Source of the DNA: Klebsormidium nitens
Taxonomy: Eukaryota > Plantae > Klebsormidiophyceae
Direction of reading: 5' to 3'
Assembly (NCBI GenBank): GCA_000708835.1
Contig: DF237359.1
Location: 1-64,000, forward strand
Length of the DNA stretch: 64,000 bases
The notes below the pieces were generated by a model. That model worked only from the letters and a program-made list of their open reading frames with translations. It had not been told where the DNA came from and did not search any database. Below are positions 1 through 64,000 of this stretch, piece after piece. The position numbers were made by a program, and so were the translations under genes. Position 1 is the stretch's first letter. Every line of letters starts with the position of its first letter.

Positions 1-384
1 ACCTTGTTACTTGTTTCCATCAGCGCCATAACATAGAGTTCCGGAGAGACGGTGGCCTCTTCGTCATGGTATCAGACAAAATTACATGTCAGTCTCTTAG
101 TGACATACAGTCGTTGCGTTCTTTAGAGAATCCGTTTTGCTTGCATTGCTACGGTCGTACGAGGCTGCATGGCAGCGACGCCTAGCGGCACGACATTGAC
201 CGAGGGATCGATTCAACTCGATCGGGATACTAACGTGTACGTCAGATCTTTAGCTGCCTTTAATGTCCATAGGCTTGATCAGGGCACCCCAAGTGGAGCA
301 CAAGCTTACGATTCAGGAATACAGCGAATCGAAGATGCAAGACATAGTGGTCGACACCATACGTAGGCTGCTCCGTATCATTGT

Positions 385-3300
385 TTATTGTGACTCTTGC
401 GTCCGGCACATGCATTCAGGTATTGGGTTTCCCATAACCTCCACAATTGCCTCGTCCGTTCGAAGGCTTGGACGCCCCACCGGAGTTGTCTCGGCAACAC
501 GCTTTCTGTACGTCTCCCAGTCTAACTCGCGGAAGTTCCAACTTTCCCAATTTGGATACAGCAAAGTTTTGTGGAACCCATTCCAACTCCGATGCCCTGC
601 AAATAACGTAGCATAGGTGGTTGTTTGCCAAGCTCCGCAAAGGAGAGTATCAGCACGGTTACCCGGCCACGCATGCCCCAGTAACACTATGCCAGGAGCA
701 AGCGCCATTAGGAAGCACTCAGAGCGGCAATCAAGCGGAGCAGATAACTTCACACTACTAAGGGCTGCGTCGGCAGTCACAATCGGGGTTTGACCTTTAA
801 AGTGGACGTCCTGGGTTCGTTAGAAACTGGACGGCTGTCCAGTGTACGGACTGGCAGTCGCATGATGCCGGTTGTTTAGCAACTAAAAACGAGTGTGAAG
901 GGCCTAGAAACTGAAATGGATCCGTTGTTCTCAATCGGCGAAGTCAGATCACGACATGATTTACAAACACGCCACCAACCTTGTATTGAGAGTTTCATGA
1001 CGCCGTGGAACGTCAGCGCCACGACGTCAGCTTCCGCGAGCACGCCGAAGTCAATCGCCGCCAGCAGGTTGTTTTTGCCCTTGACCCGGATTTTCTCGTC
1101 CTCGGTTAAAAGGTCCTCCTGCAGAGCATACAAATAGAAGTGGCTTAGAGGAGCCGAGGCTTCACCTTCTTCCTGAATGGACTGTCGTTTCACTCTTACT
1201 TGCCCCTGCAGGAGTCACTCTTCCTTGACACAGCAAACTCGTTTCTAACTAGGTTGTTTCGAAGCAAATAAACACAACTCTTTCAGAACGTTCGGTTATG
1301 TGTCCTGGTTTAAGAACCGAGTCATTCACGGCCTGCGGTTTGCTCATGCCCGTACCCAGGAACAATGACAGACTCCAAGGTGCTGGAAAGTCTGCTTACG
1401 GCGCGCACTTGCGGCGGAAAGAAGCATCGCTCGCTTTTGCAGAAGCTGCGAAAACGCTACCGCAGAAGCCAATCAGAGGGAGTCAAAAGAGAGTCAAGGA
1501 CTATTAGGAAGCAAAGCTCACCTTTTTGAACGTGTTCGGAAACATGTCGAGAAAGGGCGGCAAGAATACGTCCTCATGGTACGCCTTCCCGGAAGCAAGA
1601 TACACCTGCGTGCAGCGACATGTTGATTAGGTTTAAGTATTTGTTAGCGTAAACTGGTCCTGAGGTTCGCTCGAGAGTCGCCTCGCCTTTCTGGAAGCAA
1701 GATACACCTGAACGCAGCAACGGGTTGGTCAGGGTCACAGGTTCCTTTAAGTAAGCGGTGGTTCGTTTGAGTTCCAAATTGACTCGCAAATCTCCAGAGC
1801 TGGTTCCCTCTAGGGGAAAAGGAACTCCTCAGAACAACCAATGCCTTGATAAGGTGGAGTCCTTAAGGTGGAGTCCTGATATCTAAGAAAGAGATGTCTG
1901 CCAGAACTTGACGCTTTGAACGAGAGCAGGCGGCGCTGCGGCAAGGAACGTCCGGACTGCTTACGAAAGGTGGTTCCTATTTGATTCATCAGCTTTTTCC
2001 CAATCAGCTTTTCTCCTCTGGCTTGGGTGAACAGTAGCCGTTCTTCTCTACTAAAAAGTTTCAAAGACTGTTCCTTGCCTCAGGACCTTCCGCATCCAAA
2101 GGCCAAGACTTCAATTCTCTCACACCTGCGTCGACTGGTTGAACCCCAGACATTGCAGCCACTTCCCGATCTCCTCCGGCGTTGGCGGGAAGGACCCAAT
2201 TTCTTACTACTAGAAAAGTTCAGAGACTGTTTCTTGCACAGAACCTTCCCCCCTTTCAAAGCACTTCCCTTCCCAACTCACCTGGGTCGACCGGTTGAAC
2301 TCCAGACCTTGCAGCCACTTCCCGATCTCCTCCAATATGGGGGGCCGGTCAGCCCTTCTCAAATCTGCATCTGAAACCTGCACCAAGAAGCCCCCCCCCT
2401 TCTAAATTGTGGATTTTTTGTCTTACCTGTGTTGACCGGTTGAACCCCAGCCCCTGGAGCCACTTTCCGATTTCCTCCGGCGTCGGGGGGCAGTACCCAT
2501 TCCGTCTCATCAGCTCGTCGGGGCGTGCTTCCGGCCAGTCGCGACGCTTCCGCTCCTCTACCCAGAACGCTTCTTCCTCCGGATCGTCGATGCCATAGTC
2601 GCAACCCGCCTGTAAAGGGGACACGGAGATGACGTCAATATGTGATTATAATGAGCTCACAAGAGAGTGAACGGTTCGTATTTGCGGTTCAGTAGTTTTG
2701 GAGGTTCGCCACACGCAAGCCAAATGCGGGCGAGAAGCGTCAGAGGGATTCCTTCCACTCCTCCATCCAGAACGCTTGTTCCCGGATCATTGATGCCATG
2801 GTCGCAACCCGCCTGCATGCAAATTACAGAAAAAGCTGACGTCAGCAGTTTGTGCTAGGATTCGGCGGACGCGCTGCTGGAGTAGTCACTGGTGTGGCGG
2901 TGTGCTACTGGGAATACGTGTGTGTGGAAAGCGTTGCTTTCGCTCCTTGGCCCAGGACGCTTCTTCCTCCGAATGATTGATGCCAGAGTCGCAACCCGCC
3001 TGCAGAGCGTAATGAGGGAGAGACTGCGTCACGTGACGCGTGAAAGCGTGATTGCACCACTATAAGAACGGCCCACTCGTAGAAAAGTCGCTTTTACAGG
3101 CGTCACGAAAGGTCTGTCGCATAGCCATATGGACACCGGAAAGCGAAGACGCATCTGCCCAAAATTGCAACCGGTGAATGACGCACTTGACACCAGATTT
3201 AGAGGACTTCTTCCCCAGTTCCGTTCACTGACTCGGTGCACGACCATGTCGGCCAAACATCGAAGCGGTAAAAAAGATACCAACTTCCGACATGCGCTGT

Positions 3301-6300
3301 AAGACGCCATGAAAAAGCACGTGAAGCAAAGTCAGAAGCGCACTTGACACCAATCCTGCAAACCAGCCCGGACTCCAGCCTCGCCCATCCACTTGGTGCA
3401 CGACCATGTCGACCTCGAACCTCAGGTGTATCGCCAAAAACACCTGCAAAACCGCTTTCATAGCTACCCCAAAAATCCTGTTGCAAAGCAGATGCAGTAA
3501 CGCTCTTGACACCAAAGCTTCAGAACACCTCTGCCCCCAGTCCCGTTCACTCACTTGGTGCATGACCATGTCGACCTCGAACCGTAGGTGTATCGCCAGA
3601 AACGGCCCCCCTGCCCTTTTCCGCATCCTCGCTTGGAGCGCGTTGGAGATATTTACAACGGTCGGAGAGAAGCGCAGTGCCTGGTACTTGGCGCAACAGC
3701 GGAGTTTCTCGAGGGGGGGGTCGATCACGTGGTTAAGAGCAGCCCACATGCTGTACAAAAACGTCACCTGCACGGAAATGGGTCTTGGTCTCGCTCCAGT
3801 TTTCCTTAGCTGTTCTGCAACAGAGCGGGACTGCAAAGTCGATGAGAAGCGCAGTGCCTGGTATTGGCGCGACAGCGAAGTTTCTTTTTGGGGGGGTCGA
3901 TCACGTGGTTAAGAGCAGCCCACGTGCTGTACAGAAAGGTCACCTGCACGAGATGTGCGCTTTGTCCCGCTCTAATTATTCTCAACCTGTTATTACCGGT
4001 ACAGTGGTTGGAGAGAAGCGCACCGCTTATTTCTTGGCGCAATTGGATTTCCTTGAAAAAGCTACGCTGATGACACGATTAAGAGTAGCCTGTGGGCTAT
4101 ACAGAAAGGTCACCGGCACGACCTTGCGCGTTTGTCTCGCTCTAGGTCGTCTCAGTTTTATTTTCCTGCTGCGCTGCCTTATTTAACACAGAGTTCCACA
4201 GAGGACTCAATCGGTGGCTAAGACCACACGCTGTACAGACGTCACCTGCGGAGAAGGTGCGCTTTGATCTCGCTCTACTTCTTTTCAATTCTTCTCCCGG
4301 CGCTGGCGTTCTCAACTTAGAAACCTCTTAGTGGGGTTTCAATGACGTGATTGAGCATAGCCCGCATGCATCGTCCCAAGTACAGTCTGGACGATTTTGG
4401 CGGCTCTAGTTAACCCCGGCCTTCTGAAGGACTTCGGTCCCAAACATAAGGATAACCAGACTAGACAAGTACTTGAATTGAGAATAGGAATATACAAAGA
4501 TTGATGTTATCGCCTCAAATTACAGGGCGTATTGTGAAGAAAATAAGTCTACTTACATTCCCTAGAAATATCGAATTGATGATGCTAATTCCTACATATA
4601 ACAGAATGGATAATAAGAACAAAAACTACTTACATTCCCGGGTTGGAACGAGTCCCCAAGCACGCTGACGTAATCCGCCGGCAGACCGTCCTGTACTCGG
4701 TCCACGTAGATCCAGTTGTCGGATTCCCGCATCGAAGCGGGAAGCTCGTTCATGGTGACGACGCGAATGTCATTAGAGAGCACTGACTTGAAGTTTTGAA
4801 GGTCGAAGATGGACTCAAAGTCGCTGCAAAGAGAGTACAACGGTTGAAGACGAGCAAAGTGAATGCGGTACTTCAAAATGGATTCAATCTGCAGCGGTGC
4901 GGAAAAGCTCCTTCAGGGTCACGGCTCGGAGAGCGTTGGAAAGAACTGACTTGAACTTTTGCAGGTCAAAGATGGACTCGAAGTCGCTGCAAAAAGAGAG
5001 TATTGGTTGACATTTATCTGGAGGGAGTTTCACATGTTCTCAGAAAGGGCTGGAGGGTCTGTTATGGAGACGACTCGGACGTCGTCCGAAAGAAATAACT
5101 TGAGATTTTGCAGGCAAACATGGAATCGAAGTCGCTGCAAAACAACTATGCCGGTTGGCGACAAGCAAAGGGAGTGCGACATTTGAAAACTTCTTTTGTT
5201 TTACAGCGGCGCGGGAAAGCTCCTTCAGGGTGACTGCTCGGATATTATCGGAGTCCATCTTCGACCTGCAAAACTCCCAAGTCGCTGCAGAGAAAGAAGC
5301 TAGCGGAAGAAAGCGAAGAAAGTGCGCTTCTGGGATCCGGACGGATCCTGAAGCGGTGCAGAGCGTCCGACGAGCCAGGGGATGCGACACAACGGTGTTC
5401 CTAAACATCGAAACCGCTAAGCCGTTTGACCCGATCCCTCCGGCCATCCGTCGACGGAGGTTCCTCTACCGCAGCTGCCGGCGAATTTTCCAAAGAGACC
5501 TTCCGATCCTCGAGGGCCGGACAGGGCGGTTCGTATGGGCGTGCGAATGCGCTCTGAAGCAGTCACTTTCCACGATTCTGTTTTTCGGGAGGTCCATAGG
5601 AGGCGAGAGACTTCCAAATCTTGCAAGTACTTCATTGCGCACAAAGGAAGCTTCCAAAGCGGCGTGACATAGTATCTAGCCAAGGAGAAGACGCCTTCTT
5701 TTACTTTAAGAAGACGTCTTGTTGATCTGTTGAGCGAGCGGGAAGCACTGAAAGGGTTCCAACCAAAGCAGGAAAAAGCGCATCCCTTACGCACCTTCCA
5801 TCTTTCCAAAAAGCATCGGCCCGCATCTCGGGAACGACCAACGTCACGTTCAGGATGCGTGCAATGACAACTGTGTTTGCGATCTGTGGGGGGGAGGGCG
5901 GGTGACGTCAGAAAACAAGAGATGACGTCACGGTGGATCCGGCTACGACAGAAGTAGCTACACTCAGCAGGAGTATGGGAGTGTGCACAGACTGTATCTG
6001 CTAGCCATGAGTAACACAAACCGGTATAAAGTCAGATATCAAGATTCGCATGTGAATTTCTGAGAAATGACGTGAAGATTCGCGTCAGGTTTGGCATCGT
6101 AAAGCAGGGAACGTCAGGTTGGCTTTCCTAAGCAAGTGAAGACGACAAACCTCCCTCATATACGCAAGACTTGTCTAAGTATCGTATTCGCATGATGCAT
6201 GCGGCACCGAGATGCTATCTGGACAGATGATGTCCAGCAAGTCTGATTCAAAAACCGCAAGTTACGTGAGAAGCAAACAGAAAGGAACTCAGGGACCGGA

Positions 6301-9280
6301 TCCTAATCGACGTGTCACACAACAGAGACTTCAGGGACTGGATCCTCTAGATTCTAAATACGGAAAGTGGATTTCACCTCGAAGATTTGCTGGCTCAGGC
6401 CCCCGTCTAGAGCTGGAAACAAGTAGCCTCGAGCCTCTACTGCCGGGGGTGCTGCAAACGAAATGATCAAGACGATATTTAGAGTAGGTCCGCACCTTGG
6501 ACCCGTCAGACACCTGATCGCCCTCCACACAATGTATGGATGAACTATCTGAGAAACTATGCTGTCAAGAGGGGCCATTTCTATTGTGAGCGTTCGAAGT
6601 TCGTTAGCAGGGAACGACAGAGAACAGTTCTTGTCAATCTCATCGGCAACTCCGACAGACTCGGCTGTCTTTTCCACTTTGAACGTAAGAGACTCGAGCA
6701 ACTCGTCACCGGCCATACATCTCCTTTTTGAATCTCAGGAAAAGAAGGCTGCCGTCACAAAGAGCCCCGACGAATCAACAGGCGCTCTTCCACATTGCAA
6801 AAGGATCGCGCCTGCAGGTTTCTATTCGAAGTAGATGACTGAACAACACGGAGAACTACGATTCTCAGAATTCAGCCGGAGGACGCTTTGTTGAGTCTGA
6901 TCAAAGATTGGCGCACGGTAGTTTTATTGCGGGAGCCGGCAAAATGGCGAAACCCGCTTTAAACATGCAGCATGACGCTTGACAATCTTAGTAAAACATT
7001 TTCCACAAGGAAGAAAAGAGAGGAACGAGATTAGGAATTGCCACGTCACCTGCCCAGCTCGGGTCCCGCTCGACGCACTGGTGGTAGCCCTCGTCAGAGA
7101 TTGCGTCATACAGATCGGGCGGACTCTCGAAGACACCCTGTACGACACGAAAGGAAACCTCCTTAACAGTTTGGGTTTTGTCCTGTTCCTGTTTGAAACG
7201 ATGGCGGAACCGAATGCTTAGCTCGATGGATTAAGAGTGCCCTCGCTCAAAACTCCCAAGACGCGGATTGCGCACAGCTTGTATTGAGAGAGCTTTATCA
7301 AGGTCCGCTTAGAGTACGTTGATTGGTCTTTCCAGTAGACAGAAAGCTGAGAAAGTATGGCCACATTGAGACCCAGTTTCATTTAAAAACCGCTTTGAAA
7401 GTTCCCCTCGAACATCTGTAAGCCACATGGTTTGACAGGACCACGGACTGTTTACACGGTCAGCGGCGGTTGCAAAGCGACACAATATTTTCTGCCACAA
7501 TCTCGATGCCACTTTTCATTGCACATACTGATTCTTCCTCAACAGGAAGTAGGCATCTCTTTGCGTCCAGACTTCCACCCCCGTTTCAATAATCACAACG
7601 CATAAAAGTCCGCCCAATTCTGGAAATATCTGGGTTGATTACCCGGCTGATCACAGGCCACCTCCAGCTTTTTACGGAGTCAAAATGCACCGTGCTTTGC
7701 GAACTTCGAACAGCAAACTGAATCACCAATCAAGAACGGAGAGAATAAACAAAACTGCAACAAGAGTATTGTAATAGCTCACCCGCTCAACCCGCAACTG
7801 GCGATCCTTGTCTCCTCGCTCATCATCCAACCCGACCCTTCCAGCTGCTCCTTCGACCTGCTCCCCATTCCTTTCCCCTCTCAACTGAACACCGTCTGTC
7901 AATCGCGTGCCGTCTCTACTTAGTTTGTCCACGCTAGCATGCCTTGAATGCAAATCTGCGGTTTCGTCTGCTGTATCTAACGCTGCGGTGCTATCGAACC
8001 CCTGTTCATCTCCTGAATCGCTTTGCGCGCCTACTCTGCTTTCACTTTGACTTGCTACGCCTTGTACTTGCGCTCGACCTTCTAAATTGTGCTCCAAGTT
8101 AGCCCCTCCTATGTCTCCTCCTTCCGCTTTCAAGCCTCCAGTGGCATCGTTCCCCTCTTCTGCTTCCTTGAAACCTTCCCCCGTTCTTCGCTCGCCTTCG
8201 GCTTCGATTGCTGCCCTCTCTAGTTCTCTCAGAATCCCTAGCTCTTCTCTATCGAACTCTTCAGTTCGGGGCAGCTCCTTATGTGCAAAGAAGAGGCTGT
8301 GCACTTGCTGGGGGGGCCAGTCATCCCAGGGCAGTGTGAATGAGCCCCGGAAGGACTTGATGGGGTATTCAACACCATCCTTTGATAAGAATTTTGCACT
8401 GTCTTGGCCGGGGGTTTTCAGGCTTACTGAGAGCTCATTGCCTATTTGGAATCGGTCCGGATGAGACGTCCCTTGATTTCTGCTGTGCACCTGGCAAAAG
8501 GAGGTTGTTCTTAGACACTTGGCATTGATCGTCATTTGAATACATTCTGACTGCTTTGCCCGTTAGAAAAAGCAGGGTCGGCAAAGGACGCTCAATTGTT
8601 CAAATCAGCGTCTAAGAGCAGGACAAACAGACGTTGTAGGAAAAAGGACTGCATGGCTATGCCACCAGGTTGCAGCTCTTCTGTAATGCTGGGTTAAGGG
8701 TCATTGAGGTTTCATTCATTGACTGTGTGTCACACTGTATCAGTGTACGCTCTACAGTAAAATAGGTGGCTTTGCTGACTTTGGGTCCTTTTTAGCATTC
8801 ATAAAATGCACGAGTAGCATGGACAGGATCGGGCAGCACATACATACTCTAAAAATCGTAAACCCTCATTATTATGGGACCAGAAAGGAAGCAGAGCAAC
8901 TTTCTGATTCAGGAGTCTGCTTGCCAGTTTTCTATGCAGAAGAAAGCAAAGTCTGCACATAGATTTCAGTTTCGACGAGCTTCAGGCAACAACGAAAGCT
9001 ACATCAGGCTCAGAATATTGGCCCTCAAATGACCCCCAAATCCCAGACTGAAAAACATTATCATGAGAGTTATTGATTTCACAACTCCTACCTGCGATGA
9101 CCTGTGCAACCGCACGCTTGTGGCATAGTAGCTCGCGCCACTGCAGAGCACCACCGCGCATACAAACAATATCTGGATTCCCAACCTCCTGCCGCGGGTG
9201 CCCTTTCCGCGCGCTCCCATTTCTCGAAACGTCTCTTTGGCATCACGCCGCAGATCTTCCCCCTTCCCCAGTCTGCTCAT
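385..9280 (-). CDS. O-fucosyltransferase family protein (plant GT65-like/PF10250 type), type II membrane, 11 exons, about 722 aa
   Basis: Exons 9092-9280, 7783-8490, 7050-7137, 6378-6451, 5795-5883, 4634-4823, 3555-3767, 2427-2609, 1522-1605, 980-1118, 385-596. All are GT-AG and phase-consistent (2169 nt). Family motifs in order: GYLFPALDGGLSQQ; IANTVVIARILNVTLVVP..FWKD.SDFESIFD; KLRC..YQALRFS; FLAIHLRFEVDM; CPPTPEEIG; VYLASG; LAAIDFGV; GHR; NPIPECMC. N-terminal signal anchor (LGIQILFVCAVVLCSG) and long acidic stem. Confidence 0.9.
1640..1720 (-). repeat. Intronic echo of the acceptor and start of O-FucT exon 1522-1605
   Basis: GGAAGCAAGATACACCTG occurs at both 1590 and 1693 (103 bp apart). 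Confidence 0.75.
2035..2345 (-). repeat. Two donor-side echoes of the 3' end of O-FucT exon 2427-2609
   Basis: (C/G)AGCCACTT(T/C)CCGAT(T/C)TCCTCC at 2457 (real), 2312 and 2156. The flanking intron sequence is also duplicated (about 2040-2090 vs about 2200-2250). Confidence 0.85.
2730..3010 (-). repeat. Two acceptor-side echoes of O-FucT exon 2427-2609
   Basis: GTCGCAACCCGCCTG at 2598 (real), 2801 and 2988, preceded in each case by a GAACGCTT.TTCC-like sequence. Confidence 0.85.
3180..3480 (-). repeat. Two donor-side echoes of O-FucT exon 3555-3767 (AIHLRFEVDMV.HQ)
   Basis: CTTGACACCA at 3505, 3343 and 3186; GACCATGTCG(A/G)CC in all three units. Confidence 0.88.
3800..4435 (-). repeat. Three to four acceptor-side echoes of O-FucT exon 3555-3767 (VTFLYS.WAALNHVIDPP..KLRC)
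   Basis: Acceptor anchor CACC(T/G)G at 3765 (real), 3941, 4111 and 4243, with a weaker copy near 4310-4430. GAGAAGCGCA and ATCACGTGGTTAAGAG are shared by the nearer copies. Confidence 0.85.
4890..5300 (-). repeat. Three acceptor-side echoes of O-FucT exon 4634-4823 (SDFESIFDLQ)
   Basis: GTCGCTGCA at 4820 (real), 4983, 5131 and 5281, with AAGATGGACTC-like cores. Confidence 0.88.
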
Positions 9281-10965
9281 TGTTCTCTCAGCAGCTGCTC
9301 ATTTGTGATGCCAAGGATTCAACTCAGCTGAAGAACCGCATCACTTGAGCAAGTCTGCAGTGACGACATGTAAAGCTCTTACAGAAAAGGTGAGAAATAA
9401 AGAGAAGCATCACAACCGGAACTCGGAAAAGGGTTGGAAAGGATTGTGAACCACAATGCTGCTGAAGACGTCGTTCCTTTCAGCTTCCTGTTGACAACCT
9501 TGTGACAAGGCTCTCCTCGGCTTTTGAAACATTGAACAGCTGCTCACCGCAATGCTCCATTTTGAATGTGAAGACAGCGATCGATAAGCAGCCAGGTGGC
9601 AACCTGTGAGGTCGAGATAGGCACTTTTGGGCTTTTTCAAACTCCATGTAAGACGCAAACCGTCCGATAACCCTTTTTAGGTCTGTAGAAGAGCGCGAAC
9701 GTCGATCGATCTTAAAAAGAAGCTGGGCTAGGGTACCTTGCTTTGATACATTCGAGATTACTCGCCAGCCCTAGATTGGTCAAAATTGCAAAGCGATGAT
9801 TAGCCTTTAACCTAAAACCTAACCAAGAAGAAGATACGACAAAAGCATTGCGTCATTCGCTGACCTTAAGTGCCAAGTGTCAGCGGCTAAGCCTTTCCGG
9901 ATCAGGCGGCAGGCCGTTCTCGGTCAGTTGTTCCTGGCATTGTTCTCAGCGACTGATTGGCATGGGATAACCACCTATTGTCGCTGAAAATCGATGGCGG
10001 TGACTCTATACCGGGCTGTCACTTACACCAAAACCTCAAATATTGACTCACAGATTCCTCCCAGCTGTGTCACAGTGTCATGACGTCCTTCGCCCGCCGG
10101 TGCAACTGCGACAAGTGTCGGGCCCGCGGGGCCTCTCTGCGCTTTGAAGATTCTGCTGGGTAACTGAACCTTATATTCAGTTATAAAAGCGCATGATGAG
10201 CACTGTCAATGATCTGCTTTCTCTTCTCGTTTTGTCTTGCTCTGCACCGTATGTATGTACCAGCTGTGAGAAAACGTAGACACTGTAGACAACACGGACC
10301 ATGATGATAAAGTTGCTTGAAAGGTGAATCTGTGCAGATGACTTGCGGATGCGCTGCATTCCAAAATTCACCTTTTTGTCGTGTCTGGGCGCTCAATCTC
10401 CTGGCGCCACTTCAGCGACCTCGGCTCCATGATGATGCATGTGAAGAAAGCCGAGGTCGAAGGAGCCAATCGAAGGCGGCCGTTCAGACTTCAGGGTTCC
10501 GGCAATCATCATTCATATCCGAGGAGCGCGTATTGCCGCCAGATCTCTTGACCGCGCTAGGGTGGTTGACAGAGCCTCGGCAGCACAATTTGCTAATAGA
10601 AGTTCAGCTGCAAGATTCCGTACAATGCTGCCGTTATCACACACTTTGCTTTAGCATTTGCAAGCTGCCCCGATCAGTTTTGCAATGGATGATCAAGATT
10701 GGCCGTTCTGGTCTGATTCAAATGGCGAAATTGACCGGTTCTCCTGGATGAGAAGTGAGAATGTGGGGTTGAGAATCTGCTGGAGAGGTGCGAAAAGGAA
10801 AGGAGCTCCAAACTTCAAAGCCACTTTTCATATTCATTTCACGTTTCCCAACAACCACTTCTACCACGCCCAATCCCACATTCTCCATTTGCAAACCAGG
10901 TCGAAGCTCCACATTCAGAAGCTTCCCAATCAGTCCCTTCCCTACCCCTCCCCCACATTGCCACC

Positions 10966-13900
10966 ATGGCAATCCCCCGCTGCATGTTCCTCGCCACTTT
11001 ACTTCTTTTGACAGCAGGAGCCAATGCGCGCCAGCTCCTGCAAGAGTCCAACGATGGTGGTGTGACTGCATCCCTATGGGATGAGACACCCCCAACGGAC
11101 GGTCAGGATCGTAGATCAACGCTTGGCTTTGGGCAGAGCACTCCCGTGTCTGTCACATTCTACAACACCCCAGGGACGATGGACTGCGCAGATGGTGAGA
11201 GCAATCCCTCAGTTCCTCAGTTACGCCAGCTGCTGAGCTTGAACAATGTCTGCTCAGGTTCAGTTTTGCTGTGCGTGCTGCCTGCCTATAGCTGACAGAC
11301 AATCAAAAGAGGGTGACAATGATTCGCATACCTGAAAATTCCAACAGGTCGCTCCCTGGCAACAGATCTGGCTTTTAACTTGTTGGTGTGAGCATAATTC
11401 AGAGCTGGGTTGTCGATCACACCCCCAATGCAGATCCGCGAGCTGTGCGTTGTTTGTAAGGGTCTAAGGTGCTGCAATCAGTTTAGGAGTTCAATCACAG
11501 ATATCCGCTTTTATCAAGGTTGGGTCGTCCGGAATGGTCTTTGACTGCTCTTGGATTTGTGGAGCTGTAAAAAGCACACAAGTTGACAGGACCATGTCAC
11601 ATCGCAGCTGTAACAAAGCTTGCGAAAATGCCCTTGAGGAAGCTGCCCCTTTGACTCGGTCAACTTTCAGTATGTTAACCGGGGCTTGTACTTGTGGCCG
11701 GGTTCTGTTCTAAGTGAGCTTACATTTGCCCTCCTTCTGGAGTCTCTGCGTAAGCTCTTGCATATTCTTGTTTGAGCTAAGAAGTTGGGGGCAAATACCT
11801 GGGTCTTTGGGAGGTAGACTTGGAAAGCTGCCTGGATTGTCCAATAGATAGTTTCGGAGTCTCAGGCTAAGTTGACTTCGGAAAGTACTTTGGTGACCAC
11901 TTCCCTCGTCCCTTGTCTTTCGTCAGTCTTGCAGAGTTTCGCCTGTGCAAAACAGACAGTTCGAAAGAAAACAAACCCCTACTAGTATGCAGCATTCAGA
12001 AAGCCAAGCAGTGACCCAAACCAACGTTGAGCACAAGAGGTTGGCCTCTGATGACTAACAAGCAAACCTTGTGCTTTACAGCCTTGGGGCAATGTGGCTA
12101 TGGGAGTGACGTCGGGGGGCCTGCTATGGACGGCAATGGCGGCAAGTTCGTTGCCAACTCTCTGTGTAAGGCCCGACCCTTCCTTTTCCTCCTCTCTATT
12201 CACATAAGTAAAACATCCAAATCTAGCAATCTCTATTATGGTTAATGCAACCCTGTTTGCCTCCCATGTTCAAGAGGGCTCAACTTCCTTTCCAGATTCT
12301 TTGCATGCCAAGAGAATTTCAGCGCAGAATTGATACCTACACCCGGCCTTGGAAGAGCTGCCCTTGAAACTTCTTCCTGCAGCCTCTTGACATGACCTTA
12401 GTCAGCATTGCCCGCAATTGTAATGGACAGAACCTCATTGCGCAATGCATACTCTAATTCGTAAGATCTGGCTGCACTGGGAAAATCACCTCCGTGAGAG
12501 TGCTTAGCACAGCAAACTGAGTCACTTAGAAAAGTGAGCCCTTTTGAACCGTCTCTTGTCTAGCAGCTCAGAACCTTGTGCGCAACCTGTTACCTCTCCC
12601 ATCCTGCCGCTCCAATAAATTGGACAAATAAACCACACACCCCATCCTTGAATGACAGTATCGAGCAAATGGAGCATCAAATCACAAGACCACAACCCTT
12701 GTATTCCGCGGCTTTTTCATCCATCTTTGCGCAACTTGCTCACGTTTTATGGAGTCGGAACACCTTTGATACCCAGGGCCCTTACGTAATTCCAGAAAAT
12801 CCAACAGCCTGTACGGCACTTGCCAACTAGACAATACCCGAAGCGCTCAGAGCCATATGGTCGCTTTCCCATGATAAATGTGAAGCCCATGCAGCTCTGG
12901 CTTTATCAGTCACAATATCAGAACCGGAATTCTCAATGCAAAAGTCTGAACTTTCAGTCGCAAAAGTTGAGGTTTCTGACCATCTTCCCTAATCCACGGG
13001 CCCCATGCACGTGGCGTCCGGCAACTTCCAACTTCCTCCATCCCTCTATTCATGAGCCGCGTAAAGTCCTTACCTTTTGTTCTTGGGTCTGAACTCTCTG
13101 ATCACTATTTCCTTCGCCGAATGACTGACCCAAAACTCCGAAACTCCGCAGACCCCCTCCACGGCTGCCACCTCTCGGGTCGATCTACTGAACCTTCAAT
13201 CAACTTCAAATTCACTGGGTTCTGACAGGCTGCTCTGTAACACCTAGTTCTTCCTACAGGATCCTCTTTAACAAGATTTCATCCCGAGACTGACCTAACC
13301 GAAAATTCAAACTCTGCAGACCCCCTCCACGCCGCGTCCGGCAACTTCGCCTACCTCGGCGGCTGTGGCGCGTGCGGCATCCTCTCCGGGAACGGCGTCA
13401 GCAAGGGTTACGTCATCACTGACGTCACCGACCACCTTGACTCCCTGGACCGCTCGTCGGGATCCGGCCCCCCCCAGGGCTCGCACATCGACATCTGTTT
13501 GAAGGAGTTCCAAGAATACGTACCAGGGACGGATGGGAATCACGGGGGGATCTTCACTGGATCTTGGACCAGGTAAGTGCTTTGATTTTCTTCGTCAGCT
13601 TCAAGAATCCTTTTCTTTGAGTACGCACTTTAGTATTCGAACGGATCAAGAAAGCAGGTCTTTCAAAGGAGTCAGAAGTTCAAGAGAGCCTCTATGGGTT
13701 TATCATTTCCTGCGAGCGAGTTTTCGAGGTTGCCACTTTCTTATACTTGCCACAGACCGATTGCCTTGTGATTGCCCATAAACGGATTGCCTTTCTCGCC
13801 TCGGGCCTGTGAGTTCTTTCGTTTTTGAGCAGCATCCGAAAAGCAACTCAGGACCTGATTTCCGGGTGCCCGTGAAACACCGTTCTGCCTTTTCTGAAGG

Positions 13901-14679
13901 CAAGGACAGGTGGATTACCGCCAGAGCCTTTCGAGCGATCCCATCACGTACTCCAGCTTCTGGCTTTGTCTACATTGTGAAGTTTGTTCTTCTTGTCACT
14001 TCCACGGGCCCCCTCTTAGGACCCGCTTCATTCTGGAAGGGATTACTCTTAATCCGTTTGGCCCAAGTCTCCGATCGTAACCACGAACCACGTTCTGTCT
14101 GCACAGCTGGGTGTCTTGTTGTTCTTTTGCCGTTTGAATGATGCCTCGACCCGCGAGTCACTGCCAGCGGAACAGTTTCCTCGAAGCCCGGGAAAAGTCT
14201 GAGACAGCGCCACCAAACGAATTCACAACACTTCAGCATTTTGGGAAGGTTCCTCGAAGCGTTTCCTGATCCCTTGTCTGAACCACGTCTGCAGAGTTGA
14301 CTGCTCCACAATGGGCGCACCCAACTACCCCTCCCACGACCTCACTGTACGTTACCAGGCCTACAACGGCAACGCCAAGGCCGTCGTCGTGTCACGTGCC
14401 CCCGGCGCTGGCGTCATCACTGGCGTCACATTCGTTACGGCTGCCGACAACAACGGCGGGAACTCTGGAAACGGTTCCCCGGTGGAACACCCTGGGTCAA
14501 AAGTGGACGGGTGGGGCGCGTGGTGGACCCCGGGGACTGACCTGTCCGGTCGGGGTGGGGTTAGGCTGGTGGTTACGATGGAAGATGGGCAGGTTATCAC
14601 TCAGGACGGGTACCCGATGCCCGATTTCAGGTTATGGAAGACCGGGGATCTGATCAGTCTCAAGTGGCACGCGGCGTAA
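10966..14679 (+). CDS. Expansin-like secreted protein (DPBB domain plus CBM63/pollen-allergen domain), 4 exons, about 316 aa
   Basis: Exons 10966-11194, 12082-12165, 13320-13572, 14295-14679, phase-consistent (951 nt). Signal peptide MAIPRCMFLATLLLLTAGANA; domain 1 motifs ALGQCGYG, GGCGACG, VITD, HIDIC..F, W-TR-VDC; domain 2 with GWGAWW and WKTG aromatics. Confidence 0.75.
12965..13200 (+). repeat. Two acceptor-side echoes of expansin-like exon 13320-13572
   Basis: GCAGACCCCCTCCACG at 13148 and 13316 (real); GCGTCCGGCAACTTC near 13014 and 13334. The upstream GACTGACC(C/T)AA element is also copied. Confidence 0.8.
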
Positions 14680-16901
14680 AGCTCTCGAGTCTGGGAAGAA
14701 TTTCGCGGACAACGAAACGGTTGAAACTGACATCTTTTGGCCCGCGCGAGACTCAAAAAAGATGAGTGAGATAGGTAGGTCGAACACAGCCCCTTTGGTG
14801 GAGACTGTGCAGGATAAGAGGGGCTGACAAGCGGAAGTTGAAGATATTTTCTACGGGCCCCGTTTTTGTAGTTGCTTTAGAAGGCGTCATGATTGCTCGC
14901 GCAATTTGCCATTCGTACAGGAGTACAGTACTAGGGGCTCGCACCGCGTTCTACTTTGGCGGCTTCGAAGAACAGAACTGCTTTCATTTACCGTTAGCAG
15001 TACAGCTCGAAAATTGGACGGGGGGCAAAACAAGTCGCCAATCGTCGGCACTTAAACCAGTAGTGGCATTGCTTTTGCCGTAAGTTATAGTCAGTCTCTC
15101 GTCCCGCAGTCGCGGAACGTCAGCTCAGATTGTGCGCCCATTGTGCGCAACTTGCAGACTGCATCAGATGCTACGAACGACAGTAGGGCCGCCAGTAGGA
15201 TTGGCCCAACAGTTTTCGGCGTTAAATCACACGTCGTCAGTCGGTTCCTTTAAGCTAGGCGGAAATATACGAAGCCGAGCAGCTAAGCCTGCCCGTCCAG
15301 ACAAAGAACGTCAGGATAGGCTGGGGCACTTGTCAAGCAGTAACGAGAACATTCTTTGGTGCTTCGGGCTAGCTTCGTACGGGTAGAGACCGGACGGAAA
15401 GGGAATAATAATTCCACGGTTACCAGATTACAAGTTTTCTCCTGTGGCGTGATAAACAACAAGACTCGACAACTCGTTCAAACGAGTTCACATCCGGTCT
15501 CATGATCGACAAGTTGATTGTCGCCCTGATGCATTGAACATGCCCAGCTAGCTACGTTTCTGGGCGCTTCGTATCCGCCCCGCTCTCGATCAAGTGTAAC
15601 TGAATCACGCTCGTCGAAGTCCTCGATCCGCTTGCTAGAACTGGTGTTGAGAATGTGAACTGAATCATAAGCCCGTGGCCCATGTGGCTACGGCGCCATG
15701 TACAAGAGAACATCAAGGCATGTATGTTCCATGGTCGCATCAAACTCAGCGCAATCATTTTGTGCCTTCGTGGCTTATACTTCGCTGTGAACTTATAAAT
15801 TTGGCTAATGATTGTGTTTCAATGCATTGCTGTCACGAAGTTTTTTTATTGGGCTATAGCTCCGGCTGGCACGCGTGCATGCCGCGGGCATGCCGCTGAA
15901 AGGATCAAGTCTCCTGAGCTTTGCAATTGCATGCGAAGCCCAGAACACTCATGAGAGTTCTCGGCTTTGCGTCTACGTATCACCCACTGAGTCCCGGCTG
16001 CCAACTGTGTGTCAACTGCTTATTGCTAGCTTTCAATTGCAGTTTAACTTGTCGCCAGTATACCCACGAAAGTCACATGTATGATGTACGTTCATTGCTC
16101 GAGACGAACGTATCGTGATGGACGGTGCGTACCATATCGCATTGAACAACCTGGCACTCCCCGTATCGAGCATATATCCTGGCGACGATGGCGACCTTAC
16201 CCCAATATGCAAGTCGTCATTGTTACAGTGAGGCAGCTTCTCTCAGGATCGATCTCAGGGTTCAAAAGCATTTTAGCGCCGGGGCCGTTCCATGGGCGGT
16301 CCACTCGATCTATCGATCGGTCCCGTGCGGATCCCGCTTGCATGCTTCAAAAAAGGTGCATGATCCATTTCGCATATAGTCGATTCCCCTATGATGCCTC
16401 TCACTGGCACGATCAGTCGCGGACAAGCAGACGACCGGACAAGACCTCGACAAGACGAGAGAGCTAGACTCTAGACGGGCCCCGCGCGGCCGGCCCCCGC
16501 AATGATGGCAGTGTTTATGGCCGCCGGCCAGCGGCGGGCGGCCCACCGTCGTGGCCGCGGTGCCCTTTACCAAGGGTTTATAACTAGAGCGACCTGATCT
16601 AGCCTAGCGCAATCATGCACGTCACGTCGGGTGAGGCCTCGTGGGATTCAAAACTTAGATGGAGCGGCGGGTGGGCCAGGCTGGCGCCGGCGGCATTCAG
16701 CTGCATTCTCTTCTCAGGCTCAGGAAGAAAGGAGGAAGAATGGTGCCCTTGATGGAGGGGTGGTCGCTTGTGTAGACTTCGGGTTCTTGATCCATAAAGC
16801 GGAATCGCGTCTACCTGTGGTCGACGGGTGCGATCGCCTTTCCTGTGGACTCTGACGTGCAAATGGGGGCAAATAATCACCACCTGTGAAGCGCGAGCAA
16901 A

Positions 16902-19900
16902 ATGGAAGAGCCTGGCGAGCACGCCTGGACAAAGTCGGGCGCCCACTCTGATCCGCAGCAGAGTAACAATCCAAACGCTCTCTCTCCCATCCAGGCATTT
17001 GTCACAAGCTCTGCTGGCCCCTCAGATGGTTCCGACACCTCGCAGAGCGAGTTTAAGGACCTGCGGCAGCTTTCCCCAGATGTCCTGATCCGCAGGAGCC
17101 ACCAGTCTGCTGTGCCTGAGGAGGAGGGGCCTTCCACCTCGGGGATAGATTTAATTGAGGAAGCTTCAGTGGTTTCTGCTGCAAAGGGATCGGTGTTGCG
17201 ACAAGAGAAGGGCGATGGCGCGCTTCATCAGCCAGGCATTCTGTCCAAGAATGCCAAGAACACAGGCTCTCCCCCGGCAATTCCCGCACGGGCGGTGCTC
17301 TCGGAGAAGTCACCTATATCTGCCATCAAATCTTCCTCCAAGCTGCGGAGATCGCTCACTCCTGATCAAGCACGCCCCCCGAGGCACAAGCGCAAGGGTT
17401 CGCTCGATTCCCTCCTGCTGCCCCCCAACTTCACACAGAGCCAGGTAGATGCCACAATGCATAGGCGCAAGTCCTTGCTAAACCCTGCCCTAAACCCCGG
17501 CCTAAACCCTGGCATGGATTCTTCGACCACTTCTCCCCTGCGTGGCCATTTGGTGAGGACGTCTTCTCTTGGAGCTCCAGGAATGCCACTTTCCGGCCCA
17601 GAGATCGACTTCTGGCGGCCAGAGGTTGGATCAAGGCCGCTTGTGGGGAGTGTGAAGCTGCACGAGCGCATGGTGTTCCTGTGCTACAAGGTAGGTTCTT
17701 GCTGAGCATTATTTGGCTCCATCTAGTGCAATTGCTTGATTTCTGCAACCAAACATTTTTTGCTGACCGTAAGTTTCCGGCTGAAGCACTTGCTCGATTC
17801 CTGCACTTCAAAAAGCTTGTGTACTGCTGGTTCTCCTCTGAATTCAAGACCAGCTTGCAATCAGCAAATGCGAAAGCTGAGAATTACTCAGCAAATCAGC
17901 CTGGTTTTGAAGCACTACAAGCCGCTCAGCTAGTCAGAAGGCTGGAAAGTTGGTTTCTTGCTCTCTGTCTGTGAAGCGACACCGCGACGGGATTCTGCTC
18001 ATTTCACATCTTATGGCGTACTTTCTCAACGAGATCATAGTGCCAGCTTTTTCTGCCTGATGAGATTGCTTGGGAGTATGTTTGAAATGCCCTTGCCGAA
18101 GGGCTCAATCAGTGTTCTTGTGTGAGGTCCTGGAACTTCTTGTGTATTTCTCAACGTGATGCTGGTGACAACTTGAACAGCGATTCCAGGTAGAGGAAGT
18201 TACTCACTGGAATTGGCTTGTGTTTTTTGTCTCAAAGGAAAATGTGTCAGTCTACGCCTAACTCGATGTTTGAGTGGGGGCAATGCTGGTCATGAGCACG
18301 ATTGTAGTCCGTATATTCATATTCATTGTCTACGAAGGGAAGGGAATGCACTGATTCTGCAGCTGTCTATAGCCGAATGCTCTCAGCAAGATTGCTTCTT
18401 GTTCTGCTTGGCTGATTCCCCCGCTCCCGCCCTTCTCTTGACTAGCTTCTAACAAGAAGTTCAGAGATAGACCTGCTATTTAGTGCTAGAAAGTAGCTGC
18501 TCATGGAGTCCGCTGACATATCAAGCCGCTCATAGGCCTCGCTTGCTTTGCTTCTTAATGGCCCCCATTTTTCTGATGTTTTTTGCTGCTTACACTCCCC
18601 AAAAAGCAGCTTGCGGCTTGGTATTGACAGATTAGGCTGCAGTTTAATTCTGCTCATCTTTATGCTTTGTAAGGAAGAGAGTCTCGCCCTCAAGAGGAAA
18701 TGTTAAAAGTCGAAAGGCACAAAGTCTGGAGCAAATGCTTTCCTTCAAGCGTTGCAAGCAAATGTACTGTTTAATTATAAGTGAGGACCTAATTGAGAGA
18801 AGGCAACTTGATCCTCGTTTTTTAAGAATCTTCAGAAGAGGTGAGGGATGGTCACTGCTAACCTCGCTTCTAACCTCAACTCTAACCCAGTCATGTGCAA
18901 CGGCTTGCGTGATTGACGGGACTGATACCGAGGAGTTTGCTGCAGGACCCTGCCTCATGGCCCCCCCGGATAGAGGCCGCTGAGGCGGAGCGCCTGCCGA
19001 AGAGGCTCGCGTCTGCAATCTACATGAAGAGAAAGGTGCTTCCGCAGAAGGTCAGCATTCCTTAGCGTTACTTACATTTTTGTCTCGCTTTGCATGTTGA
19101 TTTGTGAATTCTGTGGTGATGCACATGTTGTTGTTGCCGTCCCTGAAAATCTGTTCCACGAAAAAGATCAACTTTGTTAGACGAAGGACTGCGACTCGAG
19201 ATATAGAGGCATGAGAACATTTTGGTTCAGCTACCCTCGAGTTTCGCTGCCTCTCAGCTCCTTACTGGTGGCAGAATGTTCAACGTCGTTACGTGCAGCA
19301 TCGAGCCGTTTAACTTCCTGCGTTCTCTGCATCCTCGGTTGCGCTTCTCTTTCTGCTTCGATCTTGAGTGTATCAGTTGGTACTTGACAGGACGGCAATT
19401 GTTGCACTGTAGATCTGTTGAGATTCTTTTTGAACTCCTCGCGCTTGTTCCTCAACCCCTTTGTCGGGTTTCTTGTTGCTTGGTCGATCACAAGCAAAGT
19501 CGGGTGGTGATTGACAGGACGCACAACCGTTGCATGGTGATCTCAAGACGTTGAGACTCTTCTTTTCACCTTCTATGCTTGTTCCAACAAACTCTTTGTC
19601 CGGTTACAGAACCTGGCTAGGTCTAGAAGGAAACGAAAGTGCTGACGTCAGTGCACACTTCCCTTGTATGCAGACCAAGTTCGCACTCTGCGAGGGAAGC
19701 GAAGGAAGCGAGTGTGACGTCCTCATCTTTCCTGACATGAAGCGATACAGGTAAGCGATGGCAGATTTCACACAATCGCCCTGAAGCTTTATTGGAGAAC
19801 GGTCTTCAACTTCATATAGAATAAGCTTTCTGAGCATTCCGGTAGACTCGAAAGAAACAATATGGCTTCTGAGCGAAAGCCCGGGTACCTCGATCCGAAA

Positions 19901-22752
19901 AACGACCGAAAGACAGATGCTCTGCAAGCCGGATGTAATGCTACCAACGCTTAAGCTACGGACCCAGTTCCGCCTTAAGAAGCCGTTTCTCAAATGAAGC
20001 TAGAATGCAACAGGCCAGCAGAGTTGATCAAAAGTTGTTAGGATGCCTGACGGTTGCCAGATGAGTATGAATTTTTGCCTCCAAGCATTCCTACGGTCTG
20101 AGATATGGTAATTTGGACTACACTCTGTCCTGATTCAATCTGATTGGCGGTGCCAACAAGTCTCCGCTTTGACCAGAAATGAATTAGCATAGCTTATGCC
20201 TTTCAGTCTGCTTCGATACTCCTACTTGCGAGTATCATCAATCCCTGACAACATACTTCTCAATAGGATGCACTCAGAAACTCGGTCCCTTATGAATCCA
20301 CACAGGTTTTCATGAACATGTGTCTACACTCCCTTTCCGGAAAAAGCAATCCGAATACAACTACCTCGACAATAACATGGCCCTCTGATGTCCACTATGC
20401 GCCAAACAACTTTCCCAAAACCGATCGACCACGCTCTTTTAGCGCAGACTGCATACTTTCTAATCTGCTCCCTCCTCAGTGCGGTGACTCACTTCGACAT
20501 CGACCACCTGATCGAGTTCCTCCTCACCGGCAAGGAGAAGGTGCTGCGCTCGCAGCGAATCACGGGCTGCCACGTGTTCGTATGCGCCCACGCCAGCAGG
20601 GACGCGCGCTGCGGATCCTGCGGACCCCCCCTCGTGCTGGCGTTTCAAGCCGTGGTCCAGGCGAAGGGCCTGGAGAAAACGGTCCACGTGCGCGCGTGTT
20701 CGCACGTCGGGGGGCATGCTTTTGCGGGCAACGTGATTATCTACATGGAGCGGGAGGGGAAGATTGCTGGGGACTGGTGAGATTGCGCTCTTTGTTTTCT
20801 TCTTGTCTTTCAGTCTCTTGCGACACAATTGCGTGTTGATGATTCATGAATCATTTCGGTCAGTCCAGTTGTGAGATGAATTCAGTGGAACTTCGGTTGG
20901 GTTTTGTATAATGTGGCATGCTGCGCTAGAATATCATATGCATGCAGCGAGCTTGCAGTCGGACTCCGGTTTTTTAAGTCGCCTCTAAGTTTTGATGTAC
21001 AGTCTTCATTCAGGGGGTCACCCTGCAGGTACCTGTAACGTTCTAATCAAAATGCAAAATATTCAGGGCGGACACGTGTTTGGACAAAATTATCTGTTCA
21101 TCCTCTCACCATATCAAAGGTCCTGCTTCGTAAATCTTCCCTATCAAACCCTTTGAGTTTCCATTTCAGACAGGTCTGGACGCATATCCTGCAGGTATGG
21201 TTACGTCACACCTCGTGACGTTCCGCTGATCGTCGAACAGCACATCGAGGGCGGACGGATCGTCGACAAGCTGTGGCGCGGCGCGATGGGCCTCACGGCA
21301 GAGGAGCAGCAAGCGGAGCTACGGAGAATAAGAGCCGTTCAGGACGCAGAGGGACCAGAGCCCGAGGCAGCGCCGTGCGACGACTGCACGTTCTTGAAAG
21401 TCGAGGTGCGCAGCTAGTTGCTTTTATGGTGCGCTACACGGTGCTTGTTCCTGAGAGGTCGGTGCTTCTTTGACCGCTGTGGAAGGAGCCTACTCCTTCT
21501 GTAACAGAATACCCGTTTGGTGGATTCCGTTGATGTGCCATCAGGGGCGCGGAGTAAGCTTTTGTTGCGTTAATAGACCAAGTGGACCGTTTGGGGGTGC
21601 AGAGGGTCCAGAGCGCGACGAGGCGCCATGGCAGGATTGCAAGTTTGGAGATCTGAAGGCGACTAGGCATTTGGTTTTCAAGGTTCAGCGCGGGTCTGCT
21701 GAGATTTGGGGTTGTCTGCGGATCTGCTAGAGGGAGTCCCTGCGCTGATCACATCCTTGAAGTGGGGTTGGGGGTTCTGCAGCGACGAGTTGGCCTGCAT
21801 GCCAGGGTTTGGAATGTTCCAACACAGTATCGCGTGAGTACCTTTCGGGCGACACCAGAGCAGGATGCGGAGGCAATTTGGTAACGCACTTCGGAGAAAC
21901 TTTTGAGTTGCATGAAAGTGCCGTCCGCTGAGCTGGTCACTTCTGGCACTCGTGTGCCGAAGAGCGGCTACGCTTTTGAAAGGGCCGCTGAGGGAAAATA
22001 GGTACAAAGCAGGCGGAAGCAGGTGCCGCTTAAGCGAGACGAGAGACATTGGCTCCGGTCGGTATGGACATGGTGGCGAAGTTTGGCTTGAGCGTTCAGA
22101 TTTCTGCGAATGTGTGAAAGTGGTTAACGCCTGGCCGTTGAGGACTTCTCCGAGTAGCGCTTCGTGTGTGCTGCCCAACTCATCCGTTGCAGGGCAAAAT
22201 GTCAATCGGCACCCAAATTTGACCTGAAGAGAGGCACGGTCATGGCCAGATCTAACAGGTCCTGAACCTACAGCAAAGGGTTGGCTTTGTACGGGTTTCA
22301 GTACAATAGAAGCCACATCGCCCGCTTGGAGTATGCGAGTTGGACATGATCTTGGTATCCATACTCAGAACAGATTCAGACCTGGGATGCCACGAGAGAA
22401 TATTCTGCGGTTCCACCTGCAGGAGATCGAGGAACTCGTGAAGGAAGGCGTCTGCGCTCCGCACGACCCGGCGAAACTCGACAAAGCGTCAAATAAAACC
22501 GGCTGCTGCGGCCCAAAACCTGTGGACGGACAGCAATCCAACAGCGCACCGGCATTAAAGTCAAACCCGGGGACCAGCGACGGCTCTTCGCTTTTTGTGT
22601 CGGTAGCCGCACAAGTCAGGCGGCTGCAGTACCCGGATGTGTCTTCCTGGTGGAAGAAGCTTGATGCCACGGATATAGCCCTGTGTGGGGCGTTAGCGCT
22701 TTCGGGAGTGGCTTTATGTATAGCAATAAATCTGCATACGCGTAGTAGGTAA
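16902..22752 (+). CDS. Sucrase/ferredoxin-like (Apd1/Aim32-type thioredoxin-like [2Fe-2S] ferredoxin) protein, 6 exons, about 602 aa
   Basis: Exons 16902-17690, 18946-19050, 19674-19750, 20480-20776, 21195-21405, 22423-22752 (1809 nt, in phase). Motifs: HERMVFLCYKDPASWPPRIEAAE; DVLIFPDM; THFDID; VFVCAHASRDARCGSCGP (C-x8-C); CSHVGGHAFAGNVIIY (H-x-G-G-H); GDWYGYVTPRDVP; LWRG; C-terminal hydrophobic anchor. Confidence 0.9.
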
Positions 22753-24543
22753 TTGATACTGCTGCAGCACGCTTTATTCTTTGTAGGTCGTCGACAATGA
22801 GCTGACGGTGAGTGGTACGGTATGTAAATATTGCGGAAGATTCATGTGAGCGGCGGTCCAGCCCGAGAGAGAGAACCGAGATAAGGGAGGGTCGGTGAGA
22901 TGTTGAGCCCATCAACCCCGCAATTTTGATCAAACCACCAATACTTTGATTACTATGACTCGGTGACTTTTTTCATTTTTTTAAACTTCGATGGCCATAA
23001 GTGTTGATTAGACTAATAGCCACCTCAGGCTGGACCAATCTGAACAACATTCTTTTGTAGTTAATTTTAATATTGTGATTAGGCGGCATCTCAAGCAAAA
23101 TGGCAAGGGCATATGCGGCACTAATGATTAGTACTTCGTTGAAAGGATCGATCAAATGTGCAATTGGAATATTCATGATTGCGAAGATCTGCCGCCAATA
23201 GAATGGCCGGCAATGAAATTCATGGACCTGGGCCGGCCGCCGTTCAATGCCGTTCAACGTACTCAGATCGATTGAGTTGGTGACAGTGACGGATCGTTGC
23301 CATGGGCTCCCCTTCAGTATTCATCATCAATGGTTGGCATGTGAATAATCGTGCATCCGGCCTATCAGTGGCCGCCCGCCGCCATGTGAGCTCACGTTAA
23401 CTTTGGTTGCTGCTCTAGCAACTGCTGGCAACGTGTTCAGGGAAAGTTTCATAACTCAAGGATCAATGATCGATCCAGTTGAAGTGGTAGAACTTAAGTC
23501 ACCTCTAACCCCATATGCCAGGCAGCTCTATCGCCCGCCCCATCATTAGGTTACCTCATAGGTGACCCCTCGCGTAGGTGACCCCACTGATATCATAGTA
23601 TGCGGGCCAGACCTCTAGGGGCTGGGATCGCCACCTGCAACCCCATCCCAAACTTAGTCAGTGTTGCACTTGTGGGGTTCTGTAGGCAAGCACTAAGTTA
23701 GTGCTCACATTGCTCTCTTTTGTGCATGTTGAAGGTGCATGATGGAAAGTTGACATTGAGAAACTTCTGAAACTGATGACCTAACCCAAAATGCGGGTAG
23801 AACAGTGTTGAGAGCCCTTCTCAGATATAGACGGATTGCGGGCCAAGAGGCGATCCTTGTTGTCGAAAGTCTCAGTCAGACAGAGTCTGAGTTTACTCTG
23901 TCTCCTTCTATATCAACTCAGACTTAAATGGAGGTGCAAGGTGCAACAAACACACTGATCTTTGAAACCTTAAGTTCAGCAGAGAAAGCATAGAATTCCC
24001 TGGGAAGCGAAGGGACTTACAGTGGGTTAGTGGGTCTTCTAGCACACGCATCTGACAATCCAAGGGGAATCCAAGCTTCAAAATTCGAATTCGAAAGCTG
24101 AGGGATCCCTCAGTTTCACAACAGGGAACTATGACCGTCCAAATTTATTTGACACCTTAATATCATCTCGAGTACGCCCGGTAATGACACATTGTAATTG
24201 GCGACACATGGCATGTGCACAGAGATCTTCAATGGACGGACAAGATGAGCCAGGTCGCGTTACTAGTACACCGACAAACGCCTCGAACGCACCTGCGCCG
24301 TCCGATAAAAACCTGTCAGAGCTTCCTGCGGCACTTGGAAGTGACATCCTTGATGTTCGGACGACTGTCGTGTAGACTGGAGCAAGGCGGTCAGCGCCGT
24401 CAACCTCGATCGGGCAACTCCGGCAATTACGCTGCTTGAAGAGAAGCGGCAAAAGCCGAATTCAGCTCCCGCAGCTTCCAGTATATCCAGTACTAGTGTC
24501 ACAGCAACCACAACATTGCGCAGTTGGAGTCCGCGCCACCACA

Positions 24544-27500
24544 ATGGGTAGCTCTGAACCACCGCTCTTCCTACGACAGCAGCTGGAGAAGCTGCTTCCA
24601 CCAGCGGAGAAGTTAGGGGCGTCATTGAAGGTGGAGGGGGTGAGTTGCACCAGCAGTGATCATAGCCGTAACTGGCGGAACACAATGCTGCGTCAGTACC
24701 TTTACAGCGTGGTGGACGACATTCTGAGGGACGTGGTGAACGGCGGGTGAGTTGAAGTCACAAAAATCTCAATTTTGAATACATTCTCTTTGATTGCACC
24801 TGGCCCCTCAACTTTCTCGATCTCTTGGAACTTCTCGAGCCTGGTGGTTGATTGAGCGGCATGATTGAGGGGTGCAACGTTCTAGCTGAGTCCTTTGCGC
24901 TGGACTATATGTTTCTCCTTCTGTGTCTGATTCCCCCAAGCCAACTTGAAGTCCCTGCAGGCATTTGTGCCTGGTTCATTAGAAGCAGGCTACGGGAGAA
25001 GCAGACCACTAGCTGTTTTTTCTCCAGAAGCACTTCTTTCAGCTAGCAAGTTCAGTGACCAGTGTGTTTCAATGAGCCCCCCTTTCATTGACCTGGCAGT
25101 GTCTGTTAGGCGATGAGACTTAGGGTACGTCATCTTGGAGAACCCCCCATCAGGTCAGGGGGTGGATCCAGCTGGGAGTTTAACATTTAGGCACTGCATG
25201 TATGTGGGGAGGGAACGAAGAGAAAAGAGCCAACCACTGGACCGGGAGGGGGAGGGGGGGGGAGCTCAATGTATCCTGAGCTAAAGTTTGGCAGTCCTCG
25301 ATAGAAGAGGGGCAACCTTGGCGCATCGTCTGCCGATGGCCTCTGGAGCTAACATAATAGTTTACATGAAGGGTTTTTCAAGCTGCCTTTGGTTCAGCCT
25401 TTCATTAACCAGGGCCACAAAAGGTCCACCTGAGCTGCAAAAGCAAGCTTGCCCAAGTCACCAGCTCAGCTCTTATTTTTTCCAATGCAGATTTGGGGCC
25501 GCGATTGTCGATCCTGCCAGCGGTAAGCTCCTGGCTGCTGAGGCCATCTTCAAGGATGTCGATACGCTCTCATTGGAGAGTCTTGTGGCTGCCTTGTACC
25601 GGGCCCTGAAGGACTTCCTGAGAGAGACAGAGTCTCTGGATGAAAAGGTAAGATCTGGGCGTGTGGGAAATGGCCATACGTGCTTGAGAGGTTTTTGGAG
25701 ATGGGAGATTGGGACTTGCTCTCAACAGTACAGCTTTTAGCACATGGCAAGTACAGGGGGGGGATCAGTCCTGCGCCGATCCAGAAAAGAGAGAATGTCT
25801 GGTTTTCAAAGCCGGGGATTTTTAGTAAGCCGTTTGAATCCAACTTGTTTTGCAGTGTGACCTCGCACATGCCAACTACTTTGAGCTTGACAAGTGGGGT
25901 TTTGGCAGATCAAGCTTCCCCACTCCTCAAGAATCCTCAAGTTGCTCATCCCTTGGCGCGCAGCATAGGACTGGAGTGAAAGGTAGTACACTGGTGAAAG
26001 CGAAACTCGAAGTGGCCGCCTTGGCGAATTCTGCATGGCACGTTGACCTTGTGGTCGCCGTGATTCTGGACCTTTGTGCTGTGCAAACCAACAATCCAGA
26101 CGGTATGCTCCACTTAAGAGATTGGGGACTCACTTCTTCCAAAAGGAACTAATGAAATCACTAGCTGCCCTTCTCATATGTTGCAGACGGGCCTCCTTAT
26201 TGAACCCCTGAACACATGCTGCTTAAATTCCCACTACTAAGGTCCCATAAGCAAGGTCAATAATCCGTTGAAAACCAGGCCGACTAGATTTGTCTGAAGT
26301 TCGTTCTGCTTACTGACTCATCCACGTCTCTCCGATCTTGGCAGTGCTCTTGGGCGTTATTTCATCCTTTTGCATCACTCAAATCTGACTGTCATATCAT
26401 CTGATCATCTGATCGTCATCTTCTCATCATGTGTCAACATCAATCTTATCATACTTTTGATCATCTCGTTTGCTGCGCTGCAGTTCTCGTGGCTCGGAAC
26501 CTTTGGCGTTACCCGATGCCAGATGCTCGGCCAGAGCGGGCTCCTTGCCGCGATCGACTACTTCCTCAGCCGTGCAAAAAAGGAGCCTGCGCTGTGCCGT
26601 GCCTTCCTGGCGCGGCTCGACAAATCGTTCGCCGACCCGACCAAACGCTACTGCGCCATTAGTGTGCGCGCGCTCGCGCGCGCCTGCCTCAAGCATCTTC
26701 TGGGCGCCGCTGACGACACCGCCCAGGCGCCTGATGACGTCTTTGGTCAAGTCAACGCCGCGCTGCCTACGGAGGCGGGTGTTGGCAATTTGGAGGAGGT
26801 GAGCGCGAACGCCATACTTGATGTTATGCTTCTTTACCTACGCTGCGGCATAGATGAAAATGTATTGTCTGTGCACGTCTTTGATACCGTATATAGATTC
26901 GACGTTACTAACATACTCACCTACTGATTTAATCAAGGCCTTCGCTGATATTAGTCGGCAGACTTATCAGATTTCAGTGACCCGTTTCGCAGACTATCTG
27001 TCTCCATTTTCCGCCGAGAGTGGAAGCCGTCGTGCTTGTCGAGTACGAACGTCCTGTAGGAGAGCCTGTTGAAGTTCTTGCCCCCTGAAGCAGTGACGAA
27101 AGAAGTCTGGACGTTGCTCAACCAAGTTGGTACTACGTCGCCCAACGAACGCGGAAATCGAGCTTGCTTTTTGATTCCAGACAACGCTCTGTGTATCTGA
27201 CGACAGTGCGAATGGGGCGCCTTTGTGCAGGCCGGCTGGTACGCGCCACTGGACGAAGGCACTTGGATCGAGAACTACTTTCAAGTTCCTGCCCCAGACG
27301 TGCAGAGCGGCGCGACACAAACTCTGCACCAGCCCGCCGTGATGCCCCAGGCCGCCACAACGCCTCTTCAGGTACGAGATCCTTCGATTGGCACGTACGG
27401 CAAGTAACTGTTCAGTGAACTGTGCTCCCTGAAATTGGGTTGTCTAGCACGTCTTCTTTTTCTGCGGACACACGGATGCTCTTCGTGTTTTTCGGTTCCT

Positions 27501-27893
27501 TCCAGGGAAGCCGGGTCAACCACGGCGTGCCGACGCGGAAATGGAGCCGCTAAATGACACTCTTCTTCAGCGGCCAGCCTCCTTAGCTGCTCAGGTGCAA
27601 TTTCAATACTTTTCCGGAACTTAGCATTAAAGCCGGCTGCGTCTTTGCAGGGGGATCAGCGATTGCCCGTGTACGATCTGGCACGCGACCTGGTTTCCAA
27701 CGGGCACGCGTCCCTGGTTCTCGAATCCTTCGGACCTGTCGCCATGGAAATGGTGGAAGGAGAGAATGCCGTTGAGAGGGTCCAAGAGTTTGAGGCGCAA
27801 GCTGCTCCCTCTGCTCTGAACGAAGCGGGAGGGCGCAGTTTTGGAGGGCTTGAAAGTTTGAGCTGGTATTGTCAGGCTGCTTCTCAGACATAG
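24544..27893 (+). CDS. Hypothetical protein, 5 exons, about 339 aa
   Basis: Exons 24544-24746, 25491-25647, 26523-26798, 27231-27371, 27651-27893. Canonical splice sites, all phases match (1020 nt), and exons are GC-rich relative to introns. No family recognised. Additional exons or an upstream start cannot be excluded. Confidence 0.65.
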
Positions 27894-30800
27894 TTTGTTT
27901 GTGGGGTCAGATGAGGTGCAAAAACTTGTAAATATGTACAGTACATACGTACACGGTTGTATGGAGGTGTACACGTGATATTTGCCGTCGATGTATTTGT
28001 GTATGATTACCGTCCAGTATTTGAGCAATTGACCTTAATATTCGATCCAAATCTTGCCAAGTTGTACTTGGAAAGTGTCAATCGAGCTAGTCGGAACGAC
28101 GAGGTCATATCAGTTTTTCAATTAACGTCTTTTCACTTCTAGTTTCAATCTGTTTTAGTGGTACGTACTACAAGCTGACTCTTTGCAAGGTGCACTGCAG
28201 TAAATAGGATATATGATAATCAAATGCTTCTGAAGCTACACGAAAGTAACCAGTATAAAGTCCGGTGCAGGCGGTTGTGCCAGCAGCTCTGGGTCTATCA
28301 TGCAGCCGCCATCATTGTGCAACCTATTTACTATTTAATTGTCATTCCTACCCGCGTAAAGTGTTAGTACTTTTCCGCGGCCGTGGCACACCATTATGCC
28401 CGGCTGAAGCTGCATGCACAGGATCGCTTATAATATAACAGCTGAGCTAGCCTAGATCAACACAAGAATATGATGTCGGTCAATCATGTTGGCATGAGTG
28501 ACCGGGCAACGGCCGCGGGCCAGAATCATGCATATGAACACCTGGCAGGATCTTTACGGTTTCTAAAGGTGGCCATGCTATATTAGCAACGCGGTCACTG
28601 TCCGGCAAATGATACTGCATGACGCTGTCCCGAAATCAGACAAGCGTAGGGAGCACGTAAAACTGAAGTAGCTGGTTAACTTTGGAGCATGACAGATTTA
28701 TATGCTTTGTAAGCTTCGGCTTCCAACACGTTGGCTCCTACGTAGGTGTCCTGATTGCGTCCCTATTACCTAGATGTGGAGCCTGCGGGGTCACCTGCTT
28801 ACGTCATGCTTAATACTGAATAGTTGACCTGTTACATTTCCGAAACGAGTCTTCGAATCCGCATAACCTGCTAAAGCTCCACAGTGCCCGTGTTGCTTCG
28901 AGCCCTATAAACTTCGATAAGTTCTGTGCCCGTCCGATGTCCGACCTGAGCAAGCAACATGTTTAGCTAATTTCAAACGAAGACCCTTGTTCTTAAGTGT
29001 CTTAAACGCGCACTATTGTGCAACCCCACTCGCACGCAACGGCGCAACTGCCACGTGGCTATCAAAGGGCGGCGTTGATTTACTAGAAATGGAGCGGGAA
29101 AGACGGGAAGGCCTGCTCGTTGCACATGTTGCAATCTACTAAGGTTCGCCTCACTCTACGCTGTCCCGTGAAGGCCCCGTATGCCCGTAAAGCTGGCTTG
29201 AGCCGAGCGGCCTGCCTCGAGCTCCAGTACTGCAAATGCTCGAGTACCTGAAAATGTCATCAAGCGAAGTAACTTTTAAGGAGAGCACAAAGCGCGGTAC
29301 CGGATCGGTACCGTCTCGGAGACGACGCCATCAAGAGAAGATTGTTCCGAGATTACAAAGCGGTTGGGAACGCGGACGTCAGAGCACAATTACCGCGGAT
29401 GTCCTAGGAACGGAACGGACGGAGCGGACGGAACGACCTGCGGAAGGACGCCACGGACGTAAGATGACCGAAACCGGAAGGTAGTTGGAGATCTCACTTG
29501 CACATAGACAAAAGTGAGGAGCGGAGGGACGAGACTGGTAGTCAAACGCAAGACGAGGAAGACTGAAAGTTATTCAGGCAAGAAAGGGCGGCCGGTAGTG
29601 GGATGGAAAAGGTCAAAATAAGCGGATGTAGAATATCCTCAAAACTATTAGGAGCAGGGTGGCAAAGGGCCGCGCAAACGGACGGCGTTTTCAGCAGAAG
29701 ACGGGACGCAAGCGGACGTACAGAACCCGGACGGAGTCGACTTGGTATTTGAGGAAGGCCTACGAGCTACTCATAAGTCTGGAAGCGGAACGAGGGTGCA
29801 TGAAGCTAGCAAGCGAAAGGCTTGCTTGAAACTGATCGAAGGCGACTTGGATACTGAAGGAGGGTTGCCTGAGTGTTTGGTTGATCAGCTCGCTCGTCCA
29901 TCTATATGGGAGGAAGGCCCTCCAGAAGTATCGAACAATTATAAGCTGCGTTGTAATAGAATGTCACTGGCGCGATTCCCTTGACTGGCAGCTTTTTGAG
30001 GGAGTTAAAAAGAATGCTCGCGAACCAGATGTCCGCAACTTAAGTTAGGACGCAATTTAAGTTAGGAGATTAAGCGCGTCTGCATTCTTGTACGTTGGTT
30101 GCAATAGATCCTTCAAGCCTAGCTGCGGCCCGCTAGGTGCTATAGATGTTGTGCCTAAGATTTAAACGGTACTTTGAGATCGCCTGAGCGCTCGCGGATC
30201 TGAAACTACTAATTTTCGTTGTCCCTTCCACCTTAATTGAAACCAGGCCACAACGTCAGTTGAAGGACTCGGCCACGCTATACTCAAGAATAGGACCCAG
30301 ATTTTTAGAGGCTCCGTAGCCTGAAAGAGATCGGTGTGTCAGGGGGTGATCGAGGTGCGCGCGGCTCTGTTGTGTCTAGTCGGCAGACACGCACATCAAC
30401 CGCTATGCTGAAAAGAGAAAGCCTCGCACTCCTACTTCTACATATGATGCAGGGGTTGAACTCGAGCACTTGGTTCCTTCGACTTTTGTTCGATCAGAAA
30501 CAAAGTAGTTGGCTTCCGGCCTTGTTTGTAAAAGCTACACGCGCCCGCGAGCTTCGGCGCTAGCGAACACGTATACATCTACTCTACAATGAGACGCCGT
30601 GTTGATCTCACGAGATCAGATTATGCAAATCTGACCAGCATGATTCAAGGCTGCAACAGATAGCATATGTCGGACGGATGCAGCAAACAAAGGCTTCCAA
30701 GATTTTCGAAGTGGAGTAGTCTTTGTAGCCACGACGAATAACTTATTAAACGATGGCTTAGCCTCGTTCCGACGTTTTCGTTTGCTCTTTCTAATCTGCT

Positions 30801-31172
30801 TATACCAAGCACTTATTCCTTGAGGAGATGTTGGGTCCCTACTTTCTGGCACACACTTGATGTTTCTACCGTCCAATGGCGTGAGCTTATTTGCTAACCT
30901 CCGAATGTTCAGCAGTTCATGGAAAACGTCAGGGGAGCCTGTCTGATCATTCCAAAGCGAGGCTGCTATTCCACATAACTTATGCTCCACGCACCGAGCT
31001 GAAATGCAGTTCTTATTGATCCCGTGCAACTACAAATTCTGACCCATGTCCAAAACCCTACCCAACCTAGCAACATGTCTAACTCAAAACCTTAACCCGA
31101 CTCCCAGTACTTCTCCAGCACGCGATCCCCGCACGCACTCCTGCGCCCACTTGCGCACTTGCCACGTGGCGA

Positions 31173-34100
31173 TCAGCAACTGGCGCCGTTGCAGTAAGTG
31201 GGGATTGGGCGCGGGAATGGCTTGGCCTGCTCGTATGCATACGCCATCTCGATAAGCTTCGCCTCGCTATAGCGCACCCCGTGGAAGACGAATCCGACCG
31301 GGCTGCCCAGGCTGGACTTGAGCCCGGGGACGGAAATGCTCGGGAACCTGGAAAAACGGCCGGGGGATAAATCATCGGTCAGTCTCCTATTACGAAGTGC
31401 TTGGATTGTATTTTCATCTTTTATTGTAAAACGTCTATGCGAATGGCAGTGGACAGCTTGGGGCGGTGACAGCTAGTGCTCGGCAAAAGAACAAAGTTGA
31501 TTGAGAGATGTGAACGGTTTGGAAAAGACTTGAGGAGACCGGCCAAACATGCCGCATCTGACGTGAACGACGATCCTCCGAACGGACAAGTAGCCGTTCA
31601 AAAAGAGCTTCAAGCCTCAGTACTAAATCCAAGATAGGAGTAGAGAGACCGTCTTTTTAGTAGTGCGCAGGAAGAAAGCACATGTCAACCTCAATATGAA
31701 TGTCGCAAGAGTCATATCAAAAAGCAGAGGGAAATACATCGGACAAAAAATACACATAATCCAAACGGATCCTGACATCAGAAGCAGTATGGTACAGTTC
31801 GAAGTGAGGGGGTGCTCACTGGGCGGTGGCAAAGGTACCGGTGAGCCCGCCGGTGGATGTGATCGCGTCGTAGCCGTTGCCGTCCAGGAACGAGGTGATG
31901 CCTGCCGCGACCGCCGATGCGTTCTGTATACGCGGGGAGAAGTTATGATAAGGACTGCTGGGACCCACTGGGCACCGCTAGTGTTCGACGCGTACTCTGA
32001 AATTGGGCTTGATTTCGAATCAAAGCCGTGTTCTGAACGTGACGAAAGTCATTTGGGTGGTCTTCTGCGCGTATTTCAGGAACAACTATTGCTGTTTTTG
32101 GGCGAGTGTTCTTTGATTGACGAGGCTTTTACACAACGCCTGCGATAACCCCCAGTCTTTAGGAATGCGTCAAGGAAGAAAGATAGGTTTACCTGTCTGG
32201 CGCTGATGCAGGTAGGATAGCTAAACCCAGTTGTGCCTTACGGTTTTCCAAGTCTGCTGGTAGAAGTTTTCCGGACGAAACTTTGACAAAGCTCTCAAAG
32301 ATGCCTTGAAATGCAGAAGTGCGTCAAGCAAGAAAGATATGGATCATTAGTTACCTGTTTGGCGCTGATGTAGTTAGGATTGCTAAACCCGGTGGTGTTA
32401 TGCGAACTCTCCCAAGTCTGCTGGAAGAACTTGATTTCCCTCACGCACCTTTGTCAAAACTCAGAAAGACGCCATGATGAGAGTCAGAAGTGTCGAAAAG
32501 AAAGACGGGTTACCTGTTTGGCGCTGATGTAGTTAGGGTTGCTAAACCCGGTGGTGTTCTGCGAGCTTTCCCAGGTCTGCTGGAAGAAGTTGCCGTAGGC
32601 GGGCTCGCCGCGGCAGCACGTGCCGCCCTGGAACTCAAGCAGATAGTTGTCTGCAAAAACGACGGAGAATAAGATCTGGGTCTTTCTCTGTTTACTGGTC
32701 AATCAGACGAGGGACCCTTCGCAAAGGAACGGACCGTAAGTGGAGGCGAATCATCGCGTGCAGAAGAATAACAAAGTCTTGGGGAAGAAGGAAACTGGTT
32801 TTCCGTGAGTGAGACCTTACAAGCAATCACGACTCCCAACGAAAGCGAAGCGGAACGGCAAAATTTGCCTCTGAGCGCCTTTGGACGCACACGCAAAACT
32901 TACAAAAAGCAGAAAAGTATGCGATCGACCCGAGGACCTTCAAGAACAAAAAGACGCATATTGACCATCTGTGGACAGAATTAACGATAGGATCGGACGT
33001 AGGATGACAGAAAGAGTCGGAACAAATCGTCTGAAGTAAATCCGTTCAGAAACTAATGGAGGGAGTACGGATGGCAGATCATGGAGGGCAAAGGACGGAG
33101 GAAGAAATAGCGGACGGCATCTGGAGTGGAAGGCTGCGGACGTAAGCGGACAGAAAACGGACGGCAGAGTGGCTCGAAGCAGATTAAGCAGCAGTAACGT
33201 TATCGAAAAATATTGCGGGTTAGACAGGGGACGGGCACGGCACATAGGCGGCTCGGAATCCGATCAGGACACAGTACGCCTTCGAGACGTGCGGACGGAC
33301 TCGGCCTGCTGGCGGACGGAACGGAATGGAATCGGACGGAAGGCAGATCGACGGACAAACAATGGATGCGAAAAATACGCACTAAGAGAAGAGTGGACGT
33401 GTGGTCTTTGGATTCGAATGGACATGCAAGGTCAGATGACGAATTATAGTTGAAAAGCACAGAAAGGAAGGGAGTTTTCATAACGGTGTTTCCACAGAAC
33501 GAGGGCGCTCACCCTTGTTGAATTGGATCATGTCCGCAAGGGTCTTCTGAACGGTGAAGCCGGGCTTCCAGCTCAGCTCTGCAACAAGAAAAAAGACCAG
33601 GTTAATACGGCGGTTATCGATTCAGGGAAAAGACGCGAGAGACAAGGAGTTAGCTAGACAAGGTCGAGACAGCATTGATAGAGGGTTAAGGAAAAGCAGG
33701 TTTTTTCCATAAAGGGCCCTGCAAAGGAGCCTAAGGAAAGTGGGAAAGGTCGGTATGCAAGAACTTCGTTAACCCAGAAACCAGATTTGATCCGCAAGTA
33801 GCTCTAAAACTTCGTTAGGACAGCCCACAGAGGACTTCTGAGCCGGTTTCAACCTTAATTCAGATCACTGGGGGAGGTGCTCAGGCCGACAAGTTCCGGA
33901 AACCCCTTCTGTGAAAGATATTCGACATATTATTTTAGGAGATTGATTGAAGGGGTCTGAAAGGGCAAGAGGAGAGCCGTAAAACCCGAATCGCTTGACA
34001 ATCAAACCAAATCGTTTGACCGCCATCGCGAGAACCGTACAGTTCTGGATTATCTCTCGAAATTCTGGATTCGAACTTGGAGAAAAACGCCGATCTTCGA

Positions 34101-37100
34101 ACGATCAAACTGCTGTAGACGCGTACCTGAGAGGAACTGGTTGATGTTGACCTTGAAGTCTGTGGACAAGATGCCGCCCGTTCCGCCTGTTCCGAGATTG
34201 GCCGTTCCGGGGATGGTGAACGGAAACGGAAGCTCGTCCACGGTGGCGCCCTGGGCCCTGTGCAACAAGGATGGGGAAAGTGAGGAACCAGGGTGTGCAG
34301 TCTTTCCGAATTTACATGGAATCGGAAAGAAAAGGTCGACGGAAACCGGAACGGCCGGAAAGCAGTTCCAGGGGAAAACGGATAGCGCCCTCAGCGCTGC
34401 GCAGAGGAACGGAAAAGGAGCGGAATTGTAAGCAGGATGCAGTGTCACGTTCTGCCTCATTGACGAAAGCGAAAGCGACAGCGGAAGCGGAAGCGGAAGC
34501 GGAAGCGGAAGCGGAAGCAGGCACTGAAGGTGGGCCATTAAGGCGCTCCAGACTTGCCAGGGAGAGTTGTCTCGATTCCATGTTGAAACTAAGGGCCGTG
34601 TTGACCAAGGAGGGCGCCCGGGGGACGGGTAGGGTTGGTTTGAGGGTTAGGGTGGGTACGGGTGCGGAGCGTGTCATTTTTGGTTTCAGTTTTTCGTTTT
34701 GTTTTGGTCCCCGAGCACTGCCCTTAGTCACCATGCTCTTATTCGATATGAAGTCGAGAAGTACTTGGGAGGGTGAAACAAAAGGGCAACATGTGGTGAT
34801 TGGATTGCTGAGCCGGACCAATAGCTTAGAAGCACCGTGACTAGGTTCCGCAAGCTTTAAGAAGATAGATGAGTCGACGGGGGTGATATCTCGATTGTTA
34901 AGCTGGCAATCCCTGAAAGGCTGGAACTGAAGATTCCTGGTCTGTTCTGACCTTTGGAGCCAGGTGAGACCGGCGGGAGGCTATCAAATGATACGATCGA
35001 TAACGAGAGTACACGGAAATGAAATGGGCCGTGAATAGCTTTACAGAGAAGAAATCGAAAATGAACGCTAAGGTCAGAGCACTCCGGGTCTACTTCTGGA
35101 ATGTACAAAGGTTGAACGGATGTGATAATCGGAATGGCATAGACTGGTGAAATAAACTGAAGATCGAGGAAAGTATGGCGGTGATTGCCATGCAGAATTG
35201 CACGACAAGGAAGAAATCGATTCACTAAAAAGCTTCGAAAGTAAAAGAGAAGAACCCTGGACCACAATGGCAGGTGAGGGTAACTGGGGGACGAAAAAAG
35301 AGAAAAGAGAAAAGGAAAAGAGAGAAGACGAAAGAAAAAAGAAAGAAGAAAAAAGAAAGAAGAAAAAGAAAAAATAATAAAGAATAAAGACGCTCACCTG
35401 AGGATATCAGGAATGGCGTTGTAACCTTCGAGCGTGGCCGAGTTGGTCGTGTTGGGGTTAAGGGGCAGGAACGCAATCTTCTTGCCTGCGACCATCAGAC
35501 AAACAGAAAAGGAGGACGTCACTTTATAGAGCTTTTTGCACTCGGGACTCCAAATGGTGAGCCCGTGCTTCTTGATCTTGGACCCTTGGATCGGCGTTGA
35601 AACGACATCTAAGGACTCGACTTTCCGAACATTTGATGAACTGACGAAGCAACTTCGCGGATCAAATCGTTGTATTTCGAAGGGTACCAAATGAGAACGG
35701 GTTGAGTTGGTGATGTCACGGTCTGACCATGCTTTGAACTCTGTTATTGTGGAACTAGATGGGCGGCACGCGCTTGGGAAAGATTGTGGTGAGATTGAGG
35801 CGTGTCAAATAGATCGACTGGAAATGTAGGCTGAGTACTCTAAGTAATCAAGCAGAAGTTCTGGCGTGCTTTTCTGTATCCTTCGGGTAAAACCGCTCAG
35901 GGTTCTCAACCGGCCAGTTTTCTTGCCGGTATCGACTCCGCCTAAGCTCCATCCCGATCGATGTAGTGAACAGTAACAGCCGGTGAACAGTAACGGAGAC
36001 GGGTCCGGTTGGTTAGGGGTTAGGGTGGGCAAGGGTGGGAAGCGAGTGGTCTTCTGGGTTAGGGTTTGTGGTAACCCCGAAATGCTTACTGTTTACTGGG
36101 CTTACAGTCCAATAGATCGAGAAATAGCTAAGCTCCACCAACCAGCGCCGTCACTTAGCGCGAGAATCGACTAACTTCAACAGAATCCGTCCTTATAAAA
36201 ACACACTCTTTTCGAAGACTCTTCGTCTTTCCCCATTAAGCACCATCCGTCTAGCTTTTCCAAATCTGGGCTTCTCAAATGAAGATGCAGAGCGAGCGCA
36301 TTCACACCTTGCAGGCCCGTCGTCTTGAGGAACTGCGCGAAGCCGCCCGCGGGCACGACCTGTCCGGCGGTGTACGAATCCTTCGGGTCGACGCCTGTGG
36401 TAGCGTCCAAAAGGTACACAGCGTCCGCGACGGTCCGGCACATGGGCCTGCACATCGGACCGTTGATTCGAGTATCTGACGGCTGAGATCCGTCACTTCT
36501 CAAACCGAAGCGCTGAAAGTGGTACGTGATAGAACGCCGCAGAACGCCACGAGAACGACTTACGCAGTGAAAGGTGCTAAGATTTAAACTGCTTTGCGAG
36601 TCTTTGGGACGTGCCCTGGTTTTCAAAGTTGAACCGCTAGAATTGGCAGCAGAAACCCATGCTCAGTCTGCGTTCCTAAGTCACAAGCGGATTTCGACGG
36701 CTGAGATGTCTAGAGGCAGTGTTTTTACAGACGACTGTGAAATTGCGAACGGTTGGACCGTCCGAGCAGAGCACCGAACGCCTGAGGTAAGTCATCGCTA
36801 TCAAGACGTGACGTCACGTTTTGATAGGGCTGCTGAGGGGATTTGTAGTGTCTTCAAAGCGCTGAACCGCGCTTGTGAAGCTAGTGTCCCAACCGTCACA
36901 GTTCCGTTACCGTTAAACAACTCACCCGGCGGTGTCCTGGGACTCCGAGAGCGGAATGACGCCGGCGCGGCTGACGAGGCCCACGGTGGGCTTGATTCCG
37001 ACGATTCCGTTCGCTCCGCTGGGGCCCAGGATCGATCCGCTCGTCTCAGATCCGATGGTCACCATCGCCTGCAGCAGCCGTACGACGAATCAGACTAGAC

Positions 37101-40100
37101 GACCAAGACGAAAAACGGATTGAAGAAGATTTGAAGGTAAACGGGTAAAGAAGAAGCGGTCAGGCCAACGAACAATCCGATCGAGAAGAATTGAACTTGA
37201 GGGAAGCTTGAACGGAAGGAAAGCGTCAACGAGTCCGTATCTGGATATCAAAGAATGGAAGGCTTCAGATCTGTCAATCTGCGCGCTTTTCGCCCCGCTT
37301 TGCTCGAACATCTTCCGGCACTGTGAGCTACTGACACGGGAATGCAGGAATCGAGGACCAGAACCGGAACCGGAAACGGAACCGGAGTTGGAAGAGGTCG
37401 CGGGATATTTTCCGCGTCAACTTGTCCTGCAGTTTCAGAGTAGAGCTCTGACTCCCTTCCTCCATTTTGCCTGAATCAGTCTGCAAGTCGTCAGTGTGCC
37501 TAGATCAGCCAGATACCAAAACCGGAAGTCTAGAGTTTCGACTTACCAGGTTGGCCGCGGCTGCGACGCCGGAACCGGAAGAGCTCCCGGAGACGATCGT
37601 CGGGTTCGTGTAGTTGACAAACGTGGTGTTGTCGGGGAAAACGGAGGGAATCTCGGGGTAAGGGTTGCGGACGATCAGCTGGCCGCTGATGGAGTAACGG
37701 ACGTACGGATTCTGCACACACAACGGAGGCGGGTTAAGGCTGGGTTTAACGAACGGGAAAGTAGGGTTTGAGTTGTGGACTGTTTCAATATGAGGATTGC
37801 GGACGATCAGGTAGCTAGGCCCTATGATAGGTTGCTGCATCAGACGTACGGGTTCAGTACATGGAAAGGAGAGCAGATTAAGGCTCGTTTCGGAGAAGTT
37901 AACAGGTGGGTTGTACGTGGACAATTACTAGCTGTCCAATGAGCGCGCATGGAAGGAACGCACAGAATCTTGGATGACCGTGAAGGGGGGGTAGTTCCTA
38001 TCTTTCTGGGCCTCTGAAAGCGACTTCGACTCAGCTGGCAAAGACGTCACCAGCCGATGATGACGTCGGCGTGACGTCACTTACGTAAACTTGCCCCCCG
38101 CGGCCGGACCAGCCGGAGACGGAGCTGCCGCGGTAGTTGGCCCACTCGGAGAGGCCGAGCTTGCACAGGATAATTCCGCCCGCGTTCTTGATTCCGGTCG
38201 TGAGGTAGGCCTCCTCGTGGACGGAACCGAACAGGTTCCATGATCCTGAGCGGAATGGACGGACTGATCAGGAACGAATTCGAGATTGTTTTGGCCATAA
38301 CTCACCGCCCTACAATTGTTCTCTGCCTACTCAACCCTAGAGACCTGAAACGGATCATTCCCAAAATGTTACAGCAACGGAACGGATGAGCGGATTCCGC
38401 TAACCGTCAACTCTAAACCTTCCGAGCAGACGTGTCTTGTTTAGGGCGACCGGAACACCGCATACTTACAGAGAAGCAATGATAAACGGCTTCCTCACCA
38501 GCGGTGCACTCCATTCCGTCCGCGCACACGTTGTCCTTGAGGGCGACCGGAATTCCGTGCAGCTTGTTGAGGTTGCAGTTGGGCGCGCACGCCGCGCGCT
38601 CGATGTCCTTCGCGTCGGCGTCGGCCAGAGCCGTCGGGTTGAGCTCCAAAACGGCGTTGGTGGCATAAGCGGTCTGCACAAACAAGGTAATCGAAGTTGA
38701 CACCAGAAAAATGTTGGCTAGTTGAAAAGCGGTCAATTTTTGTGCCGTGTGATCAGATCGAAGTATTCCGTGCACACAAGACAGCGGAGAAGTGGAGAGA
38801 ATGGTCCCGAACAGCATTTTTTGATATGGAATATAAGTCTCGCATTTTCTGATATGTATTTGAAAGCACTAGTTCGATAGCGGACAACTGAAAAGCAGAT
38901 GTCCAAGCTGGTCGAAAGGGCAAAACCCGCGCTTGATACTCTTCCGAGTTAGCCGGTTAAGTTTGTCGGGTTAAAATCGCAAGCAAAGCTCGTGGGTTGC
39001 GTGTGCTGGACTAAGAACCAAGAAGAGACCTCCCAAAGCAATTTCAAAATCAGAAGATATACGAAGGACGCGAAGTTTCGTTTGCGGATCACGCAGAGCC
39101 GTCTTAAGCAACCACAATCTTGGAATAGTGGCGTCAGTGGTATAATATACGAACTCTCGAATTACCAAGGAGAAACGGAGCCATGAAAAGCATTACTCAC
39201 GAGCCCCTTGAACGTGCCGATGTTGTCATAGTCAGCGATCCGCTGCAGGTAGCACGACACCAGCAGGCGTGACGTCAGCTCGCCGGTCTTGAACAGTGCC
39301 TGCGCGTCATCGATCGTCAGCTCGATGATCTTGGAGCAGTCGAAGCTGGTCGGGCCGGAAGGGTACGTTCCGGCGGAAAGGCTGTAGCACGTGAATGTGG
39401 AAGAGGAGAAGCATCCGGTTCCGGTGGGGCAGCAGTATTGGGCGGAACCGTCTGCGGTGGTGCAGGTCGACGGGTAGGCAGAGGAGGTGCAGGAGCCGCC
39501 GGACAGCGGAATGCCGATGGCGTCTGCGGAATGGAACGGAAAGGGTGAGCGCAGTCCCGGTGTCAGAGCTGGATTTGCAAGGGACGGACACATAGTCCAC
39601 ATATAGGCCGGAATGGAGATTTGAGTCAGCCGCGCACAGGCAGGAGAATGTTCCAGGTCTGATGAGGCGCCAGAGAGCCCAGTTAATTCCGATTCAAAAA
39701 CGGAACGGACTAGAACTTTCTTAGCGCCGGAGGTTTTGAGACGAGAAGAGGTGAGGTTCCATTCTGAGTATCGCAAGCGGACAGCACGGAACCGGACAGG
39801 ATAGCAGTTTCACTGGCCATTGAACATTACAAGGAGCGGCAGAGAAAGAAGGATGCGCTTGGCGCTACACGCAAAAGAGGAACTCCAAGACGTCAGCAAA
39901 AGAATCAATCAGGAGCGGACCGGTGCCTTCCGAGGAAGAGCGGAAGGGGCGGACGGAATAGGGAGACGAGACAACGAGATGTCTAAAATGCAAGACCAAA
40001 AGCTGTTGAATTAGTAGAGAAGATCCAAACATAAGAGCAGACAGTCACGCAAAAGGAAGACACAATTTCACCAGATTCGACTGCGCCGCGCCGCGGCTAA

Positions 40101-43027
40101 GGGGCCAGGTGCTCATAGGCTTCCAGCTGGGGGATCCCCCACAAGGCTGGCCGGGCATTCAGTGGTCGCGACAGAAGTCGACCCGGCGATATACGCACCA
40201 AAAATAGCACCAGAATCCGTCAAACCCAGCCAAGGTTCTGATAAAAACAGAAGAACGGGGTTAAGTTTTAACGGGGCTTACTGGAATCAGTTCCTGCGGG
40301 GGCGGGTCCTGGGGCAACGGGGCTTTCCGTGGGGGGGCTTCCGGCCGGGCCGGGGCTTCCGGTGGTCGGGGCGGGAGTTGACCCGGCTGTAAACCCGTTG
40401 CTAACCGCAGTTGACGGGTCGGAGGGGTAGCTCGCAGACGCGGGGTAGCACGTGAAGGTGTCGCTGGAGAAGCAATTGAAGCCTGGGGGAGAAAATGAGA
40501 ATATAGAGTGCGGTTTCAAGAAAGCGATCCATATGTAGGGGTATCAGCTTTGAGGGTTAGCTCGTGATTGACGCGGGTAGCACGTAAAAGTGTCGATCGC
40601 TGGAGTAGCGTTTGAAGCCTGGCAGGGGGGGCCGGAGGAAAATGAGGGATAGGTTTCAAAGCTGTGAAGGAAGGGTTTACAGTAGAATAAGTTGAAGGGA
40701 AGCGCGCCGGTGTGCGAGGTAGCAGGTGTGAAGTTAGACGCTGGCATTTGAAAGCGGTTGAAGCGGAAGGCAAATCGAAGAAAGGGGTGATAGATGCCTG
40801 GCTTGAAATTGGGGCTATAGATACAGAAAAGAATCTTTGAAAGGAAGGAAGCCGTGCCGTGATGTAAAGTCTCACCAAATTAGAAAGCATTACAATGTCA
40901 TTCAGAGTTGAAGAGCTTAGGTCTTTCAACCATGGCCGGAACTGGAGAGATGATGAGAGGTTGGAGAGTAGATTCTGGAAATCCTGTAAAGGTGGGGGGC
41001 ATTGCGTTGTATTATCAGCCAGGCGGAGCCGGGTGGAAATGCTGGGGAGTAGATCTAGAGCGTTGCAAAGTGGGGGGTAAACGGGACAATCCGAAGCGGG
41101 CGCTCTGCTTGCAGCTAGTGGGAAGTGAAGGTGTCCAGTGATTTTGCAGCTTCTATTCACGTTTCTCATCTGCCGGACATAGCATAGGAGGTTTCGGTCC
41201 TTAACCAGGGATGGTTCTGGGCTGGTTAAGAAGAGGTTAATTGTCCAGTGACCAGACCAACCTTGAATTAAGGTTGAAGACTGGTTATCTGTCCAGTAAG
41301 CTGAGACTCAAGTCTGGTAAACAGCCTGGTTAGCAGCCAAACCTTTCTGTGTAGGCTCAGAGGACCACGATCTGGCGAGACAGCGCTTCCTTGAGTTACA
41401 GCAGACTTTGCAGTTTAGAATCTAGACAAGCCTTTCTGTCAAGTAGAAGCAGTACTCTCTGACAGCCACTAGAGATTTGCAGCATATTCGATTGTATTCA
41501 ATGTAGATCAAGGCTGATGTGGAGCATCTAATGTGGCCTTCTTTCTCTCACTGGGGCTCCGAACCCAGGTACGTATACAGAAACTGCCAAGGCAGGATCA
41601 GATCCGATCAGGGTCATGCCTTTACCCAGATAATGAGCAGCATTAATAGCCGTCTCAAGCACGTACAGTCTGCCAACGTTTGCAGTGCTGGCTTTGGAAC
41701 GATCCATACATAACCCGCATTTGTGAGTACTCAGGAAACGATCCTCAGAGTTAGCCTTAACCCACCTGATGGGCAGCAGTAACCGGTACTCCCTGAGGCG
41801 GTGTAGCACGTGCTCGGGCAGGACTGGAGCAGGACGCGGCCCGCTGACACCGATGACGTCAGCGCCAGCAGCAGGAGCAGGGGGACAGCTGCAGAAAGAT
41901 AAGCGACGGGTTTGAGCATACACTGTAGCAGAAGACTTTCGTGAAGCGCTTTTAAGAACAACAGGAGAGCAGAATGAGAAGGGCAGCATTGCTAGGGGGG
42001 CATCCAGGACTCGGCTTCAGTAGCAAACCATTATGAAGGGAAAGCTTGCATTGTCCTTCCACATGGAAGGCACTCTACAATGGGATTTCGTGCCACCCTT
42101 GGGGCTGGGGAAATAGGAAAATGGATGGACTTTGAAATTGGAACTAAAGCCCTTGCGGTGGTCTATACTCGTCCCTTACACATGCAACATTTTTAGATCA
42201 CCTCAAAGGCCGCTGTCTTTGCAGATCCTACGTTTCGGATTGCAAAGGGCTGCTTGTTGCAGCTAAGATCCAGAAGCCCACAGTTTCAAGTATTATGCTA
42301 TGTAAGGGTAGTCCCAGAGATGATTTGGTCCAATGTAGAAGAATAAGCAAAAGTTCAAGGAAATGCTTGATGCCGGATTATTGTGCCCAAGGTGGCTTGC
42401 GCGCGCAGATCTCACCCAGTGGAAACCGCAGTGAAGAAGAATGGGATCCCTCTCAAATTATGCAGGGCGTATAAAATCAAGCCCAGGTCTCATTGTTGCT
42501 CAGGAAGCGATTGAGTTGACAAGAGTGTCGGAGCAGAAATTGACTCCAAAAACTTAAGCAGCTTTTCTCATTGTGGGCGTTGTGGGATGCTCAGGCCGGT
42601 CAGCAGATCCGAACAGCCTAGCATGAGAGAATCAAAGAAACGAAATCAAGCACATGAGCGACCCAGCTGGTGAGTGGCACTCCTAGCCTATTCCTGGAAG
42701 AAGAGAGCTGGCAAAGCTCTTGTTCAGTACTTCAGGAATGGTGAACCTTGTTGCTTGTAGATCTCTTTGCTCAAATGAGTTGAAGCTGGTTCCCAGATTA
42801 GAGGCAAAACTGAAAAGGCTGTTCACTTCCACTTACTGATGAGCTGAACGAGGTGAAGCAACACGTGGCAGCACTTCATTGAACTACAAACCTGGCGGAG
42901 CTCGAGCCCACACCTATTCCGTAAGTCTGATCTGATGCCAATCAGATCACAAAACCCATGATCAAATCAAAGGACCGACCAAAGCAGCTCAAGAGAGCAC
43001 AGACATCTCACCTTTGATGACCGCCAT
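31173..43027 (-). CDS. Amidase signature family protein (resembles plant At4g34880-type/peptide amidase group), secreted, with N-terminal Cys-rich repeats, 15 exons, about 715 aa
   Basis: Exons 43012-43027, 41766-41888, 40282-40482, 39201-39523, 38499-38673, 38085-38245, 37547-37711, 36926-37068, 36308-36447, 35398-35485, 34127-34257, 33513-33578, 32514-32650, 31820-31923, 31173-31347 (2148 nt, all phases match). Motifs: [14 protein letters not shown]; [11 protein letters not shown] (catalytic Lys); [11 protein letters not shown]; NPY; [14 protein letters not shown]; [11 protein letters not shown]; [16 protein letters not shown]; [10 protein letters not shown]; FPSISVPG; [14 protein letters not shown]. 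Confidence 0.92.
32160..32450 (-). repeat. Two donor-side echoes of amidase exon 32514-32650
   Basis: TACCTGT(T/C)TGGCGCTGATG at 32511 (real), 32352 and 32190 (spacings 159 and 162), followed by GCTAAACCC.GT.GTG and CCAAGTCTGCTGG. Confidence 0.9.
34325..34410 (-). repeat. Decayed acceptor-side echo of amidase exon 34127-34257
   Basis: ACGG.T.GCGCCCT..GC.CTG.GCA at about 34241 (real) and about 34378. Confidence 0.5.
34478..34518 (+). repeat. (GCGGAA)n microsatellite in an amidase intron
   Basis: About six consecutive GCGGAA units. Confidence 0.85.
35290..35390 (+). repeat. About 100-bp A/G-only tract (long polypyrimidine tract on the amidase sense strand, just after a donor)
   Basis: gaaaaaagagaaaagagaaaaggaaaag...aaaaataataaag directly in the sequence. 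Confidence 0.8.
37780..37865 (-). repeat. Acceptor-side echo of amidase exon 37547-37711
   Basis: TTGCGGACGATCAG at about 37664 (real) and about 37797 (133 bp apart). Confidence 0.7.
40545..40770 (-). repeat. Two acceptor-side echoes of amidase exon 40282-40482 ([12 protein letters not shown])
   Basis: GGGTAGCACGT.AA.GTGTCG...TGAAGCCTGG at 40448 (real) and 40579, with a weaker copy at 40721. Confidence 0.75.
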
Positions 43028-44399
43028 TGTGCCGACCAGATCAGAAGCGAAGTCGCAGAAACAAGGGTGGCGGTGGTGCGCTGAATGTCTGATCCACCAA
43101 GCCCCGCGCATGCGCTCGCAACTTCTGGCTGTGCAATGCTAAAAAGGAGACGGCAGCTGCTCTTTTGATTTGTGGATCGAGCTGGATAAGATTCCTCGCT
43201 TTGTATCTCGAGACTCAGGAGTCAGGAGTTGTGGAGGTCGCACTCCGATCAGTGAGTGGTGTTTTGCACTAGGCAATGAAATGAGACTTGTGCTGAGCAG
43301 ACCGCCAGCTGGCAGTCTCTAGATAAGCCTTCGCAAATTCCAGCAGGCTGTCGTAAACAAAATCATCACGAACTGTCATGACTCATGACTGAAGCTCTGT
43401 GCAAACTGTCGCTCAGCTACGGTAGCTCTTAAAGCTAAGCACACTACACAAGTACCTACCTGTACAAGTCGATCTTGTCGCGCTCACAAATTATATCCGT
43501 ACGGTACCCTGAGTGCAAACCGGTGCGGCGAAGCGTACAAATTTTCAATCATTGGCCAAGGGACGTTCCCCCGACCGCTGTCGACACTTGACACTACTGA
43601 CCGGTACATACCGTAATGTGTACTTTGAACTTTTGCCGGCGCAGAGATCGAAGTCGTGTACAGGGAAAGTGAGCACATCCGATCCTTGAATGAGCTCATC
43701 TTGTACGCGGCCGCGCGGCCGCGAATCCTAGGTATGCCCGGCCCTGGATCGAAGAGCTGTAGCCTGGTACAGGCAACCAGCAGTTCAAGAATCGGACTGG
43801 GCCTGCCGCCAAAGCCTGACAGCCTACAGATTTGACGCTGACTTCGAGTTGCCAGGCCCGGCCCAGAGCTTGAAAGACACCGGGGTCCGGACTCGAGTCC
43901 GGAAGCCTGACACCAGAAGCTGATCAGGCTGCATGCAGTGTGCACTGTGCACTGTGCAGGCTCAATCTGAAATCTCGTCATCTTTTGGCAACCTGCCCCC
44001 CTGAAAAGTTGGGCGCACCAAAGTCATTCACCCCCGGGCCCCGTCCAAGGAACCGCCTACTTGTGGATTGAGTTGAGTTGGCACGTGACCTCATATGCCT
44101 ACGGCACAGCTATTTCTGCAAATGTCGTTACCTGCATATGCATTCTGTGCCAGCAGGTACTATGTATTTGGTGCGGCCTTTTGCCGACCCGTTCAACCTC
44201 CATTTGATTTCAAGGATAGTTATGCGAGTCAAAGGCACATGAAGCCATATTGCACATTGCAGAGGCCAGGCCTCCTGAAGCCTCTCCACATACCAATGCC
44301 GCACGGTGATCCCGTAAGATGAATGGTGTCATCCGCCATTTAAATTGTGCGTAGCACAGTGTGCCATATTGTACCGTATAATAAAGCGTCCGAAATTCG

Positions 44400-46270
44400 A
44401 TCACAGTACTACGACACGCAGCAGAGGCCCTGGCTTTGGCTTCTGGCCGGTAACATGCGCACCAGATCCCTTCTTTGGCGCCTGCCAGCTAATGGTCCAG
44501 CTCCGCGATGTTCAAGGACTCCACTTTCTGTTGATAAAAGGCTCACTTCTAGGGGCAGCTTTGCATCCCCGAATTTTCACCAACTCCAGGACTTCCGGAT
44601 GTGCTCAGCTCCCCAGGGTTTTTTGGCGGCATGCCGCGGCAGGTTCTCGTCTGCCAGATCTAGTTCGCCGGATTCACCACCGACTTTGCGGCTTTTCTGT
44701 GTACAAGTCTGAGGTGAGTCAGAACCATCTCAATGGCTGACTCGCCGGACCGACTCGCCCAGCGAGCGGCAAGTTTCGACAAGGTATGCCAAAGCCTTTC
44801 TGTCAGAGAGGCCAATATCTACTTGTCACTTAACGTTTCAAGGCTATATATTTAAGTTATAAGCCTCGTCGAGCTGTTGCTATTCTGAAGTTTTCAAGGG
44901 TCCGGCAATTAACCTTGTTGATGAGACTCTTGGTCCGCTAGCTGGAAAGCGACTAGTCCGGAGCAGTCCATTTATCATGCACGACGTGTGAGTACGCCTT
45001 ACGGATAGGATCAATCAGCCTCAGAGTCATTTTCTCAGCTTGCGCATCATCATTACATCACCAGATTCACTGTCTAGTGTTCTGGGCATTCGCAATTGAG
45101 TCTCCCAAAACCTAAGCTTGAAGTTTGTATTTAAGATTACGTGCGTCAGCTTCACTGGAGGACAGGCTAAGCCCTTCTTTGTTCGAACATGAAGGCCCGA
45201 ACGATGGAACGATACTGAGCTCGGAGGCGGCCGGGCCTCCGATGACATGAAGAAGAACCAAATGGTCAAAATTCATTCTGTCAGGGTGGCAGACGTCACG
45301 CACGTAAGTTCTGGTCCGCGTGTATCTATACCATATTGTGCCTTCTTCACTTATCGCAGCAAGGGTTGGAGCGGCCGCATGCAAAAAGGACAACCGCCGA
45401 GCGCAGACGATCACTGTACCACATGTTTCCCGGCGGGCGCCTCTCAGGACTTATGCTGAGTCGGGCTTCTGAAGCTGCTCTCACCAAGCGGCTTCATTCT
45501 ACATGTCATTTGGGTCTTCGCACCTTTCCGCTTTCAGCCTAAGTTCCGGTCAGTTTCGCCTGCATGAGCTCCGTTCCGCCAGCTTATAACAGCTGCCAGC
45601 AAAGCCAGCAACACCACAAACAAGTCTGACCTTATTGTTGATGCGAGTCGACTCGGAACGTACCCCCAACCTTTTTAGAAGACTGCTCGTTTCCATCAAT
45701 TGCCCTTCCTTACTAGTCTTGACTTCCATGTTCTCGGGTCCAATCTCGTTCAGGATCTGCCGTTCAATCCGCTCGTCCGTTTGTTTTTATTCCGCCGAGC
45801 CATCCGACTCTAACAAAAGGTCAAAACTTCTGCCCCAACACTGAGATCAGGCACTTTGTCCCACCCTCTTAACTAGCTCCGCCTCTTCAAACTTGCCAGG
45901 AGCCGTTTTCACTATCTTTAGATTTTCCGTCTGCCACTGCTTGTTTTTGGTCCTGGCGCGGAGGCCCAACCCAACGCGCAAACCGTGGGTGGCAGCTTCC
46001 ACGCCGTGCTCCTTCTCTGGCGGCTGAGTCAACTACAGAGGGAGCTCACCGCCTAAAACGGGCCTGACAAACTTTCGGCTCCAAAGTTTCCAGGGCCCTC
46101 GACGGGCTCCGTGCGCGACCCGCCGCCGAGGCTTTGAAGTCGCGACAAAGCATTGAGGGCAGACTTAATGCGCGATGCAATTGAAAGACGTCTAATTCCT
46201 GACTTCCGACAGTTTCTGCCCCTTGTTGGAAATCCGCAGTGCAATATATTAGAAGCCCTGAAAATTTTCA
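44400..46270 (-). pseudogene. Decayed coding-like remnant, possibly transposase-derived
   Basis: One minus-strand frame runs from about 46030 to about 45550 through two isolated stops (..GQSA*SQCWGRSFDLLLESDGSAE*KQTDERIERQILNEIGPENMEVK..). The downstream segment RMNFDHLVLLHVIGGPAASEL loosely resembles the end of a hAT dimerisation domain. No TIRs found. Confidence 0.25.
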
Positions 46271-47353
46271 AACGTGCGTTTTCATCTTTTATGAGAATCG
46301 AGTAATCACGGGTTCAACCATCGTTTGACATTCAGATAAGCAAAAAGTACGTGCGTGCTCGCCCACTGGCAGACCGTACATGGCATGCAGAACTTCGGGA
46401 ACACAGCAGGCCGCTTGCCAGTACGTTGGTCACATTTGGCGGCCGCGTACAGCCAGCAGCACTGCATGCAACAGCCTGTAGTCGCGCTGACCGTACGGGC
46501 GCGTGCATTTGCACATATACATTTCTTTTACTTGACCTTGATATCTACATGAGTACAATTGACGCGTATTTGCTAGTTGGCCGGGCAATTCAACTTCGGA
46601 AAATTGAAAGAGACTGTCAATGCATGATTAAACAACGAGCTTGGCCTGGTGCAGTGACACGTACTCAACGTCTGCATGCATTCAATGGCAATATACTATC
46701 TAATCAGTAATGAATTAAAGCAACGACCAGTAATTGCGGAGTCCAGATTCCGAATGACCGCGCGGACTATCTTGGTGATCCGGGTGGCACTGAGCTAGTT
46801 CCGGTGAAGTAGGCCCGGCCCGCTTCAATAGATTGAGGCGGTAATCCATCAGACTGGAAAACTCTGGCCGGTTGATATGAAGATCAAGGACTGCCTTCTC
46901 GACGTTCGACTGGCGATCGGGGATCAAAAGATTCGCCGTCATGGTCACCGGGTATCAGCTGCAAGTGGGCCGCGCAGCACAAGCCATGGGCGGCCATCAC
47001 AACCGGACTGGACCCCTGCGGCCATGTGGGCGGCACCATACAAGGATGGTCTACATACAAACGTGGCCTGGCCGCCGATGCTCTCAAAACGGGGAGAAGG
47101 GTCATTGAATAGAGCTCGCAAAGCGGATCTCGGATGAACATCAGAATCTAAGCATCAATGCCCGGTTTTGAACCTAGTCCACCGTGACAATGGATATACC
47201 TTAATGGTCAACCAAACAGCTTCAACTCAAGCTTGCACCTTGACGTCTGCAAAGCGGCTCCCCTCGAAGCAAAAATCTTAAAACTGAAACCGGAACCTGG
47301 AATCAAGTATAACTGCAAACTGATTACGTCACAACTTGTATTCCTGTCACAAA

Positions 47354-50300
47354 TCATTCTTCGACGACAACCTCTTGGTTGAGCTCAGCTGCCGTCTTGA
47401 CAGCATACTCCTCGAGGGCTTCGATCGAGCGCGCACCTGCAAGAACAAGATTGAAATGAGCCCAGCTGCTTGAAAGAATCGTCCATTCACAATCCTTGTA
47501 TGTTTTTTGTAACCTCGAAAACGTTAAATGTATGTTTAACAACTCAAAAGGGGAATCCGAATGAGTCGTGTGGTTCCTGGTCCACGTGGCTCCAGGTTTT
47601 GGACATGGAAGGCAGTGTCTGCGCTTCTTTTGGCGTTGTTCTGCTTGCTTTCGGGCTAGAATCGATCTCTGACTTACGAACAGGAATAGCATAAGTTGTT
47701 CAAGCTCCACGGATTGCTAGCTGCCGAAGCACTTCCTGATAAATTGTTAGGAGATACAAAACGTTGTGCGACCAGCTTTTACATACCCCAGGCGCTTCAG
47801 AGCTGCGCCCTTCTCTTCGAATCTGTCTTTGCGGAAGACCAATCAAGAATATTGAGACTCAGCAAGTGCTCGCGTAGGGTTGCTTGTCAAGTCAAAAGGC
47901 CTCATTCGAGTCCATTTCAACGGTTTGAAAGTAGCAGGAAGACTGCATCGCTCGTTCCCCGTCTTTTTTCAAAGTTACACAAACAACCACTTTGAAGATG
48001 CTTTTTGGCTCGCCTACAAGAGATGAAGACTTGACGGCGGGTCTGAGGTGAAAGGCCTGCGCCCTATTGACAGACCTTTCTTTGCTGTCACTCAAATCTG
48101 CTCCCTGGAAGCACGGAAGGGTGCAAAAGTACCACGAAATCAAACAGAAGGCAGCTCATGTATCAGAGAAACGTAGACAAACGTAGAACAGCAAGCGTAG
48201 GACGCTCAAAGAACCCCGTGTATGTTTGCCGGTTGTATGAAAGACCAGCGTCAAGCCCTCAATGACGGCCTTACTTGCTTTATATCGAAGGAGCCAAAAC
48301 TTCAAATGCAGGATACCGCTCCCAGTAGATGCGACCATTCATCAGATCGGCGCAGGTTGTGATAACCAAAAGCGACTTGGGAAAGAACCGGCCTTGGTAA
48401 TACGTAACTCGTCCGTTGACCCGCCCTTCGTCAATAGAACCAACAAGACCTCCTTAAGAACGCAGGATTATACGAGAATCGAACACGAGTCATCACCAAG
48501 AGAAACAGAGAACCGATCGTAAGAACACGTTAAAGGAGGGGCGAAAGAAAATCTTCAAAAGCAAACACAACTTTTAACTCAAAACGGAAGAAAGAACGCA
48601 CAGCACACCGGAAAGCAGTAACAAAAAGCGTGAGAGCACGAACCTTGGTACGTCTTGTATGCGTCCCCGTTGTAGTAGACAACCAACGTGGGGTAGCCCT
48701 TGATATCGGCCTTCTTGCACACCGCCTGGTTCGCGGTGCAGTCTACGGAGGCAATCGCCACGTTCTCGTGGTCGACCAGCTTCTCCGCCAGCTCCTCCCA
48801 CGTGGGGGCCAGCTTCTTACTGCAAAAAGCGGAATTTTGGATTTGTTTCGGCCTTTTAGTAACCAGCGTTTTCCAATTCTGGGTTACAGATGTTTCTGTT
48901 CACAATCGACGGAGGCGATCGCCACGTTCCTATGGTCGACCAGCTTCTCTGCTAGCTCCTCCCACGTGGGGGCCGGCTTCTTACTGCACAATGACGAATT
49001 TTCGAAGTTCCTTTGGGCTCTGGAGGTTAGAGAACTTTGGTTACTTGCAAGGTCACAGCTGTTTCTGTGTGCAATCGACAGAGGCAACTGCCACATGCTA
49101 TTACTTGACCGATGTTTTTGCTGGCTCTTCCCACGTGGGGGCCAGCTTCTTACTGCAATGGACGGTACTTTGGTGTTACCCCAAACTTTTCGGAACGGGG
49201 TTAAAGCTGTTACAAATGCAGTCGACAAGGGGAGCGCCACGGTCCTGTTGTCGACCCATTTCTCTGCTAGTTCTTTCTACGTGGAGGCGGCTTCTAAACG
49301 TAAAGGACAGGGTTTGAGCAAGACTCTGGGCGTAAAAGAAGAATTGTCGTTCAAGAACTTGGGGTCAGAAGTGTTCCTGTGAGGAAAGCTAGTGAACACC
49401 ACGATTACCGGGTCGACCAGCTTGTCCCTGGTTATTCCCACGTGGGGGCCAACTCGTTGATACAGAAAGACAGGTTTCTTGGGCGTATCGGGCGTCGCAA
49501 GACCTTATTGTACGGAGTCGGGTCACAGCTATGTCTGTGCGCAATTGACAGAAGTAATCGACACACTCTCAGTGGCCAACCGACTTTTCGCTACTTCTTC
49601 AAGTACAGGGGCCAGCTTGTTGCTGCAAAGAAGCAGCTTTCAGGGGTTCTTCCAGGCTCGAAAATATTTGTCTGAGGGAGCCGGGCCTACAATAATGTGT
49701 GTTCATGATAAAATGAGACATTCACTGGGACGTTAATCATGCATAACCAGCTCGCTAGTTCGCCCCACATAGGGGCCACTTACGTACTACAAAAGCATCG
49801 ACTATAACGCTTTTAATCTCAAAAGGCACTCGGGACAAACGGATGGTTTTACCAATTGATTGGAGCTTGGGGTTCTGAGCTGCTACGGGGTTCCTTTACA
49901 CTTAAACCATCCCTTAAACTAAGTGAACTGGGGGCACGATCTACGGGATGTGAGAAGATCAAACCGTTCGCTTTCAAGCTACAGAGGCAGCCTCTGCCCT
50001 TTCTGAATGCTTTGTCAATCCACGACGGCTTGCCTGTGGCTGCTAAATCAGGGTTTCCGGTCGAAACTCTTCCCCTCAGCCACATCAAATAGCCTTCCCA
50101 GTGACCACGTCCAGAACAGGTTGAAAACACAAAGACCAAATCCTCCTCAAGATACATTCTCCCCCAAAATAGGTACGAGAGAGCATGACCGAAAATAATG
50201 AACTGCCCCACAATGCTTGACAAATCTCTTCATAGTCGACGGCTAGGCGCAAAGTGAGAACGTGCTCAAGCAGAACTCTATCAGGCAGGCCATTAAAATT

Positions 50301-51523
50301 AACTGCCACCGCATCCACATCCATAAGTGTCTGAAACTGTACTCTAGACCAAGCTAGATCACTCACCAATGGCCGCACCACGGCGCGTAGAACTCGATGA
50401 ACCAAGCCCTCCCATCCGTGACCTGCGGACCAAAAGAAACTTGTGTCAGCTCAACTCCAAAAACCCTTGGGAAACCAAAAGCGTGCCAAACGGCTCTTGC
50501 AAACGGCTTCATCCAAAAGGCTCGCTTGCGTTGTGCCACTGTGCAAAGGGTGAACACGGAGCATTATTCACTCAGACAAAAGGCCCAGAAAAGATCTGAG
50601 GAGTGGTTGTCAGATGTGGGTAAGAAAATGGCCAAAGAAGGGTTTCAGCCGCAAGAGAGGTGGTGCAGAAGCGGGACTGCAAGCGCGGCTTTCCTTTGGC
50701 TCTGAAGCTATACTATTGACGCGTATGACTTTGACATACTGCGATGAGCGCCTACAATTAAAAAGTGGATGATAATCATGGACACTGAATCCTTTTGATA
50801 TGCCAGGTGCCAAGCGACATGCTCAAGAAACAGGCAATCCCTTCGATTGCCACATCAAGAGAGACATGAGACTTCCTCATCAATACAGGGTCAAGTACCG
50901 TCCTCACACTGTCCCAACAAGAGGTGGTCTGACAGGTTACCCACAGTAAAATGACTCCCCGTCTTTGTCAAATACCACTTAGTTTGGTTTTGTCACCTGG
51001 ACTGCATACGTAGCAATATTTGATCTGCCACGTCACAGACTGCAATTGAGTGGCCTGCTGTCAAATGCTGCTTGGTTGGAAGCAACAACGTTGCATAATC
51101 CATTGTTATTGGAGAGATGTAAGGGACAAAAAATAACAAACAACCAAGCTGAAGCTCTTGTTCAGATCTCATCTGGATAGATAGATAGATAGATAAGTAG
51201 ATAACAGGTTCTGCAGAGACAATTGCTCTAACATGTATGTGTAATGTGAAAATTCATTTTAACACTGAAACTCCATTTTACTACCCAGAATCCACTCCTC
51301 ATCATACACAATTGCGATCCGCCAGACCAACAAAGAACCTCCTCGTTCTGAGAATTTATGGGTTCCAGGCAAAGCATTTTAAGAGCTCAATCTCGCATCA
51401 TTGAGAACCAACCTTGGTGTCAAAGTCGGCGTCAGTCAACTTGAGAAGCGCCTCCCCCTGAGCAACCGCCGCAAGCGAGAGAAGCGCCAGAAGCAGAACG
51501 GCTGCAACCTTTGCGGGAGCCAT
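47354..51523 (-). CDS. PDIL5-1: Single-thioredoxin-domain protein disulfide isomerase-like protein (PDIL5-1 type), 4 exons, 141 aa
   Basis: Exons 51413-51523, 50367-50422, 48644-48819, 47354-47436 (426 nt). Signal peptide MAPAKVAAVLLLALLSLAAVAQG; WFIEFYAPWCGHC KKLAPTWEELA; VDCT..VC....IKGYPTL; GARSIEAL. Confidence 0.88.
48880..49810 (-). repeat. Six tandem acceptor-side echoes of PDI exon 48644-48819
   Basis: CCCACGTGGGGGCC-like anchor at 48797 (real), 48961, 49130, 49276, 49437, 49600 and 49764. Confidence 0.92.
51175..51205 (+). repeat. Short (GATA)n microsatellite in PDI intron 1
   Basis: ggatagatagatagatagataagtagata. Confidence 0.75.
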
Positions 51524-52202
51524 GCTTTTAGTGCAAGGAGAAACTTCTGCAGGGGCAATTGCCTGGACTTGGAAAGGTCGTCCGCCTCTTCCTTCCTTGT
51601 GCAGAAGACGATCTGCAAATTCTGGAACTTCGAAGAAAGGCTCTGCTACTGCTAGCAGCCACTAGCAGCTTCCTGCCGAGGCGGCGAATTTGCGACCGAT
51701 GTTCAACTTTGACAGTCGCCGCACAAGAACAGAAAACCACTCGCGGCCGCGATCACATTTCCAGCGGCCGCGGCGGCTGCCTGGAGGGCGGGCGGCGCCG
51801 TCGCGCCCCGACGGTATGCAGCGCGCGCGGGGACGTACTCTAGTACAGTTACTACCTTTACTACGGTAGCTCCTCATGCATGCTTTTGATCTCCTCCCAT
51901 CTCCTCTACAAAGTTATGCAGTGCTGTATCCTAGTGTATCCTAGTCCTACTCACAATGTGAATCTTGGGGAGGCGCCAGGTTTGCCAGTGCTTTTTCAAG
52001 TCTTTGCGGGCCGCTAACTTCAGGAGCACAATGGCATAATGGCACGTTCTTTTTCTCCTTGTACCGAAGCGTGCCTTTCAGATGCAGGTGTACTTTCAAT
52101 GTGCGCCAAGTGCCTCTGACGCCCCAAGAGAAAGCAGACTCGGATGCTCGATTCGCCTGCCTCGTCCTCCTTCGATCCTGAAGACCCGGCTGCCTGACAG
52201 GC

Positions 52203-53226
52203 ATGCATTCAGTGGACATTGTTGATCGCTTGCTGGCACTAAAGGACTTTACGCTTGTGTTCCGCATGGCAACACAATGCGGCGAGACTGGAGGGGTCCA
52301 CCGTGGTGTCGGGGCAGCCACGTTCGTGCTAGCTGAATATGGGTTTCTCACTGTGGCTGCAGATGAGCTCAAGGTCGCGGCAGGGGCCCCGTGGGGGTCC
52401 CCATGGATACTGCTTCCCATCCTGATCGCGTCATCCGGTGCAAGCACTAAAGCACGGACGGAGGTAGCAGTGAAGCTGAATCGTGCTTGTGTTACTCTTG
52501 ATGCCCTTCCCTCAGTGGCCCGAGATACCAGACTCGTTCGCTACATGCTAAGGGAGGGACCGGATAATCCCAACAACCCAACAAGGACCTATATGAGGCA
52601 GCAGACAGCCTGGGGTTTCGGAGGGGCTTGCAGTCCGCGAGCTGATAGTACAGCTGCTATTGGGCCTGACGTCCTTCTCTGAAAAGTTTGGAACGCAGCT
52701 CTCGGCCAAGACTCCAAGTTCATGTGCCGGATCATTTCATGTGCACCAATGATTGAGTCCTTTAAGGAAACAGAGGTCTTTGAGAGCCCCTTCTCCTGGT
52801 TACGAACTTGGCATCCAGGGTGCAACCATCAGATGTCTGGCCAAACATGGTCGAGCTCATTGCCAAGGTTGTACTGGAATCTAAGAATAAGGCGCACATT
52901 GTCCTCATATGCAGCAGGGTAGGTTTCGAGTTAACGAAGTCTTGGGTATCGAAGGCACACAGTTGCCCGAGTCTGCCCTCTTTCAATCGGCCGTGCTCGC
53001 TTTTGCAGTCTGTGAAGCTGAGTCTCTCGCCGAGGCCCTGTTTGCACGGCAGTTTGGATTTGAGGTATCATACTTTTACTGGGTAAATGATGATGATATC
53101 CGCAACAGCCTTCACCAGCTGCACAATGCTCCGGTTGAGGGCACCCGACTTACCATCCATAATGCATGCCGCATCGTCGCCCCTCAATCTGATCCTTGGG
53201 ATTCAATTGTAAACGTACAGGGATGA
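52203..53226 (+). pseudogene. Interrupted intronless-looking ORF remnant of unknown family
   Basis: The 159-aa ORF 52203-52682 continues in the same frame after a single TGA to 52922. Two overlapping ORFs in the other frames (52808-53086, 52909-53226) carry protein-like sequence, consistent with frameshifts. Confidence 0.35.
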
Positions 53227-53550
53227 CGACTACAAAGTCAAATCACTTGCGCCAGTTTCCTTAATTTTGAATGGTTCGACAGGTTCCGCGGCAGCGGCCT
53301 TCTGAAACACGTGTGCTCCACGTCTGTCCAGACTAGACTAGCTTCTACATAAGATACGCTCTGACCACTGGCTCATTACCGTCACCACGTTCGCCCAATC
53401 TACGACTACACACGACTCCCTTGATCGACATGGTGGCTGCTGATCTCGCGCGTGAGTGCACAACAAACGTATGGAGTGCCCCGCCTAGCTACACCAACCT
53501 TGCATGGATTTGTGCTTGTGGGTCTTCATTGACGTCATTGCAAGCAACCT

Positions 53551-56500
53551 CTACTGCATTGGCATCCCGTATCCAGCTTGCTGAGGGACAGGGAGGACAC
53601 CGTAAGCGCCACCGCCTCCACCGCCTCCACCGCGTCCACGCCCGCCATATCCACCTCTGCCTCGACCTGGAAGAAAGAGTCGTGAGCCATAGCAACGAGG
53701 TACGGCGGATACCTATTGTGGTCAGCAATTTGAACGAGAGTAGTCCGCTTGGGCACGACAGTTCAAGGCCTTCTGTTTAGAACCACTGGGTGGGTTTTGA
53801 CACAAGAGGGAGGATACAAAGCTTGCAGTCGCTGGAAAGAGCCCTTGGCGTTATCAGCCGTCACGTCCGAAGACGATCCTCAGCCCAACGGCACACGTGG
53901 CGAGAAGAAAAAGTCCGCCATCACGTCGTCAGACGATCCTAGGCTGACCCATCGCAAAACACTTGATATGGAAGCGACGCTCAACATGCGGATCCACGGT
54001 CTTTGCTTCTGGTTGGGCTTGCATATACTCGCCAATACCGCCGAGATTTCTCTAACAGCTAAGCGGAAGGAGACTCGATGGAAGGAAACGTTACTGATCC
54101 AGTGAAAGACTCCAATCAGCAACCAAATAGCCGTTTCAAAATCCCTGTCCCAGTGACAGGCCCTCCGCTTAGGCGATCTCTGAAAGAAGGATTAGCAGAA
54201 GCCATCCTTTTACCTCTCCTGAGAGCACCCTCGGCGCCTTGGTCAAAGCCCGCCCCGCGGCCTCTGCCTCTACCTCTGCCAAAACCTGTGAGCATCAAAA
54301 GTCTTATTGCGGCGAAAAACGGTTCCAAAAGCGATAGGGTTCTAGTTTTGTCGAAGGGCAGATCAAAGCAGCACTGAACCCCACTTCCTGCAACTGAAGT
54401 AAGCAGTAGCTTCTTTTTTACGATACCGCTCTTGTTGTGCAGCCTTCTAGTAGACGCAAACACGGCGGCGGGCCACAGAACTGTGTCCTTTCTATTTGGA
54501 GGAACAATAGTCGTCCGGCAGGCACTGAAGTCTTCAACAACAGAATCTGCAAGCATGCCTCATGTGGACTCCTTCCACGGGAAGCTTCAACAAACCGATG
54601 AGAGGAGCGACGGATAACTGAGGACAGCTTACTTTCAACCAGACAATGATTACCGAGCAGAGCGTAGAGTTCCACGATTTTCCTAGTCACTCGTCCGCCC
54701 ATCTTTGACGCAGGAAAAGTCAGCATGGCAACGATCCAAAGCTATGCACGTCCCTTGAAGGTGATAACATGGAAGGTAAGAGTGCGAATGCGAAAAACAC
54801 GAGCTTCCAAGTTAGCAAGGACCACATGAAAGGTTCCATATTATTTTAGCAGCACTGTACTAACACGACAGCAAGACGTGCGAAATGCATTTCAGAAACC
54901 ACGTCTTCCAGAACGAACCACAGATCAGCAATGACTGGCTCTGAAAATCCAAGGAACGCATGCGAACTCCTTACCCCTGCCCCTCCCGCGGTAGCCTCCT
55001 TCTTGGTTATACATGCCCTCGCCTCCATACCCTCCCTGCGGCATCATGTAAACCCCCCCTCCGTTCTGTGGGTCCATGTACTGAGGCTGACCCCCGTAGC
55101 CGTCGAAACCCCGTCCGCGGCCGCCCCCCCGGCCGCGACCCCGTCCCCGACCGCGCCCCCGGCCACGCCCGCGCGTTGCGCCCTCCTCGCCGTCTTGGAC
55201 GTAACCCTCGGCCTGGTTTTCGCCGCCACCATTACCTGCAGAGCGGTGGACGAGATGTTGAACCAGTTTGTGAAGGGGAGATGGCAGTCTTGCAAATACC
55301 TGGTATTTGCCGCCGCCATATTCTGCAGAGCGGTGGACGGAATGTTGAAACAGTTCGTAAAAGGGGGACCGCAGTCTTGCACGTGACTCTCGGCTTGGTT
55401 TTCGCCGCCGCCGTTGCCTGCAGAGCGGAGGACAAGATGTTGAAAGGAGGGAATAATACTGGACCTGAGTCTCGTTGCCGGCGTAGCGACAAGTGGTCGA
55501 GGAAACGACTCCCCTTCAAACGGAGAGGAAGTTTGGAAACAACCAAATGGAGGGGACGGCTTTGACCGAAGTTGGGATCTCGGCACAACCTTCGCCGCCG
55601 CTGCCAGCGCCGGGATCAGTAAAAACATCAACCACACGCGTAAAGAATGAATCAAACCAAGAAGGAACGAGCTAAAAGCAGATTGCCAAAGAAAACAAAT
55701 GGTTAGAGAAAGACCGTGTCTCCGGCAGCATATTGCCAAGGCAACGGGTAATTTGTTGAATGTTGTCTAAGGAGGAAGAAGGCGCAGTAGTGAGAGCAAA
55801 CAACATATCTAGTATATAGGGAACTTCGAAGAGAAAAAGTACACGAAGAAAGCAAAATTTGGAGAAAGCCGGAGGCCCTCAGCCTGAACTTCGCCTTTGC
55901 AGAGAAGTCAAAAGAAGCGCAGAAAGATGCGAAGACTTGAGGTACACGAAACGGTATGATAGTGATTTGAGTCACCTTCAAACAAAGCAAAGAACTTCAC
56001 AAGCTAACGGACGCCGTCAAACTCGCTGCAAAACAGTGCTCAAAATCATTAGTGATGCCTTCCTTTCGAAAATCACGTCAGTTCGTCGCAGATACAGAAC
56101 CGTCTAGTCAGTTCGTCCCAGAAACGGAAGATTTATTCAAAGAACGGTCGCTGACGTGAGGAGCTTGGAACTTTTATCCACTGGAAAAAAGGCGGTCCTA
56201 AAAGCGGAAGCAGCTCACCTCCCCTGCCTCCCCGGCCCCTTCCGCGCCCACGTCCTCTGCCACGTGGCTTGCCCTCGTCGTCTGAAAGAAACGACGTCAA
56301 CTCGTTAGCAGGAGCGTCAGAAAATGGCAGAGGGAGCACCTTCAGGTCTTCCAGATTCAGCACGTGAAGCGATAAAGGCCACTGACTGACGACGGTCAAT
56401 CTCAAGGCAAGACGTATGGATCTAGAGGTACGGAAGTGCGTCTACTGCATAATATAGATGGCAACCGAAACGCTTCACAGGGCTCGGCAAGCAATATCGA

Positions 56501-59500
56501 GGGGCTATATGAATACCACTCGTTCACACCGTGCTGACGCTCGGACGAGAGAGGAATGTGCAGATCGCTGACAAGAATCCATCGTACCTGAGTTCATGTC
56601 GGCTTCGTTCCAGGGCTTCACTTGGTCGGCTGGAAGCGGTGCCTGGTACCTGCAACCGGGAAGGTGGGTAACAGTCAACTTCAACCCTTCCAACATGCTA
56701 AGGAACGGATATTAGAAGGAAAGGATACGTTTTGAAAGGGTTCCGAAACCCTTGTGAAGCGCCACAGGTGCTGATGGATGGAGGCAGAATGGACCGCCAA
56801 ATTGAAGATTGTGTCTGTTGAGGGATTTCTTTATGTAATTTCCACGTGTTTGCATTCCGAAATAGCTGTTATTAAAACGTAAAAGAGGAGGATCCGTCCG
56901 ATGAGATTACCGAAAGACTTTAGTTCATAACGGCCCTTCGACGCTGCAAACATAAGCCCTTCTTTCTCCAGTCAGAGAGTCTCTATCGTCGGAACCAAGC
57001 GGCTAAAGCCTGGGCATAATGGCAGCTCAGAGTTGAAAGAGCTTGAACTTTCGACAAGTGAAATGAACGAACTTGTTCCAATTCTCCACGAACCGCACAA
57101 AGTGCTTCGAGGAATGGCCCATAACTAAACCTACGCTCCTCGCTTGCCGACTGAGAGATGACTTTCTTCGCAACAGCGAAGCGGTAAGCGGTTCGGAGTT
57201 AGAGTCTTGAGAAAAAATGGAGGGAAGAGATGATGAGCCATTTTGAAAGAGCAGCTTTGAAGGAAAGTTTAAAACCACTGGGGCGGATGAGGCACCCTGT
57301 TTCGATAGGAAAGACACTCGGGGGTGAGCAGCACGATCCGCGTTTCCGCCAAAAACATGAGCCGCTTCGGAGGAGTGGATTCTAGGACGGAAAAACAAAA
57401 AGGAATGCGGTCTTTTGTAGGAAAAATCGGATTACAGCTGCGACCTCACCCTGTGGTCGTCGTATCCAGCTCCTTGGTCGACAGCGTGATGGTGATCATC
57501 GAAACGTGGCGGGTCGTCTCGATCCTGCAGGCCATGTGTGCGCACAGTGATCAGATCTGTTTCTTCCGGACTCGCTGACGTCAGCCTGACGCCATGACGT
57601 CTGACTCTTTAGGAGCTTTTCGATCCAGACGGCAAGTGGTTTCAATTGGTTTTGTCCAATTTGGAATCCGCAGGGCTTGAGCGACGGAGCAGGACAAGGC
57701 AGTAGGAAAGAGGCAGTGCGCCTTCGCTTCTTGAATCGGTGTCTGGACGGTGGTTGTCCTGGGAGTAGAATCATGGACGCGCGCCATTTGTGCAAGGGGC
57801 CAACTTCTTAGATTCAGATCGTCCAGAACAGCAGGTCACGGAATATTATGCGTCGGACAGAAATTGACAGCATATGACCACTGAGCTTGCTTGAGAGCAA
57901 CAGCGTAACATCCTCGAATGACTTAATACGACTTAAAGCAGAATTGGGTCAATCGAAAACATAACATCGTTTTCCATGTTCATTCCCGATTGAGGTGTCT
58001 GAGTAGTGACATTTTCAAATTTGAAGAGTGAGGGCAGCAATCGAGTTTCGATTATTTGGATCAGTAAACAGGATATAACCATGGCTAAGAAGCTGTAGGA
58101 AAAGTCATTGAGCAGACAAACTCACGGCTGCAAGCCCTCCTCCAACGGCTGCCACGTGTCTGTGATGTCGGTGGAGCCGATGGCGGTGTTTTGGTGCAGA
58201 CCAACGATACGCCTCTGCAATTGATGCAATGAACGATGATGTTGTAAGGGGGGAGGAATACTCCAATTCAGTGGAAGGGCATACGGAAAACATGCTCGTA
58301 TCCAACCGACCAACTGTGCCCTGAGCCGCACTTCACCAAAAACCTGACACCAAAAGACTCTATGGATAGGAATAGCAAAAAGGAGATCAACCAAACATTT
58401 CGTCGTTCTAGATGCATCCCTTGTAAGATACTTCAAATCGTGGTCAGAGTGCGGATGCGCTGGAAAACTAGCTACACGGAAAGTTCGCTCAAAGTTTGGG
58501 GGGCACGGTAGCATGCCAGGCATAATGGCGTGGAAGTTATGCTGCTGTGTTTGTTCAAAAAAGGCAATTTACAACCGACGTTACAGCGACACTCGATCAA
58601 AACTGTCAAAGAGCATCACTCAAGATTTCAACTTCAGATTGGCCCTCGGCCTTGCCTTTCTGAGCACAGTCAATCCGGAAGCCAGATCATTCTCGGGTAA
58701 GCTGTTACCTTCAGCTTGACGCATCAGCAAAACGACCCGCTAGACCATTGAACAAACCGTCCATTACACAGCCTCCATCTCAAGACACGTCACCAACAGT
58801 GTCCTGAACCATGCAAGAACCTCGTTGCAGAAGCCCTCCGTGTAAGTGAGCAACTTCACCACATCGGACCATCTTTCTTGACAGAGCAGGAGGGCATTCA
58901 CCGGAGTCTGGAAAATTTGCTGCCTACCTTCAAGATCTCAGCAATTGTCACGGTCTTGTTGATGGCACGGCCCATGGCCTTAAGGACGATCTCGCTGGCT
59001 CCTTTCTCCTGCAAGCAGTGCACACCGGATCAGATTCCATTCCAAAAGCCTAATCATTGCTGCACATGGCCATCTTCAATGTTTGTTCTCGACTCTTCAG
59101 AGTGCGGGTCAGACTCCGAGACCGTCAGCACAGCGAAGAGGAGAGCATCCACAAGGACAACGGAAGCACCGTGAGGCAGAAGCACAAGCTTCATACGTTG
59201 AGAAATCAAGCCTCCAGAGAATGTATCGCAGAGAGGTTGGCAGAAAGGGTGACTTGTAGACATTTTGAGACGCTAGAACTTGCAACCGGGCTTGTCCACA
59301 CCAGCGGGAAGATTAAAGAGCAGCATCTTACAGGTAAATAAAAAACTGGCAACATTATATTTTTGTCCAGATCTGAAGGTGGTTTCGACATCAGCTTCCA
59401 AAGAACTCGTCGCGCCAAGAGTGGTGCACAGAGCTCAAGCGAGTCTGATGAGCAGCAACTGCCGTCTGTCACAGTCCTCAATCGTTATGAACAACGTCAC

Positions 59501-60447
59501 CTGCGGCTTGGACGACAGGATCACTTGCAAAACACCTTACCATCCGTGCTACAGATTCTCAAGTTTCAGCAGCAATGTTTCCGTGGCCCCAAGCATCTCC
59601 AGGGTCTGGAATGAGTCTTGGGGTAGCATTGACTACGCAGCAAACAATGCGACGCCGCAACACAACATATTTTTCAGGACACGAAGGCCTCAGCAACCTT
59701 CAGCAGAGATCTAGCAGACTCTTGCTGAAGGCAGGCCCACCCTGAACAAACACACTCACTGGATCACGGAACACTATAAGAGAAATGAGATTGCACTTCT
59801 GCAACAGCGAATCCTATAAAAATCTTCAAGAGCGCAGAAGCTCAAGGAAGCGTGCTGTCTGTTTCCATTACCGAGCATGTCAATGCAATGGAGCTCTCTG
59901 AACATGCTGTCAACAGAAGTAGGATCATAGCGGAACATGATTGCATCAGAGTGTATGTATTTGGACACGTGTCTTGAGCCGTGCTTATCAATATCCGGGA
60001 TCAAGGCACATTCAATGTATCAGCATTCTTCAGCTTTGGAACGGACACCATTTCATCGACGTAGAACAAGTTTCTACGATGTTCAGGGCCAAACACTGTC
60101 TGATGGTCTTTCGGCAAGTGCCATTGAAGAGAGAGTGGTGCCACATAAAAGAATAGTGATCATATAATACATTGCACCAAGCAGCACATAATAGCCCCGA
60201 CAAACTCGCCAGGACTAGTGCCGACCTCCGAACTTGTAGACCAATGAAAACTGCAGGCTCCTCCCTAAGGCTACAGTCAACCAATAAAATAAAACTGTTG
60301 GCATTGCGGAAACAAAGGGCTCACCTGGAGCATGGTCAAACTGTACGTGATGTAGTTGCGAAGCTTCCCCTGCGTGGTGATCCTGATCTCATTCTCCTTA
60401 ATCGGTTCCTCTACCCGTGGCTTCTCCACTCTCTGATAACGATCCAT
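53551..60447 (-). CDS. ALBA: Alba DNA/RNA-binding protein (Rpp25-like) with RGG/RG-rich tail, 9 exons, 274 aa
   Basis: Exons 60325-60447, 58928-59008, 58126-58214, 57450-57524, 56588-56649, 56219-56281, 55092-55235, 54214-54285, 53551-53666 (825 nt, in phase). MDRYQRVEKP..EIRIT.QG..RNYI; IVLKAMGRAINKTVTIAEILKRRI.GLHQ.T; TDTW.PLEEGL; TRHVSMITITLS; GYQAP; then four RG-rich exons. Confidence 0.92.
55250..55620 (-). repeat. Two to three acceptor-side echoes of Alba exon 55092-55235
   Basis: CGCCGCC...CTGCAGAGCGG at 55236 (real), 55323 and 55418, with a weak copy near 55600. GATGTTGAA and AAGGGG flanks are also repeated. Confidence 0.85.
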
Positions 60448-61484
60448 CCCAAGCGCCGGGAACACGGTACTCTAGCGCGGCAGCGTCCAATTAAAGTGGT
60501 AGCAATTCCTGCTGAAAAGCCCTGGTAGCTCGGGTTGCGAGAAGGAACGCTGACCGAGCAGCCCAAGTTCTGAACAAACCCGCCTTCAAATGCCGGAGTC
60601 GGTGTTGAAGACAAACTAGCACAAGCGCATGAGATCAGCAGCCAGGTCTCAGGGAGGAACGCCAAAGTAGACGACTGCTCCCTGTCTGCACCAGACCAAA
60701 GCTGCTGGCGGCACGGCTCTGAAATGGCTCTGGAATGGCAGGGAGAGATAGAGAAAAGAAATTGATTCAAAGGCATTGAGCAAAGCTTGAGCCTTGAGCA
60801 GTGAACAAAGACCAAGTCAAAATGGAGTCAGCGTCAGACTCCCAGAAAGATACCTCAAGAAAAAACCAGTTCTTTACCGTTAGATAAGATCTGGCTTGGT
60901 TTGTACGGTTCGATTCGCTTTCATCCGACGTCATGTGCACGTCATGAGTCGGGACAGCGCAATACTTTTTGCTTTATTGACACAATGTTTGCAACGAAGA
61001 CTCTGGTCAACTTCCTCGGGAGATTTAACCCGCTCCGCAACGATTAAACTCTGCTCAAGGGTATATAACCCGGACCGGTTTGTTTCCATATTCTGCCAAA
61101 AGTTGGTTTATAGATGTTTCGTGTCAAGAAGGAAAATGCGAAGCGCCAAAAAAGGGCACCACGTATTACGTAACCGCCTGAGCAGCAGGCGGCTACAGAC
61201 GCGCCCTCAAAAGACTTGAGCGCGCACATGAAATTATTGAGTTTGATGAGCGGCAGCAACTTCAAGTCTTACAATTTGACATGGCGCTTGAACGGCAAGC
61301 ACTGATCGGCCTTCCTTTCTTTGCTGCCACCATTTCCTGGAGGCTTTGTTTGGAATGCTGACATCAACCGAGCACCTCAGGAGCACAGGGAAAAGACATC
61401 TGGGGGCCCCTATCGATTGTTAGTTCTTCACCGGCCGGTGTTCTTTCAAGTATTTCGCAAGGTCAAGCTTCCTAATTGTGCGAC

Positions 61485-64000
61485 ATGGCTTGTAAGTCCT
61501 GCCATGGTCGGGCTCTCGTTTCACAAACAGTGGTACTCGTTCTCTTGTTGCTCCTGAGCGACATCAGCAGTGTGGATGCGAAGAAAAAGAGCTACAAGGG
61601 TACATACATGGTAAGAGATTTTATTCATTTCAGTTCTGCATCCCACAGAACAGGGGCACAATCCAGCATCAAGATGAAAATGGTGGAGTTTGGCACAAGA
61701 GGGGCCTACATTCTTACATGGCTTCAAACCTGAGTATCTGCTGACTCTCATAAAATTTGCCCGCAAACGGAGAAAGGCGTATGGCATTCTGACCGTTCCA
61801 GAAGCATCAAAAATTTTCCAGTATAGAACTGCACTTGCAGAGACTTGCAGAATGCTGAGATACGAACTCAAGAATGTCAAGATTGTAAAAGGAGGTCTTG
61901 GGAGTGTCTTGGAAGGTGCTCGTAAGATCCATCTCTCTGGGTGGTGGGCTTTTCATTCCAGATCAAAGGTACTTTCTTGGCACTCAGGACTGCTTGTTCC
62001 GATGCAATCGCTGCTTCACTTCAAGAACGCGACTCTGTTGCCAGACTTTCTGTGGTGGTGAATCTGCTCAACCTCCGGACTGGATGATACATGTTACATA
62101 AAAAGCCGCCAAGCCCTTACATGGACTTTCCACCCCCTTTGACAGGCTTATGAAGCTGCATGAGACCAAAGATTCTACTGTCAGTCAATTTTGCTAAGCC
62201 AATCCTGCTATGTTTGCCTTTGACCACGCTCAGTTGCTTGTGCCGAGGTTCACTCTGTTTGACATTGGTGAATGATGGACTCTGTATATTTAAATCCTGG
62301 GGGTTAGCTTTAGTAATGGCAAATGCAAGACCCCTTCCAAGCTCGGGCTTTAGCTGATCGCCCTGGGTAAGTGTGCTAATCTAAACGGGGTGGCCTTTGT
62401 GCGTAGGAAAAAGGAGTCCGGCTGTTACGAGATGATTGCGAGCTTTCAATCCAGAGGTGAGCAGCAGAGCAAACATGCCTTGAGAATGTAAGGGTAGGTT
62501 GACATGTTGACTAAGTCGACTTGGGCTGCAAAAGTACTGGGCAAAGACCTCAAGAAATTGTACTCATGACTCGCAGCTCGAGATACAGCCTCCTGAGTGA
62601 AAATGTAGCAGATCGCAATGGATGCACAGAGTTTCAGTCATGTCTGAGGGTAACTGCAGATCACATGGGAATCAATGACCTGTCCCTCTTGGCAGAACCA
62701 CGGAACCATGACTTAGGAAGGTCGCATCCAAGAACCAGACTTTGACTGACAGTCTGAGGACTGTCTTTTTTGTCTTATCAGCAGAATTCTTTTACTGTCA
62801 AGTTATGGTCCTGTTGGACGCTGGAAGTCGTCCTGGTGGATTCCATAGTAATACAAGGATTCACTTTCATGTATTTATTGCTGGGTAAACCGATCTTACG
62901 GATCTCGGACTGGACTGCCAAAAGCTGTCTGATTCCACCTTTTGTTAGGTTAGCCATGCCTCGTTAAAGGACCTTTGATTCCAATGATTGCCCTGTTTGG
63001 AAATGAGGATAGACGAAAGAGGCAAGGGGAGTGACACTTCTGGAAGGTCTTGATATACCCGTACTGCCATTCAAAGTCGCCCCCCAAGTCCACGAATAAG
63101 TATTTTGAAAGTTTTTTCGTTTTCGCAACGGCCAGATCATGCCTGCTAAAAACGTTTTTTGGTCCAAAAATCCTTGTTTTTTCATCTCAACTTTTCGACC
63201 AGGCAGCAAATAATTTCCGGAAATTTTCGACCTGGGGTAAAACAATTGATTTACTATGCGAATTCAAAGTGGCAGTACGGTCGTGACGGGGATTCAAGAC
63301 ACATTGACTGGCTGCGCAGCATGACAGGGATGCCGACAACGCAGTTTCTTGTAGATCAGTGCACCTCATGCTGTGATCCAAGAAGGGGCAAAGAAAGAAA
63401 GCCATTATGCCCGCTTTTCTGTGCATCAGCGGGTCGATACTCTGTTAACTTCCACCAGCCATAGACACCCTCTAAGTGGTGTGGTACTGTTGGATGGCTT
63501 GGCAGGCGCCCTTTTCCTGACGCCCCTTCTGTTGTTTCGATCTTTCGTTCTCAGTTTCGCTTTCCCTTCTGGAAATGGTCTTTTCTGACGCTTTGCTCAT
63601 CGTATTCTCAGAACCGGGGGCCCCTGCATGACGAGCAGTATCAACAAGGAGAACTGCATACTCCGGTGCATGAACCCGGAGTGTTATGAACAGGTTTACG
63701 GGTTGGACTCGGTGAGTTTGTGACGTGGTCCTTTACCCATGACTCTCAAAGCTTTCGAACTTTCGGATCCCCGAAGGAGACTCAAGAGACAAGGCACCAG
63801 ACATTCAGGGCTGCAATCTGTTGGCGATTCTTTGAGAAAAGCAGAAAGAGAAGGAAGAAGAGAGCATTATGCTCATTTAAAAACAGACTATGTAGAGAAG
63901 AATATACTGCAGACAGTAATATGCACGAGAAATCTTTCCCCACTGCAGTCATGGTGCTAGACAAGATCCTGTTGCTTTTGCTGCTTACGTTGGATCTCTT
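61485..64000 (+). CDS. DUF4787-like small secreted Cys-rich protein, 3' part outside the window
   Basis: Exons 61485-61610, 62407-62456, 63612-63711, in phase. Signal peptide (VVLVLLLLLSDISSVDA), then ...DDCELSIQRTGGPCMTSSINKENCILRCMNPECYEQVYGLDS, matching the KENCxLRCxxPxCYExxYxxD pattern of the plant DUF4787 family. Confidence 0.75.

Follow-up and report, generated by a model that had tools for sequence, protein, structure and literature searches.

Gao and Lynch (PNAS 2009, cited in PMC3443670) reportedly described duplications within genes that take in an exon-intron junction, as single, scattered events in individual genes of model genomes. In intron 7 (IVS7) of the human F7 gene, a minisatellite (a 37-bp VNTR) starts across the exon 7 donor and repeats the exon end with its donor in every head-to-tail unit. 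The authentic site lies upstream of all the others, and the donor pseudo-sites below it stay silent, although they are functional in principle (PMC1557585). Local duplication is also the basis of the tandem genomic duplication model of intron gain (Rogers 1989; Hellsten et al. 2011, PMC3265369; reviewed in PMC3443670). Small tandem duplications arise when Pol alpha-primase/CST fills in staggered breaks that NHEJ then joins (PMC8355091, citing Schiml et al. 2016 for plants). Finally, introners are transposon-derived introns: a single element, copied to dispersed sites, gives rise to new introns (PMC9860276).

The window, which is the whole 64-kb stretch of DNA analyzed here, is gene-dense and of algal type, and many of its introns were confirmed to consist largely of decaying non-coding duplicates of their own exon-intron boundaries, arranged head-to-tail in units of about 160 bases. 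We tallied about 19 such arrays with about 35 copies, or echoes, in seven genes, a count that includes the weak copies at 1316-1361, 29828-29863 and 40147-40199 and that bears out the initial annotation, which had listed about a dozen arrays and about 30 copies in six of eight genes. Every copy adjoins its source exon, and in all arrays the acceptor-side copies lie upstream of the live exon and the donor-side copies downstream. This polarity had been claimed at the outset and was found for all 11 echoes that blastn located in a gene with RNA-defined exons (see below), as well as for every other array of the window; the echoes that had been reported on both sides of an exon are seen in the same gene at exons 2427-2609 and 3555-3767. 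Note that gene models outside 1400-6400, apart from a few amidase junctions, are based on coding signal and protein logic rather than on RNA.

Direct repeats of at least 70% identity over 40 nt form 71 segments at offsets of 20-1500 versus none at control offsets of 5020-6500, and a looser threshold gives 100 versus 11. Offsets of 140-180 nt are the most frequent, and multiples of these occur at 300-340, 460 and 620-640. When compared by Smith-Waterman with shuffled sequence within the window, a control that the initial annotation had proposed, 24 echoes exceed the shuffles, and they occupy 6 of the 10 supported introns. Unit offsets range from 77 to 271 nt (135-205 nt in most cases, and most often near 160 nt), identities range from 40 to 93%, and echo units account for about 3.6 kb of the 9.5 kb of supported intron (~38%), which agrees with the proposal that such duplications are a major source of intron length. 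The suggestion of a recurrent process likewise holds, given that arrays contain up to six copies with graded divergence and that the 3181-3441 array holds two events of the same length and different phase. Decoy splice sites also persist as anticipated, with GT or AG retained in 22 of 26 echoes.

Part of an O-fucosyltransferase (O-FucT)-family gene occupies positions 1-6500 on the minus strand, where spliced RNA contigs from four runs join its exons into an open O-FucT-like protein. RNA contigs place exons up to 1116, at 1522-1605, 2427-2609, 3555-3767, 4634-4823 and 5795-5883, and from 6378 onward, and define introns at 1606-2426, 2610-3554, 3768-4633, 4824-5794 and 5884-6377. A blastn search of each exon with 40 nt on either side against the gene returned the 11 echoes mentioned above. 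The exon ending at 1116, an end taken from a loose RNA-contig end, has a weak acceptor-side echo at 1316-1361 (offset 271), and exon 1522-1605 has an acceptor echo at 1684-1733 (offset 102) that retains its AG. Exon 2427-2609 has two donor echoes at 2115-2358 (junction equivalents 2281 and 2125, spacings 145 and 156, both with GT) and two acceptor echoes at 2752-3007 (junction equivalents 2812 and 2999, spacings 203 and 187), both of which retain a CTGAC/TTGAC branch-point-like motif, the pyrimidine tract and the AG. Two donor echoes of exon 3555-3767 lie at 3181-3441 (spacings 162 and 160); their exon parts measure at least 49 nt versus about 22 nt, which indicates equal length and different phase. 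The same exon has four acceptor echoes at 3845-4369 (junction equivalents 3943, 4113 and 4245 plus a fragment at 4330-4369), in the second of which AG has become CG. Exon 4634-4823 has a short donor echo at 4502-4562 (offset 77) and three acceptor echoes at 4891-5324 (junction equivalents 4986, 5134 and 5284).

The O-FucT contigs of all four runs contain canonical junctions only, and the mature mRNA uses the junction that is contiguous with the exon. Echo junctions were sought in these RNA contigs, which omit rare isoforms, and none is present; the finding of an unchanged mRNA thus applies to dominant transcripts, and for the other genes it is deduced from open reading frames. Unspliced contigs over 1579-2454 and 4796-5824 match the genomic arrays of donor echoes (2115-2358) and acceptor echoes (4891-5324) exactly, and such intron contigs reach a depth of about 5-8% relative to the exons. 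In one run, which is labelled as another organism, the 1579-2401 array has the same copy number and differs by four substitutions.

Echoes in the other genes follow the same pattern. On the plus strand, two acceptor echoes (12986-13177, offsets 168 and 320) precede an exon starting at 13320 (coding signal 13319-13552), and a Sucrase/ferredoxin-like (Suc_Fer-like) gene with a Pfam PF06999 match at 20481-20774 has a donor echo at 21579-21647 whose GT has become GC and which lies 253 nt downstream of an exon with its end at 21405. A weak candidate donor echo at 29828-29863, also on the plus strand, is offset by 105 from a coding-like segment ending near 29759. The remaining arrays are on the minus strand. 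Two donor echoes of exon 32514-32651 at 32180-32445 (spacings 159 and 162, GT retained) are the youngest pair of the window, with about 92% identity in the exon part. Five echoes belong to an amidase gene. These are an acceptor echo at 37791-37878 (offsets 132 to 143) upstream of exon 37547-37712, whose donor comes from RNA and whose translation is amidase-like; a donor echo at 38358-38473, 98 nt downstream of the exon near 38488-38679 (Pfam PF01425 at 38416-38817); a weak echo at 40147-40199 (offset 200), which copies an internal or 3' stretch of the exon that includes 40347-40399; and, within the RNA-defined intron 40483-41765, an acceptor echo at 40552-40659 and a donor echo at 41593-41646 that has lost its GT, both at offset 136. 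A PDI-like gene with a single thioredoxin domain (47362-51523) has four exons, 51413-51523, 50367-50422, 48644-48819 and 47362-47436, which by splice-site and protein logic join into an open predicted protein of 141 aa with a signal peptide and a WCGHCKKLAP motif. Its exon 48644-48819 has six acceptor echoes at 48903-49794 (junction equivalents 48983, 49152, 49297, 49459, 49622 and 49786; spacings 164, 169, 145, 162, 163 and 164), whose exon-part identity to the live exon drops in order from 0.81 through 0.72, 0.66, 0.60 and 0.57 to 0.42. Finally, the Alba-gene exon starting at 55235 has two acceptor echoes at 55294-55476 (spacings 87 and 95, AG retained, TRF period 87).

The echoes are dead copies that are non-coding, absent from dominant transcripts and decaying like non-functional DNA. 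Frameshifting indels occur in 12 of 23 echoes and stop codons in several. Lineage-private changes at codon positions 1, 2 and 3 number 4/3/24 in the live exon (26 synonymous and 5 non-synonymous), 14/11/12 in the nearest echo and 35/34/35 in the second echo, and these patterns show that the live exon evolves under purifying selection and that the echoes decay neutrally, blind to the codon. Echo third positions relax from GC toward intron composition (S>W 26 versus W>S 2; exon GC3 is 73%, intron GC 49%), and pooled divergence at third positions is 1.97 times that at positions 1 and 2, as expected for one neutral and one constrained lineage. One count runs against expectation if both were equally neutral at third positions, namely the 24 private changes there in the live exon versus 12 in the nearest echo. 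With age, copies drop to 40-60% identity and their splice sites disappear, and alignment score falls monotonically in six of eight arrays. In at least five arrays the spacers, too, are homologous, which indicates that whole units were copied; in the PDI-like and 2752-3007 arrays, spacer homology was sought and none was detectable. The intron-derived spacers are far more diverged than the exon-derived parts, even between two echoes (Smith-Waterman score per nt 0.17 versus 0.37 for echo-echo pairs and 0.22 versus 0.68 for live-echo pairs), where uniform decay of whole units predicts at most a two-fold difference.

Taken as a whole, these observations are very probably explained by repeated local tandem duplications across existing splice junctions that were absorbed into introns and then decayed. 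Specifically, each duplication (mostly 135-205 nt, mode ~160) would copy a segment straddling an already existing junction, and only one copy would stay contiguous with the rest of the exon, so that the mRNA is unchanged; the other would join the intron, upstream of the exon for an acceptor-side segment and downstream for a donor-side one. Repeats of this event at the live junction, probably with amplification within arrays, would have extended introns of about 100-250 nt to about 1 kb. The splicing machinery presumably pairs the sites that give the shortest exon (exon definition) and so passes over the decoys, which would make such duplications harmless from their origin onward. Several observations match this explanation. 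The copies lie head-to-tail beside their source with regular spacing and no distant copies, exon- and intron-derived sequence is joined at the splice-site copy with alignments that span the junction, the mRNA is unchanged in the O-FucT contigs and the copies lack coding constraint. Because the copies duplicate existing junctions, this is intron growth and not intron gain. The initial annotation had allowed for either; growth stands given that copies straddle pre-existing splice sites, and gain falls given that their flanks are intron-derived.

An unlikely but not negligible alternative is that ordinary small tandem duplications occur everywhere and only those at exon edges stay recognizable, because selection freezes the live exon and short-tract gene conversion perhaps refreshes the copies. 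The far better preservation of exon-derived parts fits this view, selection on the live copy lowers the divergence of exon-anchored pairs by half or more, and the polarity requires no special mechanism. Indeed, tandem duplication with an unchanged mRNA entails perfect polarity, which therefore provides no independent evidence. Restriction to exon edges, unlike polarity, is no automatic consequence of tandem duplication. A uniformly placed 160-nt duplication is expected to be purely non-coding in 73.5% of cases and to straddle one edge in 21%, whereas 43 of 44 gapped local self-matches fall in exon-edge arrays, an enrichment with a conservative binomial P of 0.003 to 0.0002 on what is a rough exon map. 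This upholds the exon-edge association in the initial annotation. The intron-derived part alone also beats shuffles in five to seven pairs (SW 18-41, z 8-22), and since these parts are still detectable, equally old duplicates made of non-coding DNA alone should show up as well; with uniform placement, 17-24 of these are expected, and no more than one is seen. Nor would a background process be expected to yield the ~160-nt peak, and the absence from the nearest echo of synonymous changes private to the live exon argues against recent conversion. The edge restriction may reflect a mutational hotspot at junctions, or better survival or visibility of exon-containing copies.

We consider it improbable that selection keeps the echoes as RNA-level elements, for instance as decoy exons or splice sites with a role in adjusting intron retention or in helping to define the neighboring exon. 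Such a role would suit the best-kept parts (branch-point-like motif, pyrimidine tract, AG/GT and the first 20-40 exon-derived nt), the persistence of splice dinucleotides in most echoes, the unspliced intron contigs and the disregard of echo changes for codon position, which non-protein constraint predicts. However, the 22 of 26 retained dinucleotides compare with about 19 estimated from the echoes' own change rate, which is not significantly above neutral expectation, and the loss of sites from old copies, with scores declining monotonically in most arrays, likewise speaks against it. The apparent near-junction conservation is in part a matter of few clustered changes and an uncertain end of homology, and echo junctions are absent from all RNA contigs.

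We give almost no credence to the copies being alternative or mutually exclusive coding segments, a tandem exon duplication for protein diversity: translations of some young echoes nearly match the live exon, but each echo is a partial exon with a single splice site, about half carry frameshifts and several carry stops, echo-private changes show no codon bias and RNA contigs of the four runs lack alternative junctions. An equally negligible probability attaches to a mobile, introner-like element or an assembly artefact, since each array matches its own neighboring exon only, the 64-kb window holds no direct and three inverted matches more than 2 kb apart, unit spacers and intron remainders have no other homologue within it, copies at most 93% identical cannot be collapsed or expanded reads, and RNA-derived contigs from independent studies reproduce two O-FucT arrays base for base, as the initial annotation's doubts about an artefact would lead one to expect.

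As to what would concentrate duplications of ~160 nt at exon edges, nucleosomes positioned on GC-rich exons may set the spacing of staggered nicks or of units the size of Okazaki fragments; lesions tied to transcription and splicing are another candidate. It is possible, though less likely than not, that junctions are true hotspots for duplications of about nucleosome length, with chromatin on GC-rich exons or transcription and splicing setting the breaks, that these build a large share of intron DNA genome-wide, and that exon-derived parts are actively kept similar to the live exon, either through conversion (short-tract or RNA-templated) or through some weak function at the RNA level. If so, the arrays would be more than passive debris. 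The window in any case shows an unusually active route of intron growth that leaves natural arrays of unused decoy splice sites.

The class of mechanism is already known, and our literature searches returned no description of junction-straddling duplication arrays at the scale seen here. Recursive splice sites, at which each internal acceptor runs straight into a regenerated donor (AG|GT), do not describe the arrays, as a GT start is found only in those of the exons at 1605, 3767 and 55235, and those of the PDI-like exon and of the exons at 2609 and 4823 have none. Like introners, the echoes add much intron sequence across many genes of one genome; unlike them, the units copy the local exon edge, are specific to one junction and enlarge old introns. 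The staggered-break pathway (PMC8355091) is a candidate source, in which the length of the head-to-tail duplicate equals the distance between opposite-strand nicks; the experiments behind it concerned engineered breaks with overhangs of tens of bases, and for the 160-nt units described here both this pathway and nucleosome-spaced nicks are hypothetical sources. As in intron gain by tandem duplication, local duplication provides a second splice site and the intervening sequence is removed as intron. In that model the duplicated sequence is an exonic AGGT and the intron is a new one, whereas here an existing junction is copied and an existing intron lengthened; the intron-derived flanks in the echoes (branch point, pyrimidine tract or intron start) and the presence of donor and acceptor echoes within the same intron both contradict an exonic AGGT origin. 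The duplications of Gao and Lynch reportedly also involve part of an exon with adjacent intron and are tolerated because one junction restores the mRNA; that work is not known to describe multi-copy arrays that take up most of an intron, units of a preferred size, or a density at which most genes of a region are affected. Finally, as in F7 IVS7, the first unit spans an exon-intron boundary and later head-to-tail units carry silent pseudo-sites. In F7, short and near-identical units sit at one locus and only at a donor, whereas here about 19 arrays in seven neighboring genes have units of ~160 nt (77-271 nt, 40-93% identical), on donor and acceptor sides, that have diverged by 8-60%.

Introns of seven genes in the window contain echoes, by which we mean decayed copies of an exon edge and its splice site, arranged head to tail in arrays beside the live copy used in the mRNA. 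Acceptor echoes consist of intron end, AG and exon start, donor echoes of exon end, GT and intron start, and the intron-derived remainder of each unit is referred to as spacer. In total there are ~19 arrays with 35 copies, slightly more than the dozen arrays and ~30 copies that the initial annotation had claimed.

The window is a gene-dense stretch of eukaryotic DNA with ~50% GC, short exons (~60-260 nt) and introns of roughly 0.4-1.5 kb. GC content is 73% at the third codon positions of confirmed exons and 49% in introns. RNA-derived contigs from four runs of different studies provided the exon-intron map of a minus-strand gene whose joined exons translate into an O-fucosyltransferase-family protein (O-FucT), with introns, all GT-AG, at 1606-2426, 2610-3554, 3768-4633, 4824-5794 and 5884-6377. 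For the weakly expressed amidase gene three junctions were recovered from RNA, and its exons translate into a typical amidase sequence. The PDI-like gene model is based on splice motifs that join into an uninterrupted 141-aa protein with a thioredoxin domain, and the remaining gene models are based on coding signal plus one Pfam match (Suc_Fer-like); a Pfam search of long open reading frames returned the Amidase and Suc_Fer-like families only, exons here being short. The sequence in the sequencing runs is identical under two organism labels and ~0.5% different under a third. Run X15, which carries the third label and is listed as 'DNA?', contains a fully spliced contig and is thus RNA or mixed; over 1400-6400 it differs from the window by four transitions in 823 nt of intron, with the echo array being the same. 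Two consecutive amidase introns (36448-36925 and 37069-37546) are each exactly 478 nt long, but show no similarity to each other (Smith-Waterman z = -1.6), so that kinship was rejected and the equal length looks coincidental. We also note a purine-rich (GAAAAAA)n-like tract at 35293-35390 and an (AAGCGG)n hexamer repeat at 34467-34518, both within a region of strong G and A skew on the plus strand (32-42 kb).

Echoes were located by several searches. Specifically, a blastn comparison of each O-FucT exon, with 40 nt on either side, against the gene gave 11 additional matches, and Smith-Waterman alignment with shuffled controls identified 24 echoes in six of the ten supported introns. Inspection of the leftover local repeats revealed the same construction at six further loci, one of them only possible. 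These are in a plus-strand gene of no assigned identity (13.0-13.3 kb), the Suc_Fer-like gene (21.6 kb), a second gene without assigned identity (32.2-32.4 kb), the amidase gene (37.8, 38.4, 40.2, 40.6 and 41.6 kb) and the Alba gene (55.3-55.5 kb), with the possible site at 29.8 kb. The biggest array, comprising six acceptor echoes, is located in the PDI-like gene, in an intron of 1547 nt. Two Alba exons ~1.1 kb apart (55108-55189 and 56214-56280) both code for low-complexity sequence rich in Arg and Gly, with a match of ~64% between them, and are not an echo array.

A diagonal scan for direct repeats (70% identity or higher across 40 nt) detected 71 segments at offsets of 20-1500 nt versus none at control offsets of 5020-6500 nt, and a laxer threshold gave 100 local versus 11 control segments. 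Direct repeats separated by more than 2 kb were absent from the window. Offsets concentrate at 140-180 nt with secondary peaks at 300-340, 460 and 620-640 nt, and a peak that recurs in this way is the signature of head-to-tail arrays. A lag-identity spectrum with the arrays masked, a method that is too blunt for this purpose, gave a small bump at 130-150 nt only. Low-depth unspliced RNA contigs over two O-FucT regions (1579-2454 and 4796-5824) have zero differences from the window, indicating that the intronic arrays of these regions are present in independent samples and, as the initial annotation had supposed, are not assembly artefacts.

Echo units are of a preferred size. Successive junction copies are spaced 77-271 nt apart, with the first spacing having a median of 162 nt over 17 arrays and falling within 136-176 nt in 10 of them; Alba units are shorter (87 and 95 nt). 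The donor array of exon 3555-3767 is informative, as its two units have nearly equal lengths (162 and 160 nt) but different phase, with the exon part being at least 49 nt in the nearer copy and ~22 nt in the farther one. This indicates two separate duplication events, and thus that the 160-nt mode is not just inherited within arrays. The six PDI units, by comparison, all share one phase, which suggests that they arose by amplification of an existing unit; a three-unit higher-order periodicity in this array was unsupported. With up to six copies per junction and two events of differing phase, duplication was indeed recurrent, as had been claimed. The claim that it is a major route of intron expansion likewise holds here: summing from live junction to farthest echo over eleven supported introns, echo units span ~3.6 of 9.5 kb (38%), and in intron 2610-3554 they span 712 of 945 nt.

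The polarity claimed for the arrays was observed in all 11 O-FucT blastn echoes, where copies of 5' exon parts with the acceptor are all upstream of their exon and copies of 3' parts with the donor are all downstream. This arrangement is forced by tandem duplication plus an unchanged mRNA. When an acceptor-spanning segment is duplicated, only the downstream copy runs into the exon, so the upstream copy is the dead one, and the mirror argument places the dead copy of a donor downstream. Polarity therefore does not count separately in favor of a special mechanism. The same caution applies to the gradient of decay. Identity to the live exon in the PDI array is, in order outward, 0.81, 0.72, 0.66, 0.60, 0.57 and 0.42, and alignment score declines monotonically in 6 of 8 arrays. 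We rejected the gradient as a demonstration that each new copy originates at the live junction, since it is non-increasing under any history of tandem duplication in which one end of the array is the live exon.

The content of the echoes indicates that the arrays represent intron growth, not intron gain. Acceptor-side echoes carry three intron-derived elements, namely a branch-point-like motif (CTGAC or TTGAC), a pyrimidine tract and the AG, while donor-side echoes carry the intron start; furthermore, a single intron may contain donor echoes of its upstream exon together with acceptor echoes of its downstream exon. Thus, pre-existing junctions were copied. In contrast, the classical tandem-duplication model of intron gain involves duplication of an exonic AGGT (PMC3443670, PMC3265369).

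We also analyzed where duplications lie relative to exons. In a gapped self-comparison of 1.5-kb chunks, 43 of 44 local same-strand matches are within exon-edge arrays, the other being one marginal 27-nt match. Using a rough exon map in which 56 segments make up 13% of the window, a uniformly placed 160-nt duplication would be purely non-coding in 73.5% of cases and would straddle exactly one exon edge in 21%. Because exon-anchored pairs stay visible longer, one partner being frozen, the comparison was restricted to pairs whose intron-derived part is detectable alone (Smith-Waterman scores 18-41). There are five to seven such pairs and at most one non-coding duplicate, giving a binomial P of 0.003 to 0.0002. 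The exon-edge enrichment is thus real within the window, which bears out one part of the proposed exon-edge-associated process; it may reflect either where duplications arise or which of them persist.

The echoes are not functional coding sequence. Frameshifting indels are present in the exon-derived part of 12 of 23 echoes, and several contain stop codons. Pooled divergence between live exons and echoes is 0.186, 0.111 and 0.292 at codon positions 1, 2 and 3, such that third positions diverge 1.97 times as much as positions 1 and 2, which is the value expected for a neutral lineage paired with one that can change only synonymously. When changes in seven arrays were polarized with the second echo as reference, those private to the live exon were distributed 4/3/24 over the three codon positions (26 synonymous, 5 non-synonymous), those private to the nearest echo 14/11/12, and those private to the second echo 35/34/35. 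The idea that echoes undergo 'synonymous recoding' or are under coding constraint was consequently rejected, the third-position excess being in the live-exon lineage and hence a by-product of the selection acting there; the 24 third-position changes of the live exon versus 12 in the nearest echo are not significant alone. Older echoes have shifted towards intron composition, with third positions changing from G/C to A/T 26 times versus 2 in reverse. At many synonymous sites, for example within 48903-49196 and 4891-5189, echoes side with each other against the live exon, indicating that they keep earlier codon states of the gene. Echoes could therefore act as built-in outgroups for dating and polarizing synonymous change, with no need of an external one.

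Decay is uneven within the unit, as preservation is far better in the exon-derived part, and in 25-40 nt of intron beside the splice site, than in the remaining spacer. Smith-Waterman score per nt for exon-derived part versus spacer is 0.68 versus 0.22 between live and echo copies and 0.37 versus 0.17 between echoes, where neutral decay of whole units would predict a difference of no more than two-fold. Homology between spacers is clear in five arrays (32.2-32.4 kb, 3181-3441, 2115-2358, 4891-5324 and 55.3-55.5 kb), and two others, the PDI array and that at 2752-3007, showed no detectable spacer homology, with PDI spacers having by eye a short GCCCAAAGAAAC-like motif in common. Indel-prone spacers are one possible cause and weak constraint at the RNA level is another. 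Short-tract conversion from the live exon is also possible, but the absence of live-private synonymous changes from the nearest echo counts against it. Nested duplications of variable extent do not fit the PDI array with all of its units in one phase, and spacers as templated filler copied from other nearby sequence gave no match. Conservation next to the junction was dropped as evidence of function, though the test looked significant, because it stems partly from one cluster of changes and uncertain homology ends.

The GT or AG dinucleotide survives in 22 of 26 echoes, in keeping with the claim that the arrays contain decoy splice sites. We estimate that ~19 of 26 would be retained given the echoes' own rate of change, so there is no clear evidence of constraint on these dinucleotides. 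No echo junctions were found in the RNA contigs, which could miss rare use. A palindromic TGACGTCA (once GCGTCACGTGACGC) is located 20-50 nt upstream of live and echo O-FucT acceptors (2630-2637, 2837-2844, 3026-3039, 5903-5910 and 5923-5930); the CTGAC/TTGAC within it matches a branch-point consensus, and the whole palindrome resembles a CRE/bZIP site. The nearest Alba echo (55322-55300, minus strand) can be read as a complete pseudo-exon of 23 nt in which AG is followed by 23 nt and then GTATTT. A GC3-periodicity scan still rates several echoes as coding (2261-2401, 3366-3428, 21576-21635, 48905-48982 and 55371-55418). Decoys that combine coding-like composition with splice signals could be miscalled as exons by gene predictors, and near-consensus donors and acceptors ignored by the spliceosome would, if the pattern holds across the genome, offer a direct test of exon definition versus scanning in an alga of the plant lineage.

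These observations can be accommodated by a four-step model. A duplication of ~160 nt would arise across a junction, perhaps through fill-in of a staggered break, which has been demonstrated experimentally for shorter overhangs (PMC8355091), or through a replication error of Okazaki-fragment size. The sites giving an exon of normal length would then stay paired. Among donors the most upstream one is used and among acceptors the most downstream, which fits such pairing on both sides, and the unused decoys match the pseudo-donors that stay silent in intron 7 of human F7 (PMC1557585). With normal-length pairing kept, the extra copy would be harmless at once and free to decay, and extra copies do decay. 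Repeated duplication would finally lengthen the intron, and repetition has lengthened introns here.

The Klebsormidium genome paper (Hori et al., 2014; PMC4052687) makes no mention of introns. A full-text literature search found no description of such splice-junction echoes as a genome-wide feature. If the pattern holds across the genome it would supply thousands of dated natural experiments, as well as a size-quantized, position-biased class of mutation whose cause could tie chromatin or transcription to structural mutation. Intron growth and lineage differences in intron size are usually credited to transposons and slow indel drift; the dominant route here is instead serial duplication of the intron's own borders. 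The class of mechanism is already established, with internal tandem duplication across a splice site reportedly described by Gao and Lynch in 2009. The F7 repeat is a single-locus example, whereas the window has echoes in most genes within 64 kb and up to six copies per junction. The window differs from known systems in how dense the echoes are, in their presence on donor as well as acceptor sides, in their preferred size, in being confined to exon edges and in the fraction of intron DNA that they occupy.
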